In this document: one piece after another, positions 1 to 64,000 of the stretch
Layout: the number at the start of each line of letters is the position of its first letter
How positions within the stretch are numbered: the first letter of the stretch is position 1
Source of the DNA: Cellvibrionales bacterium
Lineage (GTDB): Bacteria > Pseudomonadota > Gammaproteobacteria > Pseudomonadales > GM7GCV1
Length of the DNA stretch: 64,000 nt
Assembly: GCA_014323765.1 (NCBI GenBank)
Contig: JACONM010000010.1
Span: 188,125-252,124 of the forward strand
Direction of reading: 5' to 3'
The notes under the pieces: generated by a model
Databases searched by the model: none
Told to the model about the DNA's origin: nothing
What the model saw: only the letters and a program-made list of their open reading frames with translations
Made by a program: the position numbers and the translations under genes

Positions 1-949
1 AACCAGCTCGAATGGATTCTACAATCGCTGGCGTACCTCCTTCTTCCCGGCGTTCAACGTTTTTTAGATAACTGTGATCTTCGGGATTGACATAAAGCAC
101 TGTGCCCCCTCCGGGTACAGAGGGCACACTGTTAGTCAGCAGACCATCATTGACGATCAATACACCCGGGGTTCCCGGGCCACCGATGAATTTATGTGGC
201 GATATAAAAACCGCATCCTTGCTGGTATCGCCTGCCGCCTGTTGATTGCCCCGCATGTCAATGGCGGTGTAGGGTGCTGCTGCCGCATAATCCCAAAACG
301 ACAGTGCGCCATATTGATGAAGTAGCCTAGAAACAGCATCGACATTAGTCTTTATACCGGTAACATTAGAAGCTGCCGAGAAAGAACCTATCTTGGTAAT
401 GCGGGATTGATATTTTTGCAACGCATGATCAAGCGCATCTATATCCAGCCTGCCATCCCTAGCCAGCGGAATGGTTACCAGCTCAGCGATGCTCTCCCGC
501 CAAGGCAGTTCATTGGAGTGGTGCTCATAGGGGCTAATAAACATCACCGGACGCTGCTTTTCTGGAATCTGCTGACTAAGACCGTATTGCCTGTCTAGAT
601 CATTGGGAATACGAAGATTGAGAATATCCATCAGCTTACTGATCGCCGCTGTGGCGCCCGCACCACAAAAAATCACATGATCTGCATCGCGTGCATTGAC
701 AGCAGAATGTATAGTTTGGCGTGCCTGCTCTCTAAGCGTTGTCGTGTACGATCCAGTAAAAGAGGTTTCGGTATGCGTATTGGCATAATAGGGCAGCACC
801 TGATCTTGTATATAGTTTTCAATAAAGCGCAGACTTCTACCTGAAGCGGTGTAATCGGCATAAATGAGAGGCCGCAAGCCGAAAGGTGTTTTGATGCGTA
901 CGCCCTCACCAATAATAGAAGTGCGGATTTTTTCTATAAGTTGTGTCAT
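1..949 (-). CDS. class V aminotransferase-fold PLP enzyme (cysteine desulfurase / C-S lyase-like); C-terminal part lies beyond the window edge
   Basis: Absent from the ORF track because it is open to the window edge. My reverse-strand translation from ATG at 949 gives MTQLIEKIRTSIIGEGVRIKTPFGLRPLIYADYTASGRSLRFIENYIQDQVLPYYANTHTETSFTGSYTTTLREQA..., a protein-like sequence resembling N-termini of class V aminotransferase family proteins. The short ORFs listed in 74..912 look spurious. Confidence 0.6.
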   Translation of the reverse strand, partial: MTQLIEKIRTSIIGEGVRIKTPFGLRPLIYADYTASGRSLRFIENYIQDQVLPYYANTHTETSFTGSYTTTLREQARQTIHSAVNARDADHVIFCGAGATAAISKLMDILNLRIPNDLDRQYGLSQQIPEKQRPVMFISPYEHHSNELPWRESIAELVTIPLARDGRLDIDALDHALQKYQSRITKIGSFSAASNVTGIKTNVDAVSRLLHQYGALSFWDYAAAAPYTAIDMRGNQQAAGDTSKDAVFISPHKFIGGPGTPGVLIVNDGLLTNSVPSVPGGGTVLYVNPEDHSYLKNVERREEGGTPAIVESIRAG

Positions 950-981
950 TTCTCTGATCTCGACGTAAAATATCTTTGAGG

Positions 982-2160
982 CTAAAAACTGTCCGAAGGT
1001 ATCCGTACCCAACCTTCCATCAGGATGCGCGCACTGCGATTCATAGTAACCTTACTCGCCGTCCAAGATCCTGCGTTTTCAGCGACTGTGCTACCTACTT
1101 GTAGTGTACCCGACGGATGTCCAAAGATTATTGAGTTTCGACTCTCACCACCAGCAGCCAGATTCACCAATGTGCCGGGTACCGCAGCCGCAACGGCAAT
1201 AGCAACAGCAGCCGTACCCATCATAGCATGATGCAATTTACCCATAGATAGTGCCCTGACAACTAAATCAATATCATTAGCTTTTATTTTTTTTCCGCTG
1301 GAAGCTCTATAACCTTTCGCCGGAGCAACAAAAGCAACTTTGGGGGTATGTTGATGCGCCCTTGCCTCATCAATATTTTTTATTAATCCCATTGCCACCG
1401 CACCACAAGCGCGAATAGCCTCAAATTTTGGTAGTGCTTTCTCATCAGCGTTTATTTCTTCCGGTAATTCGATACCCGCATATCCAACTTGCTCGGCAAG
1501 CAAAAAAATTGTTGGGATACCGGCATTGATCATAGTGGCTTTTAGTTTGCCAACGCTAGGCACCTGAAGGTCATCGACACGATTCCCAGTGGGAAACATT
1601 GACTCGCCCTGAACCACTGGATTCATGAAATCGACCTGCACCTGAGCGGCGGGGAAGGTTACGCCATCCAATTCAAAGTCACCCATCTCCTGCACTTCGC
1701 CATTGTTAATGGGCACCCGAACAACAAGGGTCTGCCGAATATTAGCCTGCCAAATACGCACGGTGGCGTAACCATTCACCGGAACTTTGCGGGCATTTAA
1801 AAAACCCTTACTAACGGCAAAAGCCCCCACTGCCGCAACTAGGTTTCCACAGTTACCGCTCCAATCGATGTGGGCTTGATCTATAGATACTTGACCGAAT
1901 AGGTAGTCGACATCATGGTCCGGGCGGTCACTACGAGATAAAATCACTGTTTTACTGGTGCTTGATGTCGCTCCTCCCATGCCGTCGATGTGCCGACCGT
2001 AAGGATCTGGGCTACCGATAACCCGTAACAACATGGCATCGCGAGCCCGTCCCGGTACCTGCGACCGTTTCGGTAAATCATCTAGGCTAAAAAACACTCC
2101 TTTACTGGTGCCCCCGCGCATGTAAGTGGCGGGAATACGAATTTGGTCTGGCATCTTCAT
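982..2160 (-). CDS. prpF: 2-methylaconitate cis-trans isomerase PrpF (AcnD accessory protein)
   Basis: 392-aa ORF. The N-terminus MKMPDQIRIPATYMRGGTSKGVFF is the conserved PrpF signature. It lies directly downstream of acnD. Confidence 0.9.
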   Translation of the reverse strand: MKMPDQIRIPATYMRGGTSKGVFFSLDDLPKRSQVPGRARDAMLLRVIGSPDPYGRHIDGMGGATSSTSKTVILSRSDRPDHDVDYLFGQVSIDQAHIDWSGNCGNLVAAVGAFAVSKGFLNARKVPVNGYATVRIWQANIRQTLVVRVPINNGEVQEMGDFELDGVTFPAAQVQVDFMNPVVQGESMFPTGNRVDDLQVPSVGKLKATMINAGIPTIFLLAEQVGYAGIELPEEINADEKALPKFEAIRACGAVAMGLIKNIDEARAHQHTPKVAFVAPAKGYRASSGKKIKANDIDLVVRALSMGKLHHAMMGTAAVAIAVAAAVPGTLVNLAAGGESRNSIIFGHPSGTLQVGSTVAENAGSWTASKVTMNRSARILMEGWVRIPSDSF

Positions 2161-2187
2161 TGGGTCTTGCCTTCTATAAAGTCATTT

Positions 2188-4809
2188 TTAGGTTGGCGAT
2201 ACGGCAAGAAAATCCTGCGCAAAGCGTTGCAGGATGCCGCCAGCTTCATATATCTGAACCTCTTCCACAGTATCCAAACGACAGCGGAGCGGTACTTTCA
2301 ATAGCTTAACATTCTGCTTTTTAACAAGCAATGTCATGGTGCCCCCTGAACTGTGTTCGCCGATAATATCGTACTGCTCAGTGCCATTAAGCGACAGGGT
2401 TTTGCGCGTGGTGCCGGGTTCAAACTGCAAAGGCAATACCCCCATGCCAACTAAATTGGTGCGGTGAATGCGCTCAAAACTTTCGGCCACAATCGCCTCT
2501 ACACCAGCCAGCCGAACGCCCTTAGCCGCCCAATCTCGTGAGGAACCTTGGCCATAACCTGCGCCAGCGATAATAATCAGCGGCTGTTTGCGCTGCATAT
2601 AGATTTCAATGGCTTCCCACATACGCACAATTTTCCCTTCCGGTTCAATACGCGCTAGTGAGCCTTGTATGACCTCGCCATTTTTTTGTACCATTTCATT
2701 TAGTAATTTAGGATTAGCAAAGGTTGCCCGCTGTGCAGTCAAGTGATCCCCACGATGCGTCGCATAGGAATTAAAGTCTTCTTCAGGCAACCCCATTTTT
2801 GCCAAATATTCACCGGCTGCGCTAGAGGCTAGAATGGCATTGGACGGTGATAAATGATCGGTAGTGATATTGTCCCCCAAAATTGCCAGTGGCCGCATGT
2901 TTTTTAGCCGTCGGCTACTGGCTAAGGCTCCCTCCCAATAAGGTGGGCGGCGTATATAAGTGCTATGTTCACGCCAACTATACAGCGGGTCAACCGGCTG
3001 AGCGTAATCATCACGGTGTTCAAACATGGGAATATATACATCGCGAAACTGAGCAGGTTTCACGTTGGCATTCACCATGGCATCAATTTCCTCGTCAGCA
3101 GGCCAAATATCTTTCAATCTAATAGGGTTGCTCTTTTGGTCATGCCCCAAAACACCCTCTTCGATGTCAAAATGAATACTCCCGGCAATCGCATAGGCCA
3201 CTACCAATGGGGGGCTTGCCAGAAAAGCATGCTTAGCGTAAGGGTGAATACGCCCATCAAAATTTCGATTTCCAGACAATACTGCTGTGGCATACATATC
3301 TCGCTCAATAACTTCCTTTTCAATATATGGATCAAGCGCACCGCTCATGCCGTTACAGGTGGTACAGGCAAAACCAACGATACCAAATCCGAGTGCCTCT
3401 AATTCCTTCAGAAGCCCCGCCTCCTCAAGGTAGCTTTTTACTACTTTGGATCCCGGTGCCAGCGATGTCTTTACCCAGGGTTTGCGTTGCAATCCCAATC
3501 TGTTGGCGTTGCGCGCCAATAAACCTGCCGCGATTACATTACGCGGGTTGCTGGTGTTGGTGCAACTGGTAATAGCGGCGATAATTACCGCGCCATCTGG
3601 CATCTGGTTATCCTGATCTCGGTATTTTTTTGCTATTCCATGTGCAGCTAAATCAGTAGTCGCCACACGGCGATGCGGATTAGAAGGCCCGGCTAGATTG
3701 CGGCCTACTTGGGACAGATCAAATTTCAAAACCCGATCGTATCGTGCGTTCTGCATACTATCGGCCCATAAACCTGTTTTTTTGGCATAGTTTTCAACTA
3801 ACTGAACTTGCTGCTCGTCGCGACCGGTCAACCGCAGATAATCTAGAGTTTTTTGATCTATATAAAACATGGTAGCGGTAGCACCAAATTCGGGGGTCAT
3901 ATTGGATATAGTGGCGCGGTCGCCCAGTGTCAGATCAAATACGCCCTCACCGTAGAATTCCAGATAAGCTGCTATCACTCCTTCATTGCGTAAAAATTCG
4001 GTAATTGCCAATACGATATCGGTAGCGGTAATTCCTGGCTGGCGTTTTCCAGCCAGATGAACGCCAACCATATGCGGCAAGCGCATCCAAGATGCACGTC
4101 CCAACATAACACTTTCCGCTTCTAAGCCGCCCACTCCTATAGCTATAACACCCAGCGCATCGACGTGTGGCGTATGACTGTCGGTGCCTACCAAAGTATC
4201 AGGGAAAGCAATACCGTCAATTGCGTGAATTACCGGGGACATGCGCTCTAGATTAATTTGGTGCATGATGCCGTTACCCGGCCCGATCACCTCGACATTT
4301 TTAAATGCCATTTTGGCCCAATTGATAAAGTGAAAGCGATCGTCGTTACGGCGATCTTCAATAGCACGATTTTTTTCAAGGGCATCCCGATCAAATCCTG
4401 CATGCTCGACCGCCAGGGAGTGGTCGACTATCAGCTGTGTGGGCACCACCGGATTGACTGCGGCGGGATCACCGCCCTGTTTGGCAATGGCATCGCGTAG
4501 ACCGGCGAGGTCCACTAATGCGGTTTGCCCCAGAATATCGTGGCAAACCACCCGCGCCGGATACCATGGAAAATCGAGATCTCGCTTGCGCTCAATAATT
4601 TGTGAAAGACTGGCGGTCAGTTTTTCCGGAGGGCATCGACGCACTAGATTTTCAGCTAGAATTCGCGAACTGTAAGGCAGTTCAGTGTAAGCACCGGGCT
4701 GAATCTCTTCGATCGCTTGCTCTGCATCAAAATAATCCAGCTGGGTACCGGGTAGGCGTTTTCGATATGCGGTGTTCGCCGCCAAGCAAGATAAATCAGA
4801 CACTGTCAT
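2188..4809 (-). CDS. acnD: Fe/S-dependent 2-methylcitrate dehydratase AcnD (aconitase family)
   Basis: 873-aa aconitase-family ORF. The N-terminus YRKRLPGTQLDYFDAEQAIEEIQPGAYTELPYSSRILAENLVRRC is typical of AcnD. Cluster-ligand regions ITSCTNTSN and CTTCNG are present. It sits between prpC and prpF. Confidence 0.9.
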   Translation of the reverse strand: MTVSDLSCLAANTAYRKRLPGTQLDYFDAEQAIEEIQPGAYTELPYSSRILAENLVRRCPPEKLTASLSQIIERKRDLDFPWYPARVVCHDILGQTALVDLAGLRDAIAKQGGDPAAVNPVVPTQLIVDHSLAVEHAGFDRDALEKNRAIEDRRNDDRFHFINWAKMAFKNVEVIGPGNGIMHQINLERMSPVIHAIDGIAFPDTLVGTDSHTPHVDALGVIAIGVGGLEAESVMLGRASWMRLPHMVGVHLAGKRQPGITATDIVLAITEFLRNEGVIAAYLEFYGEGVFDLTLGDRATISNMTPEFGATATMFYIDQKTLDYLRLTGRDEQQVQLVENYAKKTGLWADSMQNARYDRVLKFDLSQVGRNLAGPSNPHRRVATTDLAAHGIAKKYRDQDNQMPDGAVIIAAITSCTNTSNPRNVIAAGLLARNANRLGLQRKPWVKTSLAPGSKVVKSYLEEAGLLKELEALGFGIVGFACTTCNGMSGALDPYIEKEVIERDMYATAVLSGNRNFDGRIHPYAKHAFLASPPLVVAYAIAGSIHFDIEEGVLGHDQKSNPIRLKDIWPADEEIDAMVNANVKPAQFRDVYIPMFEHRDDYAQPVDPLYSWREHSTYIRRPPYWEGALASSRRLKNMRPLAILGDNITTDHLSPSNAILASSAAGEYLAKMGLPEEDFNSYATHRGDHLTAQRATFANPKLLNEMVQKNGEVIQGSLARIEPEGKIVRMWEAIEIYMQRKQPLIIIAGAGYGQGSSRDWAAKGVRLAGVEAIVAESFERIHRTNLVGMGVLPLQFEPGTTRKTLSLNGTEQYDIIGEHSSGGTMTLLVKKQNVKLLKVPLRCRLDTVEEVQIYEAGGILQRFAQDFLAVSPT

Positions 4810-4821
4810 AGGAATATAAAA

Positions 4822-5949
4822 CTAGCGCTGGTCTATGGGCAGCACTGTGCGCACCGCTGGCCCAATATACTCGGCATTCGGACGGATGATACGATTATCC
4901 GCACGTTGCTCAAAGATATGAGCAGCCCAGCCGCTAATGCGAGACATGACAAAAATGGGAGTGAACAGTGCGGTGGGAATCCCCATAAAGTGGTAAGTGG
5001 ATGCATGGAAAAAATCGGCGTTACAAAAAAGCTTTTTCTCGCGCCACATGACTTCTTCGCAACGTACCGACACCGGATAAAGCTGAGTATCGCCCACCTC
5101 TTCGGCTAGTTTCTTTGACCATTTTTTGATAATGCCATTGCGAGGATCGGAATCACGATACACTGCATGTCCAAAACCCATGATTTTTTCCTTGCGCTTC
5201 AGTTTGGCCATTAACTCCGCCTCGGCCTCGATGGGGCTTTGCCAGTTTTCGATCATCGCCATGGCCGCCTCATTAGCTCCGCCATGTAGCGGCCCACGCA
5301 ATGAACCAATGGCTCCCGCAATGCAGCTGTGAAAATCAGACAGGGTGGATGCGCAGACACGTGCGGTGAAGGTGGAGGCATTAAATTCATGCTCGGCATA
5401 TAGGATCAGCGATACATGCATGACCTGCTCGTGCAATGCACTAGGAGCTTGGCCGTGCAGCATATGCAGAAAGTGTCCGCCGATGGAATCCGCATCGGTA
5501 TCGATATCTAAACGCACAGTGTCATGACTGTAGCGGTACCAGTAAGTTACTATGCTAGGCAGTACCGCTAATAGACGATCAGCATGCTCACGCTGTGTGG
5601 AAAAATCTTTTTCGGTCTCCAGATTACCTAGCATGGAAACGCCGGTTCTGAGAACATCCATAGGGTGCGCATCGGCAGGAATACGTTCCAATACTTCCTT
5701 TAATGGCCTAGGCAGATCGCGCAATCCTTGCAGCTTAGCCTGATAAGCCTGCAACTGTTGCCGATTCGGTAATTCGCCGTTAAACAGCAAATAGGCGACC
5801 TCTTCAAATTTGCAATGCTCGGCCAAGTCTTCGACGTTGTAACCGTAATAGGTTAATCCGGAATGATCATGGGCGGCGACTGTGCATATCGCCGTTTTGC
5901 CCGCTACTTGATCTCTTAATCCTGCGCCTGCCAATTTTTTCTGCGTCAT
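4822..5949 (-). CDS. prpC: 2-methylcitrate synthase
   Basis: 375-aa citrate synthase-family ORF with GPLHGGANEAAM and GFGHAVYRDSDPRN motifs, located between prpB and acnD. Confidence 0.85.
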   Translation of the reverse strand: MTQKKLAGAGLRDQVAGKTAICTVAAHDHSGLTYYGYNVEDLAEHCKFEEVAYLLFNGELPNRQQLQAYQAKLQGLRDLPRPLKEVLERIPADAHPMDVLRTGVSMLGNLETEKDFSTQREHADRLLAVLPSIVTYWYRYSHDTVRLDIDTDADSIGGHFLHMLHGQAPSALHEQVMHVSLILYAEHEFNASTFTARVCASTLSDFHSCIAGAIGSLRGPLHGGANEAAMAMIENWQSPIEAEAELMAKLKRKEKIMGFGHAVYRDSDPRNGIIKKWSKKLAEEVGDTQLYPVSVRCEEVMWREKKLFCNADFFHASTYHFMGIPTALFTPIFVMSRISGWAAHIFEQRADNRIIRPNAEYIGPAVRTVLPIDQR

Positions 5950-5970
5950 GATGCGTCCGCCGTGTTTGCG

Positions 5971-6852
5971 TTAGTTGCTTTTGCTTGCAGCAAAAAGTGT
6001 ATCCAGTTTGCTTTCATAGTCGTGATAGCCGAGATAATCATAGAGTTCCATGCGCGTTTGCATTTTTGCGACCATTGCCTTTTGATCGCCTGCTTGCAAT
6101 AGATGGCGATATACCTCTTCGGCGGCTTTGTTCATAGCGCGCACCGCCGTTAGCGGATACAGAATTATATCGACACCGTTAGTCGCCAATTCTGCCTTAT
6201 TGAACAGGGGCGATACGCCAAATTCGGTCATGTTGGCTAACAGCGGTGCGTCAATGGATTCCTTAAAGGCTTGATATTCACCCAATTCGGACATGGCCTC
6301 GGCAAAGATACCATCGGCACCTGCTTCAATATACGCGCCCATTCGGTCAATAGCAGCATTCAACCCTTCGCATGCATAGGCATCCGTGCGTGCCATAATA
6401 AAAAAATGTTCGTCCGTTTTAGCATCTACCGCTGCCTTGATCCGATCGACCATTTCTGCTTTGCCAACGATTGCCTTGTTTGGTCGGTGGCCGCAGCGTT
6501 TTTGCGCCACTTGATCCTCGATATGCACTGCCGCCACGCCTGCGCGAATAGTCTCTTTAATCGTGCGGGCGATATTAAATGCGCCGCCCCAGCCCGTGTC
6601 TATATCGACCATCAGGGGAAGATCTACCGCCGCAGTAATCCGCCGGGCATCTTCAAGTACATCGTTCATGGAAGTGATGCCTAGATCCGGCAGGCCAAAA
6701 GAAGCATTGGCGCAAGCACCCCCCGAAATATAAATCGCCTGATGACCGATTTTCTCAGCCATTAATGCGGTGTAGGCGTTAATGGTGCCAACCACCTGCA
6801 ACGGTCTATTTTCAGCTAACGCCTGCCTGAACCGAGCACCGGGCATCGGCAT
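5971..6852 (-). CDS. prpB: 2-methylisocitrate lyase
   Basis: Isocitrate lyase/PEP mutase family with the catalytic-loop motif [15 protein letters not shown]. The ORF is open to 6867, but the ATG at 6852 (MPMPGARF...) has GAGAGG 8 nt upstream, so this start is refined. Confidence 0.88.
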
Positions 6853-6963
6853 TTTCACGCCTCTCATGCGTCAAGCGCATAATCCTACAAACGGTGGCGG
6901 ATTGAAGCACAATCCCACTGATTTTGCAATGATTCGGGCTTGATAGGGGCTGAGATAAATGGG

Positions 6964-7146
6964 CTAGTAGACAGCCCCATCGATCTTGTAGTGCTCGGGG
7001 CCGAGCGGTGTGTTTTTTGGCGTGGGGGTGGCCGGTGCTCGCTGGGCGGGATCTAGAGAATGCCAGCGGTATTCGGTGTAAAAATAGGCGGCGGCAAAGG
7101 CTAGGGTTCCCAGTACCAGTGCCTTCAGTAGGATTAACTCGAACAT
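6964..7146 (-). CDS. small hypothetical membrane protein (60 aa, one N-terminal TM helix)
   Basis: ORF MFELILLKALVLGTLAFAAAYFYTEYRW... is preceded by a strong SD (GGAGGAAGcaaagATG on the minus strand). I recognise no family. Confidence 0.4.
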   Translation of the reverse strand: MFELILLKALVLGTLAFAAAYFYTEYRWHSLDPAQRAPATPTPKNTPLGPEHYKIDGAVY

Positions 7147-7226
7147 CTTTGCTTCCTCCGGTTGAGTTGCCGTGCATTCTGGGGGTACCGCCTAATCAAT
7201 AAAACTCGATATGTGCGTGTATAGCC

Positions 7227-7241
7227 ATCGATTTTATCGAT
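7227..7241. promoter_or_regulatory. dyad ATCGAT-TTT-ATCGAT containing a T-N11-A (LysR-type) box
   Basis: Read directly: the inverted repeat TCGAT/ATCGA fits the LysR T-N11-A pattern. It lies about 100 bp upstream of the LysR gene and about 80 bp upstream of the divergent small ORF. Confidence 0.3.
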
Positions 7242-7340
7242 TATTGGCGAGTATCTCCGAGCGGATGCGACCGGGGCGGGCTCTAAAATACACAAAAATA
7301 GATATAATCTGCCCATAAATTAGGCTTTTCTCTATATCCA

Positions 7341-8279
7341 ATGCCCAAATCCAGACTCCATGCCCGCATCGGCACCCTGCGCCAGCTGGAGATTCTGCTG
7401 GCCGTCCACGATCACGGCAGCATCAACGGGGCGGCCAAGGCCCTGTTTCTCACCCAGCCGAGCGTCTCCATGCAAATGAAAAAGCTGGCTGAGGCCATCG
7501 ATGCGCCGCTCTACCACCTAGTCCACCGCAAACTGGTCTTCACCGAGCATGGCCTAGAGCTGGTCAAGACCGCGGTGGAGGTGCTCGACAGCTTCGCCAA
7601 ACTGGACATGTCGTTGCGCGCTATGAACGAGCTGCGCTCCGGCACTCTGCGGTTGGCGGTGGTCAACACCTCGCAATACTTCATCCCCCACCTGCTCGGC
7701 CCATTTTGCGAACGCTACCCCGGCATCAATGTGCAGCTGCGGATCGGCAACCGCGGCCAGACTATCGAACGCCTCAAACACGGCATCGAGGATTTTTACG
7801 TCTTCAGCCACCCGCCGCACGAGTTGGCCACCGAGCGCATTGAATTCCTCGACAACCCGCTGGTGGCCATCGCCCATGCTGGCCACCGGTTAGCGCGTCA
7901 GAAAACGGTGTCGCTGGAAGAATTTTGCGCCGAACCCTTCCTAATGCGCGAAGAAGGCTCCGGCACCCGCCACGCCATCGAGACCTTTATGCGGCAGCAG
8001 GGATCTCGGCTCAATGTGAAGATGACCATCGAAGGCAATGTCGCCATCAAGCATTCGGTGATGTCGAAGCTGGGCGTTTCCATCCTATCCGAACACACCC
8101 TCTCGTTCGGCGAGCAGGCCGGTCTCGCTACCCTGCCGGTGCGCGGCTTGCCGATCGACTCGCACTGGTTTTTTCTGTGGTCAAAGAGCAAACGACCGAC
8201 TGTGATTGCAGCCGAATTTTTGCACTATGTGGAAACCGAGGGCAAGCAGGCCCTGTTGGCTGAACTGGCCAAAAACTAA
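7341..8279 (+). CDS. LysR-family transcriptional regulator (CbbR-like)
   Basis: 312 aa with an N-terminal wHTH (INGAAKALFLTQPSVSMQMKKLAE) and a LysR substrate-binding domain of typical length. Confidence 0.9.
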   Translation: MPKSRLHARIGTLRQLEILLAVHDHGSINGAAKALFLTQPSVSMQMKKLAEAIDAPLYHLVHRKLVFTEHGLELVKTAVEVLDSFAKLDMSLRAMNELRSGTLRLAVVNTSQYFIPHLLGPFCERYPGINVQLRIGNRGQTIERLKHGIEDFYVFSHPPHELATERIEFLDNPLVAIAHAGHRLARQKTVSLEEFCAEPFLMREEGSGTRHAIETFMRQQGSRLNVKMTIEGNVAIKHSVMSKLGVSILSEHTLSFGEQAGLATLPVRGLPIDSHWFFLWSKSKRPTVIAAEFLHYVETEGKQALLAELAKN

Positions 8280-9697
8280 AGGGCGCTGAAAGCGGCGAGT
8301 GCCCGCTGCCGCGATGGCTGGATATCGACAAGGGGGTGCGGGTAATCCTCGCCCAGCCGGATATTGGCGGCGCACAACACCGGCGGCGGTGCGGCCCATG
8401 GTTTGTACAGATATTTGGCTGGCAGGCGGGCCAATTCTGGCAGGTAGCGACGGGTGTACTGGCCGTCGGGGTCAAATTTTTCCCCCTGCGTGATGGGGTT
8501 AAAAATGCGGAAATAGGGCGCGGCATCGGCTCCGCAGCCGGCCACCCACTGCCAGCTGGCACTGTTGTTAGCCAGGTCCGCATCAAACAGGCAATCCCAA
8601 AACCAACGCGCTCCGCAACGCCAATCCAGCAGCAGGTTTTTGACCAAAAAGGAGGCCACCACCATGCGCACACGGTTGTGCATGGTGCCGGTTTGCCAAA
8701 GTTCGCGCATGCCGGCATCGACCAGCGGATGGCCAGTTTGTCCGCGCTGCCATGCCTTTAACCGGGCCGGATCCTGCCCCCAAGGGAAGCGTTCAAATTT
8801 CGCCTGCAGGCATTGCTCGGGCAGGGCGGGGAAGTGATAGAGCAGCGAATAAGAAAACTCGCGCCAGCCTAGCTCGCTGGCAAAGTGCTCAAGATTGGGA
8901 TCAGCACCGCGACCATGCACCGCGTACCACACCTGATTCGGCGATAGTTGCCCAAAATGCAAGTAAGGCGACAGGCGGGAGGTGGCCTGCTCAGCGGGCC
9001 GGTCGCGCCCCTGCCGGTAACGGGGTAGACCGCGTTGTAAAAAGGCAGCGAGTGCCGCCTGCGCCCCTGCCTCGCTAATCTGCCAGTCTGCCACGACCGC
9101 GGTGTGCCAGGGTTTGTCCGGCAATAGCCGCAAATCTTCGCTGGTGGCCGCTTCCATGCCTCCGGTACATGTCCGCCGTGCGATGCGCAGCGGCGGGATC
9201 TTAAGCGGGGGGCGTGGCGGCGGGGCTTGCAGGCAACCTCTGCGGAAATAGGGCGTGAACACCCGATAGGGCGCACCATCCGCCTTGAGCACCTCCCAAG
9301 GCTCCCACAGTAGGCTACCGTTGTGGGTGTGGACCGCAATGCCGGCCCGGCTAAGTGCCGCTTCAATCTGCCGGTCGCGCTTTGTGCGCCAGGGTTCGTA
9401 ACAGCGGCTCCAATGGACGGCTTGTACCGAATGCTGCGCGCAGAGGCGCGGCAGAATCTGCAACGGATCGCCAGTGAAAATGCGCAGCTGACCGGACAGG
9501 CTGGCATTCAGGCTGTGCAGGGCGTGGTGCAGCCAGACGCGACTGGCTGCGCCCATGCGCCAAGGGGGCGCATTGACATCATCCAGAATATAGACTGGCA
9601 GCAACCGACCGGCGGTAGCGGCGGCACAGAGGGCCGGGTTGTCTGCCAGCCGTAAATCCTGGCGAAACCAAATAAGCTGGACGGGGTCTAGTGCCAT
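8276..9697 (-). CDS. phrB: deoxyribodipyrimidine photolyase (class I CPD photolyase/cryptochrome family)
   Basis: 473 aa. N-terminal WFRQDLRLADNPAL, and C-terminal FAD-domain motifs TGHPLVDAGMRELWQTGTMHNRVRM and DADLANNSASWQW. Confidence 0.9.
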   Translation of the reverse strand: MALDPVQLIWFRQDLRLADNPALCAAATAGRLLPVYILDDVNAPPWRMGAASRVWLHHALHSLNASLSGQLRIFTGDPLQILPRLCAQHSVQAVHWSRCYEPWRTKRDRQIEAALSRAGIAVHTHNGSLLWEPWEVLKADGAPYRVFTPYFRRGCLQAPPPRPPLKIPPLRIARRTCTGGMEAATSEDLRLLPDKPWHTAVVADWQISEAGAQAALAAFLQRGLPRYRQGRDRPAEQATSRLSPYLHFGQLSPNQVWYAVHGRGADPNLEHFASELGWREFSYSLLYHFPALPEQCLQAKFERFPWGQDPARLKAWQRGQTGHPLVDAGMRELWQTGTMHNRVRMVVASFLVKNLLLDWRCGARWFWDCLFDADLANNSASWQWVAGCGADAAPYFRIFNPITQGEKFDPDGQYTRRYLPELARLPAKYLYKPWAAPPPVLCAANIRLGEDYPHPLVDIQPSRQRALAAFSAL

Positions 9698-9739
9698 CGA
9701 TCGGCTGTATCTTGTAAGGTCGTTGGGGCGCAGGTTGTA

Positions 9740-9768
9740 TTGACAGATTGGAATGTGGCCAGCACAAT
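9740..9768 (+). promoter_or_regulatory. candidate sigma-70 promoter for tRNA-Met (TTGACA-N17-CACAAT)
   Basis: Exact -35 TTGACA at 9740..9745. A 17-nt spacer leads to CACAAT at 9763..9768, about 60 nt upstream of the tRNA. Confidence 0.35.
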
Positions 9769-9829
9769 CCGCACCCGGCGGCGGTCCTCATCAGACGGGC
9801 CTATCGGGGGGTTGTCCCTACCGGGTTCT

Positions 9830-9906
9830 GGCTACGTAGCTCAGCTGGTTAGAGCACAGCATTCATAATGCTGGGGTCGGTGGTTCAAGTCCACCCGTAG
9901 CTACCA
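9830..9906 (+). tRNA. tRNA-Met (anticodon CAT), elongator type
   Basis: GGCTACGTAGCTCAGCTGGTTAGAGCACAGCATTCATAATGCTGGGGTCGGTGGTTCAAGTCCACCCGTAGCTACCA folds as a cloverleaf. The acceptor stem GGCTACG/CGTAGCT has a G1-U72 wobble, the anticodon stem is CAGCA/TGCTG, the loop is TTCATAA, and CCA is encoded. It is very similar to E. coli metT from memory. Confidence 0.95.
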
Positions 9907-10530
9907 TTAAAACGCTTGTTGGCGGCCCTGCGCCGCCGAGCACTTCGCCACGGCTTGCAAGGCCGCATCTAGAGTGACCACATCGGCATATTTGGCGTGC
10001 AGGTCAAACAGATTGGCGGCGTGAGCCTCCGGGTTACGGTCGCCGACCGCCTCACGCGGGATGAGAACACGATATTCACTCTGCAAGCCATCCACCGCCG
10101 TGGCGCGAACGCAGCCAGAGGTGGTCAGCCCCGTCACCACCAGTGAATCGACCCTCTGAGCATGTAACCGCCGCTCCAAACTGGTCTTGAAGAACGCACT
10201 GGCCCACTGCTTCTCGATCAGCTGCTCGCCGGGGGCCATGGCCAGCCGCGCATCCACCTGCACCCATTTTGAATCCGGCACCAGCACATTCAAAGCCGCG
10301 ACTCGCCGCCGAAAGACCTGCGCCTGCTGCGCATTCCGATACACCACAGTGGTAAAAAAAACCGGCAGAGCGGCGGCGCGAAAGGCAGCCAGCAAACGCT
10401 GATTCGCCGCCACTACCGCCGCAGCATCGGAACCCAGCGGGCATGCCGGATCCGTGAAACCATTGATCATATCCACCAGAATAAGCGCAGGCCGCTGCCC
10501 CAGCCCCAAGCTATTGCGCTGCAAATTCAC
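9907..10530 (-). CDS. isochorismatase-family cysteine hydrolase (N-carbamoylsarcosine/maleamate amidase-like)
   Basis: 207 aa with ALILVDMINGFTDP and the nucleophile region VVTGLTTSGCVRATAVDG. Its stop codon abuts the tRNA 3' end. Confidence 0.8.
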   Translation of the reverse strand: MNLQRNSLGLGQRPALILVDMINGFTDPACPLGSDAAAVVAANQRLLAAFRAAALPVFFTTVVYRNAQQAQVFRRRVAALNVLVPDSKWVQVDARLAMAPGEQLIEKQWASAFFKTSLERRLHAQRVDSLVVTGLTTSGCVRATAVDGLQSEYRVLIPREAVGDRNPEAHAANLFDLHAKYADVVTLDAALQAVAKCSAAQGRQQAF

Positions 10531-10579
10531 GGTGGCAACCTTAGCAATTCAGCCGATTCCAGCCGACAGTGATGCCGGT

Positions 10580-11536
10580 CTATTCCTGCACGGTGGCGGG
10601 CACAAATCCCTTAGGGAGGCCCGCATCCGGCGTAAAGCCATAGAGCTCCACCCCCGGCAGTGCCGCCGCCAATATCTTGCGCGCTTCCAAGAGCTTAGCG
10701 AAATTGACTCCCGTCTTCAGCCCCATGGACTCCAGCAAAAAAACCAAATCCTCGGTGACGATGTTACCGCTCGCGCCCGGCGCAAAAGGGCAGCCGCCAA
10801 TGCCAGCCATGGAGGAGTCCACCGTGGTCAACCCCACCTCGACCGCCGCCAGTGCATTGGCCAACCCTTGACCGCGGGTGTTATGCAGGTGAATACCGGT
10901 GAGATTTTCCCGCCCCACCGCGGCCCAGACTTTCCGGGTAAGGCGTTTTACCTGTTTGGGATTGGCGAAACCGGTGGTATCGGAAAGCCCCACCGCATCG
11001 CAGCCCGCTTCCAGCAGCTGTTCGGCCAACCGGACCACCCGATCCTCCGGCACCTGCCCTTCCAGAGTGCAGCCAAAGGCGGTGGCTAGGCCCCCTTCAA
11101 AAAACGGGCGATCTGCCGCAGGCAGGGCATCAAACATAGCACGAATGGCCCGCACCTCCGCCAGCATTTGCGTATGGGTACGCCGCACGTTGCGCAGGCT
11201 GTGGGTCTCGCTCGCCGACAGGGGGATCGACATCTTCCGCGCTCCCGCTTTGAGGGCGTTCTCCGCGCCCTTGGCATTGGGCACCAGCACGGTCACGCTC
11301 AAGCCTTGGATGCGCTGCGCATGCTCCACCATCTCGGCGGTGTCGGCCAGCTGCGGCAAGATCTTGGCCGGCACAAAGGAACCCACCTCAATTTCCGGCA
11401 ACCCCGCGGCCGCCAGTGCGCTGATCCAGTGCTTTTTGTCCGCCGTGCTCATGATCGCCGACACACTTTGCAGCCCATCGCGCGGGCCAACTTCGCTGAT
11501 TTCGATATCAAAGCGTTTTGTAGCGGAAGGAGGCAT
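10580..11536 (-). CDS. HMG-CoA lyase-like (HMGL family) C-C lyase, copy 1
   Basis: 318 aa with EVGPRDGLQS and GGCPFAPGASGNIVTEDLV motifs. Confidence 0.85.
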   Translation of the reverse strand: MPPSATKRFDIEISEVGPRDGLQSVSAIMSTADKKHWISALAAAGLPEIEVGSFVPAKILPQLADTAEMVEHAQRIQGLSVTVLVPNAKGAENALKAGARKMSIPLSASETHSLRNVRRTHTQMLAEVRAIRAMFDALPAADRPFFEGGLATAFGCTLEGQVPEDRVVRLAEQLLEAGCDAVGLSDTTGFANPKQVKRLTRKVWAAVGRENLTGIHLHNTRGQGLANALAAVEVGLTTVDSSMAGIGGCPFAPGASGNIVTEDLVFLLESMGLKTGVNFAKLLEARKILAAALPGVELYGFTPDAGLPKGFVPATVQE

Positions 11537-11663
11537 TGCTGCTGTCTCTTTTTTATCCTAGAAGGCGGGGCGATATTGTCGGGGCACTGGCGGGGACTTT
11601 CCGCCGCTCGGTTGTTATATCATAAGCCCTGCGCAGCACCAATTCCATTTTGCGAGCAAACTG

Positions 11664-12860
11664 ATGAGCCAACCGTTGCCATTGCATGGCCTGAAGGTCG
11701 TGGAATTCTCCCACATGGTGATGGGCCCCACCACTGGCGTATTGCTGGCAGATCTGGGGGCAGAAGTGGTCAAGGTGGAACCCTTAAAGGGCGACAACAC
11801 CCGCCGGTTGCAAGGCTCCGGGGCTGGCTACTTCGGCATGTACAACCGCAACAAACAGAGCCTATGCGTGGATCTGAAATCGGCGGAAGGGGCAGAAATC
11901 GCACACAAGCTGGCGGCGGCGGCGGACATTTTGCTGGAAAACTTTCGCCTAGGTGCCATGGATAAGCTGGGCTTTGGTTATGCGCAACTACGCCAGAAGA
12001 ACCCAAGGTTGATTTACTGCTCACTAAAAGGCTTCCTCAGCGGCCCCTATGAAAACCGCACCGCGCTGGATGAAGTCACGCAAATGATGGGCGGTCTGGC
12101 CTATATGACCGGCCTGCCGAACCGTCCCTTGCGGGCCGGCTCCTCGGTCATCGATATCACCGGCGGCATGTTTGGGGTCATCGGCATCCTAGCGGCACTG
12201 CAGGAGCGCAACCGCACTGGACTCGGTAAGCATGTTACGAGCTCGCTGTTTGAAACCACCGCTTATCTAGTCGGGCAACATATGGCGCAACAGGTGGTGT
12301 CCGGCGAGCCACCGCAGCCAATGTCTGTGCGCCGCAGTGCTTGGTCGGTGTACGATATTTTTGCCTGCGCGGGTGACGGGCGGGTCTTTGTGGGGGTGGT
12401 CAGCGACACCCTGTGGGGCGAATTTTGCAAGGAATTTCAGCTTACCGAATTTGCCAAGGACCCGGATCTAGCCACCAACAACCGCCGGGTGCAGCAGCGC
12501 GACCGCATTCTGCCGATAATTAGCGACCTCTTTGCGCGCATGCCCCAAGATGAGCTCATGGCCCGCCTAGAAAGGGCCGGCATCCCCTTTGCCCCCATTA
12601 ACCGGCCCGCCGACCTGTTTGATGACCCCCACCTGAATGCCGGGGGCGGACTGTTGAACGTGGACATTCCCCTGCCGGACGGCTCCAGCAAGCCCACTAA
12701 GTTGCCCGCCACCCCCCTTGAGTTTGACGGCCAGCGGCTGGGGTTGCGCCGTAACCTTCCCGCGCCGGGGGCGGATTCGGTGCAGGTGCTACGCGCCGCC
12801 GGCTATAAGCAGGAGGAGATCGACCGGCTGCTGGCACTGGATGTGATTCGGCAGCCATAG
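11664..12860 (+). CDS. family III CoA-transferase (CaiB/BaiF), copy 1
   Basis: 398 aa. The N-terminus LHGLKVVEFSHMVMGPTTGVLLADLGAEVVKVEP is typical of family III CoA-transferases. Confidence 0.85.
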   Translation: MSQPLPLHGLKVVEFSHMVMGPTTGVLLADLGAEVVKVEPLKGDNTRRLQGSGAGYFGMYNRNKQSLCVDLKSAEGAEIAHKLAAAADILLENFRLGAMDKLGFGYAQLRQKNPRLIYCSLKGFLSGPYENRTALDEVTQMMGGLAYMTGLPNRPLRAGSSVIDITGGMFGVIGILAALQERNRTGLGKHVTSSLFETTAYLVGQHMAQQVVSGEPPQPMSVRRSAWSVYDIFACAGDGRVFVGVVSDTLWGEFCKEFQLTEFAKDPDLATNNRRVQQRDRILPIISDLFARMPQDELMARLERAGIPFAPINRPADLFDDPHLNAGGGLLNVDIPLPDGSSKPTKLPATPLEFDGQRLGLRRNLPAPGADSVQVLRAAGYKQEEIDRLLALDVIRQP

Positions 12861-12882
12861 CTAAATCTCCATCAAGCCTCCT

Positions 12883-13779
12883 TTAAGTCTCTATCAGTTC
12901 CAGCCATTCCCCCGCCGCGCCGCGGACCAAGCCTACCTTTTTGCCGCCATAGGGCGCATCAGAGACGGGTCTTGGCGGCACTTTCCAATCCACCGCCAGC
13001 CGCTCGATATCCACCACCGCAACGCTGACCACGGCAATGCCCGGCGGCAGCCGTCCGGGCGGGCAGACTCGGTGGCTGGCCGCTTCTATCTGGTCGATTT
13101 CGAGCAAACACTGCCCCGCCAACTGCAGGGTTGCGACCGGGTGCTGGCGGTCGATATTCCAGCTGTAGGCTTGGTTGAGCACAGTAATTTTGGTGGTGAA
13201 GAAAAGGGGCTCGACCCCCGCCAGCCGTGCGTAAAAATCCGCCGCGGCTTGGCGGTCCGGGGTGCAGATTATCGGGATAAACAGGCGGTCCACTGCGCAA
13301 CGCGCCTGCGGCAAGTCAAAGGGCGGCACCGGGGCTTTGACTTGGGTCAGATACAACACTTCGCCACAGGGTCCACTCACCTGACAAGCGCGAATGCTAT
13401 CCGACAGATCAAGGTTGGCGGGCGGGCGCAACAGGGTGAAGGCCGAATCCGCCAATTCCGCCGCCAGCACATCCACGTCCGCCACCAGCAATTCGAGTGC
13501 TAACCAGCCGTGGTGCTGAAGCGGTGTCGGTCGCGGGCAGCCAATATCCTCGACAATCCGCAGCCAAACTTCGCCGCAAGCATTGGCCAGCAACGCCATG
13601 CGAGAACCGCACAGTGTCGGACTACCCCAGAGTTCCGCCAGCTCGCCACTGACCTGCGTCTGCTCCGCCACCACCGTATGCAGGCTATCCCGATAGGCAG
13701 CGATTGCCGCCCCTAAGTCAGGCGCGACCAGCGTACAAAGCCGCACCGGCCCTAAGTGCGCAACATTATTCCGGCTCAT
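12883..13779 (-). CDS. hypothetical protein, possibly a two-domain VOC (glyoxalase/dioxygenase-like) fold
   Basis: 298-aa ORF with protein-like composition filling the gap between flanking genes. The VOC assignment rests only on weak resemblance and its two-repeat organisation. Confidence 0.4.
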   Translation of the reverse strand: MSRNNVAHLGPVRLCTLVAPDLGAAIAAYRDSLHTVVAEQTQVSGELAELWGSPTLCGSRMALLANACGEVWLRIVEDIGCPRPTPLQHHGWLALELLVADVDVLAAELADSAFTLLRPPANLDLSDSIRACQVSGPCGEVLYLTQVKAPVPPFDLPQARCAVDRLFIPIICTPDRQAAADFYARLAGVEPLFFTTKITVLNQAYSWNIDRQHPVATLQLAGQCLLEIDQIEAASHRVCPPGRLPPGIAVVSVAVVDIERLAVDWKVPPRPVSDAPYGGKKVGLVRGAAGEWLELIET

Positions 13780-13941
13780 TCTGTGCCTCCTGCTGGCCCG
13801 ACCACCTCACGACAGTTCGCCGGGCTAGGCGGATTGACTAAACGCAATGGGTTGTTTAGCATCGCGCTTCTACACCTTGGCGTTCGTTGGTTCACCGCTT
13901 GTGGCCAGCGACAAATACAAACACAGGATTGGGGACTAAGC

Positions 13942-14637
13942 ATGCTAATCACCGAACTTGCCGTGCTCAAGTGGGCGCACATTCTCGCGATGGTCTATTG
14001 GCTCGGCGGCGAATGGGGGGTGTTTCAAACATCCTACAACGTCGTCAATCGCAAGCTGGCTATGGACGAGCGCAAACGCCATATGGAGACAGCCTACCGC
14101 ATCGACATTCTGGCGCGCACCGGCATCCTGTTGCTGTTTCCGCTCGGGTTTCATATGGGCAAGTTTTGGGGGGTTCATCTATGGGCGGGCGGTCAACAGT
14201 CTCTTATCGACCTCGCTATTGTCCTCTGCTGGATTTTCTTCGGTCTGTGGTTGGTGCTCTGCTGGGCGGCTTTTGTGTATCGGGAAACCGACCGCGGCAT
14301 CCGCTTGACCCGTATCGATGAGTCGATTCGCTTTGTGTTCATCCCCGTTACCCTGCTCGCCAGCATTTCGTCTTTATTGGGGCATGGTCCGTTTCTCGGT
14401 GAACCGGGCTGGTTTGCCGCCAAAATACTGGTTTTCTCCCTGCTATTGATAATTGGTTTGAAGCTGCGTTTTATTATGCGCGAGTGGACTCACATGTTCC
14501 GGTTGCTGGCGCAAAAAGAAGATGCCGAGGTTGAAAATACTTTGGAGAGATCCATTCGCATCGGGCGCAACCTAGCCTATGTGTATTGGGTTGGCATTGC
14601 CACAGTGGCTTTCTTGGGTGCGACAAAACCTTTTTAG
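13942..14637 (+). CDS. integral membrane protein of unknown function (about 6 TM)
   Basis: Refined start is the ATG at 13942 (MLITELAVLKWAHILAMVYWLGGEWG...). The ORF-track N-terminal extension overlaps the upstream divergent gene and looks non-coding. Several hydrophobic helices are visible. Confidence 0.55.
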   Translation: MLITELAVLKWAHILAMVYWLGGEWGVFQTSYNVVNRKLAMDERKRHMETAYRIDILARTGILLLFPLGFHMGKFWGVHLWAGGQQSLIDLAIVLCWIFFGLWLVLCWAAFVYRETDRGIRLTRIDESIRFVFIPVTLLASISSLLGHGPFLGEPGWFAAKILVFSLLLIIGLKLRFIMREWTHMFRLLAQKEDAEVENTLERSIRIGRNLAYVYWVGIATVAFLGATKPF

Positions 14638-14670
14638 TGCCGCCCGAAATGCGGGGCGCGGGCAGCTCTG

Positions 14671-15402
14671 CTACTCGATCACCAACTCCACCAGTTCATA
14701 GTGGGTTTGCATATAGCCTGCGGCCCCGGCTTTCAGAAAAATATAATCCTCATCCGCGGTACACCAAAGATCATAGGGTGGATGCTCTTCCGGCAAGCCG
14801 CCCTCCGCCGTGTCTGTTACTTGAAAGTGGCGCGCACGGAAGTGGCCTGCCGCCACTTCCACGTCCTCTTCGCCCAGATACACAATAGAAAAACTCATAC
14901 GGAAGAATTGCGGCCCGCTGGCACCGCGATGGTCCGGCGAGGACAGCATGACCTCCGGAACATGTTGTTTGCCGGGGCCTTGACTTAGGTCGTAGATTTT
15001 CATCAGAAGCGCGTCGCCCACAATGGGGTGGCACTGCATCCAAGCGATCGGTTTTTCAATCTCGATCTGCTCGCTAATGCGACCGGCGGTGCGGTTGAAA
15101 CTCTCGCCAATCAAGCGGTCATCGGCAAAATGGAACCAGCCGCTGCCTTCAAATTGGTTGCCGACGGTAAGCCGCACCGAACAGTCCCGCGGGGCCGAGG
15201 TGCGGTGGTCTAACGCCTGACAAATATCGCGTATCACCGCCGGTTCGTCGTCGATTTCACAGTGCGCCAATAGCAGATCAACACCGTCCGGTTGCTGAGT
15301 CAGGGTGAAGTATTCCCGCCCGCGCTCTTCATTCATCCGCTCAGGTTTTCTGCTGGTATAAATTAACTTGCCGCGCAGGGTGCGACAGCCCGTCCCGCGC
15401 AT
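14671..15402 (-). CDS. hypothetical protein (243 aa), translationally coupled to the MFS gene
   Basis: The ATG at 15402 overlaps the MFS stop as TAATG. Composition is protein-like and I recognise no family. Confidence 0.5.
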   Translation of the reverse strand: MRGTGCRTLRGKLIYTSRKPERMNEERGREYFTLTQQPDGVDLLLAHCEIDDEPAVIRDICQALDHRTSAPRDCSVRLTVGNQFEGSGWFHFADDRLIGESFNRTAGRISEQIEIEKPIAWMQCHPIVGDALLMKIYDLSQGPGKQHVPEVMLSSPDHRGASGPQFFRMSFSIVYLGEEDVEVAAGHFRARHFQVTDTAEGGLPEEHPPYDLWCTADEDYIFLKAGAAGYMQTHYELVELVIE

Positions 15403-16652
15403 TATCTTGCCCCCTCCGCCCGCTCGCCAGAGACAGCGAGCGGCTGCGCTACCGGTTTAATTTGAAATACGCAAATAATTGCCACCAAGATCAACGCAGT
15501 AAAGATCCAGAAAGCCGGGGCATAGGAGTCAAACCGGTCGTAAATATACCCGGTGAGCCAAATACCCAGTCCACCGCCCAGCGCATCCAGAATCGTAATG
15601 GTGCCAAGGATCTTCCCCGCCGCCTTTAAGCCAAAACACTTCATAGCCGATAATTGAATCATGGTATAGACACCGCCCCAACCCAAGCCAAACAGAGTGA
15701 CGGCAACCCAGATGATATTTTTTTGCATTGTCAGCAGGCAGATGGCACCAAGTAGCATGACCGCCAGATTGCCGAGAAACACAATCTTTCTCGGCAAATA
15801 ATCCGCCAGCAATCCAAATACAAATTTTCCCACTAGGGCATAGAGGAAAAAAGTAGAAATGTAATTGGTTGCTGCTTGCGGGCTGAATTCCAGATCGCGA
15901 AGATGGAGAAATAAATGGGCCGAGACGGCCAGCACAGTATAAAAAGTGCTCATGGCAATAATTGCCAACGCCCAGAACGTTCTGGTTTTTAAGGCATCCT
16001 GATACGCCACCCCGGTGACCTCATTGGCCGATTCTGCCGCCGCATAGCCGCCATAGGGTTCCAATCCGATATCTTCAGGCCGGTTGCGCACTGCAAAAAC
16101 TGTCAGCAACAACATGATTATCGGAAAAATAATGCCGGCCTGAAAAGCCGCCATCCAGCTATGATTTTCCAACATATAGGTGCCCAGCTGCGGCAACACC
16201 GCCCCGCCGAGACTGGTGCCCACCAAGGCGATGCCGATGGCAGTGCCGCGCCGCGCAATAAACCAGTGTGAGACTAGGATCACGGCGGCATTCAAACCGC
16301 ATGCTACTAATACAAACCCTAGCAGCACATGGATGCCATAGAGCCCCAACAGCGACTGCAAGTTAGAATAAAGAAAATAGGCGACGGCTAAAATAACCCA
16401 ACCCACCATCATGCAAGCTCGAACCCCGTAACGGTCAATAAGGATGCCGACGAAGGGGGCACTTAACCCGACCACCGCGAAAGTAACCATATCGCGAAAC
16501 TTCAGTTCGCCGCGCTGCCAATTAAATTGCTCGAGCAAGGCTTCGTCGAATACGGGCAACGCGGTAATGCTCATGCCGTTGCTGAACAACAGTGCCAGAC
16601 AGGCAAATGTGGCGATTAGCCAGGGTACATACTGTTGCAGGGAATGTTTCAT
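15402..16652 (-). CDS. MFS transporter
   Basis: About 12 predicted TM helices with MFS-like loops. Refined start is the ATG at 16652, with GAGAGG upstream. The ORF is open to 16667. Confidence 0.8.
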   Translation of the reverse strand: MKHSLQQYVPWLIATFACLALLFSNGMSITALPVFDEALLEQFNWQRGELKFRDMVTFAVVGLSAPFVGILIDRYGVRACMMVGWVILAVAYFLYSNLQSLLGLYGIHVLLGFVLVACGLNAAVILVSHWFIARRGTAIGIALVGTSLGGAVLPQLGTYMLENHSWMAAFQAGIIFPIIMLLLTVFAVRNRPEDIGLEPYGGYAAAESANEVTGVAYQDALKTRTFWALAIIAMSTFYTVLAVSAHLFLHLRDLEFSPQAATNYISTFFLYALVGKFVFGLLADYLPRKIVFLGNLAVMLLGAICLLTMQKNIIWVAVTLFGLGWGGVYTMIQLSAMKCFGLKAAGKILGTITILDALGGGLGIWLTGYIYDRFDSYAPAFWIFTALILVAIICVFQIKPVAQPLAVSGERAEGAR

Positions 16653-16678
16653 GGTGGGGCCTCTCATTTTCTGGAATG

Positions 16679-17791
16679 CTAGATAATACCACGTTCCTTA
16701 AGCCTGTCGATGCTGGCGGCAAGGGTATCCATAAAATGGGAGCGCTCTGGGGCAATTACCCTATTTACCTTTGCCCTATCTATCTTATCGCCTGCCAACA
16801 TGTTATTGGCCGGATACAGGCTATCCCCGCCATACACTGTGGCAAACAATTCTAATCGCTGCCGCGCCAGCATGTTGGTCATAGAGGGGCGTGAACGCGC
16901 CTTTCTGAGCGCATCGATATGCAATTCGCCGTTGCCGCACATGGACTCGCCCGGCCCGGCCTCGCCAAGCACATAGCCGCGGTAATCGACCACCTGCGAA
17001 TGCCCATCGGTAGAAGATGCCGGAAAGGCAATGCCGCTAATTCCCGCGCTGTTGGCGGAAACCACATAAGCCATATTTTCATAGGCCCGGGCCAGCTTGG
17101 CAACATTTTTAGGGGTCTGTCGGGGGCTGCCGACTTCGCTGGAAGAATGGCAGAGGACTTCCGCGCCTTTTAATGCCAATGCGCGAGAGATTTCCGGATA
17201 AAGAATTTCTTCAGAGGCCACACAGGCAAGCCGTCCGATCTCCGTATCAGCGACTGGGAACAGGCTATCTTGACCGTAAATATCCAAATATTTATCCAGC
17301 ACATCATGGGGAGTCGGCGCAAACATGGACAGCAAGCGCCGATAGCGTAACAGTATTTCGCCGTTGGGGGCGATAATAAAACTGGTCTGAAAATAGAGTT
17401 CGGGGAAGTGTTCATCCAACTCATAAACATTGCCGGAAAGATACAGATTTGTTTGGCTGGCCAGCTGTCCCAATGCCGTGTATTCAGGCCCGTCTGACTT
17501 AATACAGGCTTTCTCCCGCCACTCGGCAATGGACTCCTGCATCGGGAAACCCGTCAGAAAGTATTCGGGCAAGACCGCTAAACGCGGCGGCAGACCATTA
17601 AAAGAGCGCATAAACCCGCTACTGCCGAGCAAGAGTCTGCGGATATGCTCGATATTGGCGAGCATCTGCGCACGAACCGCGGCGGGATCTTGCAACGCAT
17701 TGACTGCGCGGCAGTTCACTTGCAAAGCAAGGGCGGCGTAACTGTCGATAGGCTGGCGTTTGGTTGCTGGAGTTAGCTCGCTGGCAGGCAC
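16679..17791 (-). CDS. carbon-nitrogen hydrolase (nitrilase superfamily) amidase-like
   Basis: 370 aa with LAVLPEYFLTGFP (catalytic Glu region) and GRLACVASEEILYPE (Cys region). Confidence 0.7.
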   Translation of the reverse strand: MPASELTPATKRQPIDSYAALALQVNCRAVNALQDPAAVRAQMLANIEHIRRLLLGSSGFMRSFNGLPPRLAVLPEYFLTGFPMQESIAEWREKACIKSDGPEYTALGQLASQTNLYLSGNVYELDEHFPELYFQTSFIIAPNGEILLRYRRLLSMFAPTPHDVLDKYLDIYGQDSLFPVADTEIGRLACVASEEILYPEISRALALKGAEVLCHSSSEVGSPRQTPKNVAKLARAYENMAYVVSANSAGISGIAFPASSTDGHSQVVDYRGYVLGEAGPGESMCGNGELHIDALRKARSRPSMTNMLARQRLELFATVYGGDSLYPANNMLAGDKIDRAKVNRVIAPERSHFMDTLAASIDRLKERGII

Positions 17792-17792
17792 G

Positions 17793-18101
17793 TCAATCCC
17801 TCTTTTTGTCGGCTTGGCAGCCGTCGATTAGCAGCACGGTAAACTCGCCCGTTCCAGCGCGCAACTGTCTCACCTCGGCATATTCTGGCGAGGCCCAAAA
17901 CCGCCGCGCCGCTTGCATATCCGGCCATTCATGCATGACCACCTTGCGCTCTTGCCACTGGCCTTCAAGCAGCTGAGTCTCGCCCGCAATAATTCGATAA
18001 ATACCGCCAAACTTGGCGACCAAAGGGGTTACCGCCTGCACATAGCGGCTGAATTTGGCCGGGTCCGTGATGTTGGCTTGCACCAAAATATAGGCGGACA
18101 T
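17793..18101 (-). CDS. DUF1330-like small protein
   Basis: Refined start is the ATG at 18101 (MSAYILVQANITDPAKFSRYVQAVTPLVAKFGG...). Size and sequence resemble the DUF1330 family. It begins 2 nt after the upstream gene. Confidence 0.6.
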   Translation of the reverse strand: MSAYILVQANITDPAKFSRYVQAVTPLVAKFGGIYRIIAGETQLLEGQWQERKVVMHEWPDMQAARRFWASPEYAEVRQLRAGTGEFTVLLIDGCQADKKRD

Positions 18102-18201
18102 GGTTGCGATGTTCTGGGTTGGATTTTGCGCAAGATAGCATGCATGCGGGCGCATTGCCATGCACACATGCGCCGGGCGGTGCCGATTCACCGGCCCTGC
18201 G

Positions 18202-18230
18202 TTGACATGTGCCTAGTTGCGCTGCATAAT
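18202..18230 (+). promoter_or_regulatory. candidate sigma-70 promoter (TTGACA-N17-CATAAT)
   Basis: Exact -35 at 18202..18207, a 17-nt spacer, and CATAAT at 18225..18230, about 70 nt upstream of the 18300 ATG. Confidence 0.45.
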
Positions 18231-18299
18231 CCGCCGCTCATATGAGCTTGAAGCATCGATATCAAGCCGCCTCCACTGCGTTGCACTGAGGGAATCCCC

Positions 18300-19202
18300 A
18301 TGAAAATTTCAACGACACTAGCGTATCTAGCCGCTCTGCTGCTGGCGACCGGCCCGGTATTGGCGGGCAAGATCGACCCCAATACCGCCGCGGGTTACGT
18401 CCAGCTTAATCGCAAAATTCAGTGCTCGCTGAAAGACGAAGACCCGCAGGTCTACGGCTGGAGCGGGCGCGGCTATTCCCGCGTTCCCGGGGAGCGCGAC
18501 CGGCACCTCTTTAATGTCGAGGGCATGAATATCCGCCAGTGCGTCAGCACCAAGGATAAGGTTCGCGGCACCGGCTACCGGCTGGTATCGCGGGAAATCA
18601 TGCTTTATCTAGATCCCAAAACCGATGAGATATTGCGCACTTGGGAGAACCCATGGACCGGGGCCCGCAATGAGGTGGTGCATGTGGCCAATGACCCGGT
18701 CAATTTTGGCGACTTCGGAAAAACCAAGGACGGCAAGGCAAAATCGTTCGAGTTGCGGGATGTCAACGGGACTTTTCTGATGCAGCTTGAAGTACCGCTG
18801 TTTTATACCAATCCCCTAGGCGGGAATTATCAGAAGTATGTCGGCGGCACTTACCACGCCACCGAAATTTTCGATTTCAATGGCAGCACTGAAGAATTGC
18901 TCGATGACCGCAAGCCAGTATCTTACCCGGTCATATCTTGGGTGCGCATTGCCCAGTGGCTACCGTGGATGGAGATGGGCAGCCGCAGCGGTCTTCTGTA
19001 CTTCAACGCCATGGGTAAAAAACTAAACGGTTTTCAGCAGCTGCCTGCGATTTTGAAGGATGAGATCGCGGCAAACTACCCGGAATACACCGCCCCGCCG
19101 CCCACCGATGACAAGCGCCCGAATGAAACGTCGTGGACCTATATGAAGAAAATCATCGATAAGCGAGGCGGTGGAAAAAATGCTGACAAACCCCGCCACT
19201 AA
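18300..19202 (+). CDS. secreted protein of unknown function (DUF1838-like by recollection)
   Basis: 300 aa with the signal peptide MKISTTLAYLAALLLATGPVLAG. Confidence 0.6.
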   Translation: MKISTTLAYLAALLLATGPVLAGKIDPNTAAGYVQLNRKIQCSLKDEDPQVYGWSGRGYSRVPGERDRHLFNVEGMNIRQCVSTKDKVRGTGYRLVSREIMLYLDPKTDEILRTWENPWTGARNEVVHVANDPVNFGDFGKTKDGKAKSFELRDVNGTFLMQLEVPLFYTNPLGGNYQKYVGGTYHATEIFDFNGSTEELLDDRKPVSYPVISWVRIAQWLPWMEMGSRSGLLYFNAMGKKLNGFQQLPAILKDEIAANYPEYTAPPPTDDKRPNETSWTYMKKIIDKRGGGKNADKPRH

Positions 19203-19212
19203 AAACAGGATC

Positions 19213-19842
19213 ATGACCATGCGCATTGCACTGATGAAAACCTGGCTAGGCGCACTCGCCTGTCTGCTGTGTGGCAGCCTTGCGCTCGCCGCACCGGTGG
19301 CCGAGGAGGATCGCCTGCCTATTGATCTGCGGCGTACCACTCTGGTGGTGAAGGATATTGAGCACTCGCTGGCTTTTTATCGCGATGCGCTAGGCATGCA
19401 GGTCATTTACGACAATATGATTATCAACCCGCGCTCGGCTCCGCCAGAAAAGGCGGATAAGGTGATGCGCTTGGTGTTTCTGCGCGCCAACGATAATTAC
19501 GTGGGAATCGTCGGCCTGCTGCAATATCTGAAACCGAAAAAAGAGACTATCGATCTCACCGATAGTGCTTTTAAGGAAGGTACGGCTGTGCTGGTGTTTA
19601 ATTTGGAAAATCTGCACGAGAGCTTTGCCAAGGCCCGTCAGGTTAAGGGCGTGGTGGTGTTGGAGGAACCTAAACCGGTTAGCTATCCCTCCTACGATGG
19701 TAAAAGCATGATCCATGTTTTGGTCAGTGCCATGCAAGATCCAGATGGGTTCACTGTGGAGCTTAACCAGCTACAGCAAGAAATCCGCCAAAACCTGCCA
19801 GCCAATGCCCCGCCGGCGAGTGCGGCAAAATCGAATAACTGA
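19213..19842 (+). CDS. secreted VOC-family (glyoxalase/bleomycin-resistance fold) protein
   Basis: Signal peptide (LGALACLLCGSLALAAP) followed by a VOC-like segment, RTTLVVKDIEHSLAFYRDALGMQV. The start could be 19213 or 19219. Confidence 0.65.
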   Translation: MTMRIALMKTWLGALACLLCGSLALAAPVAEEDRLPIDLRRTTLVVKDIEHSLAFYRDALGMQVIYDNMIINPRSAPPEKADKVMRLVFLRANDNYVGIVGLLQYLKPKKETIDLTDSAFKEGTAVLVFNLENLHESFAKARQVKGVVVLEEPKPVSYPSYDGKSMIHVLVSAMQDPDGFTVELNQLQQEIRQNLPANAPPASAAKSNN

Positions 19843-20688
19843 TCAGACGGACTCTTGAAGCTCCGCCACCGCCTTGCAAATGGTTTGGTAGCGGGCATCG
19901 ATCGACGCATCGCAGTGCCGCATCTGGATATTATCCGGCCAAGTAAATTGATCGTAGCGGTCGGTGTATTTGCGCAAAATGCTACCCTGCCAGCGAATCA
20001 CCCGCACTGGGACCTGAATACGCTGCACATGTTTGGCGTCTTCGTGCATAAACGCCGCCCGATAGGCGCGTCCATAATCGGTACCGGCGCGCATATATTC
20101 CAGCGCAGTGGCGTTGATTAGGGCCGGCGGCGTATTAGGCGGACCGACGCGGTGGGCTTCGTCCTGTTGATACCACGGGAACCATTGATAAAGCCCGGTG
20201 GCTATTTTCCAAATAGTTTGCAAGTGTCTGCCGTCTGGCTGCGGCGATAGGTCCGGCAAATAGTTTTGCAAAATCCGATCGCGTTCTGCGGGTTCAAAAT
20301 GGGCGGCGTTGTCCAATATCAGATAATGCAGCAATTCGGGGTGGGCATTGGCAAAGGCGATGGCAATTTGTGCCCCGGTGGCCGAGCCATACAGCCCCAC
20401 CCGCGTAAAACCCAGTGCGCTTATCGACTCTTTTAGCCATTGCACGTAGCCATTCAGATCATCCCCCGGTTCGGGCAGCGGATCTGAATTGCCGTAGCCT
20501 GGGGTATCTAGGGCGTTCACCTGCGCCTGTGCCTGTGCCGCCAGCCGTTCAATTAGGGGCACCATAAACGCCGAGGACATGGGCGAGGGGTGCAGCAAAA
20601 TAATGGGTGCGCCCGTGCCGGACCGCCGCAAATGGGTTTGGATGCCGGCCGGTAGCGTTAGGTAGGATTTTTTAATTGCTGGATTCAC
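19843..20688 (-). CDS. alpha/beta-fold hydrolase
   Basis: 281 aa with an HPSP oxyanion-type region (APIILLHPSPMSS) and a nucleophile-elbow region that reads LYGSATGAQIA. Confidence 0.7.
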   Translation of the reverse strand: MNPAIKKSYLTLPAGIQTHLRRSGTGAPIILLHPSPMSSAFMVPLIERLAAQAQAQVNALDTPGYGNSDPLPEPGDDLNGYVQWLKESISALGFTRVGLYGSATGAQIAIAFANAHPELLHYLILDNAAHFEPAERDRILQNYLPDLSPQPDGRHLQTIWKIATGLYQWFPWYQQDEAHRVGPPNTPPALINATALEYMRAGTDYGRAYRAAFMHEDAKHVQRIQVPVRVIRWQGSILRKYTDRYDQFTWPDNIQMRHCDASIDARYQTICKAVAELQESV

Positions 20689-22255
20689 TAGTTAAGCCCA
20701 ATGCCCCCGGATTCATGCGGTTATTGGGGTCCAGTGTTCGTTTCAGGGCTTGCACTAACGCATAGGATTCCGTTTGCAAGCCTTGCCGATATTGATAGGC
20801 TTTGCCGATTTGCAAATGCACCGCGCCTTGCTGGCGGAACATTTCGGCCAGTTTCTGACGAATGCTAGTAACCAATTCGCGGGCGGGCAGGTTCTCGGCA
20901 AAGCCTTTTAGCCGCTTGAGGTGGGCCGGTTCCACAGTGCGGCGGTGGATTTCTTGCAATGCGTCCGGCCAGAAAAACACTGGCTCCAGCACCGAACAGT
21001 GGGTGGACACCGTGGCCAGCAAATAGCCCACGCCGATATCGAGTTCATCCAGCTGCTGCCGGTGCTGCGCAAAAATCGCTTCGATCTCATCCATCACCGG
21101 CACCGCCCGCGAATGGGCAACTAAGCCGTGGACCGGCACCCAGCGCTCACCGTGCGGGCCCAGCATATTATTGAGCGGGCCGAAAGGGTTGGCGCGCACC
21201 AGCTTAGGGATGCTGTCCGGTAATTCGCGGCCCTTGTGCTGTTTCACAATAGCGCGGATTTTTTGCAGGCAATGTTGCGCGGACGAATCGGTGTGCTCTT
21301 CGATCATGCTGTGAAAGGACCAGCGCACCGCGTCCATATAGCGGCGCCCAGACAGCGCGACCGTTAGCCCATCCTTAATCGCCGCGCCAACCCCACGCGC
21401 CGATTTCAGCATGCCGGTGAATTGTTGGACATCGCGGGCCAAGCTCTCGCGTTTGAGTCGTTGGCGTTGCAGGTAGGGGTCGAAGCCGAAGCATTCCATG
21501 CTGAGGTTTTGGCGGGAAATTTCCGCCATGGCGGGCAGCATATCCTGGTAGCGGTCAAAGGCGAAGGAGCCAAACGCCCGCGCCGGGTATTCCGGTAGCA
21601 GGCGCAGGGTTAGGGTGGCTTTGATGCCCAGCGCACCGCAATCGCCGGTAAATAGGCCGCTCAGGTCGGGGCCGAAATGCCGAAAGAATGGCGGGGCATT
21701 GCGCTGTGCGGCGGAGCCGGTGCGGATAATGGAGCCGTCGGCGGTGACCACTGCCATCGCCAATACCGAATCCGCCGCTGTGCCAAATTGCCCAGACCCC
21801 CAGAAAATGCTGTTTTGCGACACGCTGCCGCCCACCGAAGCATGCAAGCCCGACAGGGTGCCCCAGTAGGGGGTGCGCAGGCCGCTGCCGCGCAATGCTT
21901 GGTGGAGCGCCTGCCAGCTGATTCCTGCCTCCACCGTCACATACCTATCGGTGGCGTTAATTTCTAGCACCCGCTGCATGCGCGACAGGTCTAATAATAC
22001 GGAATCCTCTTCCTGTGGTATGTAGCCGCCGGTGTAGGACATGCCGCCGCCGCGCGGGACCACCGCTAAGCCATGCTCGGTTGCCGCTTTTACCACCCGC
22101 GCCAGCTGTTCGGTATCGCTGGGGCGGACCACCACCCCTGCGGGCAAGCCGGCGGAAAATACATCTTGGGCGTAGTATTCGCGCTCCAGCGCGGCGGTCA
22201 GCACATTTTCGCTGCCGACAATGGCCGCGAACTGTTTAGTGGGCAGGTCCGCCAT
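20672..22255 (-). CDS. FAD-linked oxidase (PCMH-type FAD-binding, GlcD-like)
   Basis: 527 aa. The N-terminal FAD-binding segment is VVRPSDTEQLARVVKAATEHGLAVVPRGGGMSYTGG. Confidence 0.8.
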   Translation of the reverse strand: MADLPTKQFAAIVGSENVLTAALEREYYAQDVFSAGLPAGVVVRPSDTEQLARVVKAATEHGLAVVPRGGGMSYTGGYIPQEEDSVLLDLSRMQRVLEINATDRYVTVEAGISWQALHQALRGSGLRTPYWGTLSGLHASVGGSVSQNSIFWGSGQFGTAADSVLAMAVVTADGSIIRTGSAAQRNAPPFFRHFGPDLSGLFTGDCGALGIKATLTLRLLPEYPARAFGSFAFDRYQDMLPAMAEISRQNLSMECFGFDPYLQRQRLKRESLARDVQQFTGMLKSARGVGAAIKDGLTVALSGRRYMDAVRWSFHSMIEEHTDSSAQHCLQKIRAIVKQHKGRELPDSIPKLVRANPFGPLNNMLGPHGERWVPVHGLVAHSRAVPVMDEIEAIFAQHRQQLDELDIGVGYLLATVSTHCSVLEPVFFWPDALQEIHRRTVEPAHLKRLKGFAENLPARELVTSIRQKLAEMFRQQGAVHLQIGKAYQYRQGLQTESYALVQALKRTLDPNNRMNPGALGLTSESSN

Positions 22256-23513
22256 GCGTTTGGCTGCTTTCTACTGTCAGAATCGATAGATCGGATGCGC
22301 TCAATAGCTCAAACCCGCTCTCGGTGATGCGCACTGTGTCTTCCACATGCACGGATCCCCAGCCAATTTCCGTGTGTGGCATGTCTATGTTGATGACCAT
22401 GTTGGGCTGCAAGGTTTGATCTAGCTTGGTTTGGGGTTGTACGCCGAAGGGTTTGGGGTCGTCGGTGTGTTCCAGCCCTAAGCCATGGACGATCGGGTCG
22501 CGGAAGTGTTCGAAGCCGCCGGCGCGGACGGCATCGCCGATCTGCTGTGCCAGCTCGCTGTAGCGAATGCCCGGGCGTAGCAGGCTTTGCGCCACTTCCC
22601 ACCCCAGACAAAGGCCGGCGTGGAGTCGCTGGTGTTTGGCGGTCGGCTCGCCGAAAACGGCGCAGCGGCCGAAATCGCCGTGGTAGTGTTGATATTGCCC
22701 CAGCGCATCCAGCATTATCGGCTCGTTGCGGCGTACTTTGCGGGCGGGTAGCTCACCCAGCCCGCACATCAAATACACCCCGCGGCCGCCCTGCTGCGCC
22801 ATTTCCGTCATATAGACGGCCTGCAATTCCTGCCAACTTGCGCTGGCGTAAAAGGCGTTCGCCGCCGCTATTAGGGCTTGCTCATTGATGCGGGCCGCCT
22901 TGCGCATTATTTCGATTTCATCCGCGGTTTTGAGCATGCGGATTTCATTAAACAGCTGCGGGTTATAGACGCAGTCCAGATCCTCCACACCGATGCTGCG
23001 TAGCCAGAGGTCGATGCGCAGGTCGTCGACGATCACCCGCTGGCCGTGTAGGTCGGCGGCTTTGATGGCGCGGGCTAGGGCCCAGAAAGCATCGGGGGAC
23101 ATGTCATGGCCCTTGCGTTGCACCGCCTGCACCCAGCGTTTTTCCAGCGGTTGCAATTCGCCGCTGCCGGGGAGCCAGCCGGCGTAGTCTTGGCCTTTGG
23201 GGGTGTGGTCCGGTAACAGCTGCTGCTCATCGGCGGGGCTGGAATAGGCGAAGATGTTGGGCATCCAAGTGGCGGGGCGATCGGTGCCCTTGGTTTCTAG
23301 GCGGCGAAGTTCTAGGGCGGGGACGATTAGGGCGGAGGGGGCTTGTGCATGCCGGGTAAATAAGCTGAGGTAGGCCCCTTCGTAGCCGGTCGGATAATTG
23401 AAGAAGCCCCAATAATCGCTGAGGTAATACTGGTTTATTGGGGTGTGGGCAAGCAATGCCGCCGCGCCCTCGCGGTCGAGTAATTCGCAGGCGCGGGGTT
23501 TGTTTAGCAGCAT
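22236..23513 (-). CDS. M24-family metallohydrolase (creatinase / Xaa-Pro peptidase / ectoine hydrolase-like)
   Basis: 425 aa with pita-bread fold motifs YHGDFGRC, VHGLGLEHTDDP and NIDMPHTEIGWGSVHVEDTVRITE. Confidence 0.75.
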   Translation of the reverse strand: MLLNKPRACELLDREGAAALLAHTPINQYYLSDYWGFFNYPTGYEGAYLSLFTRHAQAPSALIVPALELRRLETKGTDRPATWMPNIFAYSSPADEQQLLPDHTPKGQDYAGWLPGSGELQPLEKRWVQAVQRKGHDMSPDAFWALARAIKAADLHGQRVIVDDLRIDLWLRSIGVEDLDCVYNPQLFNEIRMLKTADEIEIMRKAARINEQALIAAANAFYASASWQELQAVYMTEMAQQGGRGVYLMCGLGELPARKVRRNEPIMLDALGQYQHYHGDFGRCAVFGEPTAKHQRLHAGLCLGWEVAQSLLRPGIRYSELAQQIGDAVRAGGFEHFRDPIVHGLGLEHTDDPKPFGVQPQTKLDQTLQPNMVINIDMPHTEIGWGSVHVEDTVRITESGFELLSASDLSILTVESSQTHGGPAH

Positions 23514-23597
23514 GGGGTGCTTGCTCGGTGTTCAAGCCTTAATTGGGGCGGGGGATAAAAGCAACGAGGCGGCGAATGCGGAAGTTGGGAAGTCGGT

Positions 23598-23639
23598 GTA
23601 TAAACAAACCCACCGAGCCAGCGATTGCTGGCCCGGTGG
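23598..23639 (-). terminator. rho-independent terminator candidate downstream of TBDR-1
   Basis: The hairpin CCACCG-A-GCCAGC-GATT-GCTGGC-C-CGGTGG (23610..23639) has 12 bp with one mismatch. On the minus strand it is followed by TTTGTTTATA and begins 11 nt after the TBDR stop. Confidence 0.5.
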
Positions 23640-23649
23640 ATTGGGTGGG

Positions 23650-26277
23650 TTAGTTGAAGGTTTTGGAGAGGCGCAGGCCGATTTGGCGTTGGTCGCGGAG
23701 TGCCACATGTACGCTTTCCCGAAAAAAGTCATAAGCAGTGGCAGGGAGGTTACGAGTCCTCACATATGCGCCGGTATCAGCGATATTGTTGCCGGCAGTG
23801 GGGGCGTTTTCATTGGTCAGGTTGGTCACGTAAAACTCCATGCTCAGAGAATCGCGGCGAATTCCACTTCGCAGGTTTATCTCGGTCGATCTGGGGAGCT
23901 TGCTAAGATTGGCGTTGGATCCAAAATATGAACCGGTGTAATAGATGTCACTGCGCAAATACCAGTCGGCACTCTGATCGGCGACTGTTACCGGGCGGGT
24001 GTAGGTGCTACTCAGCGATGCCGTCCACTCAGGGAAGCGCGGTGGTCGCTGCCCTTTGGGATTCTGGTCAAGCCCAAAGATGTCGCTAAAATCACCGGCA
24101 CCTGCCCCTTCCGGGAAGGAATCTATCTCGGAACGGACATAGGCTAGGGTTCCCGCAAGAAGCAGGCTGTCGGTAGCTTGCCAAGAGCCGTCTAATTCCA
24201 GACCGAGAATATTGCTGGTAGCACCATTAGCATTGAATTCTACCGTATTGGTAACGGCAGCACTGGGAACCGGATTTGTTCGTGAGCGGCGTGCCGTGAC
24301 CGTCTCAAATGCACTGTATATTTGATCTTCCCGCTCCATATAAAAGGCTGCAAGACTGTAGGCTAGGCGACCGTTCCAGGCGGTTTGCTTCAACCCCAAT
24401 TCGTAGTTAGTGAGCGTCTCCTCATCGTATTCAGCAGTCACTCCCGGGGCTTGCCTGTTGAATTGCTCTAGCCGAGTGAGTATCAGCGTGGCATCCTCTC
24501 CCCCAGCCGGGTCCGGGATGTTTGTCGGCAAGTTCTCTGTATTGTCGAGGCGAGCTACCTGTGTATTAAAGCCACCAGGAAAGTTGCCAACACTATAGCT
24601 GGCATAGAGCATGGTGTCATCAAAGGGGCGATATTGGAGCAGTATGCGGGGCAAAAATTCTTTGTAAGTCTCATTAGGACTAAACCTGCCGATTGCTGAA
24701 GTTTCGTGTACGACAGTATCGCTGATTTCATCTTCCTGCTGGCGAGCTTCCAATATCAACTTCCACTGCTCATTAAGACGGTAGTCTATGGATCCAAATA
24801 CTCCGGTCGTCTCGGCGGTGGCGGGATCGAGCGGGTCATATAGCGAACTAAGCGCAAATCCAAATATACCTAATGGATCGTAAAATCCGCCTGCGCTACT
24901 GGTTTCAACATCTACGAGACTGACACCGAGAGACCAATTTAATTGATCGTCATAGAGAGCACTGCCCGACACCCGCACTTCAAGCCCCTTATCTTCAGTT
25001 TTGCGCACACCGCGAGATATAAAACCCGCCGGGTCTCCAGACACTGGCCGCCCGAATCGTCCGAAAGTGAAAGTTCCTGGTGGTGCCAGATCAGGGGTGG
25101 CATCAAAATCAATCATATAAAGATACTGGTCTTCATTGATATTGGCCAACACATCTAGCCGCAGAGAATCGACAATGTCATAGGAGGTGACAACAGAAAA
25201 CCGGTATCCTTCGCGCAATAAGCCAAAACCACCTAGGTCGTCGAAATCAATGTCATGGAAATTGACTGGCCTGCGATCACTTAAGATGCGAGCCGTTACT
25301 TCGTCGTAGTGAGCCTTGCTGGTGTTCAGTCCGATTTCAGACGGGGGGGGGGGGGATATCGTCCCTCTAAATTCAGTTTCCCCGCCAGAACATGCCGCCA
25401 GCAACGCAACCCCGCGCAAGTTATTCGGATTCCCGGCGGCACAGAAGTTATGGTCTGCCAGACCGGCGCGGCGAATGACGGCGGCGGGGCCGTCCTCATC
25501 GCGGTAGAAATTACCGCGCACTCGTATGTTGAGTTGTTCGATGGGTTCAAACTGTAATACGCCGCCTAGCGCCATGCTTTCTTCGCGGCCTAGGCGTTGC
25601 TTTTCGGCCGCGGCTTGGGGATCGACATTGTGCCAGTGGCCGTCTTTCTCGCGGGAATTGGCGTAGAGCCGACCGCCGAGGTTGTGTAGTAAGGGACCTT
25701 CGACGCTGGCGCGGAAATCGCGCTCGCCGCGGGGTCCGACATCCATGGAGAGATGTACGGCGGGTTCATCGGCGGGGGCTCTGGTGATGTAGTTGATCGC
25801 CCCGGAGAAGGTGTTGCGCCCGAAGAGGGCGGATTGGGGGCCTTTGATAACTTCGACTCGCTCTAGTTCCTGCACATCGATACTGTACAGCCCGCCGGTC
25901 ACCACCATGCCATCGACAAAAATGCCCGCCGTGCGGCGCAGGGGGCTAGTGCTATCCACGACAACGCCCCGGAAACGCGGCGAGACACTGATTCTGGCAG
26001 GCTCGTTATTCATGGATTCAATAAAAACACCAGGCGATGCCTTGGAAACGTCGACGATGTCATTGAAAGCGGCGGCTTCGATCTGCTGGGAATCGAAGGC
26101 GGTGATGGAGATGGGCACGTCTTGGATGGACTGCTCCTGCTTGCGGGCGGTGACCGTGAGCTCTTCGAGCATGATGGCTTCCTGCGCGTGGAGTGCTGCG
26201 CCGGGCAAGGCGAGGAGAATCGCCAGCGTTGCGGCTGCGGTGCGTGATATGAGACGGGTTGAATTTGCAAAGTTCAT
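23650..26277 (-). CDS. TonB-dependent receptor (TBDR-1)
   Basis: Refined start is the ATG at 26277, with GGAGG 8 nt upstream. It has a signal peptide ...ALPGAALHAQE, plug-domain sequence (EELTVTARKQEQSIQDVPISIT, VEVIKGPQSALFGRN), and a C-terminus LRLSKTFN. Confidence 0.9.
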   Translation of the reverse strand: MNFANSTRLISRTAAATLAILLALPGAALHAQEAIMLEELTVTARKQEQSIQDVPISITAFDSQQIEAAAFNDIVDVSKASPGVFIESMNNEPARISVSPRFRGVVVDSTSPLRRTAGIFVDGMVVTGGLYSIDVQELERVEVIKGPQSALFGRNTFSGAINYITRAPADEPAVHLSMDVGPRGERDFRASVEGPLLHNLGGRLYANSREKDGHWHNVDPQAAAEKQRLGREESMALGGVLQFEPIEQLNIRVRGNFYRDEDGPAAVIRRAGLADHNFCAAGNPNNLRGVALLAACSGGETEFRGTISPPPPSEIGLNTSKAHYDEVTARILSDRRPVNFHDIDFDDLGGFGLLREGYRFSVVTSYDIVDSLRLDVLANINEDQYLYMIDFDATPDLAPPGTFTFGRFGRPVSGDPAGFISRGVRKTEDKGLEVRVSGSALYDDQLNWSLGVSLVDVETSSAGGFYDPLGIFGFALSSLYDPLDPATAETTGVFGSIDYRLNEQWKLILEARQQEDEISDTVVHETSAIGRFSPNETYKEFLPRILLQYRPFDDTMLYASYSVGNFPGGFNTQVARLDNTENLPTNIPDPAGGEDATLILTRLEQFNRQAPGVTAEYDEETLTNYELGLKQTAWNGRLAYSLAAFYMEREDQIYSAFETVTARRSRTNPVPSAAVTNTVEFNANGATSNILGLELDGSWQATDSLLLAGTLAYVRSEIDSFPEGAGAGDFSDIFGLDQNPKGQRPPRFPEWTASLSSTYTRPVTVADQSADWYLRSDIYYTGSYFGSNANLSKLPRSTEINLRSGIRRDSLSMEFYVTNLTNENAPTAGNNIADTGAYVRTRNLPATAYDFFRESVHVALRDQRQIGLRLSKTFN
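25343..25355. repeat. 13-nt G homopolymer (C13 on the coding strand) inside TBDR-1, read in frame
   Basis: Counted directly: 8 G in block 25341-50 plus 5 G in block 25351-60. It is translated as S-P-P-P-P in ...GTISPPPPSEIG.... Confidence 0.95.
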
Positions 26278-26435
26278 GGATGAATCCTCCATTTTCTGCT
26301 TGCAGTGATTGCGTTGTGATAGTAGAGCAGACCGGATGCTGCTTTGTATCCCCTTATATCCGCCGGATTGTGGCGCATTGCGGGGGGTTAGTCAACCTTT
26401 CTTTACATTTTTATGCCGAAATAATTGATGTTTTT

Positions 26436-27863
26436 TTAGGAAATCTGGCCTTCGGCGAATATGTCTATCGATAGGGCGGGGGCGGTTTGGTAGAGGAGGG
26501 CGCGGTGGCGTAGGAAGCGCGTTAGGCCGACTGTGCCCATGCGGGAGCCGCCGAGGCCGGAACAGCCGAAGGAATTTTTTGGCACATCGGTGACTACGGC
26601 GGTGAGGCTGGCATCGTTGATGCTGACTGCGCCGGCGTGGATTTGGGCGGCGAGCTGTTCGGCTTCGGTGCGATCGGTGCTGAAAACGGCGGCGGAGAGG
26701 CCGAATTCGCTGTTGTTGGCCAGTTCTAGAGCTTGTTTGGGGGTGCTGAAGGGTATGACGGGGAGGATCGGGCCGAAGGTTTCCTCTTGGAGGATGCGCA
26801 TGTCGGGGGACAGGTTGCTGAGTACGGTGGGGGGGTACCAGATGCCGCCGTGGTCGATGGGCTGGCCGCCGCAGTGGATGGTGGCGCCTTTGGCTTTGGC
26901 GTCGGCGATTTGGGATTGGATGATTTTGGCTTGGGGGGCGTAGATTAGCGGGCCGATCTGGCCGCTGTCGATGTCGGGCCAGTTGATTTGGATCTGTTGG
27001 CATTTGGCGATGAGGAGGTCGAGGGTGGCTTGGTAGCGGCTTTGGTGGACGTAGATGCGCTCTAGCGATTGGCAGGCTTGGCCGGTCATGCCGATGGCAC
27101 TGCGGACGATGGCGGTGGTGGCGTTGTCGATGTCTGCCGATTCGAGAACTATGGCGGGGTCTTTGCCGCCGAGCTCTAGGAAGGCGGGGATTAAGCGGCG
27201 GGCGGCATGTTTTGCCACTTTGCGGCCGGTGGCGACGCTGCCGGTGAAGCAGATGGCGTCTGCTTGGTCGATGATTGCTTGGCCGGTGTCGGCGGCACCG
27301 GTGACTATTCCCAGCACATCTTGCAGGCCCGCGATGCCTTGTAGGCTGGCTTGGAGCGGTGCGGCAAAGCGGGGGGTAATTTCGCTGGGTTTGAGCAGAC
27401 ACGCGCAGCCGGCCAGCAGGGCGGGGATGGTGTCGATCAGGCCGAGGATCAGCGGTACGTTCCAGGGGCTGATGATGCCGACTAGGGGGTAGGGGATGAG
27501 TTTGTGGCGGTATTCGACGCTGGGTACTAGGGCGGAGCGGGCGGCGGGTTTTTCCGCCAGCAGGTGCGGGGCTTGGTTTAGCCAGTGGTCGACTATTTCG
27601 AGGATTTTGCGTAGCTCAAAATGGGCGAAGGTGCGGCGACCGGTGTCGGCGCAGAGGGCTTGGGCGATGGCGGGGCCGTGGTCTTCCAGCTGTTGCCGCC
27701 AAGCGGCCAGCTGGGCGCAACGGTATTCTAGGCCCGCTTGCTGCCAGGATTGCTGGGCGGTGCGCAGGGCGGTGGCGCGTTTGGCAATTTCGGCGGGGGG
27801 GTAGTTGTCGATCTGGAAGTCTGGCTGGCCGGTGCGGGGGTTGAGGACGGGGATTTTTTTCAT
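26436..27863 (-). CDS. NAD(P)-dependent aldehyde dehydrogenase
   Basis: 475 aa with FLELGGKDPAIV and the catalytic Cys region MTGQACQSLERIYV. Confidence 0.85.
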   Translation of the reverse strand: MKKIPVLNPRTGQPDFQIDNYPPAEIAKRATALRTAQQSWQQAGLEYRCAQLAAWRQQLEDHGPAIAQALCADTGRRTFAHFELRKILEIVDHWLNQAPHLLAEKPAARSALVPSVEYRHKLIPYPLVGIISPWNVPLILGLIDTIPALLAGCACLLKPSEITPRFAAPLQASLQGIAGLQDVLGIVTGAADTGQAIIDQADAICFTGSVATGRKVAKHAARRLIPAFLELGGKDPAIVLESADIDNATTAIVRSAIGMTGQACQSLERIYVHQSRYQATLDLLIAKCQQIQINWPDIDSGQIGPLIYAPQAKIIQSQIADAKAKGATIHCGGQPIDHGGIWYPPTVLSNLSPDMRILQEETFGPILPVIPFSTPKQALELANNSEFGLSAAVFSTDRTEAEQLAAQIHAGAVSINDASLTAVVTDVPKNSFGCSGLGGSRMGTVGLTRFLRHRALLYQTAPALSIDIFAEGQIS

Positions 27864-27966
27864 AGTGGCTGCGGCGGGTGGGCGGGGCGGTGTAGGGCAT
27901 TGAGCATGCTACACTGCGACGGCTTTATTAGGGCGGTGGGATGATAGCAGGTTGGAGGTTTGGGCT

Positions 27967-28962
27967 ATGTGGATGTTTTTTGCGCGTTTGTTAGCGGGTT
28001 GGCTTGCGCTGGCAGGGCTGGCTGGGTGCCAAAGTATGGCGGCGCGGCAGGGGCCGGCGGAGGGGGATTTGGGGCATTTTTTGGGCTGGTTTGCCGGCGA
28101 ATACAATAACTATGAGCAGGTCTGGCAGCAGGCGGAAGATGGCGTGGCGGCAGAGGACCGCCACGAGCACATTCACCATATTTTCAAGCGAGTGGCGGCC
28201 CCGGCGGTGGGCGAGCATGTGTTTTTCGTCCGGCAGTATATGGATGGCGATTATGAGCGGGTCTACCGCCAGCGGCTGTATCGCTTCAGCCGCGAGGGGG
28301 ATGCCATTCGGCTGAGCATTTACCGGTTTGCCGATGAGGCGCGCTATCGCGATACTGATCAGAGACCGGAACTGGTGCGTGATCTAGAGCTAAGCGAGCT
28401 GAGCACCATGCCGGGCTGCGATGTTTTTTGGCGGTGGCAGGGGGACCATTATTTGGGCGAGATGCGCGAGGGAGCATGCTTTTATCATTCCACCCGCATG
28501 AAGAAGGACATTTACATCACCGATACCCTGAAACTGACCGCCGATGAGATCTGGATTGGCGATAAGGCGTTTGATGCGGAGGGCAATCGGCTGTTCGGGC
28601 GCGATGAGCCGCATAAAAATCGCAAGGTGCGCTACTTTGTTGGCTGGGCGGCGATCAACAACGGTGTTTTGGATGCCGATTCTGCCGACCCGGACGGTAT
28701 GCAGATCTATCGCGGGGTGCGGTTGCATAATGAGGGGCAGCGGTTGGCGTTGATTGGGGCGGATGGGGCGGATAGTGGCTATCGCATTGAGTTGGCGCGA
28801 TTGACCGAGCAGCGCACTGGTACTGCGGTGCTGAAATTGGGGCTGTGGCGGGACGGGGAGGAGAAAGCCTTTACTTATACTTGGACGAATCCGGGGGCTG
28901 AGCGGGTGGGGATTAATTTGCGTTGGATGCAGGTGGGGCTGGTGGCGGAGGCGGTACCGTGA
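27967..28962 (+). CDS. CpcT/CpeT-like (DUF1001) lipoprotein
   Basis: Refined start is the ATG at 27967, with GGAGG 8 nt upstream. It has the lipobox LAGLAGC. The motif WFAGEYNNYEQ plus the RQRLYRF region resembles the chromophore-lyase CpcT family. Confidence 0.55.
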   Translation: MWMFFARLLAGWLALAGLAGCQSMAARQGPAEGDLGHFLGWFAGEYNNYEQVWQQAEDGVAAEDRHEHIHHIFKRVAAPAVGEHVFFVRQYMDGDYERVYRQRLYRFSREGDAIRLSIYRFADEARYRDTDQRPELVRDLELSELSTMPGCDVFWRWQGDHYLGEMREGACFYHSTRMKKDIYITDTLKLTADEIWIGDKAFDAEGNRLFGRDEPHKNRKVRYFVGWAAINNGVLDADSADPDGMQIYRGVRLHNEGQRLALIGADGADSGYRIELARLTEQRTGTAVLKLGLWRDGEEKAFTYTWTNPGAERVGINLRWMQVGLVAEAVP

Positions 28963-30374
28963 AGAAGTCGTTTTCTAGGCGTTCCTTGCTGAAGGCTGGG
29001 CTGTCGCTGGCGGCGTTGCCGGCGGCGGGGCTGGGGTGGGCCGGCGGTGGGACGCGCCGGGTGTTGGTTGTCGGGGCGGGGCTGGCGGGGCTTTATGCCG
29101 CCCGGCTGTTGCAGCAGTTCGGTTGTCAGGTGCAGGTGATCGAGGGGCGTGAGCGGGTGGGGGGGCGTCTGTACACTTTGGATGAGGTGCCCGGCCACCC
29201 GGAGGGCGGCGGCAATACTATCGGCGCGAATTATGGGCGCATTTTGGATACGGCGAAGCGGTTGGGCGTGGGGCTGGAGGTGCCGCCGAAAAATCTGCCG
29301 ATGGGCTTGGTCGTCGATGGGCATAAAATTGCGGCGCAGGATTGGGCGGGATCGCCGCATAATCCGCTGCCGGAGCATTTGCGCTCGGTGCCGCCGGGGC
29401 GCCTGTATAGCACTGTGATGCGCGAGCACCCCTACAAAGCCGCCGCCGATTGGCGCAATCCGCTGTTGCAGCAGCAGGATCGGGCGGCTGACGACCTATT
29501 GCGGGCGGCGGGGCTGGGCGACAAGGCGTTGGGGCTGGTGGATGCCAATAATAGCTATGGCAATAGGCTAGCGGATACTTCGGCGTTGAGTCTTTATCGG
29601 GTGGTGGCCAACATTGGGCGCATTATTCGCATGGGCAAACCTAGCCAGCAGGTGGCGGGTGGCAATATGCGCCTGCCGGAGGCCATGGCGGACTCTCTGG
29701 CGGAGCCGGTGATTCTGGGGCAACGGATTGTGGCGGTGACTCAGTCGCCGAGCGGGGTGCGGTTGCGCAGTGAGTCGGGGGGCGAATATCAGGGCGATGC
29801 CGTCATTTTGACCCTGCCCACCACCGCCCTGCGCAAGCTGGATTTTGCGCCTGCCCTGCCGGTGGCGCAGCAGCAGGCGTTTCAGGCATTGCACTATCAC
29901 AAAATCACGCAGGCGCATTTGGTGGCCGATGGGCCTTTCTGGGAAGACAGCGGGGACCCCGGCGGCTATTGGACCAATGGCCCGCTGGGGCGCATCTTCA
30001 CCCGCCCTATTCCGGGCAGCGGGCAGTTTGCGATTAACTGTTGGATCAATGGCGATAGTTGCGACCGCTTTGATCGGGTGGACGCGGAGCAGGCGGCGGA
30101 CGATGTCATGCGCGAATATTTGAAAATCTATCCGCAGGCGGCGGGGGCGGTGCGCCTGCATCGGCTGGTGCGCTGGCAGCTGGAGCCGTTCAACGAGGGC
30201 ACTTGGGCGATCTGGAGGCCGGGCGATATTGCGAAGTATGCCGACCTGCTGCATCAGCCGGCGGCGATGGTCTTTTTTGCCGGCGAGCACACGTCTTTTG
30301 CCAACCCCGGTATGGAGGGGGCGGCGGAATCGGGCGAGCGGGCGGCGTTGGAAGTGCTGCGGGCCTTGGCGTAG
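28959..30374 (+). CDS. Tat-exported flavin-containing amine oxidase family protein
   Basis: The GTG start overlaps the upstream stop (GTGA). It has a twin-arginine motif SRRSLLKAG and an FAD dinucleotide fold, VLVVGAGLAGLYAARLL...VIEGRERVGGR. Confidence 0.8.
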   Translation: MKKSFSRRSLLKAGLSLAALPAAGLGWAGGGTRRVLVVGAGLAGLYAARLLQQFGCQVQVIEGRERVGGRLYTLDEVPGHPEGGGNTIGANYGRILDTAKRLGVGLEVPPKNLPMGLVVDGHKIAAQDWAGSPHNPLPEHLRSVPPGRLYSTVMREHPYKAAADWRNPLLQQQDRAADDLLRAAGLGDKALGLVDANNSYGNRLADTSALSLYRVVANIGRIIRMGKPSQQVAGGNMRLPEAMADSLAEPVILGQRIVAVTQSPSGVRLRSESGGEYQGDAVILTLPTTALRKLDFAPALPVAQQQAFQALHYHKITQAHLVADGPFWEDSGDPGGYWTNGPLGRIFTRPIPGSGQFAINCWINGDSCDRFDRVDAEQAADDVMREYLKIYPQAAGAVRLHRLVRWQLEPFNEGTWAIWRPGDIAKYADLLHQPAAMVFFAGEHTSFANPGMEGAAESGERAALEVLRALA

Positions 30375-30387
30375 TGGGGGCATTACC

Positions 30388-30822
30388 ATGAAGCGGATAT
30401 TGGTTGGTTTTTGCGTTGTCGTGCTGGGGGTGCTGGGGGCTTGCGCGGAACGGTCGGACTCGCCGGCTGGGGGGGCGGCTGATGGGCCGGCTGACGGTAT
30501 CGGCGAGCAGGTCGCGGCGGCGCAGTTGACGGGTGCGCAGCTTTACAGTGCTTGCGTTGCTTGCCATAGCCTAGAGCGCGGCGAGCCGCACAAGGTGGGG
30601 CCTAATCTGTTTGGCTTGGCGGGCCGGCGGGCCGGTAGCCTAGCCGATTTTGATTATTCCCCGGCTTTGGCCGAGTCCGATATTGTTTGGTCTAAGTCCG
30701 CTTTGATTGGCTGGATGCTGGCGGCGGAGCATCTGGTGCCCGGCACTTGGATGCTCTATCACAATCATTTGGAGCCGGCGGAATTGGATTTGCTGGCGGA
30801 TTATATTTTGGCGCAGCAATAG
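30388..30822 (+). CDS. class I c-type cytochrome, lipoprotein
   Basis: Refined start is the ATG at 30388 (MKRILVGFCVVVLGVLGAC lipobox). It has a single heme motif CVACH and KVGPNL typical of c2/c550-like cytochromes. Confidence 0.8.
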   Translation: MKRILVGFCVVVLGVLGACAERSDSPAGGAADGPADGIGEQVAAAQLTGAQLYSACVACHSLERGEPHKVGPNLFGLAGRRAGSLADFDYSPALAESDIVWSKSALIGWMLAAEHLVPGTWMLYHNHLEPAELDLLADYILAQQ

Positions 30823-30849
30823 CCGGGTGCCGGGCGCGTGGGGGGAGGA

Positions 30850-32274
30850 ATGGATAAAACGGGAATCGTTCTGACCACGCTGGTCGTCTATAAGCTGCTG
30901 TTGGTTGCCATTGGTTTTTGGGCCTCGCGGCGGACCGCCGATAGCAGCGATTTTTTTATCGGCGGGCGGGGCTTGGGGCCGGTGGTTGCCGCGCTCAGTT
31001 ATTCATCGAGCGCATCGTCTGCCTGGACTTTGCTGGGGATGAGCGGGGCGGCTTATGTGATTGGGTTGTCGTCGCTGTGGTTGGTTTTGGGGTCGCTGCT
31101 GGGGATGCTCGTGGCTTGGTGTTGGATTGGGCCGCGTTTGCTGGCGTTTAGTCGCACCCATCGGCAGATCACGCTGATCGATTTTATGGCGCACGATAGC
31201 CGGGGGGCTTCGCGGCGTGGCATTGTCTGGGTTTCTGCGCTGATCATTATTTTCTCTTTTGCCTTTTATATCGCCGCGCAATTTCAGGGGGCGGGCAATA
31301 CTTTTGCCAGTACTTTTGGCATTTCTATGAGTCATAGCATCGTGTTGGGTGCGGTGATTATTATGGTCTACACCCTGTTGGGCGGATTCTGGGCGGTGAG
31401 TGTGACCGATGCGTTGCAGGGGTTGCTGATGGCCGTTACCGCCGTTTTGCTGCCGGTGGTCGCGCTGGTGGAGGTCGGCGGTTTTGGGGGGCTTTGGCAG
31501 GGCTTGCAGCAGGTGAGTAATGCGGCGCAGCTGAGTCTAACTGGCGGCAATGTGGGGCTGTTGGCGGTGGGGGTGGTGGTAGGAGGAATCGGCGTTGGCA
31601 TCGGCACCTATGGCCAGCCGCAGCTGTTGGTGCGGTTTATGGCGTTGCGCGATGAGCGGGCCCTGCGGCAGGCGCGGCTTATTACCATCGCTTGGTATTT
31701 GGCGGTGTTTTTGGGGATGTATTTGGTCGGGCTTATTGGGCATGTTTTGCATCCGCTTAGCAGTAATCCGGAGACTATTTTCTTTGTGCTGACCGAGAGT
31801 TTGTTTCCGGCGGTGCTTGGGGCGGTGCTGTTAGCGGCGGTGTTGTCGGCCATTATGTCGACCGCGGACAGCCAGCTGCTGGTTATTGCCTCTTCCATTG
31901 CGCATGATCTGGGCTTGGGGCGGCGTTGGCCCAGTCGCATGCTGCTGATTTCCCGTTTGGCGATTGTCTTTGCGGTGACGGTTGCCGTGCTGATCGCCAT
32001 TTTATTGCCGGAAAAGATTTTTAGCCGGGTGCTGTTTGCTTGGGTGGCGTTGGGGTCGGCTTTTGGGCCGGTGCTTTTTGTGCGCTTGGCTGGGGTGGCG
32101 TTGCGTCCGGCGGCGGTGTTGGTTTCTATTCTGTGCGGGTTTTCTCTGGCGGTGGGCTTTTCTTTTCTGCCGAACACGCCTGGCGATATTCTGGAGCGGT
32201 TGCTGCCTTTTTGCGTGGCCTTGGCGATCTTGTTATTGGCGGGGCGCAGCAAACGGCCTACAGCTGCCGGATAG
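30850..32274 (+). CDS. sodium:solute symporter (SSF, PutP-like)
   Basis: The N-terminus aligns by eye with PutP (DFFIGGRGLGPVVAALSYSSSASSAWTLLGMSGAAY). About 13 TM helices. The ORF is open from GTG 30838. Confidence 0.85.
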   Translation: MDKTGIVLTTLVVYKLLLVAIGFWASRRTADSSDFFIGGRGLGPVVAALSYSSSASSAWTLLGMSGAAYVIGLSSLWLVLGSLLGMLVAWCWIGPRLLAFSRTHRQITLIDFMAHDSRGASRRGIVWVSALIIIFSFAFYIAAQFQGAGNTFASTFGISMSHSIVLGAVIIMVYTLLGGFWAVSVTDALQGLLMAVTAVLLPVVALVEVGGFGGLWQGLQQVSNAAQLSLTGGNVGLLAVGVVVGGIGVGIGTYGQPQLLVRFMALRDERALRQARLITIAWYLAVFLGMYLVGLIGHVLHPLSSNPETIFFVLTESLFPAVLGAVLLAAVLSAIMSTADSQLLVIASSIAHDLGLGRRWPSRMLLISRLAIVFAVTVAVLIAILLPEKIFSRVLFAWVALGSAFGPVLFVRLAGVALRPAAVLVSILCGFSLAVGFSFLPNTPGDILERLLPFCVALAILLLAGRSKRPTAAG

Positions 32275-33034
32275 CGGATTGCCAGCCGCTGAGCAGGGGG
32301 AAGCGGCGGTCTGCGGCCCGTTCGCCTGCCGGTACGCTGGCTTTGCGCAGGCTGCTCCATGCTAGGCAGAGGTTGGAGGTCAGAGTGGGTTTGCCGGTGG
32401 CTTGTTGTAGATCGATGATCGCTTGCAAGCCCGGCATGCCGGTGCCGGCAATCAAAATGATATCGGCTGCGGCGGGCTTGAGTTTGCGCTCGATTTGCCG
32501 GGTGGCGGTGGCCCCTTGCAGGGCGTAGATCGAGCGGGTGTCGCCCGCCTCCGGCTGTACCGACATGCTGTCGACGATCTGGAGGCCGGTGCTTTGCCAG
32601 TAGCGGTAAGCTCGATCGAGCAGCCACTGCGGGTAGGGGCAGGCGAGGGCGATGGATTGTGCGCCGAGAAACGCTAGGGCATCGCGGATGGCGGTAGCGG
32701 CTGTGATTATCGGGTGGCCGTGCTGTTGTTCTAGGCGGTCGATCTGCTCGCGTTCTGCAGTTGGATCCAATAGGTAGCTGGAGCCGGTGCAGGCGAAGGC
32801 GAAAGCATCGAGTTTGAGGGTATCAAAGCTGGCTAGGGCCGGTGCTAGGCCGGTGAAGTAGTCGAGCAGGCGTTGTTCGGGTTCGCCGCGGCTGGTTAGG
32901 CGGGTGGTCAGCATGCTGACCCCGGCGGGCAGTAACATGCCGAATTCCACTTCCGCCGTCGGGTTTGCCTGTGGGGTGCCGAGGCCAATTCGCGCCAGCC
33001 TGCCGTAGTCGCGGTTATGTGCCATTTGCGTCAA
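32258..33034 (-). CDS. maleate cis-trans isomerase / arylmalonate decarboxylase-like (Asp/Glu racemase superfamily)
   Basis: 258 aa with the two Cys-containing half-sites typical of the family (AFACTGSSYL and TLTSNLCLAWS). Confidence 0.65.
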   Translation of the reverse strand: MTQMAHNRDYGRLARIGLGTPQANPTAEVEFGMLLPAGVSMLTTRLTSRGEPEQRLLDYFTGLAPALASFDTLKLDAFAFACTGSSYLLDPTAEREQIDRLEQQHGHPIITAATAIRDALAFLGAQSIALACPYPQWLLDRAYRYWQSTGLQIVDSMSVQPEAGDTRSIYALQGATATRQIERKLKPAAADIILIAGTGMPGLQAIIDLQQATGKPTLTSNLCLAWSSLRKASVPAGERAADRRFPLLSGWQSAIRQL

Positions 33035-33077
33035 TCCTGTCTTACAGTGGTACTGTTATAGTATTGCAATTCACAAA

Positions 33078-34292
33078 GTGCGGAGTTTTATTTTGCGGCA
33101 ACAGAATGGGGCAGTGGTGGTGGCGGGGGCCGGCCCGGTGGGGTTATCGGTCGCCATGTTGCTGGCTGTGCGTGGTCATGATGTTCTAGTGTTGGAGCGG
33201 GAGCCGGCCCTAGTGGAAGATATGCGCGCTTCTACTTTTCACCCGGCCACCTTGGATATTATCGAGCAATATGGTTTAGCCGATGCGCTAATTCGGCAGG
33301 GCACTGTGGTCGGCCAATGGCAATATATGATTCACGGTACGGATGAGCGGGCGGTTTTTGATCTAGGACTGCTGAGTGATCTGACTGGCCATCCCTATCG
33401 ATTGCAGTGTGAGCAGTTTCGTCTTACTAATTTGATTGTCGAAAAAATGCGGAATAATCCTAAATTGTCGATTCGCTTTGGCTGCGAATTGGTGGGTATT
33501 CGTGAGGAGCGCGATGGCCTAGTGGTGGAGGCGGTTGAAAATGGCCAATCCCTTGCTTTTGAAACTCCCCGGCTGGTGGCCGCCGATGGCGGCAAAAGCA
33601 CCGCTAGGAAATTATTAGGGTTGAACTTTGCCGGCAGCATGTTTCCCAAAACATCGATCACTGCCGTGGTGGATTTTCCGTTTCACCAGTATATTCCCAA
33701 TTTGCTGGGGGTAAATTACGTCTGGACGGAGGCGGCGCATTATAGCCTGATGCAGCTTCGGGATCTGTGGCGTTTTTCCTATTCACCGGATCAGCAGCAG
33801 TCGATTGAAGAGGCTATGTCGGATGAGGTGGTGCAGGCGCATCTTTGTGCCGCTTTTCCCTTTGCCGAGCGGTATCCGGTGATAAGCCGCAATTATTACC
33901 GCTTGCAACAACGCTGCTTGGAATCTTTTCGGGTGGGCCGGGTATTGTTTGCCGGCGATGCAGCGCATTTGAACAGCCCGTCTGGCGGTATGGGCATGAA
34001 TAGCGGCATTCACGATGCCCGCTGTCTAGTCGAGCACCTTGCGCCCGTGCTCGCGGGCGGCGATGAGTCCCTGCTAGACCGCTATTCGCGCAAGCGGCGC
34101 ACGATCGCATTGGATGAAGTGCAACGCCTTTCTGCCAAAAATTACCGCCGCCACCGCGAAACCGATCCGCACAAACGCCGGGCTATTTGGCGGGAATTGC
34201 AGGAAATTGTCCGCTCGCCGGCAAAGATGCGTGAGTATTTATTAGACTCCGCCATGCTCCGCTCCCTGCAACGCGAACAAGCAATTCAGTAA
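33078..34292 (+). CDS. FAD-dependent aromatic-ring/flavoprotein monooxygenase (UbiH/PHBH class A)
   Basis: 404 aa with VVVAGAGPVGLSVAMLLA and GDAAHLNSPSGGMGMNSGIHDA motifs. Confidence 0.8.
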   Translation: MRSFILRQQNGAVVVAGAGPVGLSVAMLLAVRGHDVLVLEREPALVEDMRASTFHPATLDIIEQYGLADALIRQGTVVGQWQYMIHGTDERAVFDLGLLSDLTGHPYRLQCEQFRLTNLIVEKMRNNPKLSIRFGCELVGIREERDGLVVEAVENGQSLAFETPRLVAADGGKSTARKLLGLNFAGSMFPKTSITAVVDFPFHQYIPNLLGVNYVWTEAAHYSLMQLRDLWRFSYSPDQQQSIEEAMSDEVVQAHLCAAFPFAERYPVISRNYYRLQQRCLESFRVGRVLFAGDAAHLNSPSGGMGMNSGIHDARCLVEHLAPVLAGGDESLLDRYSRKRRTIALDEVQRLSAKNYRRHRETDPHKRRAIWRELQEIVRSPAKMREYLLDSAMLRSLQREQAIQ

Positions 34293-34303
34293 AAAGCCCT
34301 GCC

Positions 34304-35821
34304 ATGAAAATTGCCAATCTCAGTGCGCTTCGCGCCACCTACCGCTTTGCCGTGCCCGAGCTAGTCAGCAGCCGAATACATGGCAATTACCAAGATAAAA
34401 ACGCTTCTGCCGAGCATTTACCGATTATTTATCCGGCCAGCGGTGAGCAGGTTGCCTTGTTGCAAGAGGCCGATAAAAACGAAGTCGAGCAGGCCGTAGG
34501 CAGTGCCCGGCAGGTATTTGCCAGCGGTATCTGGGCGGACATGCCAGTCGCTGAACGGCAGGCTATTTTGCGCCGCGGCCAACGGTTAATTATCGAGCAT
34601 CAAAAAGAGTTGGCCTTTCTGGAATGCCTGAATGCTGGCCTGCCCATGTACAATTTGCAATCTCGTCAGGTGCCGAGGGCGGCGGAAAATTTTGGCTTTT
34701 TCGCTGATTATATCGGGCAGATGGCGGGCGAGACTTTTGAGCAGCTGTCGGGTTATCTTTCCCTAGTCACCCGGCAGCCGGCCGGGGTTGCCGCTTTATT
34801 GGCCCCTTGGAATGCGCCCTTGGCACTGGCTAGTATGCAGATTGCATCGGCCATTGCCTTTGGCAATAGTTGTGTCTTAAAACCTTCGGAACATACGCCG
34901 CTGGCCATTGGCAGGATGGTGGAATTGCTGGAACAAGCTGGCTTGCCGCCGGGAGTGGTTAATGTTTTAAATGGGCGCGGCCATATTAGTGGGCAAGCTC
35001 TAGTGGCACACCCGGGCATTGACCGCATTGCCTTTACCGGCGGCACCGCGACCGCAAAAACCATTATGGCCAATGCTGCCGCCAATCTGACTCCCGTGCA
35101 TTTAGAACTAGGCGGCAAATCCGCCAATATCATTTTTGACGATGCCGATTTTGAAAGTGCGCTGGACGGGTCGCTGCTCGGTGCTTTTGGCAATAATGGT
35201 CAGATGTGCTTGGCCGGGTCACGGATTTTAGTGCAGCGCAACATTGCCGGGCGATTTATTGAGGCTTTTATAGAGCGTACCAAGAATCTGCGAGTGGGCG
35301 ACCCCATGGACCCGACCACAGAAATCGGCCCGCTGGCCTTTGAATCCCATGCCCGGCGGGTGGCGGGCTATGTCGATATTGCCGTGGCGGAGGGGGCTGT
35401 CCTGCTGGCCGGCGGGGCCCCTTTAGATGGCTGCTTTTTTCAACCCACTGTGGTGCAGGTTGAAAGTAATCGGGGGCGGGTGTGTCAAGAGGAAATATTT
35501 GGCCCTTTTGTGGTTATTCAGGTTTTTGATCAAGATGCAGAGGCACTCGCCATTGCCAATGATTCCGAATACGGATTAGCCTGCTATGTCTGGACAGCTA
35601 ATTTAAGCCGAGCACTGGCGATGCAGAGAAAGATTCAGGCCGGCACAGTCTGGATCAATACTTCTCTGATGCGGGATCTGCGAGCACCATTCGGTGGATT
35701 TAAGAACTCTGGCATTGGCCGCGATGGCTCTAGGCAGTGCGCCGAATTTTACAGTGAGGAAAAATCTACCGTTGTCGCACGAGGCGCAGTTCAAATGCGG
35801 AAACTGGGCGTGGGCGACTGA
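34304..35821 (+). CDS. NAD-dependent aldehyde dehydrogenase (hydroxymuconic-semialdehyde DH-like)
   Basis: 505 aa with HLELGGKSANIIF and the GQMCLAGSRILV catalytic Cys region. Confidence 0.85.
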   Translation: MKIANLSALRATYRFAVPELVSSRIHGNYQDKNASAEHLPIIYPASGEQVALLQEADKNEVEQAVGSARQVFASGIWADMPVAERQAILRRGQRLIIEHQKELAFLECLNAGLPMYNLQSRQVPRAAENFGFFADYIGQMAGETFEQLSGYLSLVTRQPAGVAALLAPWNAPLALASMQIASAIAFGNSCVLKPSEHTPLAIGRMVELLEQAGLPPGVVNVLNGRGHISGQALVAHPGIDRIAFTGGTATAKTIMANAAANLTPVHLELGGKSANIIFDDADFESALDGSLLGAFGNNGQMCLAGSRILVQRNIAGRFIEAFIERTKNLRVGDPMDPTTEIGPLAFESHARRVAGYVDIAVAEGAVLLAGGAPLDGCFFQPTVVQVESNRGRVCQEEIFGPFVVIQVFDQDAEALAIANDSEYGLACYVWTANLSRALAMQRKIQAGTVWINTSLMRDLRAPFGGFKNSGIGRDGSRQCAEFYSEEKSTVVARGAVQMRKLGVGD

Positions 35822-35840
35822 TACTGCCTTATGGAAGCAA

Positions 35841-36458
35841 TTAAAGCCATGGCATGCGTTGGCGATGTTGCAGTTCGAAGGCATTTATCTGCTCGGTCAT
35901 TTCTAGCGTCATGGCGATGGGGTCTAACCCCTCGACTAGCATGCGTTTGGGGGTGGCTTCAATGGTAAAAGAAAACTTTAGTTCGGCTACGCTGACCTGC
36001 TGATTGGGCAAGTCTACCAGCAATTTATTTTGTTGCGGCGCAGCTTGGATCGCTTCCGCCAAATAGTGGACGACCGCGGCCTCTAATTCAATCGGCAAAA
36101 TGCCATTGCGGGTACAGTTGTGGTAAAAAATTCTGCCGAAGGAAGGGGCAATAATTGCCCGTATACCGAATTCATTCAGTGCCCAAACGGCGTGTTCACG
36201 CGATGAGCCGCAGCCAAAGTTGGCCCCCGATAACAGAATACTCGCGTTTCGATATTGCGGTTTATTCAGCACAAAATTTAGGTCCGGCTCGCGTCCGCCC
36301 GGTTCGGTGTAGCGCCAAATAGCAAAGAGCCCAGCGGCCAATCCCTGTTTGGAAACCCGCTTCATTTCCCGCGAGGGAATAATAGCATCGGTGTCCACAT
36401 TGATGCGCAACAGGGGCGCAGCAACACCGCGATGCACAGTGAATGGTTGAAGTGCCAT
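35841..36458 (-). CDS. LeuD-like small subunit of a heterodimeric aconitase-family hydro-lyase
   Basis: 205 aa with the GANFGCGSSREHA motif. Its ATG overlaps the large-subunit stop as TAATG. Confidence 0.8.
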   Translation of the reverse strand: MALQPFTVHRGVAAPLLRINVDTDAIIPSREMKRVSKQGLAAGLFAIWRYTEPGGREPDLNFVLNKPQYRNASILLSGANFGCGSSREHAVWALNEFGIRAIIAPSFGRIFYHNCTRNGILPIELEAAVVHYLAEAIQAAPQQNKLLVDLPNQQVSVAELKFSFTIEATPKRMLVEGLDPIAMTLEMTEQINAFELQHRQRMPWL

Positions 36459-37861
36459 TAGCTTTTCTGTGTGGTGCGTGGGTCGGTGAGTTGGCCAGCG
36501 AGTGCCGAGGCCGCTACAGTGGCCGGGCTGGCTAGATGGGAGCGGGTTTGCGGGCCTTGACGGGATTCAAAATTGCGATTGGTGGTGGTTGCCACCCGCT
36601 GTTGAAAACCAAAACTTTCGCCGCCAGCATAAAAACACATGGAACAACCGGATTCACGCCATTCAAACCCTGCTTGAATAAAAATTTTATCCAGCCCCTC
36701 CGCTTCCGCTTGATGCTTTACCGGGGTCGAGCCGGGTACACAGATTGCCCGGACGTTAGCGGCCACTGTGCGCCCGCGCAAGATCTCGGCGGCGGTGCGC
36801 AGGTCGCTGATACGGCTGTTCGTGCAGGAGCCAATAAAAGCACCGTCAATCGGCAAGCCGGCTAATTTCTGGCCTGGCTTTACCCCCATATAATCCTGCG
36901 CTCGCTGCATGGATGCACTCTTTTTATTGGCACTGTCAATCTTGGGTACCGTACCGGTAATTGGACAGCTGTGTTCAGGGCTGTTGCCCCAGGTTATCAT
37001 TGGCTCAATAGCGGCGCAGTCAATGGTAATTTCACGGTCAAATACTGCGCCTGCATCGCTGTGTAGGCTTTGCCAATAACGGACTGCCTGCTTCCAATTC
37101 TCGCCGCTCGGCGCATAGGGGCGACCCCCTAGATAATCAATGGTTTTTTTATCGGCGGCAATTAAACCGGTAAAAGCGGAAAATTCTACCGCCATATTGC
37201 ACAGGGTTAGGCGCCCTTCAATGCTTAGGTTGCGCACCGCTTCGCCGGCAAATTCAATGACGGTGCCTGCGCTACCGGCGGCGGAATACTGCGCAATCAA
37301 ATACAAAATCATATCCTTGGCGGTGACTCCGGTGCCCAGCTGACCTTCAAAATTTATTCGCATGCTTTGCGGCTTGTTAATGCGCAGGGTTTTGGTGGCC
37401 AGCGCGTGCTCGGCCTCGCTTGAACCTATGCCCCAGGCCAATGCCGCCAATGCCCCCTGCGAGCAGGTATGGCTATCCGGACACACTAGTGTGGATCCCG
37501 GCTGGACAATGCCCTGCTCCGGCGATACTACGTGGACGATGCCTTGCTTGGGGTGATCTATATCAAACAAATGAATGCCGGCAGATTGAGCGGCACTGCG
37601 AGTTGTCTGAATAAACTCTTTGCCGCTGGGCATCATGGTTTCGTCGCCGCGCCCGGGCAGGGTGTCGACAATATGGTCGATAACGCAGAATACTTCGTCT
37701 GGATTGCGCACTTGTCGATCCGCCGCCGCTAGACTTTTTAAGGCAATGGAACCAGTGCGCTCGTGCAGAAGTATCCGGTCGATATAAATAAGTGCCGCAT
37801 CGCCATCTAGTTGTTCGACCAGATGGCTTTGCCATAGTTTTTCGAATAGGGTTTTAGCCAT
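36458..37861 (-). CDS. LeuC-like large subunit of a heterodimeric aconitase-family hydro-lyase
   Basis: Refined start is the ATG at 37861 (MAKTLFEKLWQSHLV...). Motifs: VCPDSHTCSQGA, GSCTNSRISDL, GCSMCF. The ORF-track N-terminal extension to 38032 overlaps the upstream gene. Confidence 0.8.
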   Translation of the reverse strand: MAKTLFEKLWQSHLVEQLDGDAALIYIDRILLHERTGSIALKSLAAADRQVRNPDEVFCVIDHIVDTLPGRGDETMMPSGKEFIQTTRSAAQSAGIHLFDIDHPKQGIVHVVSPEQGIVQPGSTLVCPDSHTCSQGALAALAWGIGSSEAEHALATKTLRINKPQSMRINFEGQLGTGVTAKDMILYLIAQYSAAGSAGTVIEFAGEAVRNLSIEGRLTLCNMAVEFSAFTGLIAADKKTIDYLGGRPYAPSGENWKQAVRYWQSLHSDAGAVFDREITIDCAAIEPMITWGNSPEHSCPITGTVPKIDSANKKSASMQRAQDYMGVKPGQKLAGLPIDGAFIGSCTNSRISDLRTAAEILRGRTVAANVRAICVPGSTPVKHQAEAEGLDKIFIQAGFEWRESGCSMCFYAGGESFGFQQRVATTTNRNFESRQGPQTRSHLASPATVAASALAGQLTDPRTTQKS

Positions 37862-38855
37862 GAGCGCAGCGCACCAAAGTTTTGCCGCAGTTTTCACCGC
37901 GCATAAGGCGACAAAAAGATTCGGGCGCACTTGCCAGCCCCTCGCCAATATCGTGACGGAATTGTATTTGCCCGCTCTGTACGTAGGGCAGGCACCGCTC
38001 GATAAACTCTGGGCGGCGCGGTTCAAAATCATAAACGACTAGCCCATGAATTCGGGCACGGGCGACAATCCAGAGTGCAGGCGGCGGGCCGGGCTGACGT
38101 TGCGGGCTATTGTAGTCTTCCATCAAGCCACAGAGGATGACCCGTGCGCCGACTGCCAGCTGCGCCGAAACCAAGTTTAACAGGCTGCCGCCCACTAGAT
38201 CAAAATAAATATCGATGCCCTGCGGGCACAGTTTTTTAAGGCGTTCTGAAATGTCTTCAGTTTTTCGATTGATGCAGTGGTCGTAGCCCAATTCTTCCAG
38301 CGCATAACGGCGTTTCTCTTCGCTGCCGACAATGCCAATTACACGACAGCCATGAATTTTTGCCAACTGACCCGCCATGCTGCCCACGCCCCCCACCGCA
38401 GCGGGAATAACCACCGTATCGCCTTCCTTCGGTTGCGCCTGCAAAATCAGGCCAGCATAGGCGGTCAGCCCGGGCATGCCTAGCGCTGAGAGAAAACAGG
38501 CCGGGTCTACTTTAGACTCAGCAACGGGGTTTAATTGTGCGGGGCTATGCACCGAGTAATTTTGCCAACCGCCCATACAGCGCACTATATCGCCTGCGGC
38601 AAAGTCAGCGCACTGTGATTCGACCACCCTGCCGATGGTCTCGCCGCGCATTAGCTCGCCGACACTGATGGCGGCGGAGACATGTCGGCCGGCGATCTGG
38701 CTGCGCATGTAGGGGTCTAGGGACAGGTAGAGCGTCTGCACCAGTACCTGCCCCGGGCTGGCCACGGGCATCTCGGCGTCCGCCACCAGAAAGTTTTGCG
38801 GTTCGGGTATCCCTTCTGGACAGGCGGCTAGTTTGACTTGGGTATTTTTTCGCAT
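37854..38855 (-). CDS. NADP-dependent MDR oxidoreductase (alkenal/enone reductase, YncB/PTGR1-like)
   Basis: 333 aa with the nucleotide-binding motif AAVGGVGSMAGQLAK and an N-terminus typical of the enone reductase subgroup. Confidence 0.75.
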   Translation of the reverse strand: MRKNTQVKLAACPEGIPEPQNFLVADAEMPVASPGQVLVQTLYLSLDPYMRSQIAGRHVSAAISVGELMRGETIGRVVESQCADFAAGDIVRCMGGWQNYSVHSPAQLNPVAESKVDPACFLSALGMPGLTAYAGLILQAQPKEGDTVVIPAAVGGVGSMAGQLAKIHGCRVIGIVGSEEKRRYALEELGYDHCINRKTEDISERLKKLCPQGIDIYFDLVGGSLLNLVSAQLAVGARVILCGLMEDYNSPQRQPGPPPALWIVARARIHGLVVYDFEPRRPEFIERCLPYVQSGQIQFRHDIGEGLASAPESFCRLMRGENCGKTLVRCAHG

Positions 38856-39110
38856 TGGTTTCTACTTAAAGCTAATTGAGTGCAAACCGCCATTAAAGCC
38901 GGGTTGCTGGCTTGCTATGAGCGGTTTCCATATGAGCGCAACCTTATACTTTCGATATAGAATATGCAATCAAAACCCACACTAGATTTAATCATGAAGC
39001 AGGTCCCATGCCTACCGTTCGTGTTCTCCCTTGCCTCTTAGGGCAAAGCTGCCGTACTGGGGACGCAAACAATGCAAGGGTGGCCGGATTTCCAAATTTG
39101 AGGCTCTAAG

Positions 39111-40076
39111 ATGAAGATTGGCGGTTTTCAAGAAGCCGTGCTGCATGTCAGTGACCTGCGGCACTACCAGCATTTTTGGCAAACCATTGGCGGCTGGCGG
39201 TTGCTTTGCGCCGGGTCGCTGGAGCCGCAGTGGCAGGCTATCTGGGGCCTGAATTGCGGCGGTCGGCAGGCGTTATTGGGCAACCTAGGCGATAGCCGCG
39301 GGACTGTACGGCTGATTCAATTAGACGAGATTCCCGCGTTGCAAATTCGTAGCGATGCGCAGGCTTGGGAAGTGGGTGGCATTTTGGATTTAAATATTCG
39401 GGTGTTGGATATTGCCCGCAAACACCGCCAAATGCAGCGGCGTGGCTGGCGCGGTAGCAGCAATCCCGTTCGGTGGCAATGGGGGCAGACCGAAATTATC
39501 GAATGGCTGGGGCATGGGCCGGACGGGGTGTCACTGGCTTTGATTGAACGCATCGTCCCGCCTTTGGACGGTTTTGCAAACCTGCGAGAATTCAGCTGTT
39601 TGATTAACTCCACCCAAATTGTTACAGACCTGAATGTAACCCGGGCTCTGTTTGAAGAAGTGCTGGATTTTAAGGTGGTGCGACACAGCATCGGTTCACA
39701 ACAGCAGCCGGGAGAAAATGTATTCGGCCTGCCGCACTCGCTGATCCATGCCTTGCCCCACGAAGTTATTGTGCTGCACCCGGCGGGTATTATCGATGGT
39801 TCCATCGAATTGATTGGGTTTAAGGGTTTAAGTGGTCGCGATTTTTCAGTCCGTGCTCGACCCGCTAATTTGGGCATTGCTGCGTTACGCTTTCCGGTCG
39901 ATGATATTGGGGCATTGGAAAAACGCCTAAAAAGCCATGGAACACCCATTCGTCATGGGCCTATTCGAATACCGCTAATTCCCTATGGCGAGATCTGTAT
40001 GTTGGCCATACAAACTCCTGATGGGGCTTGGCTGGAGTTTTATCAGCAGATGTCGACTGCTGGGATGCAGTCATAG
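39111..40076 (+). CDS. two-domain VOC-family protein (glyoxalase/extradiol dioxygenase-like)
   Basis: 321 aa made of two repeats of a VOC-like module (FQEAVLHVSDLRHYQHFW... and INSTQIVTDLNVTRALFEEVLDF...). Confidence 0.5.
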   Translation: MKIGGFQEAVLHVSDLRHYQHFWQTIGGWRLLCAGSLEPQWQAIWGLNCGGRQALLGNLGDSRGTVRLIQLDEIPALQIRSDAQAWEVGGILDLNIRVLDIARKHRQMQRRGWRGSSNPVRWQWGQTEIIEWLGHGPDGVSLALIERIVPPLDGFANLREFSCLINSTQIVTDLNVTRALFEEVLDFKVVRHSIGSQQQPGENVFGLPHSLIHALPHEVIVLHPAGIIDGSIELIGFKGLSGRDFSVRARPANLGIAALRFPVDDIGALEKRLKSHGTPIRHGPIRIPLIPYGEICMLAIQTPDGAWLEFYQQMSTAGMQS

Positions 40077-40139
40077 GATCGGCGTAGCATTCTCATCTAT
40101 AATTTTCAAAGACCGGGCGAGTGGGTGATAAAAAATAGA

Positions 40140-41117
40140 TTAAATGGTTAAGACAATTTTACCCACATGCTGACTGCTTTCCATCAGTCGATGCGCATCC
40201 GTAGCATTCTCTAAGGGAAAGGTTTTTGCCATGACAGGCTTTATAACTTGGCGACTAAAAAGCGGCCAAACCTGAGTGACGAGATCTTGGGCAATCGCCG
40301 CTTTGTCTTCAATAGGACGGGTGCGCATGGTGGAACCGGTGAGTATCAGCTGTTTGAGCATGACCGGCATCAGGTCTACATTGACTTTAGAACCATGTAA
40401 GAATGCGATGGAAACAATGCGCCCGCCGAATGCAGCCGCTTTGATATTCTTTTGAATATAATCGCCGCCCACCATATCCAAAATCACATTTGCTCCCATG
40501 CCGTCGGTTTCCCGTTTGACGGTTTCGCTGAAATTTTCGGTGCGGTAATTGATGGCCAGATCGGCCCCTAATTGTCGGCAGCGGTCGCATTTTTCAGGGC
40601 TGCCCGCGGTGATGAAAACTTTGGCACCAAAAGTTTTTGCCAACTGAATAGCGGTTGTGCCTATGCCGCTGCTGCCGCCGTGTATCAATACGGTTTCGCC
40701 CGCCTGTAAACCGGCGCGGCGGAATAGATTGTCCCATACTGTAAAGTAAGTCTCTGGCAGGGTGGCTGCTTCCAGCAGGCTTAGGGACGGCGGCACCGGC
40801 AGACAGGTATCTTGATGGGCGGTGGCGTATTCGGCGTAACCGCCGCCTGGCAACAGGGCGCAGACTTGATCTCCCACCTGCCATTTACCGACCTGCTCGC
40901 CAATATCGATTACCTCACCCGCTACCTCCAAGCCCGGTAAATCGGAGGCCCCTTTGGGCGCGGGATATAGCCCCTGACGCTGTACTATGTCGGGGCGATT
41001 AACCCCGGCGGCGGCAACTCGGATCAATACTTCTTGGTCTCGTGCTTTTGGAATCGGTCGCTCCACCATAGAGAGAGTGCCGCCATTCGTGAAGCTGGCG
41101 ATCTCAATACAGCGCAT
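40140..41117 (-). CDS. NAD(P)H:quinone oxidoreductase (zeta-crystallin/Qor MDR family)
   Basis: Motifs: AAGVNRPDIVQRQGLYP, PGLEVAGEV, IHGGSSGIGTTAIQLAK. Refined start is the ATG at 41117. The ORF is open to TTG 41186. Confidence 0.8.
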   Translation of the reverse strand: MRCIEIASFTNGGTLSMVERPIPKARDQEVLIRVAAAGVNRPDIVQRQGLYPAPKGASDLPGLEVAGEVIDIGEQVGKWQVGDQVCALLPGGGYAEYATAHQDTCLPVPPSLSLLEAATLPETYFTVWDNLFRRAGLQAGETVLIHGGSSGIGTTAIQLAKTFGAKVFITAGSPEKCDRCRQLGADLAINYRTENFSETVKRETDGMGANVILDMVGGDYIQKNIKAAAFGGRIVSIAFLHGSKVNVDLMPVMLKQLILTGSTMRTRPIEDKAAIAQDLVTQVWPLFSRQVIKPVMAKTFPLENATDAHRLMESSQHVGKIVLTI

Positions 41118-41186
41118 GGTGGAAAAATGATAATAAAAAGCCGATGATGCGCTTAAAACAGTCAACAGTTCTGTTGCGCTGTTCAA

Positions 41187-43055
41187 CTAGTTAGAAGCTG
41201 AAATATCTGGGGCAACGGGCGGTATTAGGCCAGTTTCCTCTTTGCAGCGGGCCTTAATCTGTTCAATCGGCGGGCCAAAATTGAATAAAGGTGGCTCGGC
41301 GGCACGCTCGCTGCGCATTTTCTCACGCAAAGATGCGGTCGCCTGTGTATCGACCACACCATTGTCAATGACCACTCCGTAACGTTTGGCCCCCGCCGGG
41401 CTTACTAGATTGCGCTTGACATCAGCCAGCACCTTGTCTGGATCACGGGCCAGCGGATCGCCCCAGCCGGCACCGCCCCAAGTGTTGAAGTAGAGCAGAT
41501 CTCCCGCCCGCACTTTTATACTCTCGCATTTAGCTGGCAGGTTTTCTTCCGTGCCATCGGTGCGCACTAGCAATTTAGTGGAACGCATGCCGACCTCACC
41601 GCCGAGTACGCCCCACGGATAGGTCAGCCAGCGGTCATCGTGAATGGCGATTTCCCCGTCGCAGAGAAAGCGATAGGCCACGCTTAAACCATTGCCACCG
41701 CGGTGCAGGCCGGCACCACCGGAGTCGGAGATGGTGGCGTAGCGTTCAATGCGTAGAGGAAAATAGGATTCGATAAACTCGCAAGGCACATTGGTAAAAC
41801 CGGGCCACAGGGAGTGCCCGTCTGGGCCATCGCCCACCGGACGACCGGGGATGCCGCCAAAGCCGATCTGGAATAATTGAAACCAGTCGCCTTTCTCGTC
41901 GTAGCCGGAATAGAATAGGTGGGGCGAGTCGGAAAAACCGGCCGCGTTGAGCATCTGTTGCGGTGCGCCGGAACCGAGGAGTGCGCCTAATACATCAAAA
42001 ATGCGTCCCAATGCATGGGTGCGACCGGAAAGCGGGGCTGGAAAGCGGGGTTTTAGGATGGTGCCTTCTGGGATGCGTACATCCACCAGATCATAAAAGC
42101 CATCATTGAAAACGATATGGGGGTCCACCACGTTAATAGTGAACGAGCCGAAAAACATTTTGAACATGTCTTCCGACAAATAAAAGTTAATGGAGGACTG
42201 TGCTTGGGGGTCGGTACCGGCAAAATCGAAGATGGCTGTATCGCCCTCGCGCCACATGCTGCATTTGAGTTTGTAGGGGCCGACACCCATGCCGTCATCG
42301 CAGATATAATCCTCAAATACCCGTGGTTCTTCCGGGATAAAGTTTTGGATTATGTGATGCATGGCCGCACGGTTGCGCTCCAACATGGTTTCCATGGCGG
42401 TGTGCAGGATGTCATCGCTGAAACGCTCGGCAATTTCCTTTACCCGTTTGGCGGCGGTATTGCAGGCGGCGACTAGGGCATTTAGATCAAAACGATTCCA
42501 TTGGGGGGTGCGCACATTGTGCAAGATCAGCTCCAATACATCGCTTTGCAATTCGCCTTTTTTATATAACTTGGTAGGCGGAATGCGGATGCCTTCCTGA
42601 AAAATAGTGGTGGCTTTAATGGGAATGGAGCCCGGCACCATGCCGCCGTTGTCAGACATATGCCCAAACATGGCCGACCAAGCAATATGCCTGCCGCCCT
42701 TGAAAATGGGCAGCAACACCAGCCAATCCGGTAGGTGAGAGACCGCCGCATTGCACATGTAGGGGTCGTTAGTGAGCAGAATATCGCCTTCTTCCAATTC
42801 GCCGTCGTAGGCATCCATAAAAGGGGCGATAAAGGAACCGAACTGGCCTACTACCATCTTGCCGTCTTTATTGGCAATCATTGGGAAGCAATCGCCCTGC
42901 TCGCGAATGCCGGGAGACATGGCGGTGCGGAATAGCACAGCATCCATTTCGATACGTGCGTTTTTTAACGCATTTTCGATAATGTCGATGGTTACCCCGT
43001 CAACCTCTATTTTTTGCAGCGGGGTGGAATTGGTTTGCTGAATTTTGACTGGCAT
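41187..43055 (-). CDS. hydantoinase B/oxoprolinase family, beta subunit (HyuB-like)
   Basis: 622 aa. N-terminus DGVTIDIIENALKNARIEMDAVLFRTAMSPGIREQGDCFP, typical of Hydantoinase_B. Confidence 0.85.
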   Translation of the reverse strand: MPVKIQQTNSTPLQKIEVDGVTIDIIENALKNARIEMDAVLFRTAMSPGIREQGDCFPMIANKDGKMVVGQFGSFIAPFMDAYDGELEEGDILLTNDPYMCNAAVSHLPDWLVLLPIFKGGRHIAWSAMFGHMSDNGGMVPGSIPIKATTIFQEGIRIPPTKLYKKGELQSDVLELILHNVRTPQWNRFDLNALVAACNTAAKRVKEIAERFSDDILHTAMETMLERNRAAMHHIIQNFIPEEPRVFEDYICDDGMGVGPYKLKCSMWREGDTAIFDFAGTDPQAQSSINFYLSEDMFKMFFGSFTINVVDPHIVFNDGFYDLVDVRIPEGTILKPRFPAPLSGRTHALGRIFDVLGALLGSGAPQQMLNAAGFSDSPHLFYSGYDEKGDWFQLFQIGFGGIPGRPVGDGPDGHSLWPGFTNVPCEFIESYFPLRIERYATISDSGGAGLHRGGNGLSVAYRFLCDGEIAIHDDRWLTYPWGVLGGEVGMRSTKLLVRTDGTEENLPAKCESIKVRAGDLLYFNTWGGAGWGDPLARDPDKVLADVKRNLVSPAGAKRYGVVIDNGVVDTQATASLREKMRSERAAEPPLFNFGPPIEQIKARCKEETGLIPPVAPDISASN

Positions 43056-43074
43056 GTTCGTTTCTCCTGTGCAA

Positions 43075-45135
43075 TTAGCTGGTCGGGTTAAGCAGTAAAT
43101 TGCCTACTTTATCCACAGTGGCGACGTACCCGGGTAGAACAACCGTGGTGGAATCCATTTCCATGATAATCGCCGGCCCCGGCACCACAGTGCCCACGTT
43201 CAGTTTGCTGCGCTCATACAGGGGCACCTCGTAATCCTGTCCCTCGTAATAAAATCGGCTGCGTTGCACTATGCAATCTTCCAGCGCCACTGGGTCGCTG
43301 CTGATTACCGTCTCGGCAATGGCGCGGGTCTTGGCGCGCACCACGGCGCGAATCATCAGGATTTCATGGCCGTCTTGCAGTTTGAAAGTAAATAGCTGTT
43401 CATGCTCTTTGTCGAAGGCGGCGGTTACTAGGCCAATGCCCTTTTCACGGATGCTGGCCTCGTCAAAATCAATCGTTATTTGAAAGGCTTGGCCGGCGTA
43501 GCGCAGGTCTGCTTGAAAACTGACTTCCAAATCTTGCGGGTCGATGCCGTCGGCAATTAGGGATTCGCTGGCTCGCTGCTGTAACTCTAAAAGATCGGAT
43601 AGCAGGCCATCGCTGTTAATGTCTTCTGCCATGCGAATGTAGGTGCGCGCCGCCTCGTCCTGTACTTGGGTGGTGGAATCTCCGTAGGCGCAGAGTACGC
43701 CGGGGCCGGGCGGTATAATGACTGGCCAAGCACCGGTGAGAATGCCTAGCGCATTGGCGTGTAGCGGGCCGGCACCGCCAAAACCCACTAGGGAAAAATC
43801 GCGTGGGTCGTAGCCCTGCTCCACCGACACAATGCGCAATGCACCGAACATGGATTCATTGACCACTTTAATAATGCCTTCCGCCGCTTCCATTAACCCA
43901 ATTCCCGCGGCATCGGCCACCTGTTGTACTGCTTTAATGGATGCTTCACGATTGATTTGCATGGCTCCGCCTAGTTGCGCATCGGCGGGTAAATAACCGA
44001 GCACTACGTTGGCATCGCACACGGTGGCTTGCTCGCCGCCCTGCATATAACAGGCCGGGCCGGGCACGGCACCGGCAGATTCTGGCCCCACCCGCAAGGC
44101 TTTGGTTAGTTCAGGGACGAAAGCCAAGGAACCGCCACCGGCCCCGACTGTGCGCACATCCACCGAGGGTGCCCGCACTCGCACATCGCCAACCACGGTT
44201 TCCCGCCGTACCCGCGCTTTGGCATTTTGAATTAGAGCCACATCGGTGGAAGTGCCGCCCATATCAAAAGTCAGGATATTGTCGTAACCTGCCTTGCTGC
44301 AAAAATAAATGGCACCGGTAACCCCACCGGCCGGACCGGACATTAATAGATTGACCGGGGATTCCGCCGCCGCCCGACCGGAAGCTAGGCCGCCATCAGA
44401 GCGCAGCAGCGATAATTTGACATCATCGCCCATACGCGATTTTAATGCCTGCTCCAAATTATTTACATAGCGGGCCACTTCTGGGCGGACGAAGGAATTG
44501 ACTACCGTGGTCTCGGTGCGCTCGTATTCCTGCATTTCTGGAACCACTTCGGAGGAAATGGAAATTGGCGTATCCGCAAAAACCTCGGCAGCAATGGCTT
44601 TGGCTTTTTTCTCATGCGCACCATTTACATGCGCATTGATAAAACAAATGGTCAGGGCACCGATCTTGTCTTTGGTGCGCAACGTTTGCAGATCGGCACG
44701 GAGCCGATCTTCATCTAATTTTTTATGGATGCTGCCATCGGCATCAATGCGCTCGTGCGCGCCTATGGTCAATTCCAGCGGTGCCAATAGCGGTTTTTTA
44801 TTGAAGGTAACCCAACCACCCAAACCGCCCGGGCAGAAAGAACGTGCCACTTGCAAAGTTTGCTCGTAGCCAGCGGTGGTGACTAGCCCCACTTTGGAGC
44901 CACGCCCTTCAAGTACGGCGTTGGTGGCAGCCGTGGTGCCGTGCATCACGCGGTTTATTTGCATCGGGTCCACTCCCGATTCGCTGCAAATGCGCTCGAC
45001 CCCGTGTAATACCCCTTTGGACTGGTCTTCAGGGGTCGAAGGCACTTTAGCCGTGTGGGTCTCGCCCGTGGCCTCGTTAATTAGCAGCAGGTCGGTAAAG
45101 GTACCGCCCACATCCACACCAAGCCGATAGCTCAT
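43075..45135 (-). CDS. hydantoinase A/oxoprolinase family, alpha subunit (HyuA-like, ATP-dependent)
   Basis: 686 aa. N-terminus MSYRLGVDVGGTFTDLLL (ASKHA-fold phosphate-1 motif) and FDMGGTSTDV. Confidence 0.85.
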   Translation of the reverse strand: MSYRLGVDVGGTFTDLLLINEATGETHTAKVPSTPEDQSKGVLHGVERICSESGVDPMQINRVMHGTTAATNAVLEGRGSKVGLVTTAGYEQTLQVARSFCPGGLGGWVTFNKKPLLAPLELTIGAHERIDADGSIHKKLDEDRLRADLQTLRTKDKIGALTICFINAHVNGAHEKKAKAIAAEVFADTPISISSEVVPEMQEYERTETTVVNSFVRPEVARYVNNLEQALKSRMGDDVKLSLLRSDGGLASGRAAAESPVNLLMSGPAGGVTGAIYFCSKAGYDNILTFDMGGTSTDVALIQNAKARVRRETVVGDVRVRAPSVDVRTVGAGGGSLAFVPELTKALRVGPESAGAVPGPACYMQGGEQATVCDANVVLGYLPADAQLGGAMQINREASIKAVQQVADAAGIGLMEAAEGIIKVVNESMFGALRIVSVEQGYDPRDFSLVGFGGAGPLHANALGILTGAWPVIIPPGPGVLCAYGDSTTQVQDEAARTYIRMAEDINSDGLLSDLLELQQRASESLIADGIDPQDLEVSFQADLRYAGQAFQITIDFDEASIREKGIGLVTAAFDKEHEQLFTFKLQDGHEILMIRAVVRAKTRAIAETVISSDPVALEDCIVQRSRFYYEGQDYEVPLYERSKLNVGTVVPGPAIIMEMDSTTVVLPGYVATVDKVGNLLLNPTS

Positions 45136-45214
45136 CGGATTTTCCTCCTGTCCCTTTTAGGTTCACCCTGCGCGAGCATGTTTGTCTGGCCGAGCATGTC
45201 AACTATAGCAACCA

Positions 45215-46123
45215 TTATAGCAGCCCTTTGTCACGCTGTGATCTGAGCCAGCCAAGTGCATTGCCGCCCGCGTTGCTTGCGGTTAGGTCGGCAGCCAGTT
45301 CCGCCGCCGCGACTAGTTTGCGCAAATCTATCCCGGTTGCAATGCCCATTTGCTCGAATAATAACACTAGATCTTCGGTTGCCACATTGCCGCTGGCTCC
45401 CGGCGCAAAGGGGCAACCGCCTAGCCCGGCGATGGATGCGTCAAAGCGGCGAACGCCTACCTCAAATGCGGCGGTGGCATTGGCCACCCCGAAGCCGCGG
45501 GTATCGTGAAAATGCGCCCCTAATTGGCCTGTGCCATGTTCGGATATCAGGGCGGCGTACAGGGATTTAACCTGCGCGGGGTTGGCGGCACCTATGGTAT
45601 CCGCTATCACCACGGCGGTGGCCCCCGCTTGCAAAAAAGTGCGCGTCATCGCTCGCACCGTTTGCGCCTTTACCGGGCCTTCAAAAGGGCATTCCCAAGC
45701 GGTGGCAATGTAGGGAATTATCGCCACGTCGTCCGTTTTCGCCCGTGCGATAATTTCCGTTGTTAGGGCAATCGCCTGCTGGTTGTCCATGCGAATGTTT
45801 TTCTCATTCATGGTGTTGCTGGCGGCCACCGGTATATTTAGGGATTGAATGCCCGCCGCCCTAGCCTGCTCGTACCCCCGCATGTTGGAAATCAATGCGG
45901 AGAAGTGGGTGTTAGCGGCGGGCAGGCCGGCGGCAATTTGGTCGGTGTTGGCCATGGCGGGCACGGCTTTGGGGCTGACAAAGCTGCCGATTTCTACCGC
46001 CGGCAGGCGCGCCGCGACTAGGGCCTCGATCAAGCGTAGACGCTCGGCCGGGGATAAAACCTTGGGCTGATTTTGTAGGCCGTCGCGCGGGCCGACATCG
46101 GTGATAATTACTGTTTCAGTCAT
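45215..46123 (-). CDS. HMG-CoA lyase-like (HMGL family) C-C lyase, copy 2
   Basis: 302 aa with DVGPRDGLQN and GGCPFAPGASGNVATEDLV. Its ATG overlaps the upstream stop (ATGA). Confidence 0.85.
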   Translation of the reverse strand: MTETVIITDVGPRDGLQNQPKVLSPAERLRLIEALVAARLPAVEIGSFVSPKAVPAMANTDQIAAGLPAANTHFSALISNMRGYEQARAAGIQSLNIPVAASNTMNEKNIRMDNQQAIALTTEIIARAKTDDVAIIPYIATAWECPFEGPVKAQTVRAMTRTFLQAGATAVVIADTIGAANPAQVKSLYAALISEHGTGQLGAHFHDTRGFGVANATAAFEVGVRRFDASIAGLGGCPFAPGASGNVATEDLVLLFEQMGIATGIDLRKLVAAAELAADLTASNAGGNALGWLRSQRDKGLL

Positions 46124-47319
46124 GCTGCATAACCCGCCGTTTTAGCCGCGGCAATTTCCTCATCGCTCATATTCAACAGTTCACCGAGCACCCGCTCGGT
46201 ATCGGCACCGAGCAGCGGGGCCGCGCTGAACTGCTCTTCGCCGGAGCGCGATAGCTTGATGGGGTTGCCTGGGCCCTTAGTGCTGCGCCCGTCTGGGTGA
46301 TGGAGATCGACTACCATATTGCGGTGCAAAATTTGCGCATCGGACAAGGCTTGGCTAAACCGATTTACCGGGGCACAGGGGATGCGCTGCGCTTCCAGCT
46401 TTTCTAGCCAATAGGCGGAGGTGTTGGTGCTGAGAATCTCGTTGAGCTTGCGGTTGATCATGTCGCGTTCTTCCCAGCGACCCGGCTGCCCATCGTATTT
46501 GGGGTTTTCAAACTCAGGGCAATTTACTGCTTTCTTTAGATTTTTCCAAAAATTGTCGGTGATAACCGCAATCACCACATGCCCATCGGATGTCTTAAAG
46601 GTGTTATACGGAACATGCACAAAGTGAGAATTGCCGATCGGGTAGGGGTCTTTACCGGAAAGAAAATACATGGTGGCCATATAATTGAGCATGGATATTT
46701 GGCAGTCGAGCATGGAAATATCGACGTGCTGCCCTTGGCCGCTGCGCTCGCGTTCATACAGTGCCGCTAAAATGCCCATGACCCCAAACATGCCGCCGCC
46801 TAGATCGCCGATGGGAATGCCGGCGCGCATCTGATGGTCGCGGTTTTCGCCGGTGATCGACATGCCGCCGCCGATGGCTTGAGCCACTTGATCAAAAGCT
46901 GGACGTTGGTTGGCGGGGCCATCGGAGCCGAAGCCGGAGATCACACAGGTAATAATTCTGGGATTGACGCGGCTCAGGTTGGGATAATCAATTTTCAAGC
47001 GTTCTGGTACCCCGGCCCCAAAGTTGCTAATCACAATATCGGATTTTTCTACTAGGCGATAAAACAGCTGCAAGCCCTGTTCGCTTTTCAGGTCCAGTGC
47101 CACACTTTGCTTGTTGCGGTTTAGGGTGATGAAGTAGGCTCCCATGCCGCCCAGTGAGTTTTGCGGATCTTTTGCTAACAGCTTGCGTGTGCCCTCGCCC
47201 TGTAGCGGTTCCACCTTGATGGTCTCTGCCCCTAGGTCCGCTAGGATCATGCTGCCGTAGGGCCCGGAGAGCATGTGGGTGAGGTCCAAAATGCGGACGT
47301 TTTCTAGGGGTCTGTTCAT
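46120..47319 (-). CDS. family III CoA-transferase (CaiB/BaiF), copy 2
   Basis: Refined start is the ATG at 47319 (MNRPLENVRILDLTHMLSGPYGSMILADLGAETIKVEP), which parallels copy 1. The ORF-track start at 47352 is TTG. Confidence 0.85.
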   Translation of the reverse strand: MNRPLENVRILDLTHMLSGPYGSMILADLGAETIKVEPLQGEGTRKLLAKDPQNSLGGMGAYFITLNRNKQSVALDLKSEQGLQLFYRLVEKSDIVISNFGAGVPERLKIDYPNLSRVNPRIITCVISGFGSDGPANQRPAFDQVAQAIGGGMSITGENRDHQMRAGIPIGDLGGGMFGVMGILAALYERERSGQGQHVDISMLDCQISMLNYMATMYFLSGKDPYPIGNSHFVHVPYNTFKTSDGHVVIAVITDNFWKNLKKAVNCPEFENPKYDGQPGRWEERDMINRKLNEILSTNTSAYWLEKLEAQRIPCAPVNRFSQALSDAQILHRNMVVDLHHPDGRSTKGPGNPIKLSRSGEEQFSAAPLLGADTERVLGELLNMSDEEIAAAKTAGYAA

Positions 47320-47425
47320 TATCGATGGGTGCTTGGATAATCGGTGGGCCAATACGGGTTAAAGAGGCCCGGTACCCTAGCAACTCTTGGTTTTTTTACG
47401 TTGCCGGGCACCGGGCACAAACGGT

Positions 47426-48242
47426 TTAGAGGGTGGATATAAAGTCTATCACCGCCTGCGCGGTTTTCTCCGGCTGCTCGATCATGCAATAAGTGCCACC
47501 GCCCTTGGGTATGGTTTTTAGCTGCGCCTCCGGAAACGTGCTGCAAAAACTCATCGGCCAATGCTTTGTTCGCGGGGTTGTTGGTGCCGAGGACCCCAGA
47601 TTCGCCCATGAGTACCAGAGTCGGCACGGTGATTTTAGCGAGGTCGCTGGTGAAGTCATTGGTGGAGCAGATGCTCATTATTTCATCAATGGTCTCAATG
47701 GCAAAATTGCGCTCGAAGCATTCGGCTTCCCACTTTGCCATCTCCCCTTGCTTGGGTTGAAACACATTTTCGGCGGCACAGCCAATCCAAGTGGTCAAGC
47801 AAGCGAGCGCATCGTAGCCGAAGGTCTCGCAGACACCGGAAAAATAGCTGAACGCTTTGCGGAAGCCGGGGTCGGCTTTGAACATGGGGTAGGTGATCAG
47901 GGCTTTGACGCGGTCTTGGTAACGGGCGGTGTAGCGGATGGAGGTGGGCGAGCCGGTGGAGGTGCCCCAGAGCACAGCATCTTTAATGTCCAGCGCATCG
48001 AGGATTATCTCTAGGTCGTCCACCCAAGTATCCTGATTATAGGATTTGCCGGGCCAAGCACGATCGGACTGGCCAGAGCCGCGGTAATTCCAGTTGATGA
48101 CTTGATAATGCTGGGCCAGCAGGTCGGTGACGAAATCCCACTGATTGTGCAGCAAGCCAAAGCCGCCGGACAACACTAGCGGCTGCCCCTGCCCTTTGAT
48201 CTCGTACCAGAGATTCACACCCTTATCGGTAACGAAAGCCAT
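47426..48242 (-). pseudogene. alpha/beta-fold hydrolase with an apparent +1-nt frameshift near 47531..47552
   Basis: The frame from 48242 has a GTSTG nucleophile elbow and reads normally to ...KALADEFLQHV, then becomes R/G/P-rich until 47319. The overlapping frame (ORF 47426..47659) supplies a canonical C-terminus, PEAQLKTIPKGGGTYCMIEQPEKTAQAVIDFISTL. Confidence 0.6.
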
Positions 48243-48287
48243 GGTAAATACCTCTCAATCTGTTTAGTGTGAAATCAGGTCGGTCGC

Positions 48288-50819
48288 TTAAAACCGATAC
48301 TCTAGGTCTACGCCTAGCGATTGGCGCGGCGAGTCGTGGACGAAGGAGCCGCCGAACTCTGGGGCGGTTACTACTTCGTTTAGGTATTCCTCATCGGTGA
48401 TATTTTTGCCCCATGCGGCGACGGTTAGGTTTTCGCTGCTGAAGGCTACCCGCAAATTGAACAAGTCATAGGGGTCGCGCTTGGTGCGACTAAATTCGCC
48501 TTCGCCAAACCCCCTTGCCGTAAAGAGGTTGGGGAGCTTGTTGGCCTGCACCGCATGGAACCAAGTATCGCCGACATAGGCCCAATCCAGCCGAGCGGTC
48601 ATTTGCCAGCCGCGGGATATATCTGTGTTGAAGGTGGCTCCTAGGTTGTAAGTGGAATCGGCGGCGTAGGGCACTTCGTTGCCGACGGTGTAGGGGCGGT
48701 TTTGGCTTTTTTCAATTTCCCCGCTCAGCCAACTGCCGGCGGCGTAAAGAGACAACTGGTCATTGATGGCTATATTGGCATCCAGTTCAAATCCTTGAAT
48801 AGAGACTTCATCGATATTGGTAACAGTCCGCAACAAACCGAAGGGGCCGACGTAGAATTCGAAAAACTGCATATCGTCCACATCGGTATTGTAGGCGGCG
48901 GCATTGAGGGTGAAGCGACCGTCCGCCCAGCTGGATTTCAGCCCCAACTCAAGTGAACGTGATACTTCTTTCTCAAATTCGTCGTTGATATTCAAGACCC
49001 GAAGATCAAATGGAGTCGTTTCGCCTGCTCGGGTCAAGCCACGATAAAACTCTTCGATAGTCGCCTTAGTTCCCTGCGAATTGAAGCCGCCGCTTCTAAA
49101 GCCAACGCCATAGCTGGCGTAGAGAGACCAACTGTCCGCGGGTTTCCAGTTTAGGGTCAGCTTGGGTTGTGCTTGAGAAAAATCCTTGCTGCGGTCGTCA
49201 ATGGTGTCGTTAAAACGAAAAGCCGGATTGATAGGATCAAGTTCTCCGTTTCCATCAGCATCTATGGTGGCCGCATCCTCATTGGGTACTTGGTTGGAGA
49301 CGTCGCGCTCCTCACGGTCGTAGCGCAGGGCGAAGGCGACTTCTAGGTCCGGAGATAGATCGTATGCCACTTGACCGAACAGGGCGTAGATGCGGCTGTC
49401 GAAAATATCGTGGTACAGCAGATCGGTTGGGCTATCGCTGTCCGCGGCGTTGTAGGCCCGCCTAGCAATCGGCCTCTCTCGGCCTTGATCATCCGCTGTT
49501 TGTTCGCCTTGAGCCACCACCACTTCACGCTCCACATCGCCAAAATAAACCCCGCCCAGCCAGCGTACAGACTCTCCCCCCCCGGCTGGCGAGGCAAACC
49601 GAAGCTCTAGGCTAAAGTCTTTTTGGTTGCGCTCTTGGTATTGATAGCCATCGCAGGTGGTGGGGCTGTAAGGTGATAAAAATTCAGTAGCACCTCGAGG
49701 GTCACCAGTACCGTATCCGAACGGTGGATTGTACCGTAACGTACCATCCTCGTGATCTTTGGCTCTTGCGGCGAAAGAAGCTATACAGTGCGGCTCATTT
49801 GAATAAATATCAAAGCCAGCACTAGTGCCATCAGTCAGAAAATGATTTTCCTGATCGTTGTAGGAAAATACTCCAGTGAGATCTGCCCAATCGAGTTGAT
49901 AATCAAACTTGGTTGCAAAGTTGAAATTATCCTGTTCGTTTTCCGGTTCGATATTGGTCAGATACTGGTATTTGTGGTCGTTAACATCCTGATAAAAAGC
50001 GGGGAAACTGAGTGCCGCTGCCGCATCCACCAAATGCACCGACGCATTGTAGCCAATAGCCGCCCCCTCAGCTTGACTCAGCGCAATGCGGGTATCCCAT
50101 GCCATGGTATCGGTGGGGGACCAGATAAGGCGGGCATTGAGGGCTTGCTCTTCGTAATTATCGACCACTTTTTTATTGAGGTAGTCGTTGCGGAAGTGGC
50201 CGTCGGTCTCGCGGCTTACTAGGCTTAGTCGGCCGGCCAATGATTCGCCGAGCGGGCCGCTGACAACACCGCGCAGCACTTGGGTGGAGTTATTGCCAAT
50301 GCCTAGCCCCAGTTTGCCTTCCGTCTCATCGCCGGGTTTTTTGGTATTGACGATGATCGCGCCAGCTAGAGCATTGCGACCGTAGAGGGCCCCTTGCGGA
50401 CCTTTGAGGATCTCGATTTGTTGAACATCGGCGAGTTCACGGTTGAAAGCGTTGGGGTTAGTCAGGAGTACACCGTCCACCACGTAGGCGAAGCTGGCTT
50501 CCGCATCGCGGCCTGTGTTAATGCCGCGGATGCTGACTTGGGTATCGCCGATCTCCGCCGTGTTGGTCATGGTTACCCCGGGGGTTAGCATGATGAAGTC
50601 CTCGGGCCGCTCTATGCCGGCATCGCGGATGGCACCCTCGGTGAGCACGGTAATAGAGTCCGGCACATCTTGCAGGCTTTCTTCCCGCAGCCGGGCGGTG
50701 ATCACTATTTCTTCCACGACCATGCCTGAGTCGGGGGCGGCTAATAGCGGCGCGGTTGGCATTATTGCGGCGGTCAACAGGAAAGCTGCGGCTAGGCGGG
50801 TTTTGCTAATGGGTTGCAT
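48288..50819 (-). CDS. TonB-dependent receptor (TBDR-2)
   Basis: 843 aa with a signal peptide, plug motifs (EEIVITARLREESLQDVPDSITV, IEILKGPQGALYGRN), and a C-terminal ...DLEYRF. Confidence 0.9.
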   Translation of the reverse strand: MQPISKTRLAAAFLLTAAIMPTAPLLAAPDSGMVVEEIVITARLREESLQDVPDSITVLTEGAIRDAGIERPEDFIMLTPGVTMTNTAEIGDTQVSIRGINTGRDAEASFAYVVDGVLLTNPNAFNRELADVQQIEILKGPQGALYGRNALAGAIIVNTKKPGDETEGKLGLGIGNNSTQVLRGVVSGPLGESLAGRLSLVSRETDGHFRNDYLNKKVVDNYEEQALNARLIWSPTDTMAWDTRIALSQAEGAAIGYNASVHLVDAAAALSFPAFYQDVNDHKYQYLTNIEPENEQDNFNFATKFDYQLDWADLTGVFSYNDQENHFLTDGTSAGFDIYSNEPHCIASFAARAKDHEDGTLRYNPPFGYGTGDPRGATEFLSPYSPTTCDGYQYQERNQKDFSLELRFASPAGGGESVRWLGGVYFGDVEREVVVAQGEQTADDQGRERPIARRAYNAADSDSPTDLLYHDIFDSRIYALFGQVAYDLSPDLEVAFALRYDREERDVSNQVPNEDAATIDADGNGELDPINPAFRFNDTIDDRSKDFSQAQPKLTLNWKPADSWSLYASYGVGFRSGGFNSQGTKATIEEFYRGLTRAGETTPFDLRVLNINDEFEKEVSRSLELGLKSSWADGRFTLNAAAYNTDVDDMQFFEFYVGPFGLLRTVTNIDEVSIQGFELDANIAINDQLSLYAAGSWLSGEIEKSQNRPYTVGNEVPYAADSTYNLGATFNTDISRGWQMTARLDWAYVGDTWFHAVQANKLPNLFTARGFGEGEFSRTKRDPYDLFNLRVAFSSENLTVAAWGKNITDEEYLNEVVTAPEFGGSFVHDSPRQSLGVDLEYRF

Positions 50820-50851
50820 GGTTTGACTCCGTTTTTGTGTTGAGGGGCGGT

Positions 50852-51250
50852 TTATACCAGCGGGTTGCTGTTATTCATGTACACGTACACCTCTTCAAAC
50901 TTGCCGTTACGGACTCGCCAGAAGTTGGTGTTTTCGAATTGCGTTTTCTGGCCGTTTGTATCGACTAGCTCGGCGAGAAAACGGGCGGTTATGCGACCGT
51001 GCTTGGCATCTACGGTGCAGACGAAGTCGTGGTGCCGGATGCTGTCGTAGGTGGCAAAAAAGTCGCGGAACATGCGACCGATGCCCTCTTCGCCGGCGTG
51101 GACTGTGAAAGCGGTTTGCACTGTGAATAGGGCGGTGTCATTGAAGCAATCCATGACTGCATCAAAGTTCTTTTTATCCACATTGGCGAAATAGCGTTGG
51201 GTCGCTAATTCGACAAGCTCTTCTCGGGATAGAGTTGGTTCGTATTGCAT
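50852..51250 (-). CDS. NTF2/SnoaL-like fold protein, paralogue A
   Basis: 132 aa. RYFANVDKKNFDAVMDCF...FWRVRNGKFEEVYVYM is typical of the SnoaL-like/NTF2 superfamily. Confidence 0.6.
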   Translation of the reverse strand: MQYEPTLSREELVELATQRYFANVDKKNFDAVMDCFNDTALFTVQTAFTVHAGEEGIGRMFRDFFATYDSIRHHDFVCTVDAKHGRITARFLAELVDTNGQKTQFENTNFWRVRNGKFEEVYVYMNNSNPLV

Positions 51251-51281
51251 GACTGCGGCCTCCTATTTTGGGCTGTCTGGG

Positions 51282-51677
51282 TTACTTGAGCAGGTTTTCA
51301 CCGCTCATATACACAAAGACCCGGCTGAATTTGCCGTCTTTTAGGTAGAAGCGGTTGCAGTTTTCGTAGCGTTGCTCTTCGTCGTTTAGGTCGTGCGGCT
51401 CTATTTCGACGGTGAATTGGGAGCAGATGGATTCGCTTTGCGGGTCGACGGTGTGGACGAAATTGCCGTGCCAGATGCGACCATTGCTGGCGAATAGCCC
51501 CTCGAACATGGTGCGGATGCCCTGCTCGCGGCCTTCATGCAGGGTGTTGGAGGTCATTTCGCGGATCGAGGCATCCGGCTGGAAGCAATCCAGCACTTTT
51601 TCCATGTCGCGATTGTCTACGCCATCGAAGTAACGCTTGGTGACTATGTCCACATAGTATTCGTAGGGGTACGTCAT
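51282..51677 (-). CDS. NTF2/SnoaL-like fold protein, paralogue B
   Basis: 131 aa. It is colinear with the neighbouring paralogue (RYFDGVDNRDMEKVLDCF...FYLKDGKFSRVFVYM). Confidence 0.6.
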   Translation of the reverse strand: MTYPYEYYVDIVTKRYFDGVDNRDMEKVLDCFQPDASIREMTSNTLHEGREQGIRTMFEGLFASNGRIWHGNFVHTVDPQSESICSQFTVEIEPHDLNDEEQRYENCNRFYLKDGKFSRVFVYMSGENLLK

Positions 51678-51713
51678 GGCTTTAATCTCCTCAGATTTGC
51701 ATGTTTGAAGGGT

Positions 51714-52472
51714 TTAGGGGCGCACCTGCACATCGGCATCCTTGGGCACTTCCGGGGTGGGGAAGGCTTTTTTGGAGTGACTTAGGCCCAGCTGTAAAAA
51801 TATCTCGCACAGTTTGTAGGTGATGAGGCCCGGGTTGATGACCGGCACCGGCAGGTTTTTTTGCAGATAGTCGGCGGATTGGTGCATGGTGGTGGAGCCT
51901 AGGACGATCACATCCGCGCCGTCCTCTTCGATGGCTTTGCGCGACTCGGCTTCGAGTTTGGCGAAGATGACCTCTTCTTTGCCGGCCAGCAGTTCGGCCA
52001 GATCCGGGCGGGTTTTGATCGAGCGCATGGAGGCTAGGCGGGGCCATAGGTGGTATTCGGTCAGGGTTTTTTCGTAGAGCGGGAACCATTCGTCCCACAT
52101 GGTGATGATGGAAAATTTCTTGCCGAGCGTCATAGCGGTGTGGAAGGCGACCTGCCCAGGGGCCAGCACTGGAATATCTAGGCGCGAGCGCAGGGCGGCT
52201 AGGCCGGAATCGCTGACGGTGTCGATGCAGAGTGCGGCGAACCCCTCTTCCTGCGCCCGCACCCCGGCTTGGAAGACGGTCCAATCCATCAGCAGCATGT
52301 CGTGGTAGGAATCGCCGAGGGCCGCGCCCCAAGTTACCGCCTCGAAAACGGGTTCAAAGTCGGGGTGGACTAGGTGGGCCGGTAGTTGCGCGGCGCGATT
52401 TGCCACGCCGGCCTCGTCCATGGGGATGGGAACGACAATTTTTACACGCTTGGGTTGCGTAGTCCGTATCAC
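51714..52472 (-). CDS. Asp/Glu/hydantoin racemase-family protein
   Basis: 252 aa. The N-terminus VKIVVPIPMDE and the LCIDTVSDSG / VIVLGSTTM half-sites resemble the hydantoin racemase family. It has a GTG start and is the first gene after the sigma-54 promoter. Confidence 0.65.
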   Translation of the reverse strand: MIRTTQPKRVKIVVPIPMDEAGVANRAAQLPAHLVHPDFEPVFEAVTWGAALGDSYHDMLLMDWTVFQAGVRAQEEGFAALCIDTVSDSGLAALRSRLDIPVLAPGQVAFHTAMTLGKKFSIITMWDEWFPLYEKTLTEYHLWPRLASMRSIKTRPDLAELLAGKEEVIFAKLEAESRKAIEEDGADVIVLGSTTMHQSADYLQKNLPVPVINPGLITYKLCEIFLQLGLSHSKKAFPTPEVPKDADVQVRP

Positions 52473-52497
52473 TTCTTTGCGGTCTGCCTACCCCAAT

Positions 52498-52533
52498 AAA
52501 CTAAGCAAGAACTGTAAACTAAGCAAGAACTGT
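52498..52533. repeat. perfect 18-bp tandem duplication (aaactaagcaagaactgt x2) overlapping the -12 element
   Basis: Read directly: copy 1 is 52498..52515 and copy 2 is 52516..52533. Confidence 0.9.
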
Positions 52534-52537
52534 GCCA
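52523..52537 (-). promoter_or_regulatory. sigma-54 (-24/-12) promoter TGGCACagttcTTGC
   Basis: The reverse complement of 52523..52537 is TGGCAC-N5-TTGC, an exact consensus core. It lies about 50 nt upstream of the racemase-like gene and downstream of a sigma-54 enhancer-binding protein gene. Confidence 0.7.
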
Positions 52538-52578
52538 ATTTTTGTTTTGTGTATTTTTTCGTAAAAAATAAATATGAA

Positions 52579-52591
52579 AATCAAAGTGTTA
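52579..52591. promoter_or_regulatory. IHF-like site (AATCAAAGTGTTA fits WATCAANNNNTTR) in an AT-rich spacer
   Basis: It is located about 45 bp upstream of the -24 element, the usual position between the UAS and a sigma-54 core promoter. An 18-bp dyad, CAAAATgaaattATTTTG, at 52655..52672 is a candidate UAS. Confidence 0.3.
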
Positions 52592-52742
52592 GCTAATAAT
52601 TGGCTTTTCAAAATCGGGGTGAGGTGGGCCGCTGAACATGGCGGTGCGTAAGTTCAAAATGAAATTATTTTGCAATTTGGTGAAACAATCGGTGAAAACG
52701 GTGCGTCGAGCCGCTGGTGCTGCCGGGTGGAATGGCGGGCGG

Positions 52743-54623
52743 TCAGGGGGGACTCTTCAGCCGCCGCCACAGGGTCGTCTGGCTAATGCCGAGGTAACCA
52801 CTGACTTTGGCTTTATCGCCACCGAACTTTTTCATGGCATCCATGATCAGGCTCCATTCCTGCTCTTTGAGGGTGCCGGCTGGGGCTGCGGCGGAAGGAG
52901 TCGGAGGATCGCTTTTCTTGGACCGTTCCGCGGACCATTCCGGCAACAGAGAGGGTAGGGCATGCACAAATTGTTCCGGATCGGTAAATATCGGGCGACT
53001 CACCAGCAAGCGTTCCACTGCATTTTCCAGCTGGCGCACATTGCCTGGCCATGCGTAGCTGCGAAGTTGCTTGCCACAGAGGGAGAAAATTTCCGCTATA
53101 TCGACTTCTAAGCGATACCGCTGTTTGATTTTTTCTGCAAAATAGTTGGCGATCGCGGGAATATCGGCGGGTCGCTCGCGCAGGGCCGGCAAATCGATGG
53201 TGAAGACGTTGACGCGATAAAACAGGTCTTCGCGGAAGGTGCCGGCTTTTACCGCATCTAGCAAATTCTGATTGGAGGCGCACACAAACTTCAGGTGCAG
53301 GGATATTTCTTTATTGGTGCCGAGCGGCCTTATTCTGCGGTCTTGCATGGTGCGCAACAGTTTGGCCTGTTGGGTTAGGGGGAGCTCGCTGATTTCATCG
53401 AGGAAGAAAACGCCATTGTTGGCGGCTTCCAACAAGCCGGTGCGCCCGCCGCGCTTGGAGGTGGTGAAGGCCCCATCGACGTAGCCGAATAGCTCGCTTT
53501 CGAATAATTCTTCCGGTACGGCACCGCAGTTAATCGCGATAAACTGGCCGCCCTTGAACGGCCCGCTGCGGTGAAGTTCGCGGGCGATTAATTCTTTGCC
53601 GGTGCCGGTCTCCCCGGTAATCAACACGGTGCCGGCCGTGGCGGCATAGGTGGGCAAAATGCGGTGGATCTGCGCCATTTTTTCAGACGCATAAACCATC
53701 TGATGATCGGTCGGTGTTTGCCCTTTGGCTGCGCTGGTTTTGGCCTCGCCGGTGCGCATACTGTATAGATAGGCGCGTTTCTTGCCTTTGATGTTGAGTA
53801 GCTGTCGGGTAAAAAAACGCGGGGTGCCATTGAGTTCTACATGGAATTGTTTGCCGCCGCGCCCGGTGCCCGTCTGAATGAGTTGCGCCAGCCGCAAGGC
53901 ATCTGCCTCGTCGGCGGCACCGAGCTTGGCCATGGCGGTCTGGTTATAGCGCAACAGATCGCCAGCAAAGTTCGCCACCAGCACCGGCGGCCCGGCACCT
54001 TCTAGAACCGAATTATCAATGGCGTGGTTTAATTTTTGCTCGATAGTTTCCTCGCCCTTCGCGATGGCGGCTTCGATAAGTTCGCGGCAGGATGAGCGCG
54101 AATAGACGAGCAGGCTTTTCAAATTTTGTTGCTCGGCCAGATCGCACACATGGCTGGAACCTATCACGACATCGATGTTTTCCGGAATATGCAAATACAG
54201 AAGTTCACGCGCTTCATTCGGGGTGCTGTAGGTTTTATGGATAAGTTCCGCAGTGAAGTACTGGCGAATAAAGTCCAGCACCCGATATTCTTTTTGGTAG
54301 GTGATTAGCAGTATTTTTTTGCCGATCTTGGCCGCTTTATGCAGGGCATCCAAAATGTCCCCTTCGGTGACGGCGATTCCTAGGGTGGGCACGGATAGCA
54401 GCGACTGTAAATAGCTGGCATTGGCACCGGCACTAATGACTAGATCGGCATCCTTACCCTCTACCAGTTCGTCAACGCTGCTGTCCTGCGTTAGGATGTG
54501 GTCGGCGATCTCAAAATGAGCCTGCCCGGCAAATTCTGGGTGAACCACGCTCATCAGCTGGCTGAATTTGCGATAGCCGACGATCAATATCTTTGGTTTA
54601 TCCCGACCGATTATTCTCCACAT
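52743..54623 (-). CDS. sigma-54-dependent transcriptional activator, PrpR family (PrpR_N sensor + AAA+ + Fis HTH)
   Basis: 626 aa. The N-domain resembles PrpR (KILIVGYRKFSQL...ISAGANASYLQ). AAA+ motifs are VLITGETGTGKELIAREL, GAFTTS (GAFTGA variant) and FFLDEISELP. The C-terminal HTH is YLGISQTTLWRRLK. Confidence 0.9.
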   Translation of the reverse strand: MWRIIGRDKPKILIVGYRKFSQLMSVVHPEFAGQAHFEIADHILTQDSSVDELVEGKDADLVISAGANASYLQSLLSVPTLGIAVTEGDILDALHKAAKIGKKILLITYQKEYRVLDFIRQYFTAELIHKTYSTPNEARELLYLHIPENIDVVIGSSHVCDLAEQQNLKSLLVYSRSSCRELIEAAIAKGEETIEQKLNHAIDNSVLEGAGPPVLVANFAGDLLRYNQTAMAKLGAADEADALRLAQLIQTGTGRGGKQFHVELNGTPRFFTRQLLNIKGKKRAYLYSMRTGEAKTSAAKGQTPTDHQMVYASEKMAQIHRILPTYAATAGTVLITGETGTGKELIARELHRSGPFKGGQFIAINCGAVPEELFESELFGYVDGAFTTSKRGGRTGLLEAANNGVFFLDEISELPLTQQAKLLRTMQDRRIRPLGTNKEISLHLKFVCASNQNLLDAVKAGTFREDLFYRVNVFTIDLPALRERPADIPAIANYFAEKIKQRYRLEVDIAEIFSLCGKQLRSYAWPGNVRQLENAVERLLVSRPIFTDPEQFVHALPSLLPEWSAERSKKSDPPTPSAAAPAGTLKEQEWSLIMDAMKKFGGDKAKVSGYLGISQTTLWRRLKSPP

Positions 54624-54645
54624 TATCTTTGCTATGACAGTGAAT

Positions 54646-54675
54646 GCGCCGCGCCCAAGAGGAAGGCGGCGGCGC
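54646..54675. terminator. GC-rich hairpin between the methyltransferase-like gene and the activator gene
   Basis: GCGCCGCGCC-caagaggaa-GGCGGCGGCGC forms a 10-bp stem with one bulge. There is no clear U-tract, so terminator function is uncertain. Confidence 0.3.
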
Positions 54676-54688
54676 GAGCAAAGCGGCT

Positions 54689-55603
54689 CTATTCAGGTTT
54701 GCGGAATAGGAGGGTCATGCGGTTGGATTCGCCGATGTTTTGCATTGCTGCTGTTGTGTCGGGGTCGTCGGGGCCGCGTAGGCTGGGGGGGAGGCGCCAG
54801 ACGGACTGGTCGATCTGCGGGCGGTCTTGGGGGTTGGCGTTAAAATCCGCGCTATCCAAAAGCTCAAAACCTGCCGCTTGGAAGCGGGCGATGACTGCCG
54901 CCTTTTTCACATAGCCATTTTCACCTGAGGCCCAGCTGTCTGGCATGTCGGGGCGGGCTTCGTGCTGCACCACGCCGAGCAGACCGCCGGGTTTTAGGGC
55001 GGCATGGGCATTGGCGGCGGCCTGCGCGAAAAAGTCCGGCTGGCCGCTGTCGGGATCGCCGCTAAAACGCATCAGGTTGTGCAAGGCACGGATAAATAGC
55101 ACCCGGTCGGCACTGCCCTGCATGGCCGGCGGCAGGGCACCGAACACGAAAGCATCGAATGTCGCGCTGTTTGCCAGTTCCCAAGCGGCGGCTTGCTGCG
55201 GCCAATTCTGTGCCCATGTCGCTTTGGCTTGCAGGCGTTCCTCATCCATAAAGCCAAAGTTGGCGTAGAGCGCAAGCGGGTAATCGGCCCCGATCAGGCG
55301 ACCCTGCGGGCCTAGCCAGGCGGCGAGTATTTTCGAATACCAGCCGCCGCTGGGTAGGGCTTCGACCACGGTCATGCCGGGGCGAACATCGAAAAACTCT
55401 AGCGTTTGTAGCGGACGGCGATAAGGGAAGCGCACCTGCACCTCTTCTGGCTGTGCCATGAGCAGCTGTTGCAGGGCATCGCGGTCGAATGGGGCGGCGG
55501 CGGGCGGTGCCTCTGCGGTGGCAGGTGCCTCAGGGGCGGGCGGTTCGGTGCGTTCGCATGCGGCCAACAGGAGCACTGCCGCCAATCCAATTAGCTGTTT
55601 CAT
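54689..55603 (-). CDS. class I SAM-methyltransferase-fold lipoprotein (predicted periplasmic)
   Basis: Refined start is the ATG at 55603, with GGAGA 6 nt upstream. It has the lipobox LLLAAC, and VVEALPSGGWYSKIL resembles methyltransferase motif I. Confidence 0.6.
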   Translation of the reverse strand: MKQLIGLAAVLLLAACERTEPPAPEAPATAEAPPAAAPFDRDALQQLLMAQPEEVQVRFPYRRPLQTLEFFDVRPGMTVVEALPSGGWYSKILAAWLGPQGRLIGADYPLALYANFGFMDEERLQAKATWAQNWPQQAAAWELANSATFDAFVFGALPPAMQGSADRVLFIRALHNLMRFSGDPDSGQPDFFAQAAANAHAALKPGGLLGVVQHEARPDMPDSWASGENGYVKKAAVIARFQAAGFELLDSADFNANPQDRPQIDQSVWRLPPSLRGPDDPDTTAAMQNIGESNRMTLLFRKPE

Positions 55604-55767
55604 TGCGTCTCTCCATCCTTTAATAGGGGCTATGGGCGCAAGGTACCACAGATACGGGGGACATAAAACCGGGCGACACGGCGGACACCGTGCTGGTAGA
55701 CTGTGCGCCCATGTTGCCCGCCCGGTTGCGTCGGCTGTGGGTACACTCATCGCCTGAACGCAAGCCA

Positions 55768-57102
55768 ATGCAAAAAAGCCCCGTGCGCCGCCGCTGGATT
55801 ATCACTGTCGCCGCCTGCATCCTGATTTTGGCTGCGCTGGTCGGCTTCAAAGTGTTGCAAATTCGCGGGGTGCTCGCCTTTGTCGCCGCGCTGCCGGAGC
55901 CGGCGGAAACCGTGCATGCGGTCACGGTCGAGGTTCGGGAGTTGCACCAGCAGATCGACACCCTCGGCACCGTGGTGGCCCCGCAGAGCGTCGAGCTGCG
56001 CAATCAGCTGGATGGGCGGGTGGTGGCGGTGCATTTTCGCGGCGGCGAGGCGGTGAGTGCGGGGCAGGTGCTGTTGGAACTGGACACCCGTGAGGAACGC
56101 GCCGGGCTAAAAGGGGCGCGGGCGCGGGCGGAATTGGCGCGGTTGGAATTGGAGCGGGCGCGCAAGCTGCGTGCCAGCCGCACCGTGAGCCAGGAACGGC
56201 TGGACCAGGCGCAAGCGCAACATCAGGTGGCACTGGCCGATATAGAAATGCTTGAGGCGCAGATCGACAAAAAAACCCTGCGGGCCCCGTTCGCCGCGCA
56301 CACCAGCTTGCACCAGTTTGAAGTGGGCGATTTTCTGCCGGCCAATAGCTTGATTACCGAACTGGTCGGCAGTGGCGAATTCGTCTGGGTGGACTTTTCC
56401 CTGCCCATCGAGCAGGCGCATATCGGCTTGGGCAACCGGGTGCAGGTGTACTTGCCCGGGGTGTCTGGCGCGGCGGTTGAAAGTCCGGCTGGCCCGGTGG
56501 GCGATGAGTTGAATGGTGCGGTAACCGATGAGTCGGCTGGCGCAACGGGTGAGGGGTCGATCAGTGCAATGGCCGCGGTACAGGATGGCGTGGCGGTTGC
56601 GGGGGCGGGTGCATTGCGGGTTGCGGAGCCGGATGATGCGGCGATCGAGGTGCGGGATGATGCGGCGGGCGAGTTGCCGAATAATGCGATGGTCGCGGGG
56701 CAAATTATCGCCAAAAATCCCGCTCTCTCGGCGCGCTCGCGTACCCTAGACTATCGCGCTCGGCTGCCCGCCCATGCGCAGCTGCCGCACAATAGCTTGG
56801 TCAATGTGCGGATCGAGGGTAGCCGGGCGCGGCGACTGCCGGTGATTCCGGTGACCGCCTATCGCATCGACCAGCTCGGGGCTTTTGTCTATGTGCTGGA
56901 ACGGGGCGCGGGCGAGGAGGGTCATCGGGCACAGCGGCGGGCGGTGGTGGCCGGGCAGCGCGGCGGGCAGACCATCGCCATTGAAAGCGGCTTGGTCGGC
57001 GGTGAGTTGATCGCCACTCGGGGGGCGTTCAAACTGCGCGAGGGCATTCTGGCGAATGTTGCGCCGGCGAGTTCCTCCGATGGCACCGGGGTGGCGCAGT
57101 AA
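55768..57102 (+). CDS. membrane-fusion (HlyD/RND periplasmic adaptor) family protein, orphan
   Basis: Refined start is the ATG at 55768 (MQKSPVRRRWIITVAACILILAALV, a TM anchor). It has a lipoyl-like domain plus a coiled-coil hairpin (LELDTREERAGLKGARARAELARLELERARKL). Confidence 0.7.
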   Translation: MQKSPVRRRWIITVAACILILAALVGFKVLQIRGVLAFVAALPEPAETVHAVTVEVRELHQQIDTLGTVVAPQSVELRNQLDGRVVAVHFRGGEAVSAGQVLLELDTREERAGLKGARARAELARLELERARKLRASRTVSQERLDQAQAQHQVALADIEMLEAQIDKKTLRAPFAAHTSLHQFEVGDFLPANSLITELVGSGEFVWVDFSLPIEQAHIGLGNRVQVYLPGVSGAAVESPAGPVGDELNGAVTDESAGATGEGSISAMAAVQDGVAVAGAGALRVAEPDDAAIEVRDDAAGELPNNAMVAGQIIAKNPALSARSRTLDYRARLPAHAQLPHNSLVNVRIEGSRARRLPVIPVTAYRIDQLGAFVYVLERGAGEEGHRAQRRAVVAGQRGGQTIAIESGLVGGELIATRGAFKLREGILANVAPASSSDGTGVAQ

Positions 57103-57142
57103 TCCAAAACTTCATGCAGCAAACTGACAGAGGGCTAATGCG

Positions 57143-58741
57143 ATGAATTTTCTCGACTATTTCATTGTGGCGATCTATCTGGCCGGCATGCTCGGCTTGG
57201 GGCTGATGATGCGCAAGCAGAGCTCGGAGACTTCCTATTTTCTGGGCGATAAAAGCCTGAATTGGTTTCCGCTTGCGCTGTCGACCATGGCGACTCAGCT
57301 GTCGGCGATCAGTTTTATCTCCGCGCCGGCGTTTGTCGGGTTGCGCGAGGGGGGCGGGCTGAAGTGGCTGACCTATGAGTTTGCCGTGCCGCTGGCGATG
57401 ATCTTTGTCATGTTTGTGATTGCGCCGGCTCTGTACCGCGCCAAAGTGGTCAGTATTTACGATTTTCTGGAACGCCGCTTCGGGCGTTCTAGCCGGCTGT
57501 TGATCAGTGCGTTGTTTCAGATTGTGCGCTCGTTTAGCACCGGCATTATGGTCTACGCCTGTGCGATTGTGTTGCAGGCGGTGTTGGGCATTCCATTCTG
57601 GCAATCCATCGTGGGGGTCGGAGTGGTTGCGCTGATCTATTCGACCACCGGCGGCATGAAAGCGGTGGTCTACAGCGATGCCATTCAGATGGTGCTGATA
57701 TTTGGCGGGATTATTTTGGTGGCGGGGTTTGCGCTGCATCAGGTGGGCGGCTTTGGGGCTTGGTTTAATGCGGTCGAGCCGGCGCGGCTGTTTGCGGTCG
57801 ATTTTTCTTCTTTTGGGTTTGGCGGCGATGAGTTTGGCTTTTTGCCGATGCTGTTTGGCGGGTTTGTGCTGTATGTGTCTTATTACGGGTGCGACCAGAC
57901 GCAAACGCAGCGCATTCTGTCGGCGCGGGATATGCCGGCGGCGCGGCGGCTGTTGCTGGCCAATGGGCTGTTGCGTTTTCCGCTGGTGTTGATCTATTGC
58001 TTTGCCGGGCTGGTGGTGGGCGTGGCGGTGATGCAGTCGCCGGACCTGCTGGCACAGATACCGGCGGACCGTCCGGATTTTATGATGCCGGTGTATATCG
58101 TCGAGCAGCTGCCGCATGGGTTGATCGGCTTGCTGCTGGTGGCGATTATGGCGGCGGCGATGTCGTCGTTTAGCTCGACCATGAACTCGCTGGCCGCCGT
58201 GACTTTGGAGGACATTCGCACTCTGGGATTGAAATTCGCCAGTCCCCGACTGGAAATTATCGGGGCGCGGGCCTTGTCGGTGGGGTGGGGGCTGCTGATT
58301 ATTGTGCTGTCCTTTTTTGCTGGTTCCATTGCGCCGACGGTGATCGAGGCGATCAACAAGGTCGGCTCGGCCCTGTACGGGCCGATTCTGGGCGTGTTCG
58401 GGCTGGCGATTCTGACCCGCAATCGGTCGGCGGTGGGGGTCAATGCTGGGCTGCTTGTTGGGTTGGCACTCAATTTGTATTTCTGGAAGTTTGTGCCGGA
58501 GCTCTTCTGGATGTGGTGGAACCTGATTGGCTTGCTGGTGACTCTCGTGGTGGCTGTTTTGGTGGGTTTTTTCTTTCCCGGGCGGGCGGCTATGGAGGAT
58601 GCGCCGGCGTTTGCTCAAGAGGATCGCTGGAATGGCACCGCGGCGAACCGTCGCAGCGTGGGCATTTTGGCGGGGTATTTTGGCTTAATTGTGGCGATCA
58701 GCGTTGCGCTGGGCACTCTGGCGATGGGCGGAGAATTTTAG
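57143..58741 (+). CDS. sodium:solute symporter (SSS/SLC5 family, PanF/monocarboxylate-type)
   Basis: 532 aa with about 13 TM helices. N-terminus: DYFIVAIYLAGMLGLGLMMRK...FLGDKSLNWFPLALSTMATQLSAISFISAPA. Confidence 0.85.
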   Translation: MNFLDYFIVAIYLAGMLGLGLMMRKQSSETSYFLGDKSLNWFPLALSTMATQLSAISFISAPAFVGLREGGGLKWLTYEFAVPLAMIFVMFVIAPALYRAKVVSIYDFLERRFGRSSRLLISALFQIVRSFSTGIMVYACAIVLQAVLGIPFWQSIVGVGVVALIYSTTGGMKAVVYSDAIQMVLIFGGIILVAGFALHQVGGFGAWFNAVEPARLFAVDFSSFGFGGDEFGFLPMLFGGFVLYVSYYGCDQTQTQRILSARDMPAARRLLLANGLLRFPLVLIYCFAGLVVGVAVMQSPDLLAQIPADRPDFMMPVYIVEQLPHGLIGLLLVAIMAAAMSSFSSTMNSLAAVTLEDIRTLGLKFASPRLEIIGARALSVGWGLLIIVLSFFAGSIAPTVIEAINKVGSALYGPILGVFGLAILTRNRSAVGVNAGLLVGLALNLYFWKFVPELFWMWWNLIGLLVTLVVAVLVGFFFPGRAAMEDAPAFAQEDRWNGTAANRRSVGILAGYFGLIVAISVALGTLAMGGEF

Positions 58742-58744
58742 GCG

Positions 58745-60016
58745 GTGGCCGCCGGTGCCGAGCGCGCCCTGCTGGAGAGTGCCTTTCACGCGGCAGTCGC
58801 CGCCTGTCAAGCGGCGCGTTGCCTGCCGGCGCGGTTGCCGACCACCCCGCCGGCGGGCAAAACTATAGTGCTGGGCGCGGGCAAGGCCGCCGCGGCCATG
58901 GCGGAGGTCGCCGCGCAAACTCTCACTGGGGAGCTGACCGGGTTGGTGGTAACGCGGCGCGGGGACGGCATCGGTCGGCGGGCCAGGCCGATTGAAATTA
59001 TGGAAGCGGCGCACCCGCTGCCGGACGACTCTTCGCAACAGGCGGCGGTGCGCATTCTGGAATTGGCGCATGCGGCTGGGGCGGCGGACCGGGTGATTTT
59101 TTTAATCTCCGGCGGCGGTTCGGCGTTGTTGTCTTGCCCGGCGGCGGGGGTAACGGGGGCGGAAAAGCGGGCCTTAAATCAGGCCCTGCTGCACAGTGGG
59201 GCGACCATCGCCCAGATCAATCTGGTGCGCGCTCATCTTTCTAAAGTGAAGGGCGGTCGATTGGCGGAGGCGGCCCTGCCGGCGGAGCTGTTGACCTTTA
59301 TTATTTCCGATGTGGTGGGCGATGACCCGGCTCTAGTCGCTTCTGGGCCGACTGTGCCCGCCGCCCTGGACCCTGAGCGGGCGCGGCAGATTCTGGATGA
59401 TTATGGGATCGCGGTGCCGGCGACCGTGGCCGCCGCGATTGCTGCCGCCAAACCGGTCGCTGCTGCTGCCGCCCATCCGGTCGACATTATTGCCGGCGCG
59501 GCGGATGCCCTCGCGGCGGTGGCGGCGTTTTTGACGGAGCGCGGGTGGCGGGTGTTGGACCTTGGCGCGGATTTGGAAGGGGAGGCCGCCGCGGTCGGGC
59601 GGGCGCACGGGCGGCAGGTGCTCGCCCGGCGTGCTAAGCAGGTGAACGGCGAGCGCATCGCCATGATTTCTGGCGGGGAACTGACGGTTACGGTTACTAA
59701 TCCGGACGGTCGCGGCGGCCCCAATTTGGAGTATCTGACCGGCCTGATGCTGAGCTTGGACGGCGCGGCGGGGGTGCATGCGTTGGCTTGCGACAGCGAT
59801 GGCATCGATGGCTCGGAGGACAACGCCGGCGGCTACCTTGCGCCCGATTCCCAGCAGCGTGCCATAACCGCCGGCTTGGATCCCGCGGCACTGCTGGCCG
59901 CCAATCGCAGCTACGATATTTTTCACGCCATCGGCGGGCTAATCAAAACCGGCCCGACCCAGACCAATGTCAACGATATTCGCATTATCCTGATCGACCC
60001 GGCAGGGCGCGACTAG
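58745..60016 (+). CDS. glycerate 2-kinase / hydroxypyruvate reductase-like (DUF4147 + MOFRL)
   Basis: 423 aa with VLGAGKAAAAMAE, ISGGGSALL and a C-terminal CDSDGIDGSEDNAGG...GPTQTNVNDI. The GTG start is 4 nt after the symporter stop. Confidence 0.75.
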   Translation: MAAGAERALLESAFHAAVAACQAARCLPARLPTTPPAGKTIVLGAGKAAAAMAEVAAQTLTGELTGLVVTRRGDGIGRRARPIEIMEAAHPLPDDSSQQAAVRILELAHAAGAADRVIFLISGGGSALLSCPAAGVTGAEKRALNQALLHSGATIAQINLVRAHLSKVKGGRLAEAALPAELLTFIISDVVGDDPALVASGPTVPAALDPERARQILDDYGIAVPATVAAAIAAAKPVAAAAAHPVDIIAGAADALAAVAAFLTERGWRVLDLGADLEGEAAAVGRAHGRQVLARRAKQVNGERIAMISGGELTVTVTNPDGRGGPNLEYLTGLMLSLDGAAGVHALACDSDGIDGSEDNAGGYLAPDSQQRAITAGLDPAALLAANRSYDIFHAIGGLIKTGPTQTNVNDIRIILIDPAGRD

Positions 60017-60048
60017 GTAAGGCGGAGCGCAGCTAGGCAAACAAACGG

Positions 60049-61353
60049 ATGACACCAATGAGCAAAGACAAGAACGCCCTAGATCAACGGGCCATTTCCA
60101 TTCTGCAGGGCAACGACCGCGGCGGTTACACGGTGCCGACGCACGGCCTGTATCCCTATCAGTGGAATTGGGATTCGGCTTTTGTGGCTTTAGGTTTTGC
60201 GGTGTTTGACCCCGACCGCGCCCTGCGCGAGCTGGAGACGCTGTTTGAAGGGCAGTGGCGCAATGGCATGTTGCCGCACATTATCTTCCGGGCGGATGAT
60301 CCGGATTATTTTCCGGGGCCCGGCGTGTGGCGCACCGGCACTCGTCCGCCTTCCTCCGGTATCAGCCAACCGCCGGTGGTGGCGAGCATTGTCTGGCGGC
60401 TTTGGGAACGCTGGGCGGAGGGGCCGCAACGGGCGCGACTCAAGGGGCTATTCCCGAAATTGCTGGCTTTGCACCGCTGGTTTCACAGTGCGCGTGACCC
60501 CGGCGGGCAGGGGGTGGTGGTGGCGACTCATCCTTGGGAGTCTGGGCGCGATAATTCGCCGGAATGGGATGCGCCCCTGGCGGCGGTCGACACTTCTGGA
60601 GTCGAACCGTATCGGCGGCGCGATTTGAAGCACGTCAATGCCGCCATGCGCCCGACTGCGGCGCAGTACGATGGTTATGTCGCGCTGGTCGAATACGGGC
60701 GCGAGCAGGGCTGGGATACGCTGAAAATCGCCCGGGAAGGGCCCTTTCGGATGGCGGATGTCGGGTTGTCGTTTATTTTGCTGCGGGCGGACCGCGATCT
60801 GTTGCGGCTCGCGCAGGTCCTGGGCGACGAGCGCGCTGCGGCGGAAATTCAGGCTTGGATCGAGCGCGGGCTGGCTGGGGTGGAGCAGCTTTGGGACCCG
60901 GCGGCGGACACTTTTTGCTCGTGGGATCTGATTACCGGTCGCGCCTCGGGACAGCTGACCAGCGCGTCTTTTTTGTACGCCTACGCCGATGCGGGGACGG
61001 ACGCGCAACGGCAACGCATGCAGGGGCACTGGCAACGCATCGCCGAGCAAGTGCGCTTTACCCTGCCGAGTTTTGACCCGGATGAATCCGCCTTTGACCC
61101 CGCCTGCTACTGGCGCGGGCCTTGCTGGGCGGTGGTCAATCATATGGTGGCCCGCGGGTTTGCCGAACAGGGGCAGGGGGAAGCGGCGGCGCGAATCAAG
61201 GCTGACACCCGCCGGCTGATCGCAACGCACGGTTTCGCGGAAGCCTTCGACCCGGTCGCGGGCACGGCCAGTGGCGGCGGCGAATTTTCGTGGACGGCCG
61301 CCATGTGGCTGGCTTGGGCGGGGGTCGATGCAACGGATGAGGAGCAGCAATGA
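60049..61353 (+). CDS. GH63-like glucosylglycerate/mannosylglycerate hydrolase (MGH/GgH family)
   Basis: 434 aa. LYPYQWNWDSAFVALG, QWRNGMLPHIIF, GISQPPV, HPWESGRDNSPEWD, YWRGPCW and FSWTAAMWL match, from memory, the characterised mycobacterial GgH and Thermus/Rubrobacter MgH. Confidence 0.7.
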   Translation: MTPMSKDKNALDQRAISILQGNDRGGYTVPTHGLYPYQWNWDSAFVALGFAVFDPDRALRELETLFEGQWRNGMLPHIIFRADDPDYFPGPGVWRTGTRPPSSGISQPPVVASIVWRLWERWAEGPQRARLKGLFPKLLALHRWFHSARDPGGQGVVVATHPWESGRDNSPEWDAPLAAVDTSGVEPYRRRDLKHVNAAMRPTAAQYDGYVALVEYGREQGWDTLKIAREGPFRMADVGLSFILLRADRDLLRLAQVLGDERAAAEIQAWIERGLAGVEQLWDPAADTFCSWDLITGRASGQLTSASFLYAYADAGTDAQRQRMQGHWQRIAEQVRFTLPSFDPDESAFDPACYWRGPCWAVVNHMVARGFAEQGQGEAAARIKADTRRLIATHGFAEAFDPVAGTASGGGEFSWTAAMWLAWAGVDATDEEQQ

Positions 61354-61718
61354 ACGCAACCATCAACTATCAGGTCGGCGACAGCGACGAGCGGCCCTGG
61401 GGCCGCTGGCAGGTGCTGGCCACCGGCACCGGCTTCGCCATCAAAAAAATTGCCGTGAACCCGGGCGAGCGGCTGTCGCTGCAAGATCACCAGCATCGCA
61501 GCGAACATTGGATTGTGCTGCGCGGGCAGGCGGAGGTGACTCTAGGAGACGAAACTTTGCGACTGGACGCCAATGGGACCGTTTTTATCCCGCCCCAAAC
61601 CCGCCACCGCATCCACAATGTTGGGCAGGAGGTGCTGGAATTTATCGAGGTGCAGACTGGCGAGACGCTGGATGAGGCCGACATCCGCCGCTACCAAGAC
61701 CGTTACGGGCGGGTCTGA
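61350..61718 (+). CDS. cupin-domain protein, type II phosphomannose isomerase-like
   Basis: 122 aa. RPWGRW...PGERLSLQDHQHRSEHWIVLRGQAEV...IPPQTRHRIHN is the PMI type II cupin signature. It overlaps the upstream gene as ATGA. Confidence 0.7.
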   Translation: MNATINYQVGDSDERPWGRWQVLATGTGFAIKKIAVNPGERLSLQDHQHRSEHWIVLRGQAEVTLGDETLRLDANGTVFIPPQTRHRIHNVGQEVLEFIEVQTGETLDEADIRRYQDRYGRV

Positions 61719-61747
61719 AACGGGCCCAAAACGGGTCCAAAACAGGT

Positions 61748-62653
61748 ATGGACAAGCTCTACGGCGCCATCGAGGGCGGCGGCACCAAGTTTGTTTGCGC
61801 GGTCGGCGGCGGTGGCGAGCAGATCCTCGCTAAAACCGTTATTCCGACCCGCGATCCCGAAGTTACTCTGGCATCGGTGGCGCAATTTTTTCAGCAGCAA
61901 ACGCAACGACATGGGCCGCTAGTTTCCGTGGGTTTGGGCAATTTCGGGCCGCTGGACATCGATCCAAAATCCCGCACCTACGGGCAGATCATGCAGACCC
62001 CAAAACCGGGCTGGGCCGGCTTTGATCTGGTCGCCGACCTGATGCGCCGGTTGGCCGTGCCGATCGCGCTCGACACCGATGTGAATTGCGCCCTGCTGGC
62101 CGAGGCCCAATACGGTGCGGGGCGCGGTTGCGGCGATTTGGTGTATTTGACCGTGGGCACCGGCATCGGCGGCGGGGTGTTGAGCGGTGGGTGGCGGGTA
62201 CGGGGCACGGGGCACCCGGAGATCGGCCATCTGTTTGTGCCAAAACACCCGGATGACGGGTTCGCCGGTGCCTGCCCTTTTCACGGCGACCAGTGCATCG
62301 AGGGGCTGGCCAGCGGCCCGGCTATCGAACAGCGTTGGGGGTGCCCGGCGCAGAATTTGCCCGCCGCGCATCCCGCCTGGGAACTGCAGGCGCACTATCT
62401 GGCTTTGCTTTGCCACAATCTTTTTATGACTGTGGCCCCGGTGCGCATCATTCTCGGCGGTGGGGTCATGGCGCAGGCGCAGCTCTTCCCCATGATTCGC
62501 ACCCGATGTGCCGCGCTGGCTAACGGCTATGGGGTGCCGCCCGGCGGGCGCGATTGGGAGGCGGCCATCCGCCCGGTCGCGTTGGGCGGGGAGGCGGGAA
62601 TCCGCGGTGCTTTTCTGATCGCCGCAGCGGACGGGGTAAATGATCGCGTTTGA
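61748..62653 (+). CDS. ROK-family hexokinase (fructokinase/mannokinase-like)
   Basis: 301 aa with GAIEGGGTKFVC (ATP-binding), LTVGTGIGGG, and the ROK zinc motif CPFHGDQCIEG. Confidence 0.8.
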   Translation: MDKLYGAIEGGGTKFVCAVGGGGEQILAKTVIPTRDPEVTLASVAQFFQQQTQRHGPLVSVGLGNFGPLDIDPKSRTYGQIMQTPKPGWAGFDLVADLMRRLAVPIALDTDVNCALLAEAQYGAGRGCGDLVYLTVGTGIGGGVLSGGWRVRGTGHPEIGHLFVPKHPDDGFAGACPFHGDQCIEGLASGPAIEQRWGCPAQNLPAAHPAWELQAHYLALLCHNLFMTVAPVRIILGGGVMAQAQLFPMIRTRCAALANGYGVPPGGRDWEAAIRPVALGGEAGIRGAFLIAAADGVNDRV

Positions 62654-62656
62654 CGC

Positions 62657-62685
62657 TTGACAGGGGATCCTGTGTGCGGTACAAA
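62657..62685 (+). promoter_or_regulatory. candidate sigma-70 promoter for TBDR-3 (TTGACA-N17-TACAAA)
   Basis: Exact -35 at 62657..62662 and TACAAA at 62680..62685, about 105 nt upstream of the ATG at 62792. Confidence 0.3.
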
Positions 62686-62791
62686 GCGCAGGCGCATGAT
62701 AGTTCACCTATCGCCCGGGCAACCGGATCGCCGCTGGGACAGGGGCATGCGCAGGGTTACACCAACAGATCACTCCACTGGGGACAGCAAA

Positions 62792-64000
62792 ATGTTCAAG
62801 CTCAATGCTTATTTCACTGCGACTGCGGTCGCTTTTCTCGTTTCCTTGCCCGGCTTTGCCGCGGCCCAAGGGGATGCCCTCGACAGCGGCATGTTGGAGG
62901 AATTGGTGGTCACCGGCACCTCCCGCGCCCGCTCGGCTTTTGATTCCCCGCTGACGGTGACCCAGTTTGGCGAGGAAGAATTGGAAGCCCTGTCTTCCAA
63001 CAGCCAAGCCGATATTCTGCGCTTTGTGCCCGGCTTGAAAGCTGAGGGGGGGGGGGGGAAGTTGCCGCCAATATCTTTGTGACGGGCTTGCCGTCCGGCG
63101 GACAATACGCCTTTACCCCGCTACAATACGATGGCATTCCGGTATTCAGCACTTTCGGTTTGAACTCGTCCGCTTTCGATGTCTATATGCGCAATGATTT
63201 GGGCATCGAGCGGTTGGAATATGTATCGGGCGGGGCCTCCAACCTATTTGGGGCCGGTTCCGTAGCCGGGCTCATTAACTACATCAGTAAAACCGGCAGC
63301 GCCGACCCAGAAACCACTCTGCAATTTGAAATGGCTGAAGAGGGCCGCATCCGGGCGGATTTTGCTACCAGTGGTCCAATGTCCGAAGGGTCGGACAATT
63401 ATTACGCGCTGTCTGGCTATTACCGCTACGACGAAGGACCAATCGACACCGGCCTGCCGACCGAAGGTTTTCAGCTGCGCGGCAACTTTAAGCGGGAATT
63501 TGCGGACGGTTCCGGCAGCTTTACCATTTACACCCAGCTAATTGACGACAAGGTGCAATTCTTTCTGCCTTTCCCATTAGGAGCCGATCAGAGCCGCACC
63601 ACCGGCAACGATGGAGCGGAAGTTATGACAGTGCAAACCGCCGAGGCCGACCGCCTGACCTACCGCACCCCAGACGGCATTTTCACCACTCCGATCCGCG
63701 ATGGCGTGGCCACCAAGGGCGGCATGATCGCTTTTGACCTGACCAAAGAATTGGCCGATGGCTGGCAGTTTAATAGTAAGGCGAAATATGCCTCTTATCG
63801 GCATCAATTTAATCTTTTTCTGGATGGTGATGGTATTACCAATCAACCATTATCTTTAGAGGACTATCTAGATTCTCGTGATTTTGGCACCGAACCAGAA
63901 ACAGATGAGGAGGGCACCGTAGTCAACGAAAATATTGATGCGCCCAATGCCACAGCTACCTTCACCGCCACCGGCCAAGAAGTGCCCGATGGTTATTTGC
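62792..64000 (+). pseudogene. TonB-dependent receptor (TBDR-3), reading frame broken at a G13 tract; 3' end beyond the window
   Basis: The ATG at 62792 gives a signal peptide (MFKLNAYFTATAVAFLVSLPGFAAAQG) and a TonB box/plug (EELVVTGTSRARSAFDSPLTVT), then stops at 63082 after the G-run. The frame entered at 63058 (EVAANIFVTGLPSGGQYAFTPLQYDGIPVF...GGASNLFGAGSVAGLINYISK...) stays open to 64000. Confidence 0.75.
63046..63058. repeat. 13-nt G homopolymer inside TBDR-3, out of frame
   Basis: Counted directly: 5 G in block 63041-50 plus 8 G in block 63051-60. Confidence 0.95.

Follow-up and report, generated by a model that had tools for sequence, protein, structure and literature searches.

Cyclic imides and related N-heterocycles are degraded through routes such as that of the bacterial imidase and half-amidase and the reductive nicotinate route of fungi (hxn; ene-reductase, cyclic imidase, and amidase), in which C=C reduction, imide ring opening, and amide hydrolysis lead, in that order, to a (hydroxy)dicarboxylate. 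The same order is proposed below for the operon described here; however, the imidases of these routes are metal-dependent or deacetylase-type enzymes that are not homologous to the operon's ATP-dependent HyuAB, and the routes have no downstream CoA-transferase and lyase. Closer to HyuAB are N-methylhydantoinase, CapAB, and 5-oxoprolinase, likewise two-subunit HyuA/HyuB enzymes, although the caprolactam (PMC6061476), creatinine, and oxoproline pathways occur in contexts without the CoA-transferase, HMG-CoA-lyase-like (HMGL) enzyme, NTF2-fold proteins, and TonB receptor of the operon. A further resemblance is to itaconate degradation, in which a family III CoA-transferase (Ict), a hydratase (Ich), and a citramalyl-CoA lyase (Ccl) activate, hydrate, and cleave a branched dicarboxylate at a C-C bond to yield acetyl-CoA and a keto acid (PMC13491972, PMC12290011).

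Within the window (the whole 64,000-nucleotide stretch of DNA analyzed), we identified a sigma-54-controlled operon of ~12 kb that would serve to import and degrade a small organic molecule from outside the cell, most likely of the cyclic amide or imide type. Pfam and NCBIfam searches recovered each gene family named in the original prediction at its coordinates, and placed all operon genes from the activator to the oxidoreductase on the minus strand. The arrangement proposed there is upheld: the genes are co-oriented, a sigma-54 promoter precedes them, and the cognate activator is PrpR-like. From the gene spacing, we infer that the genes are co-transcribed. An ATGA overlap was present as described (46120-46123), the only overlap (4 nt) in the operon, and the intergenic gaps, first put at ~20-80 nt, became 19-106 nt because the starts or ends of the hydrolase, CoA-transferase, and oxidoreductase genes were corrected. 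Internal terminator signals did not exceed chance (21 seen vs 23.4 expected). The claim that no characterized pathway has this gene combination agrees with our searches of the full-text literature, where no paper describing the gene cluster was found either, and of the NCBIfam equivalog models. The cluster is nevertheless not a singular combination, but a widespread module found in hundreds of bacterial species; at least 592 genome stretches encode relatives (68-78% identity) of its racemase-like protein.

The activator gene (52743..54623; minus strand) encodes a sigma-54 enhancer-binding protein with a PrpR_N sensor (Pfam, 1e-26), an AAA+ domain (Sigma54_activat, 3e-58), and a Fis-type HTH (HTH_8), with the Walker A motif GETGTGK at residue 337 and the loop GAFTTS where GAFTGA is expected. 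These domains, and the adjoining -24/-12 promoter and IHF-like site, are shared with the PrpR/prpBCDE propionate operon; however, the activator falls below the cutoff of the PrpR equivalog TIGR02329 (419.9 vs 499.2) and governs unrelated genes, and is PrpR-like but not PrpR. A separate prp operon (prpB-prpC-acnD-prpF), reported 46 kb off, was confirmed at 982-6867. Homologues of the activator occur in or beside the cluster in loci L065 (48% identity) and L029 (41%).

An exact -24/-12 element, TGGCACagttcTTGC (52523..52537; minus strand), lies 50 nt before the GTG of the first gene at 52472, as the original prediction held. By itself the motif is not above chance, since the window contains nine matches with at most one mismatch vs 8.4 expected, two of them exact, and its significance comes from its position and conservation. 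A GG-N10-GC signature precedes the orthologous first gene by 56-99 nt in loci L010, L011, L014, L018, L025, L035, and L058, with deviations at -12 (CTGC in L010) or at -24 (TGGCAT in L014 and L058), and one-mismatch forms of the exact pattern occur upstream in L029, L055, and L066. An equivalent element stands at the equivalent position in orthologous loci of Pseudomonas, Rhodanobacter, and Dokdonella, and among the gammaproteobacterial loci the sigma-54 promoter ahead of this gene is conserved. Further upstream lies an AT-rich region with a predicted control function (52575..52677; no strand assigned), which contains two imperfect palindromes (inverted repeats I1 and I4; 52575-52610 and 52650-52677) that are candidate activator sites. 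The IHF-like site of the original prediction exists as a match to the consensus WATCAANNNNTTR in the spacer that separates the activator gene from the promoter (52579-52591), but is not significant alone (3 in the window vs 1.5 expected). A repeat search also found a perfect 18-nt tandem duplication, cagttcttgcttagttta twice (family D2; 52497..52532; minus strand), which copies the -12 TTGC and is identical in three sponge-metagenome contigs.

The first operon gene (51714..52472; minus strand) encodes a protein of the allantoin/hydantoin-racemase fold (PF01177, Asp_Glu_race, 1e-26), for which we prefer the GTG start because an invariant N-terminal KxxKxxVPI motif sits upstream of an internal ATG. 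The best Foldseek matches of its AF2 model (pLDDT 86) are allantoin racemases (TM 0.80, 24-26% identity). The protein shares this fold with HpxA, AllR, and HyuE; unlike them, it and its paralogues invariantly carry Thr and Ser in place of both catalytic cysteines (Thr85 and Ser193, aligned with Cys79 and Cys184 of HpxA). A function as a two-thiol racemase is ruled out. More distant paralogues (45-50% identity) adjoin HyuB-HyuA and a cysteine hydrolase in Neorhizobium, and in Variovorax their neighbors are two proteins of the polysaccharide-deacetylase type and a cysteine hydrolase; the fold is thus a recurrent partner of hydrolases that act on amides and cyclic amides. The next two genes encode NTF2/SnoaL-fold proteins (51282..51677, SnoaL_2 1.8e-9; 50852..51250, SnoaL_2 4.8e-10; both minus strand), which are paralogues with 38% identity in a pairwise comparison. 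The first has homologues at 70-85% identity, and no sequence relative of it was found in the PDB; the structural neighbors of its AF2 model (pLDDT 92) are ketosteroid isomerase and limonene epoxide hydrolase (12-20% identity). The cluster contains neither an acyl-CoA dehydrogenase nor a MaoC-type hydratase, so that a hydrating role must be assumed for an NTF2 protein, a point against the pathway proposed below.

Next in the operon is a TonB-dependent outer-membrane receptor (48288..50819; minus strand; Plug 1e-19, TonB_dep_Rec_b-barrel 9e-41), whose N-terminus shows by inspection a signal-peptide-like stretch and a TonB-box-like motif, EEIVITA. The following alpha/beta-fold gene (47426..48242; minus strand) is frameshifted: its 307-aa ORF carries an extra T (+1) in a T5 run at 47545-47549, where tblastn against the orthologues of L006 and L075 switches frame, and the same run is found in four other, sponge-metagenome, assemblies. 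The repaired product (271 aa, stop at 47426) matches Abhydrolase_6 over its full length. The Ser of its GTSTG motif lines up with the nucleophile of esterases, and Gly stands where the catalytic Asp should be; in place of the expected His, in a stretch outside the alignment to structures, the sequence reads GGGTYCM and contains no His. The family assigned in the original prediction is correct, but the gene is frameshifted and the canonical catalytic triad of its product is incomplete.

HyuA (43075..45135; minus strand; Hydant_A_N, Hydantoinase_A, Hydant_A_C) and HyuB (41187..43055; minus strand; Hydantoinase_B 5e-142) belong to the ATP-dependent hydantoinase/oxoprolinase family. They have every Pfam domain of N-methylhydantoinase, CapAB, and 5-oxoprolinase, which are their best PDB and NCBIfam relatives, yet they fail all equivalog cutoffs widely (CapA 541 vs 1000; CapB 194 vs 1000). 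In the PDB, HyuA scored 430 bits to N-methylhydantoinase, 387 to caprolactamase alpha, 298 to acetophenone carboxylase, and 221 to acetone carboxylase, and HyuB scored 230, 183 (caprolactamase beta), 128, and 50 bits, respectively. Judged by sequence, HyuAB is far nearer to the ATP-dependent amide hydrolases than to the ketone carboxylases, and no gamma-subunit ORF was found in the cluster. The original prediction had proposed a cyclic-amide, imide, or hydantoin-like substrate, or a ketone; the HyuB scores and the missing gamma subunit favor an amide or imide and disfavor a ketone.

The family III (CaiB/BaiF) CoA-transferase gene (46120..47319; minus strand; CoA_transf_3 2e-121) most likely starts at the ATG at 47319, in agreement with an independent gene call (399 aa). 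In the PDB, its product is best matched by a formyl-CoA transferase (250 bits), followed by succinate-hydroxymethylglutarate CoA-transferase (SUGCT; 242 bits), and its best NCBIfam matches, all under their cutoffs, are succinyl-CoA:mesaconate and succinate-glutarate CoA-transferases; Sphingomonadales have another paralogue as their CoA-transferase (28-35% identity). The lyase gene (45215..46123; minus strand; HMGL-like 2e-45), whose start overlaps the CoA-transferase stop in the ATGA, encodes a C-C lyase of the HMG-CoA-lyase family that passes PRK05692 (300 bits, cutoff 246), has HMG-CoA lyases as its best PDB matches (193-215 bits), and keeps all their catalytic motifs (PRDGLQ at residue 12, HFHDT at 204, and GGCP at 235). 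This SUGCT-like transferase and complete lyase fit the CoA activation and retro-aldol cleavage first hypothesized. Unlike HMG-CoA lyase and SUGCT, the pair lies outside any leucine (liu) context, and it could act on HMG, on an acid of the citramalate type, or on a larger 3-hydroxy-3-alkyl acid. The lyase also differs from the (S)-citramalyl-CoA lyase Ccl, which is of the CitE type, and the operon has the racemase-like and NTF2 proteins in place of the MaoC-type hydratase, acyl-CoA dehydrogenase, and PrpD-family isomerase of itaconate degradation. The last gene (40140..41117; minus strand) encodes a PIG3-family NAD(P)H quinone/enone oxidoreductase (TIGR02824, 484.7, cutoff 296.8) and most likely starts at the ATG at 41117, as in an independent gene call (325 aa); it is lineage-specific, and only 5 of 80 loci have homologues close to the cluster.

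The linkage recurs across loci. Of 47 loci whose 20-kb flanks were complete, all 47 contain NTF2 genes, 44 contain the CoA-transferase and HMG-CoA-lyase-like genes, and 38 contain HyuA and HyuB, the same 38 that carry TonB receptor orthologues (38-50% identity). The second NTF2 copy is restricted to loci that also bear HyuAB and the receptor, and the co-occurrence of all three is strict (38/38); an isochorismatase-family hydrolase is found in 27 of the 47 loci, every one with HyuAB (27/38). The racemase-like protein, NTF2 protein, CoA-transferase, and lyase are thus a near-invariant core (44/47), to which 38/47 loci add HyuAB and the TonB receptor as accessory parts. The closest relative, L065, has the order CoAT-HMGL-HyuA-HyuB-activator-receptor-racemase-like-NTF2-NTF2 on one strand (48-80% identity) and no amidase. 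Eight of the 47 loci (Pseudomonas, Rhodanobacter, and Dokdonella) keep the core with neither HyuAB nor an amidase, indicating that the core needs no ring-opening step. In Luminiphilus syltensis, L096, and L003, the racemase-like-NTF2-NTF2 trio occurs by itself, and it may be an independent unit.

Four other explanations of the locus were weighed. The trio could have its own, possibly non-catabolic, function beside a separate HMGL-HyuAB-CoA-transferase pathway, as its solitary occurrence in L003, L095, and L096 and the divergent transcription of the two halves in Sphingomonadales would suggest. We consider this improbable, given the 44/47 linkage across Alpha-, Beta-, and Gammaproteobacteria in several gene orders, the single GntR regulator between the divergent halves, and the gammaproteobacterial loci with all genes on one strand. 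Nitrogen use from a hydantoin or ureide (creatinine/N-methylhydantoin-like) is very unlikely: the racemase-like protein would equilibrate a 5-substituted hydantoin, HyuAB would open it, and an amidase would release an amino acid, CO2, and NH3, with the CoA-transferase and lyase loosely connected. The allantoin/hydantoin-racemase fold, the N-methylhydantoinase annotation of HyuAB's best structural relative, and the isochorismatase-family hydrolase, a family that includes N-carbamoylsarcosine amidase, with HyuAB in 27 of 38 loci all suit this scheme, but neither racemase cysteine is retained, the CoA-transferase and lyase are tied to the racemase-like protein (44/47) more tightly than HyuAB is (38/47), and the cluster lacks the aminotransferase or deaminase that an amino-acid product would call for. 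The cluster regulators, moreover, are of the GntR/FCD and PrpR_N types, whose usual signals are organic acids.

Least probable of all is a ketone-carboxylase loop, in which the lyase would release acetyl-CoA and a methyl ketone from a 3-hydroxy-3-methylacyl-CoA (derived, e.g., from an isoprenoid acid), HyuAB would carboxylate the ketone as acetone carboxylase does, and the CoA-transferase would activate the beta-keto acid. HyuAB does share a superfamily with acetone and acetophenone carboxylases, and the core adjoins, in Rhodanobacter and Pseudomonas, a BNR/RND/DUF1302/DUF1329 envelope set tied in the literature to catabolic clusters for hydrophobic compounds; the loci with this set, however, are exactly those without HyuAB. 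Besides the HyuB scores and the lack of a gamma subunit, the gene content of the loci speaks against the loop: HyuAB is strictly accompanied by the TonB receptor and frequently by an amidase, which argues for an upstream rather than downstream role. Rather unlikely, but the strongest of the four, is the use of a free branched unsaturated dicarboxylic or terpenoid acid (itaconate/citraconate/3-methylglutaconate type), for which the core (isomerase, hydratase, CoA-transferase, and lyase) would be the full pathway and HyuAB and the receptor unrelated or loosely coupled. The eight loci without HyuAB, the core logic shared with the itaconate pathway (PMC13491972, PMC12290011), the succinyl-CoA:mesaconate transferase as the CoA-transferase's top NCBIfam match, and distant racemase-like paralogues next to PrpD-family and PEP-mutase/isocitrate-lyase-family proteins are consistent with it. 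Conversely, HyuAB, the receptor, and the second NTF2 gene keep strictly together (38/38) and lie inside the same operons (L065), and the cluster has no known hydratase family.

The best reading of the locus, which we hold tentatively, is a modular pathway in which an accessory import and ring-opening part feeds a core that yields acetyl-CoA and a keto acid. The PrpR-like activator would sense the substrate or an acidic intermediate and, with sigma-54 and possibly IHF, fire the promoter at 52523-52537. The compound would enter through the TonB-dependent receptor, and HyuAB would open its ring amide bond at the expense of ATP. An amidase, where present, may then strip the remaining amide nitrogen to give a branched dicarboxylic acid, a role proposed for the isochorismatase-family cysteine hydrolase in Sphingomonadales and for the decayed alpha/beta protein in this operon; the cysteine-less racemase-like protein and the NTF2 proteins would carry out an isomerization, tautomerization, or hydration. 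These two steps have no clear catalyst in the operon, because the racemase-like protein lacks the cysteines and the alpha/beta protein is frameshifted and lacks the Asp and His. The family III CoA-transferase would form the CoA thioester, probably with succinyl-CoA as donor, and the HMG-CoA-lyase-type enzyme would cleave a 3-hydroxy-3-alkyl-acyl-CoA, yielding a keto acid and either acetyl-CoA or a different acyl-CoA, while a C=C bond may be saturated by the PIG3-type reductase or, in Pseudomonas, by two OYE/FAD ene-reductases instead. Established for the locus are its gene families, their linkage, which is conserved over hundreds of genomes, and a conserved sigma-54 promoter.

Our analysis identified 11 co-oriented minus-strand genes at 40140-54623, and Pfam and NCBIfam searches bore out every gene family named in the original prediction, which had proposed an operon under sigma-54 and a PrpR-like activator for a cyclic amide, imide, hydantoin or ketone. 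These genes encode an activator with PrpR_N, AAA+ and HTH_8 domains (52743-54623); an Asp_Glu_race protein (51714-52472; hereafter the racemase-fold protein); two SnoaL_2 proteins of the NTF2 fold (51282-51677 and 50852-51250), which share 38% identity in pairwise comparison; a TonB-dependent receptor (48288-50819) in which both an N-terminal plug (PF07715) and a barrel domain (PF00593) are matched; an alpha/beta-fold protein (47426-48242 in its repaired frame); a family III CoA-transferase (46120-47319); an HMG-CoA-lyase-like (HMGL) lyase (45215-46123); HyuA (43075-45135); HyuB (41187-43055); and a PIG3-family quinone oxidoreductase (40140-41117). The most likely starts of the CoA-transferase and oxidoreductase genes are the ATG codons at 47319 and 41117, respectively. 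For the racemase-fold gene, the GTG at 52472 is the most likely start, in preference to the internal ATG chosen by gene callers, because invariant N-terminal residues precede that ATG. NCBIfam gave no equivalog assignment for the racemase-fold protein, either NTF2 protein, the CoA-transferase, HyuA or HyuB. A further minus-strand gene of 304 amino acids (54689-55603), called in three metagenome assemblies, lies 65 nt upstream of the activator gene and in the same orientation; Pfam gave no match to it even at E = 0.1, and none of the fetched loci carries a homologue.

The activator is of the sigma-54 enhancer-binding type (PF00158, 3e-58; HTH_8; Walker A GETGTGK), with the variant GAFTTS in place of the GAFTGA-type loop. 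Its scores against the PrpR equivalogs fall below the cutoffs (TIGR02329, 419.9 bits against 499.2; NF011953, 393.4 against 703). The genes prpB-prpC-acnD-prpF are present at 982-6867, apart from the cluster as predicted and 46 kb from the activator gene, which instead abuts the operon headed by the racemase-fold gene. The sub-cutoff scores and this distance mark the activator as PrpR-like and not PrpR itself. Activator homologues adjoin the cluster in two of the other genome loci compared, namely inside it in the closest relative (L065, 48% identity) and at L029 (41%).

The AT-rich intergenic region 52473-52742 contains the exact -24/-12 element that had been claimed, TGGCAC-N5-TTGC (TGGCACagttcTTGC, 52537..52523, minus strand), together with an IHF-consensus match (52579-52591) and two imperfect palindromes. 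Taken by itself, the promoter motif is not above chance: when up to one mismatch is allowed, the window contains 9 matches where 8.4 are expected. A second exact TGGCAC-N5-TTGC lies at 56162-56176 (minus strand), inside a plus-strand membrane-fusion-protein-like gene (55690-57102), and is probably a chance match because no obvious minus-strand gene lies close behind it. The case for a sigma-54 promoter is instead a comparative one: among gammaproteobacterial loci in which the orthologous racemase-like gene comes first, GG-N10-GC lies 56-99 nt upstream of that gene in L010, L011, L014, L018, L025, L035 and L058, and one-mismatch forms of the promoter pattern are visible in L029, L055 and L066. 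A perfect 18-nt tandem duplication (52497-52532, two copies of cagttcttgcttagttta) begins within the -24/-12 spacer, giving a second TTGC 18 nt downstream without a matching GG, and is identical in three other assemblies. Co-transcription of the operon is plausible because internal terminators and sigma-70-like sites are both no more frequent than chance predicts; a search for an intrinsic terminator behind the last gene found none.

The racemase-fold protein has the Asp/Glu racemase fold (PF01177; Foldseek TM 0.80 to 3qvk and 5lg5). In structural superposition, its predicted model (pLDDT 86) matches allantoin racemases with a TM of 0.80 at 24-26% identity, and Thr85 and Ser193 take the positions of the catalytic Cys79 and Cys184 in HpxA. 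This Thr/Ser pair occurs without exception in 20 family members and persists in paralogues of 45-55% identity, and its replacement of the two cysteines rules out a canonical two-thiol racemase. The best 120 of more than 3,000 database relatives share 69-100% identity with this protein. For the NTF2 proteins, PDB sequence searches gave no relative at an E-value below 0.05, and the structural neighbours found with predicted structures and Foldseek are ketosteroid isomerase and limonene epoxide hydrolase (12-20% identity). Thus, as judged from predicted models, these searches point only to generic folds for the racemase-fold and NTF2 proteins.

A +1 frameshift accounts for the 307-amino acid hydrolase ORF, which is an artefact: homology to the orthologues at loci L006 and L075 switches frame at a T5 run (47545-47549, minus strand) within GAGTTTTTGCAG. 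Removal of one T yields a 271-amino acid protein that ends at the stop at 47426 and gives a full-length Abhydrolase_6 match. The frameshift is probably real because the T5 run is common to four other sponge-metagenome assemblies of this organism. Serine (in GTSTG) is the only recognizable member of the catalytic triad; the aspartate position is occupied by glycine, the canonical residue being absent from the family as well, and the region expected to hold the histidine reads GGGTYCM in all three orthologues, a stretch read without structural alignment. The gene therefore lacks both the Ser-Asp-His triad and the intact frame of a serine hydrolase, and it may be decaying in this lineage. The closest relative carries no alpha/beta-hydrolase gene.

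HyuA and HyuB scored highest against hydrolases of known structure. Among PDB sequences, HyuA reached 430 bits with N-methylhydantoinase, 387 with caprolactamase and 221 with acetone carboxylase, and HyuB reached 230, 183 and 50 (alpha subunit), respectively. The three-domain HyuA and HyuB thus fall within the hydantoinase/oxoprolinase hydrolases, nearer to these than to the carboxylases. An acetone or acetophenone carboxylase was also considered, but this reading was rejected on the similarity scores and the absence of a gamma subunit, for which no ORF lies between or after hyuAB except the oxidoreductase gene; the Apc equivalog scores of HyuAB are also far under their cutoffs. Since the hydrolase scores lie far above those for acetone carboxylase and a gamma subunit is missing, a putative ATP-dependent amide hydrolase is the better reading of HyuAB. 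The caprolactamase equivalogs NF050156 and NF050157 scored 541 and 194, each against a cutoff of 1000, placing the pair outside CapAB.

The CoA-transferase matches CoA_transf_3 over all 366 model positions (1-366; 2.4e-121) and resembles dicarboxylate-specific enzymes, including succinate-HMG, succinate-glutarate and succinyl-CoA:mesaconate transferases. Against the mesaconate, glutarate, oxalate, formyl and carnitine equivalogs, all of its scores are below the cutoff (best 291.6 against 700). The lyase has the complete set of HMG-CoA-lyase catalytic motifs, with Arg-Asp in PRDGLQ (residue 12), His-x-His in HFHDT (204) and the Cys loop GGCP (235), and scores 300 against PRK05692 (cutoff 246), which places it in the HMG-CoA lyase family.

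To define the distribution of the cluster, species-representative genomes were scanned, yielding at least 592 loci with the racemase-fold gene. Most are in Sphingomonadales, and others in Pseudomonas, Rhodanobacter, Dokdonella, Acidovorax, Hydrogenophaga and Thiohalocapsa; the nearest species-representative genome has at most 78% identity for this protein. Linkage was assessed by tblastn of the window proteins against the best 80 of these loci and counted in the 47 with full 20-kb flanks. NTF2 genes accompany the racemase-fold gene in all 47, and the CoA-transferase and HMGL lyase in 44 of the 47. HyuA and HyuB are present in 38/47 and the TonB-dependent receptor in the identical set of 38/47; a GntR/FCD regulator occurs in 37/47, and an isochorismatase-family hydrolase, a cysteine-hydrolase-type amidase that often accompanies HyuAB, in 27/47, every one with HyuAB. 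The window itself matched only marine sponge metagenome contigs (L091-L094; SRR3667357 / PRJNA320446, AGAR17-1 samples SAMN04939364 and SAMN04939365, and SRR10406138), with 100% identity across the compared stretches. Together with the distance to any species-representative genome, this makes an uncultured gammaproteobacterium living with sponges the probable source.

Gene order varies by lineage. The closest relative has CoA-transferase, HMGL lyase, HyuA, HyuB, activator, receptor, racemase-fold and two NTF2 genes on a single strand. Sphingomonadales have the order racemase-fold, NTF2, NTF2 and receptor (in some with isochorismatase), and HMGL lyase, HyuA and HyuB (in some with CoA-transferase), the two arms divergent from a GntR gene. 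Two arrangements lack HyuAB: in Pseudomonas, the racemase-fold protein and one NTF2 protein occur with two OYE/FAD Fe-S-flavoprotein-type ene-reductases, the CoA-transferase, the lyase and a BNR protein, and in Rhodanobacter and Dokdonella the order is racemase-fold, NTF2, CoA-transferase, HMGL, BNR, RND, DUF1302 and DUF1329. In two such loci (L018, 11228-15615; L025, 13250-19664), the core stands with either two OYE/FAD Fe-S flavoproteins or the BNR/RND/DUF1302/DUF1329 envelope set. The best NCBIfam matches of the flavoproteins, all sub-cutoff, are mycofactocin-system OYE, BaiCD and bilirubin reductase, and the envelope set has been tied in the literature to catabolic clusters for hydrophobic compounds.

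The racemase-fold/NTF2/NTF2 trio stands alone in Luminiphilus syltensis NOR5-1B (L095, 9230-10818) and at L096 (9245-10809), where CoA-transferase, lyase and HyuAB genes are all missing within 10 kb, and likewise at L003; the L096 trio has light-harvesting (LHC) and PucC genes ~4 kb away. More distant paralogues (45-50% identity), also without the cysteines, occur in Tistrella mobilis pTM1 (L088), a Neorhizobium petrolearium plasmid (L090) and Variovorax paradoxus (L089). Behind them, a second, more divergent Asp/Glu-racemase-family gene takes the place of the NTF2 genes, and their neighbors include PrpD-family, PEP-mutase/isocitrate-lyase-family, tautomerase, FAD oxidoreductase and ABC transporter genes. 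These distant paralogues also lie beside amide hydrolases, with HyuB-HyuA and a cysteine hydrolase in Neorhizobium, and a cysteine hydrolase and two polysaccharide-deacetylase-type proteins in Variovorax. These loci look like a sister pathway with a different C-C lyase.

We tentatively propose, with somewhat less than even confidence, a modular pathway in which an accessory front end opens a cyclic amide or imide and a core processes a branched dicarboxylate. The front end (receptor, HyuAB, the second of the NTF2 proteins and, in some cases, an amidase) would import and open the ring to give the branched dicarboxylate. The near-universal core (racemase-fold protein, one NTF2 protein, CoA-transferase and HMGL lyase) would then isomerize or hydrate this acid, activate it with CoA and cleave it to acetyl-CoA and a keto acid, the ene-reductase step being contributed by non-homologous enzymes according to lineage (PIG3-type in the window, OYE/FAD in Pseudomonas). 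This logic parallels the itaconate pathway, which uses a CoA-transferase, a hydratase and a lyase (PMC13491972, PMC12290011), although the hydratase and lyase families of the cluster are unrelated. Weak points of this proposal are the occurrence of the core without HyuAB, that of the trio by itself, and the departure of the racemase-fold and alpha/beta proteins from canonical catalytic residues. A bolder reading, which we consider very unlikely, is that the trio is a new enzyme system, combining a thiol-less racemase fold with a heteromeric NTF2 pair, and that the whole cluster is the first genetic handle on the bacterial catabolism of a widespread natural cyclic imide.

None of the tool results favors any specific substrate. 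Under the bolder reading, and on chemical grounds alone, tetrapyrrole-derived maleimides (such as hematinic acid, methyl-ethyl- and methyl-vinyl-maleimide) would be one candidate; such maleimides arise by oxidation of chlorophyll, haem and bilins. Ring opening by HyuAB, followed by an amidase that strips the amide nitrogen, would give a methyl-alkyl-maleate, a homologue of 2-methyl-cis-aconitate and, as such, a plausible match for a PrpR-type sensor. This acid would then be converted to pyruvate and an acyl-CoA by CoA transfer, hydration and HMGL-type cleavage.

Other catabolic genes lie nearby. Minus-strand genes at 35841-38855 encode a CurA-like NADPH enone reductase, then a LeuC/LeuD-type dehydratase pair (35841-38032), and are separated from the cluster by a convergent two-domain glyoxalase-fold gene (39111-40076). 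The pair was considered as a maleate-/citraconate-hydratase-like part of the pathway but is probably unrelated, given that both proteins score above the cutoffs of the housekeeping LeuC and LeuD models (LeuC barely, 563.8 against 560.25) and that, of the 80 genome-scan loci, only 2 have LeuC close to the cluster, as does L001. Because LeuCD-like genes also flank the cluster in L001 and L079, a part in the hydration of an alkyl-maleate is a lesser possibility. A neighboring catabolic island (23650-35821) encodes a second TonB-dependent receptor, two aldehyde dehydrogenases, a flavin amine oxidase, a cytochrome c, a CpeT/CpcT-family (DUF1001, bilin-lyase-like) protein, an SSF symporter, an arylmalonate-decarboxylase/EutA-like protein and an FAD aromatic hydroxylase. 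In the 26-34 kb region, GC skew is unusually strong (+0.20 to +0.31) and AT skew is negative.

Each component of the cluster belongs to a known family, and sigma-54 catabolic operons equipped with an outer-membrane receptor are likewise of a known kind. What looks undescribed is the pathway formed by their combination, above all the pairing of a cysteine-less racemase fold with NTF2 proteins; full-text literature searches found no paper on the cluster, and NCBIfam searches gave no characterized homologue. Hundreds of species, in Sphingomonadales, Pseudomonas, Xanthomonadales, Comamonadaceae, and marine and sponge-associated Gammaproteobacteria, conserve the gene set at 50-80% identity, which implies that its substrate is common in the environment and that the breakdown of this compound by bacteria has yet to be described. 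Culturable carriers make the pathway directly testable: Sphingomonas astaxanthinifaciens, Altererythrobacter litoralis 1XM1-14, Blastomonas natatoria DSM 3183, Novosphingobium marinum DSM 29043, Parasphingorhabdus marina DSM 22363 and Acidovorax delafieldii have the full cluster, and Ectopseudomonas composti CCUG 59231 has the variant lacking HyuAB. If identified, the substrate would provide annotation for thousands of "hydantoinase", "racemase" and "SnoaL-like" genes, a chemistry for the cysteine-less branch of the Asp/Glu-racemase superfamily, and a new sigma-54 activator/ligand pair usable as a biosensor.

Follow-up and report, generated by a model that had tools for sequence, protein, structure and literature searches.

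A Predicted Uptake and Catabolism Cassette for Glycosylglycerates in a Sponge-Associated Gammaproteobacterium

Organization of the Locus

The window analysed here is a stretch of 64,000 nucleotides from a marine, sponge-associated gammaproteobacterium found in Lamellodysidea sponge metagenomes. Five genes lie on its plus strand: an SSS-family symporter (57143..58741, 532 aa), a MOFRL-type glycerate 2-kinase with a GTG start (58745..60016, 423 aa), a GH63 MGH1-like hydrolase (60049..61353, 434 aa, with an alternative start at 60058), a cupin of the phosphomannose isomerase (PMI) type (61350..61718, 122 aa), and a ROK kinase (61748..62653, 301 aa). The co-directional, tight packing described in the original prediction was borne out, with all five ORFs at the predicted coordinates and strand. 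The TAG codon of the symporter ends at 58741 and is followed by GCG and the predicted GTG start at 58745, which leaves a gap of 3 nt. The hydrolase and PMI genes overlap in the sequence ATGA at 61350–61353, which contains the stop of the former and the start of the latter, as a direct reading of the junction confirmed, and the remaining spacers within the five-gene set are 32 nt and 29 nt long. Four further assemblies of this organism, whose genes were called independently, contain the same genes; their sole difference is a hydrolase start located three codons later, giving a protein of 431 aa. The genes of the cassette are probably co-transcribed. Promoter and terminator scans of the locus performed no better than those of shuffled sequence, and no regulator was found in a search near the cassette.

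The span of 57143–62653 originally proposed for the locus holds for the five genes but is incomplete, as it leaves out a member of the conserved set, the gene of a TonB-dependent outer-membrane transporter (TBDT). This co-directional gene starts 138 nt past the ROK stop and runs past the end of the window (62792..64000, plus strand), so that its first ~400 codons are inside. On the left, the locus is bounded by an RND efflux periplasmic adaptor gene (55690..57102, plus strand; TIGR01730, 148 bits, above the cut-off of 94.9), which is outside the catabolic set and was found in none of the 80 related loci. An AcrB-family pump gene, located outside the window 257 bp past the TBDT stop (L084:10145-12142; PF00873, 488 bits), is the likely partner of this adaptor.

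Transporters

In the window assembly, the TBDT reading frame is broken at a homopolymer of 13 G (63046..63058, plus strand), and the signal peptide and plug motifs can be read across two frames. In assembly L081 the gene is intact and encodes a protein of 848 aa with Pfam matches to the Plug and barrel domains. The G tract codes for a conserved E-G-G-G-G-E plug motif, and its in-frame length is 14; all 39 of the 39 TBDT orthologues use GGC/GGT codons without a homopolymer at this motif. The TBDT orthologues adjoining the hydrolase in 44 of 80 related genomes have an identity of 46–76% over the best aligned stretch, mostly 50–62%. The tract length differs between the assemblies, being 14 in L081, 13 in the window, 12 in L084, and 11 in L083, while L082 has an N-gap and at least 20 G at this place.

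The symporter matches PF00474 with 131 bits and TIGR00813 with 209 bits, above the 184-bit cut-off. Its closest solved relatives are anion and carboxylate carriers (NIS, SMVT, SMCT1, and the sialic-acid transporter SiaT), which outscore glucose carriers. We propose that it is the inner-membrane importer of the intact glycosylglycerate, the presumed substrate of both this carrier and the TBDT.

Hydrolase and Glycerate Kinase

The hydrolase had been predicted to be of the type of the glucosylglycerate (GgH) and mannosylglycerate (MgH) hydrolases, and a match to MGH1-like_GH (PF22422) with 373 bits agrees with this. When compared with the characterised enzymes, it has as its best solved relative the mannosylglycerate hydrolase TTHA0978 of Thermus thermophilus (PDB 2z07/4wva; E 4e-120, 48% identity), followed by the glucosylglycerate hydrolase of Mycobacterium hassiacum (MhGgH, 35.5% identity). 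The NCBIfam GluglyHdase score is 348.6, below the cut-off of 550. Of the 19 residues listed for the MhGgH structure (PMC6608630) and mapped onto the window enzyme, 18 are identical, including the catalytic Asp182/Glu419 and the residues binding glycerate, which in MhGgH is held by Arg216, Tyr36, Tyr88, and Tyr375 (PMC6608630). In the window hydrolase, catalytic D168 and E398 are kept, as are Y35, W39, W41, D42, Y87, Q107, G166, R201, Y207, Y354, and W355. The only mismatch is MhGgH Q434, replaced by F, which is also present in the Thermus enzyme. No signal peptide was found in the hydrolase sequence; thus, the glycoside must enter the cell intact. The assignment as a cytoplasmic GH63 MGH1-like glycosylglycerate hydrolase is well supported as a sequence-based prediction. 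Since the characterised MgH and GgH enzymes both hydrolyse mannosylglycerate and glucosylglycerate (PMC6608630), the sugar is not fixed by the sequence.

The glycerate kinase belongs to class II, with matches to DUF4147 (PF13660, 242 bits) and MOFRL (PF05161, 108 bits). Its best solved relative is the glycerate kinase of Thermotoga maritima (2b8n, E 3e-61), and its product is probably 2-phosphoglycerate.

Hexose Branch

The PMI cupin matches PF01050 (MannoseP_isomer) with 122 bits over profile positions 13–116 of 116. It is a stand-alone type II domain, which aligns to positions 353–467 of 467 in the model of the bifunctional GMP/PMI proteins (TIGR01479), and it carries the motifs SLQxHxHRxEHW and IEVQxG, which we take to be typical of the type II PMI family. 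No characterised or solved close relative of the stand-alone domain was found. The cupin would act as a PMI, and its ATGA overlap with the hydrolase gene ties the handling of mannose to the hydrolase.

The ROK kinase matches PF00480 with 192 bits. The original label of a ROK hexokinase holds for the family but is doubtful as to the substrate, as the nearest relatives are ROK fructokinases: the best solved ones are the Bacillus subtilis fructokinase 1xc3/3lm9 and 3ohr (E 1e-72), and B. subtilis YdhR/GmuE is matched with 249 bits. The NCBIfam ScrK score of 259 bits is below the cut-off of 400. We propose that the kinase phosphorylates the hexose released by the hydrolase, for which it would have a corresponding specificity.

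Conservation of the Neighbourhood

A lack of conservation of the neighbourhood had been named beforehand as a possible refutation of the predicted function. The same genes, however, adjoin the hydrolase in many unrelated genomes, which indicates that the arrangement is not due to chance. Among 80 related genomes, TBDT orthologues are the most frequent neighbours (44), followed by the glycerate kinase, for which 38 genomes have a homologue no more than 8 kb from the hydrolase at a query coverage of at least 50%, and 46 have one near it if no coverage filter is applied (E < 1e-10). This linkage between hydrolase and glycerate kinase is kept across classes. Inner-membrane carriers near the hydrolase belong to the SSS (17), MFS (33), or ABC (20) type; a ROK kinase adjoins it in 16 genomes, and PMI homologues occur in only three loci (L011, L029, and L070). 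SSS orthologues with 55–70% identity adjoin both kinase and hydrolase in L001–L007, L009, L011, L029, L032, and L070. The order symporter–glycerate kinase–hydrolase is colinear in L001–L007, which come from Woeseiaceae MAGs, other gammaproteobacterial MAGs, and one MAG labelled Myxococcota, whereas L070 (Henriciella) has the full symporter–glycerate kinase–hydrolase–PMI–ROK order, identical to that of the window. In a neighbour-joining tree, the window hydrolase is placed within the clade associated with TBDT, SSS, and glycerate kinase genes.

Proposed Route and Alternative Explanations

The gene content, the gene order, and the tight coupling of the locus are directly observed. Its hydrolase is closely homologous to characterised enzymes and retains all the catalytic and glycerate-binding residues, and many genomes preserve the linkage between the hydrolase, glycerate kinase, transporter, and TBDT genes. 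The import-and-catabolism function originally predicted is thus well supported by homology and context, while the choice between mannosyl- and glucosylglycerate is not settled by the sequence. In our opinion, the six genes probably constitute an uptake and catabolism cassette for alpha-glycosyl-(1->2)-D-glycerates, whose likeliest substrate is mannosylglycerate (digeneaside), with glucosylglycerate probably accepted too. The solute would cross the outer membrane through the TBDT, and the intact anionic glycoside would be carried to the cytoplasm by the SSS symporter, probably with Na+. Acting as an inverting enzyme in which Asp168 is the acid and Glu398 the base, the GH63 hydrolase would then cleave it into hexose and D-glycerate. 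The MOFRL kinase would convert glycerate to 2-phosphoglycerate, and the ROK kinase and PMI cupin together would convert mannose to fructose-6-phosphate. A literature search found no experiment on this locus or any orthologous one.

The same machinery could have glucosylglycerate from the cyanobacteria of the sponge as its natural substrate, with the PMI serving another purpose or a minor flux of mannosylglycerate; we regard this as rather unlikely, though it is the strongest of the alternatives. Marine picocyanobacteria accumulate glucosylglycerate, and most of the related loci either encode a ROK kinase or lack hexose enzymes altogether, only three of the 80 carrying PMI. Dense populations of the cyanobacteria Hormoscilla and Prochloron inhabit the source sponge, Lamellodysidea herbacea (PMC7313196), and could supply the solute, and the characterised enzymes of the family accept both solutes (PMC6608630). 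However, the ATGA overlap couples the translation of the PMI gene to that of the hydrolase gene, PMI recurs in three other loci, the hydrolase is closer to the Thermus MgH than to the mycobacterial GgH, and it misses the GgH equivalog cut-off. The fructokinase-like relatives of the ROK kinase (YdhR, ScrK) would also fit a reversed hexose branch, in which the cupin turns free mannose into fructose and the kinase then forms fructose-6-phosphate. Cupin-fold mannose/fructose isomerases do exist, namely, the D-lyxose isomerases. This variant is nevertheless improbable, as the match of the cupin to the type II PMI domain is strong and spans it from one end to the other, the cupin carries the motifs presumably characteristic of that family, and we know of no type II PMI acting on unphosphorylated mannose.

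Every characterised bacterial member of the hydrolase family, such as those of Thermus, Rubrobacter, and mycobacteria, has been described as an enzyme by which cells recycle an endogenous compatible solute following stress (PMC5381378, PMC6608630). Such a role without scavenging is very improbable here: the hydrolase gene has the gene of an outer-membrane transporter on one side and that of an inner-membrane symporter on the other, this linkage is kept in many genomes, and no gene for glycosylglycerate synthesis was seen among the annotated genes of the window. The hydrolase could also be a generic GH63 alpha-glucosidase or resemble a trehalase, with some other glycoside as its substrate and with unrelated neighbour genes. 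In favour of this, close homologues bear the database names "trehalase family glycosidase", "glycogen debranching enzyme", or "hypothetical protein", and there is a weak Pfam Trehalase match (25 bits). We give this explanation hardly any credence, since the match to the E. coli glucosidase YgjK reaches just 27 bits over 120 residues, the residues binding the glycerate carboxylate are all kept, and so is the cross-class linkage to glycerate kinase.

Comparison with Known Systems

The claim that a scavenging locus with a symporter, a GH63 hydrolase, and a glycerate kinase had not been described proved wrong, as predicted flavobacterial loci were published in 2016 and 2018. Kappelmann et al. (2018) reported "digeneaside PULs" in 11 North Sea flavobacteria, e.g., Cellulophaga and Maribacter, with the content LacI :: TonB-dependent receptor :: GH63 :: SSS transporter :: glycerate kinase, and cited Barbeyron et al. 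(2016) on Zobellia galactanivorans for a predicted digeneaside locus (PMC6298971, supplementary text and Table S3). The window locus is thus not a new system but a fresh example of this predicted cluster type in a gammaproteobacterium, with a mannose branch added. The shared core comprises a TonB-dependent receptor (not SusC-like and without SusD), a GH63 enzyme annotated as trehalase, an SSS transporter, and a glycerate kinase. The route postulated for those loci is the same as well, the likeness being one of gene content between two predicted systems; a literature search found no experimental test of the flavobacterial loci. The independent interpretation of these genes in flavobacteria as a digeneaside locus supports the cassette interpretation. 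The differences are the host (Bacteroidota in the published cases), the gene order, the LacI regulator, which is lacking in the window locus, and the PMI and ROK genes, by which the window locus itself encodes the mannose branch.

The Thermus MgH (TTHA0978, PDB 2z07/4wva-c) and the M. hassiacum GgH (PDB 5ohc and others) belong to the same GH63 MGH1-like fold family as the window hydrolase and have the same catalytic Asp/Glu and substrate-binding residues, except for the Q434 to F replacement relative to MhGgH. They were studied as recyclers of the cells' own solutes, whereas the window enzyme is encoded in an import and catabolism cassette with two transporters. The mngRAB system of E. coli, consisting of the PTS permease MngA and the GH38 phospho-mannosidase MngB, deals with the same substrate class and yields the same end products, mannose phosphate and glycerate. 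In contrast, the window locus has neither a PTS component nor a GH38 enzyme; we propose that the unphosphorylated solute is imported and cleaved by GH63, and that ATP-dependent kinases phosphorylate both halves afterwards.

The logic of the cassette is that of the proteobacterial TonB-dependent carbohydrate utilisation (CUT) loci, such as the Xanthomonas sucrose locus, in which a small glycoside is taken up through a TonB-dependent receptor and an inner-membrane carrier and is cleaved by a cytoplasmic glycosidase. The window copy differs in its predicted substrate and its enzyme family and in having no dedicated regulator found, and the related loci exchange the inner carrier among the SSS, MFS, and ABC types.

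Gene content and junctions of the cassette

All five genes of the original prediction (57143-62653) were found in the window at the predicted coordinates and on the predicted strand. They encode an SSS-family symporter, a MOFRL-type glycerate kinase, a GH63-like hydrolase, a phosphomannose isomerase (PMI) cupin and a ROK-family kinase, and each family was unambiguous in the profile searches. The junctions were read directly and agree with the prediction: the TAG stop codon of the SSS gene ends at 58741 and the GTG start of the glycerate kinase gene is at 58745, a spacer of 3 nt, while the hydrolase and cupin genes have a common ATGA at 61350-61353. The other spacers in the cassette are 32 nt, between the kinase and hydrolase genes, and 29 nt. 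Gene calls in four further assemblies of the same organism (L081-L084) agree with those in the window, with the exception of the hydrolase start, which is placed three codons later (431 aa vs. 434 aa). The span of 57143-62653 is nevertheless too short. A co-directional gene starting at 62792, 138 nt past the stop codon of the ROK kinase gene, encodes a TonB-dependent transporter (TBDT), bearing both a signal peptide and the plug typical of TonB-dependent receptors, and belongs in the set; the locus should be extended over it.

The symporter matches PF00474 and exceeds the cut-off of TIGR00813. Its closest solved relatives are iodide, multivitamin, monocarboxylate and sialic-acid carriers, with glucose carriers scoring lower, a ranking that agrees weakly with a substrate bearing a carboxylate. 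The glycerate kinase has the class II two-domain layout, with matches to DUF4147 (242 bits) and MOFRL (108 bits), and among solved structures the Thermotoga glycerate kinase 2b8n comes closest to it (E 3e-61); the window protein misses the cut-offs of the archaeal glycerate kinase equivalog (198 vs. 550 bits). Characterised class II (MOFRL) glycerate kinases produce 2-phosphoglycerate. The PMI cupin (122 aa) matches PF01050 with 122 bits and covers positions 353-467 in the TIGR01479 profile (467 positions), which is the C-terminal type II PMI domain. The N-terminal nucleotidyltransferase (GMP) domain of the bifunctional enzyme is absent from this protein, and its TIGR01479 score of 126 bits is far under the cut-off of 373. 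The last of the five proteins had been described as a ROK hexokinase. Its family assignment stands, and the nearest proteins are ROK fructokinases: Bacillus subtilis YdhR matches with 249 bits, and NCBIfam ScrK with 259 bits, which is under the curated cut-off of 400 and yet the best score of any ROK subtype.

The putative glycosylglycerate hydrolase

The assignment of the hydrolase (60049-61353) to the mannosylglycerate and glucosylglycerate hydrolases (MgH and GgH) is borne out by comparison with the characterised enzymes. Residues 35-416 cover the whole PF22422 profile (MGH1-like GH63, positions 1-356 of 356) with 373 bits against a cut-off of 27. The best solved relative is the mannosylglycerate hydrolase TTHA0978 of Thermus thermophilus (E 4e-120), followed by the glucosylglycerate hydrolase of Mycobacterium hassiacum (MhGgH, E ~1e-58); the Escherichia coli glucosidase YgjK is a marginal match only. 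Over the aligned regions, the identity is 48% with the Thermus enzyme and 35.5% with MhGgH. The protein is classed here as a putative MGH1-like glycosylglycerate hydrolase nearer to the Thermus MgH, rather than as a GgH equivalog, because its score against NCBIfam NF047898 (the mycobacterial-type GgH equivalog) is 348.6 bits, under the curated cut-off of 550. Its closest homologue in a large protein collection is 66% identical, and its best matches in species-representative genomes are just 51-64% identical.

The active site was checked using the residue list of MhGgH from Cereija et al. 2019 (PMC6608630), from which 19 residues were mapped. The catalytic acid and base are kept, D168 and E398 aligning with Asp182 and Glu419 of MhGgH and with D165 and E393 of the Thermus enzyme. 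All 11 strictly conserved substrate contacts (Tyr36, Trp40, Trp42, Asp43, Tyr88, Gln115, Gly180, Arg216, Tyr222, Tyr375 and Trp376 in MhGgH numbering), which according to the MhGgH list bind the sugar and the glycerate carboxylate, are identical. The sole mismatch among the mapped residues is Gln434, replaced by Phe. The Thermus enzyme, reported to act on both substrates, has the same replacement, and the active site was rejected as a discriminator between mannosyl- and glucosylglycerate. Characterised MgH/GgH family members cleave both compounds (PMC6608630). No signal peptide was found at the N-terminus of the hydrolase, which places the enzyme in the cytoplasm, so that its substrate must enter intact.

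Proposed pathway

The best-supported reading of the cassette, judged from its sequence, is a putative scavenging pathway for a glycosylglycerate. The glycoside would cross the outer membrane by TonB-dependent uptake and, as an intact anion, would be symported into the cytoplasm by the SSS protein. There it would be hydrolysed to a hexose and D-glycerate; the MOFRL kinase would phosphorylate the glycerate, and the ROK kinase together with the PMI cupin would convert mannose to fructose-6-phosphate. The import-to-catabolism route of the original prediction is largely right in these terms: its gene content and hydrolase assignment hold, while the substrates of the transporters, the identity of the sugar and the sugar specificity of the ROK kinase are what we infer.

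Translational coupling of the PMI and hydrolase genes favours mannose as the sugar released; against the mannose branch stands the rarity of PMI genes in related loci (3/80). The two hexose steps might also run in the reverse order, with mannose converted to fructose and then to fructose-6-phosphate. The kinase's proximity to ROK fructokinases (YdhR, 249 bits; ScrK, 259 bits) speaks for this order, which we nevertheless consider quite improbable compared with phosphorylation of mannose ahead of isomerisation.

Regulators resembling the LacI, ROK and LysR types of related loci were looked for in the window, L081 and L084, and none turned up. Scanning 54500-64000 for promoters and terminators yielded the same counts as shuffled sequence. 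Divergent from the neighbouring adaptor gene is an ORF at 54689-55768 on the minus strand (304-359 aa) that matches neither Pfam nor NCBIfam models. As the sole unassigned gene adjoining the cassette, it is a candidate gene for a regulator that escaped recognition.

Conservation in related genomes

In a scan of species-representative genomes, at least 566 stretches encoded a hydrolase relative. For the 80 best-matching of these loci (L001-L080), linkage was counted up to a distance of 8 kb from the hydrolase gene; the 80 loci are mostly from Proteobacteria, with a few from Verrucomicrobiota and single other MAGs, and none is flavobacterial. An orthologue of the window TBDT is present in 44 of the 80 loci (46-76% identity over the best stretch, most 50-62%), and a MOFRL glycerate kinase in 38. 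The inner-membrane carrier is of the MFS type in 33 loci, of the ABC type in 20 and of the SSS type in 17. ROK kinases were found in 16 loci and PMI cupins in three; the regulators are of the LacI type (26 loci), the ROK type (23) or the LysR type (16). The gene neighbourhood proposed by the original prediction thus recurs in relatives among the best 80 loci.

The TBDT, SSS, kinase and hydrolase genes are colinear in gammaproteobacterial MAGs, including those of Woeseiaceae, and in a single MAG carrying a Myxococcota label. The order SSS-kinase-hydrolase-PMI-ROK is identical in a Henriciella locus (L070), and the order hydrolase-SSS-kinase-PMI occurs in Iodidimonas (L011) and in L029. On the neighbour-joining tree of the hydrolases, loci cluster by transporter type, and the window protein falls into the TBDT/SSS/kinase clade. 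Three transporter versions of the loci track this tree. The version with TBDT, SSS and kinase is found in L001-L008, MAGs labelled Woeseiaceae, Gammaproteobacteria, Pseudomonadota and Myxococcota, and in some Alphaproteobacteria. The version with TBDT, MFS and kinase belongs mostly to Sphingomonadales, and the version with LacI and an ABC transporter, without TBDT, to Hoeflea, Pseudovibrio, Stappia/Labrenzia and relatives.

Comparison with known systems

Red algae, cyanobacteria and many bacteria contain mannosylglycerate and glucosylglycerate as abundant compatible solutes. To our knowledge, their consumption by other microbes has been demonstrated experimentally solely for the PTS route of E. 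coli. Neither a PTS EIIABC permease nor a GH38 phospho-alpha-mannosidase was detected among the locus proteins by profile search, unlike the mngAB system of E. coli.

The original prediction held that a locus combining symporter, hydrolase and glycerate kinase was not described. This is wrong, since published predictions of digeneaside (mannosylglycerate) PULs exist (PMC6298971). In their supplement, Kappelmann et al. 2018 assign "digeneaside PULs" to eleven flavobacteria from the North Sea, give the content in Table S3 as LacI regulator, outer-membrane receptor, GH63 (trehalase), SSS transporter and glycerate kinase, and credit the Zobellia galactanivorans study of Barbeyron et al. 2016 as the source (PMC6298971). 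The assignment is repeated in a Maribacter genome paper. These flavobacterial loci are bioinformatic predictions, and literature searches returned neither an experimental test of them nor an account of proteobacterial versions. The searches also returned no characterised transporter for mannosyl- or glucosylglycerate besides the E. coli PTS, and these solutes are not mentioned in a 2026 review of bacterial glycoside transporters.

The likeness of the window locus to the flavobacterial ones is one of gene content, the flavobacterial side being known here by its published description. The window hydrolase likewise adjoins a glycerate kinase and an SSS symporter (3-nt and 32-nt spacers), and the window TBDT likewise has no SusD partner, no SusD-family gene appearing in the gene lists of L081-L084. 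In contrast to the flavobacterial loci, the window locus has no LacI regulator, a gammaproteobacterial host, a different gene order, and additional PMI and ROK kinase genes. It is a further case of an already predicted kind of locus, and the claim to novelty fails. The value of this window is modest: it offers a clean, self-contained example with a mannose branch, from a sponge symbiont. The hydrolase-centred locus itself is widespread (at least 566 stretches, with SSS, MFS and ABC versions), and the cassette is a testable example of its predicted pathway. Cultured carriers among the matched genomes (Iodidimonas, Erythrobacter, Novosphingobium, Sphingomonas, Pseudovibrio and Stappia) make the published prediction directly testable.

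Position of the cassette and homopolymer tracts in TBDT genes

RND adaptor and pump genes flank the six-gene cassette rather than adjoining each other: the adaptor gene lies on one side (55690-57102), and on the other is an AcrB-family pump gene (L084:10145-12142), about 1.6 kb past the window end. This suggests insertion of the cassette into an efflux operon. Third-position GC is 0.73-0.76 in the adaptor gene and the first five genes of the cassette (SSS to ROK), compared with 0.59 in the window overall and 0.60 in the TBDT gene, which hints at a foreign origin of the block 55690-62653. In L084, the flanks of the cassette were searched for direct and inverted repeats, with only short, chance-level matches. 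The adaptor gene was considered as a member of the locus and rejected: it is missing from all 80 related loci and is likely the partner of the pump beyond the cassette. In L081, apparent breaks in the genes for the adaptor, the glycerate kinase and the pump coincide with 100-N gaps (6916-7015, 9210-9309, 16579-16678 and 18607-18706) and are scaffolding artefacts, not pseudogenes or real variation.

The ORF of the cassette TBDT shifts frame at a run of 13 G (63046-63058) and runs on in another frame to the window end. In L081, a 295-kb scaffold, the gene is intact, encoding 848 aa with Plug and beta-barrel Pfam matches. The tract encodes the conserved E-G-G-G-G-E motif of the plug, for which the in-frame length is 14 G; the same Gly4 motif is present in 39 of 39 orthologues, where it is encoded by GGC/GGT codons with no homopolymer. 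Across five assemblies, the tract is 14, 13, 12 or 11 nt long or is a gap with at least 20 G. The window has two other TBDT genes, at 23650-26292 (880 aa) and 48288-50819, and its only G/C homopolymers of at least 8 nt are G13 at 63046-63058, G13 at 25343-25355 and C8 at 49576-49583, one inside each of the three TBDT genes.

The differences in tract length could reflect phase variation. Technical error at homopolymers is at least as likely a source, because the second tract has miscalled flanks and N-gaps between assemblies. It is possible, though unlikely, that the cassette is a horizontal insertion between the adaptor and pump genes whose outer-membrane gate is toggled by slipped-strand changes in a 14-G tract, made by recoding the Gly4 motif as GGG. 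Taken with the G/C tracts in the other two TBDT genes, such switching, if true, would give a sponge symbiont phase-variable nutrient receptors, and the cassette would hold the first carrier of an anionic glycoside in the SSS family.

Source of the sequence and other genes of the window

The same sequence is present in assemblies of BioProject PRJNA320446, which comprises Lamellodysidea herbacea sponge metagenomes from Guam (PMC6520454, PMC7313196). The window LeuC shares 68-73% identity with proteins from genera of Cellvibrionales and Alteromonadales. The source is a gammaproteobacterium that probably belongs to Cellvibrionales or stands close to that order. At one window end (982-6867, minus strand), the genes prpF, acnD, prpC and prpB make up a complete methylcitrate-cycle cluster of the AcnD/PrpF type. 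A PrpR-like sigma-54 activator gene is located 46 kb from it (52743-54623, minus strand) and adjoins genes for an Asp/Glu racemase and two SnoaL-like proteins and the TBDT gene at 48288-50819. The region 26000-34000 has an unusually strong positive GC skew (0.20-0.31) with a negative AT skew, and its genes, on both strands, encode an aldehyde dehydrogenase, an amine oxidase, a second SSS symporter and an FAD monooxygenase.

Follow-up and report, generated by a model that had tools for sequence, protein, structure and literature searches.

A long guanine tract in a TonB-dependent receptor gene of a sponge symbiont as a candidate slipped-strand contingency locus

The window, i.e. the whole 64 000 nt stretch of DNA analysed here, ends within the gene for a TonB-dependent receptor (TBDR), designated TBDR-3, which contains 13 consecutive guanines in its plug-coding region. 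The features of this gene, and of those preceding it, are as follows.

57143..62653, plus strand: co-directional genes just upstream of TBDR-3, for an SSS symporter, a glycerate 2-kinase-like protein, a glucosylglycerate-hydrolase-like GH, a PMI-type cupin and a ROK kinase (functions inferred from matches below NCBIfam cut-offs)
62792..63082, plus strand: 5′ part of TBDR-3 under G13, with putative signal peptide, TonB-box-like LEELVVTGT, start of the plug, seven out-of-frame codons and TGA
63046..63058, plus strand: tract 1, a G13 homopolymer within the part of TBDR-3 that encodes the plug (codons 85–90 of 848; G14 is in frame)
63058..64000, plus strand: the following part of TBDR-3, covering the remaining plug and the beginning of the barrel, in another frame that is open to the window end

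A count of the residues at 63046–63058 confirms the original prediction that G13 breaks the frame of the receptor. The ORF beginning at ATG 62792 runs to ...RFVPGLKAEGGGGKLPPISL and terminates at a TGA at 63080–63082 (in full MFKLN...RFVPGLKAEGGGG, then KLPPISL, then the stop), and the frame entered at G 63058, EVAANIFVTGLPSGGQYAFTPLQYDGIPVF..., is likewise as predicted, with no stop up to base 64000. The tract falls within the first 10% of the TBDR-3 ORF, and its codons, GAG GGG GGG GGG GGG and then (G)AA, agree with the earlier description of four glycine codons, all GGG, set between GAG and GAA. When the site was rebuilt with 11–15 G, the 14 G version gave ...AEGGGGEVAANIFV..., with early stops appearing for G12, G13 and G15. 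The claim that either 14 or 11 G would fuse the two parts thus stands for G14, which produces AEGGGGEVA; G11 also restores the frame, but gives only AEGGGEVA, with three glycines and hence one fewer.

Assignment of the gene to the TBDRs is sound: the G14-fused product matches Pfam Plug PF07715 (3e-14, residues 50–160) and retains the conserved plug motif, and the 848 aa product found in two other assemblies (L001 and L005, below) carries the barrel domain PF00593, the barrel region lying beyond the window end. A putative signal peptide, MFKLNAYFTATAVAFLVSLPGFAAAQ..., can be read from the sequence, followed by LEELVVTGT, which aligns with the consensus EEIVVTGTS of homologous receptors. The NCBI annotation splits TBDR-3, such that the downstream piece appears as a separate 752 aa receptor. 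Apart from the tract, however, the gene is intact, encoding 848 aa with Plug and barrel in the two assemblies mentioned; there is a single lesion, located at the tract, the 848 codons being otherwise free of stops and frameshifts and the remaining protein conserved, which is not the appearance of a decayed pseudogene. Inspection of the TBDR-3 5′ region for riboswitches, other RNA elements, promoters and terminators produced nothing useful, and Rfam returned no element around the site.

Homologues of TBDR-3 are 45–62% identical to it, and alignment with 14 of them reveals that the plug motifs are conserved, with the consensus EEIVVTGTS...SQADIL..VPG.KAEGGGGEVA. More than 100 database homologues, from Alphaproteobacteria, Gammaproteobacteria and Bacteroidota, share AEGGGGEVA(x)N as a nearly invariant motif, and AEGGGGEVA.N is also found in 79 orthologues that were taken, together with their DNA, from GTDB genomes. 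Because AEGGGGEVA is conserved in this way, G14 can be considered the ancestral and functional in-frame length. Close orthologues that might date the tract were not found, the best being 62% identical in the protein search and 62% identical in the GTDB genome scan.

At the nucleotide level, only 12 of 313 glycine codons (4%) at the motif in the 79 orthologues are GGG, and never two in the same gene; GGC or GGT is used almost exclusively, and the longest G run at this position is 5. Comparison of orthologous loci, which had been put forward as a check on the original prediction, thus reveals a motif that is kept and a long tract in none of the 79. In the genome under study GGG makes up 23.5% of glycine codons, the probability of GAG plus four GGG codons is ~1.4e-3, and none of 20 other Gly3–5 peptides encoded in the window has more than two GGG. 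Tract 1 is thus a lineage-specific feature that derives from unusual codon choice. An exact-pattern scan of metagenome contigs (241 million metagenome records) for at least 12 G followed by ARGTNGCNNNNAAY, representing poly-G at E-V-A-x-N, returned 45 hits, none of which is in a TBDR. A protein-based scan of the same collection for TBDR-3 returned nothing, the collection apparently being without these sponge samples.

Base composition predicts 0.007 G runs of at least 13 nt in 64 kb. The window holds two G/C 13-mers and otherwise no run longer than 8, and in 643 kb surrounding 80 orthologous TBDR genes of other genomes the longest G/C run is 9, with none reaching 10. Tract 1 is far beyond chance and is not an effect of composition. 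The remaining long runs, and the genes in which they reside, are as follows.

23650..26292, minus strand: TBDR-1, an intact 880 aa TonB-dependent receptor that carries tract 2 (Pfam Plug 1.6e-16, barrel 6.4e-31)
25343..25355, minus strand: tract 2, which in the coding sense of TBDR-1 is C13 (TCC CCC CCC CCC CCG = S-P-P-P-P), in frame
48288..50819, minus strand: TBDR-2, an intact 843 aa receptor that holds the third-longest G/C run of the window

The run in TBDR-2 is an 8-mer at 49576–49583 (G8 on the coding strand, GGG GGG GGA), and is stable, with the protein being identical in five contigs. The three longest G/C runs of the window are consequently all found within its three TBDR genes, which account for 10% of the sequence; the chance of both 13-mers falling in TBDR genes is ~0.01, and of all three runs doing so ~0.001. 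The count of G/C runs that accompanied the original prediction was envisaged as genome-wide, and covers here the 64 kb window plus 17.6 kb of flank (~82 kb of a 1.9 Mb genome). That further 17.6 kb contains no long G/C tract, and a search of the window for other simple-sequence repeats (TRF) gave nothing notable. Neither tract 2 nor the 8-mer had been noticed in the earlier reading of the window.

The PPPP sequence encoded by tract 2 is not conserved, with homologues displaying QTPTG, PLPSD, RVPNA and EVPTG in its place, and thus one invariant proline and no indel. As no length change is seen in the homologues, the four prolines must have been made by amino acid replacements within a tolerant segment. 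The two tracts represent two independent routes to a G/C run of 13–14 nt, both of them in receptors, which argues for selection on the tract itself rather than on the encoded residues.

With regard to substrate, TBDR-3 has no match above cut-off to the siderophore, haem or B12 models of NCBIfam, and its nearest solved structures are distant relatives only (E about 1e-9). Taken with the sugar- and glycerate-related neighbours, the lack of a siderophore, haem or B12 match makes TBDR-3 more likely to be a carbon-substrate importer than an iron receptor, and suggests that it serves an uptake locus for sugar/glycerate compatible solutes rather than one for iron.

Five other contigs that contain the neighbouring ROK gene, at ~99.8–99.9% identity to the window, allow tract 1 to be compared between assemblies.

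L001 (ENA): tract 1 G14, intact 848 aa product
L005 (Logan): tract 1 G14, intact 848 aa product
L003 (JGI): tract 1 G12, gene split
L004 (MEGAHIT): tract 1 G11, then an error-ridden contig end
L002 (ENA): a 10-N scaffold gap and junk sequence, then G20, gene split

Together with the window, six assemblies accordingly display 11, 12, 13, 14, 14 and 20 G. When the window is aligned pairwise with every contig fetched (153 kb in all), true indels are confined to tract 1, with the exception of a 1 nt deletion beside tract 2 in contig L007, in error-laden sequence next to an N gap. Tract 2 has one effective length in the three other assemblies that reach it and were read here. Two of the three read its T-C13 as C14, with A-to-G miscalls beside the run, which is the signature of post-homopolymer substitution in Illumina data (PMC11878640). 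At both tracts contigs break off or are joined across a gap, and miscalls following poly-G are present. Look-ups of the split products for further tract lengths gave in one case only the JGI contig already known, the other product not being on record.

The comparison contigs originate from a single specimen of the sponge and from a portion of it enriched for trichomes, with Illumina HiSeq sequencing of TruSeq libraries. According to the supplementary sample table, SAMN04939364 is sponge GUM7D2 and SAMN04939365 is the trichome enrichment of the same specimen; no source beyond this specimen and BioProject PRJNA320446 was identified, although it was not possible to assign SRR3667357, SRR10406138 or the JGI sample to entries of the table. 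As all six assemblies derive from one specimen, their length differences do not represent independent populations. Lengths of G12 and G14 occur even in contigs that otherwise match the window at 100% identity, and hence the spread in length reflects heterogeneous reads from one population. The possibility that the tract as such is an assembler or poly-G read artefact was considered and rejected, given that six assemblies from several pipelines all have at least 11 G with the flanks in register. The four-colour chemistry of the HiSeq 2500 does not yield poly-G reads of this kind. That tract 2 is constant in length whilst tract 1 varies, in the same libraries, leans towards a biological cause, without being decisive.

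Sequence variation is also found immediately beyond tract 1.

63081..63108, plus strand: four positions (63081, 63087, 63093 and 63108) at which the window departs from the four other assemblies that can be read in this region, the fifth being error-ridden at its contig end

All four differences are synonymous changes at third codon positions, 23–50 nt downstream of the tract. Phasing errors were considered as their source and rejected, as none of the four copies the preceding or following base and every one is a synonymous third-position change. They probably represent a second haplotype and, not being of an error type, indicate that the G13 of the window may belong to a distinct allele. That G13 may thus mark a real OFF sub-population, or may be an n−1 consensus error. 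As an observation, the four-SNP haplotype beside the tract leans towards a biological cause, again without deciding the matter.

The source organism bears upon how such a tract should be viewed. Exact protein matches, named by NCBI as MAG proteins of a Cellvibrionales bacterium, assign the window to sponge metagenomes of BioProject PRJNA320446, and it very probably belongs to GM7GCV1, the single Cellvibrionales MAG of that study. GM7GCV1 comprises 1.9 Mb in 40 scaffolds, is 89% complete, was obtained from the sponge Lamellodysidea herbacea clade III from Guam and is termed a 'consensus population genome', assembled with Celera Assembler from HiSeq 2500 reads. In clade III sponges the group to which it belongs contributes 12% of 16S reads, as against 0% in seawater, and its nearest 16S relative, only 90% identical, likewise comes from a sponge. 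The G+C content is listed as 61% for GM7GCV1 in the table of that study, and is 56.6% in the window. The sponge-specific distribution of its 16S reads and its small genome indicate a host-restricted symbiont, not a free-living organism. The premise of an 'environmental' gammaproteobacterium, from which the original prediction had proceeded, is therefore wrong: this is an abundant, sponge-specific symbiont with a 1.9 Mb genome, and a host-adapted niche is where contingency loci are classically found.

Considering these features together, we somewhat favour the reading of tract 1 as a slipped-strand contingency locus with G14 as its ON state. The tract would have been built within the symbiont lineage, as all four glycine codons of AEGGGGEVA became GGG between GAG and GAA, and slipped-strand mispairing during replication of the 13–14 nt G run would toggle the frame at codon 90 of 848. 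A length of G14 (or G11, or G17) would then specify the full 848 aa outer-membrane receptor, and G13 or G12 a periplasmic fragment of roughly 96–140 aa and no receptor, i.e. the OFF state. The predicted OFF product would comprise the signal peptide, the TonB box and part of the plug, ending within 8 to about 50 codons, and would possess neither barrel nor surface epitope; the sister C13 tract in TBDR-1 would currently be ON. A G run of 13–14 nt is prone to slippage in any bacterium, so that new OFF variants must be generated all the time. That this slippage is exploited we infer from codon usage, and from such runs being confined to receptor genes.

Were this so, the length heterogeneity would be biological, switching would be reversible and frequent as well as adaptive, and the symbiont population of one sponge would probably hold cells with different sets of receptors. 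The likely benefit would be escape from receptor-targeting phages or from host recognition, or else the shedding of unneeded transporters. As TonB-dependent receptors are classic phage receptors, escape from phages would be a plausible, if speculative, benefit. A broader proposal is advanced only tentatively, and is in our view possible rather than probable: that several TBDRs bear poly-G/C contingency tracts, formed by synonymous homogenization of Gly4 in one and by loop replacement to Pro4 in another, and that the clonal population is an ON/OFF mosaic, plausibly serving escape from phages or host recognition.

The principal alternative is that essentially all cells are G14 with the gene ON, the G13 of the window being an n−1 error introduced by PCR stutter, Illumina indels or the Celera consensus, and the tract an accident with no role in switching. 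The technical literature lends weight to this view: in Illumina data indel rates rise sharply inside homopolymers, substitutions increase after them and PCR stutter is biased towards deletion (PMC11878640), and in PCR products of a G14 template the n−1 species is almost as abundant as n (PMC3786947), such that G14 read as G13 is exactly the artefact to be expected. In keeping with this, two of the five other assemblies have in-frame G14 and an intact 848 aa product; lengths of 12, 13 and 14 come from three assemblies whose sequences are otherwise 100% or nearly identical; contig breaks, N gaps and phasing-type miscalls flank both tracts; and the MAG is itself a consensus of a population, drawn from HiSeq reads. 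Such an account, however, leaves unexplained why two G/C runs of 13–14 nt should exist against codon usage and only in TBDR genes, and why tract 2, although just as long, shows a single effective length in the assemblies compared when tract 1 varies. Nor does it sit easily with the linkage, within 50 nt, of the G13 to four synonymous SNPs that are not of an error type and are found in no other assembly, or with the physical propensity of a G14 run to slip in any cell. We consider it less likely than the contingency reading, although it deserves serious weight. The original reading of TBDR-3 as a phase-variable receptor in its OFF state consequently survives in part, with the frame logic, the sister tract and the differences in length among assemblies all in its favour; G13 as a real OFF state is not established, and the OFF length seen in the window is indistinguishable from a short-read homopolymer miscount.

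Permanent inactivation of TBDR-3 by a 1 bp deletion, as part of genome reduction in the symbiont, would be in accord with the small (1.9 Mb), host-restricted genome and with the split gene of the NCBI annotation (the 752 aa fragment), a split that recurs in the G12 assembly and in the one with a gap beside G20. It is nevertheless very unlikely, as two assemblies from this population have the gene in frame, the only lesion among 848 codons sits at a reversible tract with no other stop or frameshift, and conservation persists in the plug motif and in the remaining protein. We attach still less credence to recoding, in which G13 would be genomic and the full-length receptor would be produced by transcriptional slippage or −1 ribosomal frameshifting, as for the poly-A tracts of insect endosymbionts. 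The downstream frame is indeed −1 relative to the upstream one on a long homopolymer, and rescue by slippage has a precedent in Buchnera (cited in PMC2831843); against this, all 79 orthologues are single-frame and without a run, other assemblies are in frame at the DNA level, and the Rfam search around the site was empty. RNA polymerase slippage, to our knowledge, is documented for A/T runs.

Returning to the contingency reading, its closest parallel is with hmbR and hpuAB of Neisseria meningitidis and Neisseria gonorrhoeae, where a poly-G tract (about 8–15 nt) likewise lies inside the ORF of a TonB-dependent receptor, tract length modulo 3 sets ON or OFF, several receptors switch independently, and the bacterium is host-restricted (PMC3786947). 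The Neisseria genes encode haemoglobin receptors, whereas those described here are not of haem or siderophore type and TBDR-3 stands beside sugar/glycerate catabolic genes; moreover, the host here is a marine sponge, without adaptive immunity, tract 1 overlies a conserved Gly4 plug motif, and switching is a candidate property, read from sequence. Campylobacter jejuni and Helicobacter pylori similarly possess multiple long G/C homopolymers in surface-structure genes within a small, host-adapted genome. These are, however, AT-rich Campylobacterota with dozens of tracts and measured switching, as opposed to the 57% G+C Cellvibrionales genome considered here, of which ~82 kb was surveyed. More generally, a survey of 99 genomes found poly-G/C tracts to be under-represented in prokaryotic genes (PMC2831843).

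In Bacteroides, also a symbiont, SusC-like TBDRs for nutrients, the capsule and other surface structures are likewise switched ON and OFF stochastically, and this phase variation is reported to protect against crAss-like phages, with phage escape as the proposed benefit (PMC8375218; 10.1101/2024.11.17.624012). The mechanism in Bacteroides differs, consisting mainly of invertible promoters and recombination rather than homopolymer slippage within an ORF. The poly-A tracts of Buchnera and Blochmannia provide a further likeness, in that long homopolymers with frameshifts occur in symbionts with reduced genomes (PMC2831843). Those runs are A/T, arise from AT mutational bias and are genome-wide, in contrast to the G/C runs reported here, which go against codon preference and are restricted to TBDR genes in the region sampled. 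Full-text literature searches for phase variation in sponge symbionts produced no earlier report.

In mammalian pathogens, contingency loci based on homopolymers are textbook knowledge. The anatomy of the present locus is convincing, and was unexpected for its niche, whilst the claim of ON/OFF heterogeneity goes beyond what short-read assemblies supply. For those working with such assemblies, the ON/OFF state of a 13–14 nt run in a short-read population consensus is not to be trusted, and annotation pipelines will split genes of this type, as that of NCBI has done here. If the contingency reading is true, 'frameshifted' surface genes in MAGs can be biology, and not errors or pseudogenes, and the locus would be the first case of SSR-based phase variation to be reported from a symbiont of a marine invertebrate, acting on TBDRs for the uptake of non-iron substrates. 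It would further mean that the same bet-hedging device is at work in a symbiont, beneficial or commensal, whose animal host lacks adaptive immunity, on receptors for nutrient uptake, and would suggest that the driver is phage pressure or filtering by the host.

Public assemblies of this population break, are joined across a gap or show phasing-type miscalls exactly at two 13-base homopolymers, one being the G13 of TBDR-3 (tract 1, 63046-63058) and the other lying in TBDR-1 (tract 2). The sole 8-base G/C run of the window is harboured by a further receptor gene, TBDR-2.

25343-25355, 13-base G/C homopolymer (tract 2), within the minus-strand TonB-dependent receptor gene 23650-26292 (TBDR-1), in frame and read as S-PPPP
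49576-49583, 8-base G/C run, within the minus-strand TonB-dependent receptor gene 48288-50819 (TBDR-2), codons GGG GGG GGA

The assembly defects at the two tracts are located as follows.

L002 (an ENA assembly of the same sponge specimen), 11299-11361
L007 (a further contig of the population), 5413-5552
L004 (MEGAHIT assembly), contig end
L008 (a further contig of the population), 2760-2791

The two tracts restrict the contiguity of public assemblies, and also generate spurious amino-acid variants in database proteins, as exemplified by P0129, which carries AIPPPPP. The four prolines encoded by tract 2 are not conserved among homologues of TBDR-1. The 8-base run is stable, as the protein of its gene is identical in five contigs. 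On the plus strand each of the 13-mers consists of G, and across the whole window the strand asymmetry is strong (19168 G versus 17031 C on that strand). Overall G+C content is 56.6 %, compared with 61.0 % for the sole Cellvibrionales MAG tabulated in the study of Lamellodysidea herbacea sponge MAGs.

Downstream of tract 1, the window differs from the four other assemblies readable here at four synonymous third positions (63081, 63087, 63093 and 63108). These are grouped 23-50 nt after the tract, and the adjoining 3.7 kb is identical to the JGI and Logan assemblies; this pattern may reflect either a second haplotype or a patch of recombination, short in extent, beside the homopolymer.

Further upstream, 56426-56775 and 58968-59367 are replaced by 100-N gaps in one ENA scaffold (L001, 5226-5325 and 7520-7619). 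Gene calls at 55690-57102 differ between assemblies: some have an unbroken membrane-fusion-protein-like gene of 444 aa, others have it in pieces. Tandem repeats of 24 and 15 nt lie at 56121-56688. The gapped or split stretches around 55690-57102 and 58968-59367 may be strain-variable or repeat-rich sequence.

The window also contains methylcitrate-cycle genes (PrpF, AcnD, citrate-synthase-like and isocitrate-lyase/PEP-mutase-like) and a PrpR-type sigma-54 activator, in regions 982-6867 and 52743-54623; propionate catabolism is therefore predicted to be present in this reduced symbiont genome. Co-directional genes lie 5′ of TBDR-3.

57143-62653, plus strand, SSS symporter, glycerate 2-kinase-like, glucosylglycerate-hydrolase-like GH, PMI-type cupin and ROK kinase genes

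This set looks like a locus for utilisation of glucosyl- or mannosylglycerate, a compatible solute, the source of which could be the sponge's cyanobacterial partner.
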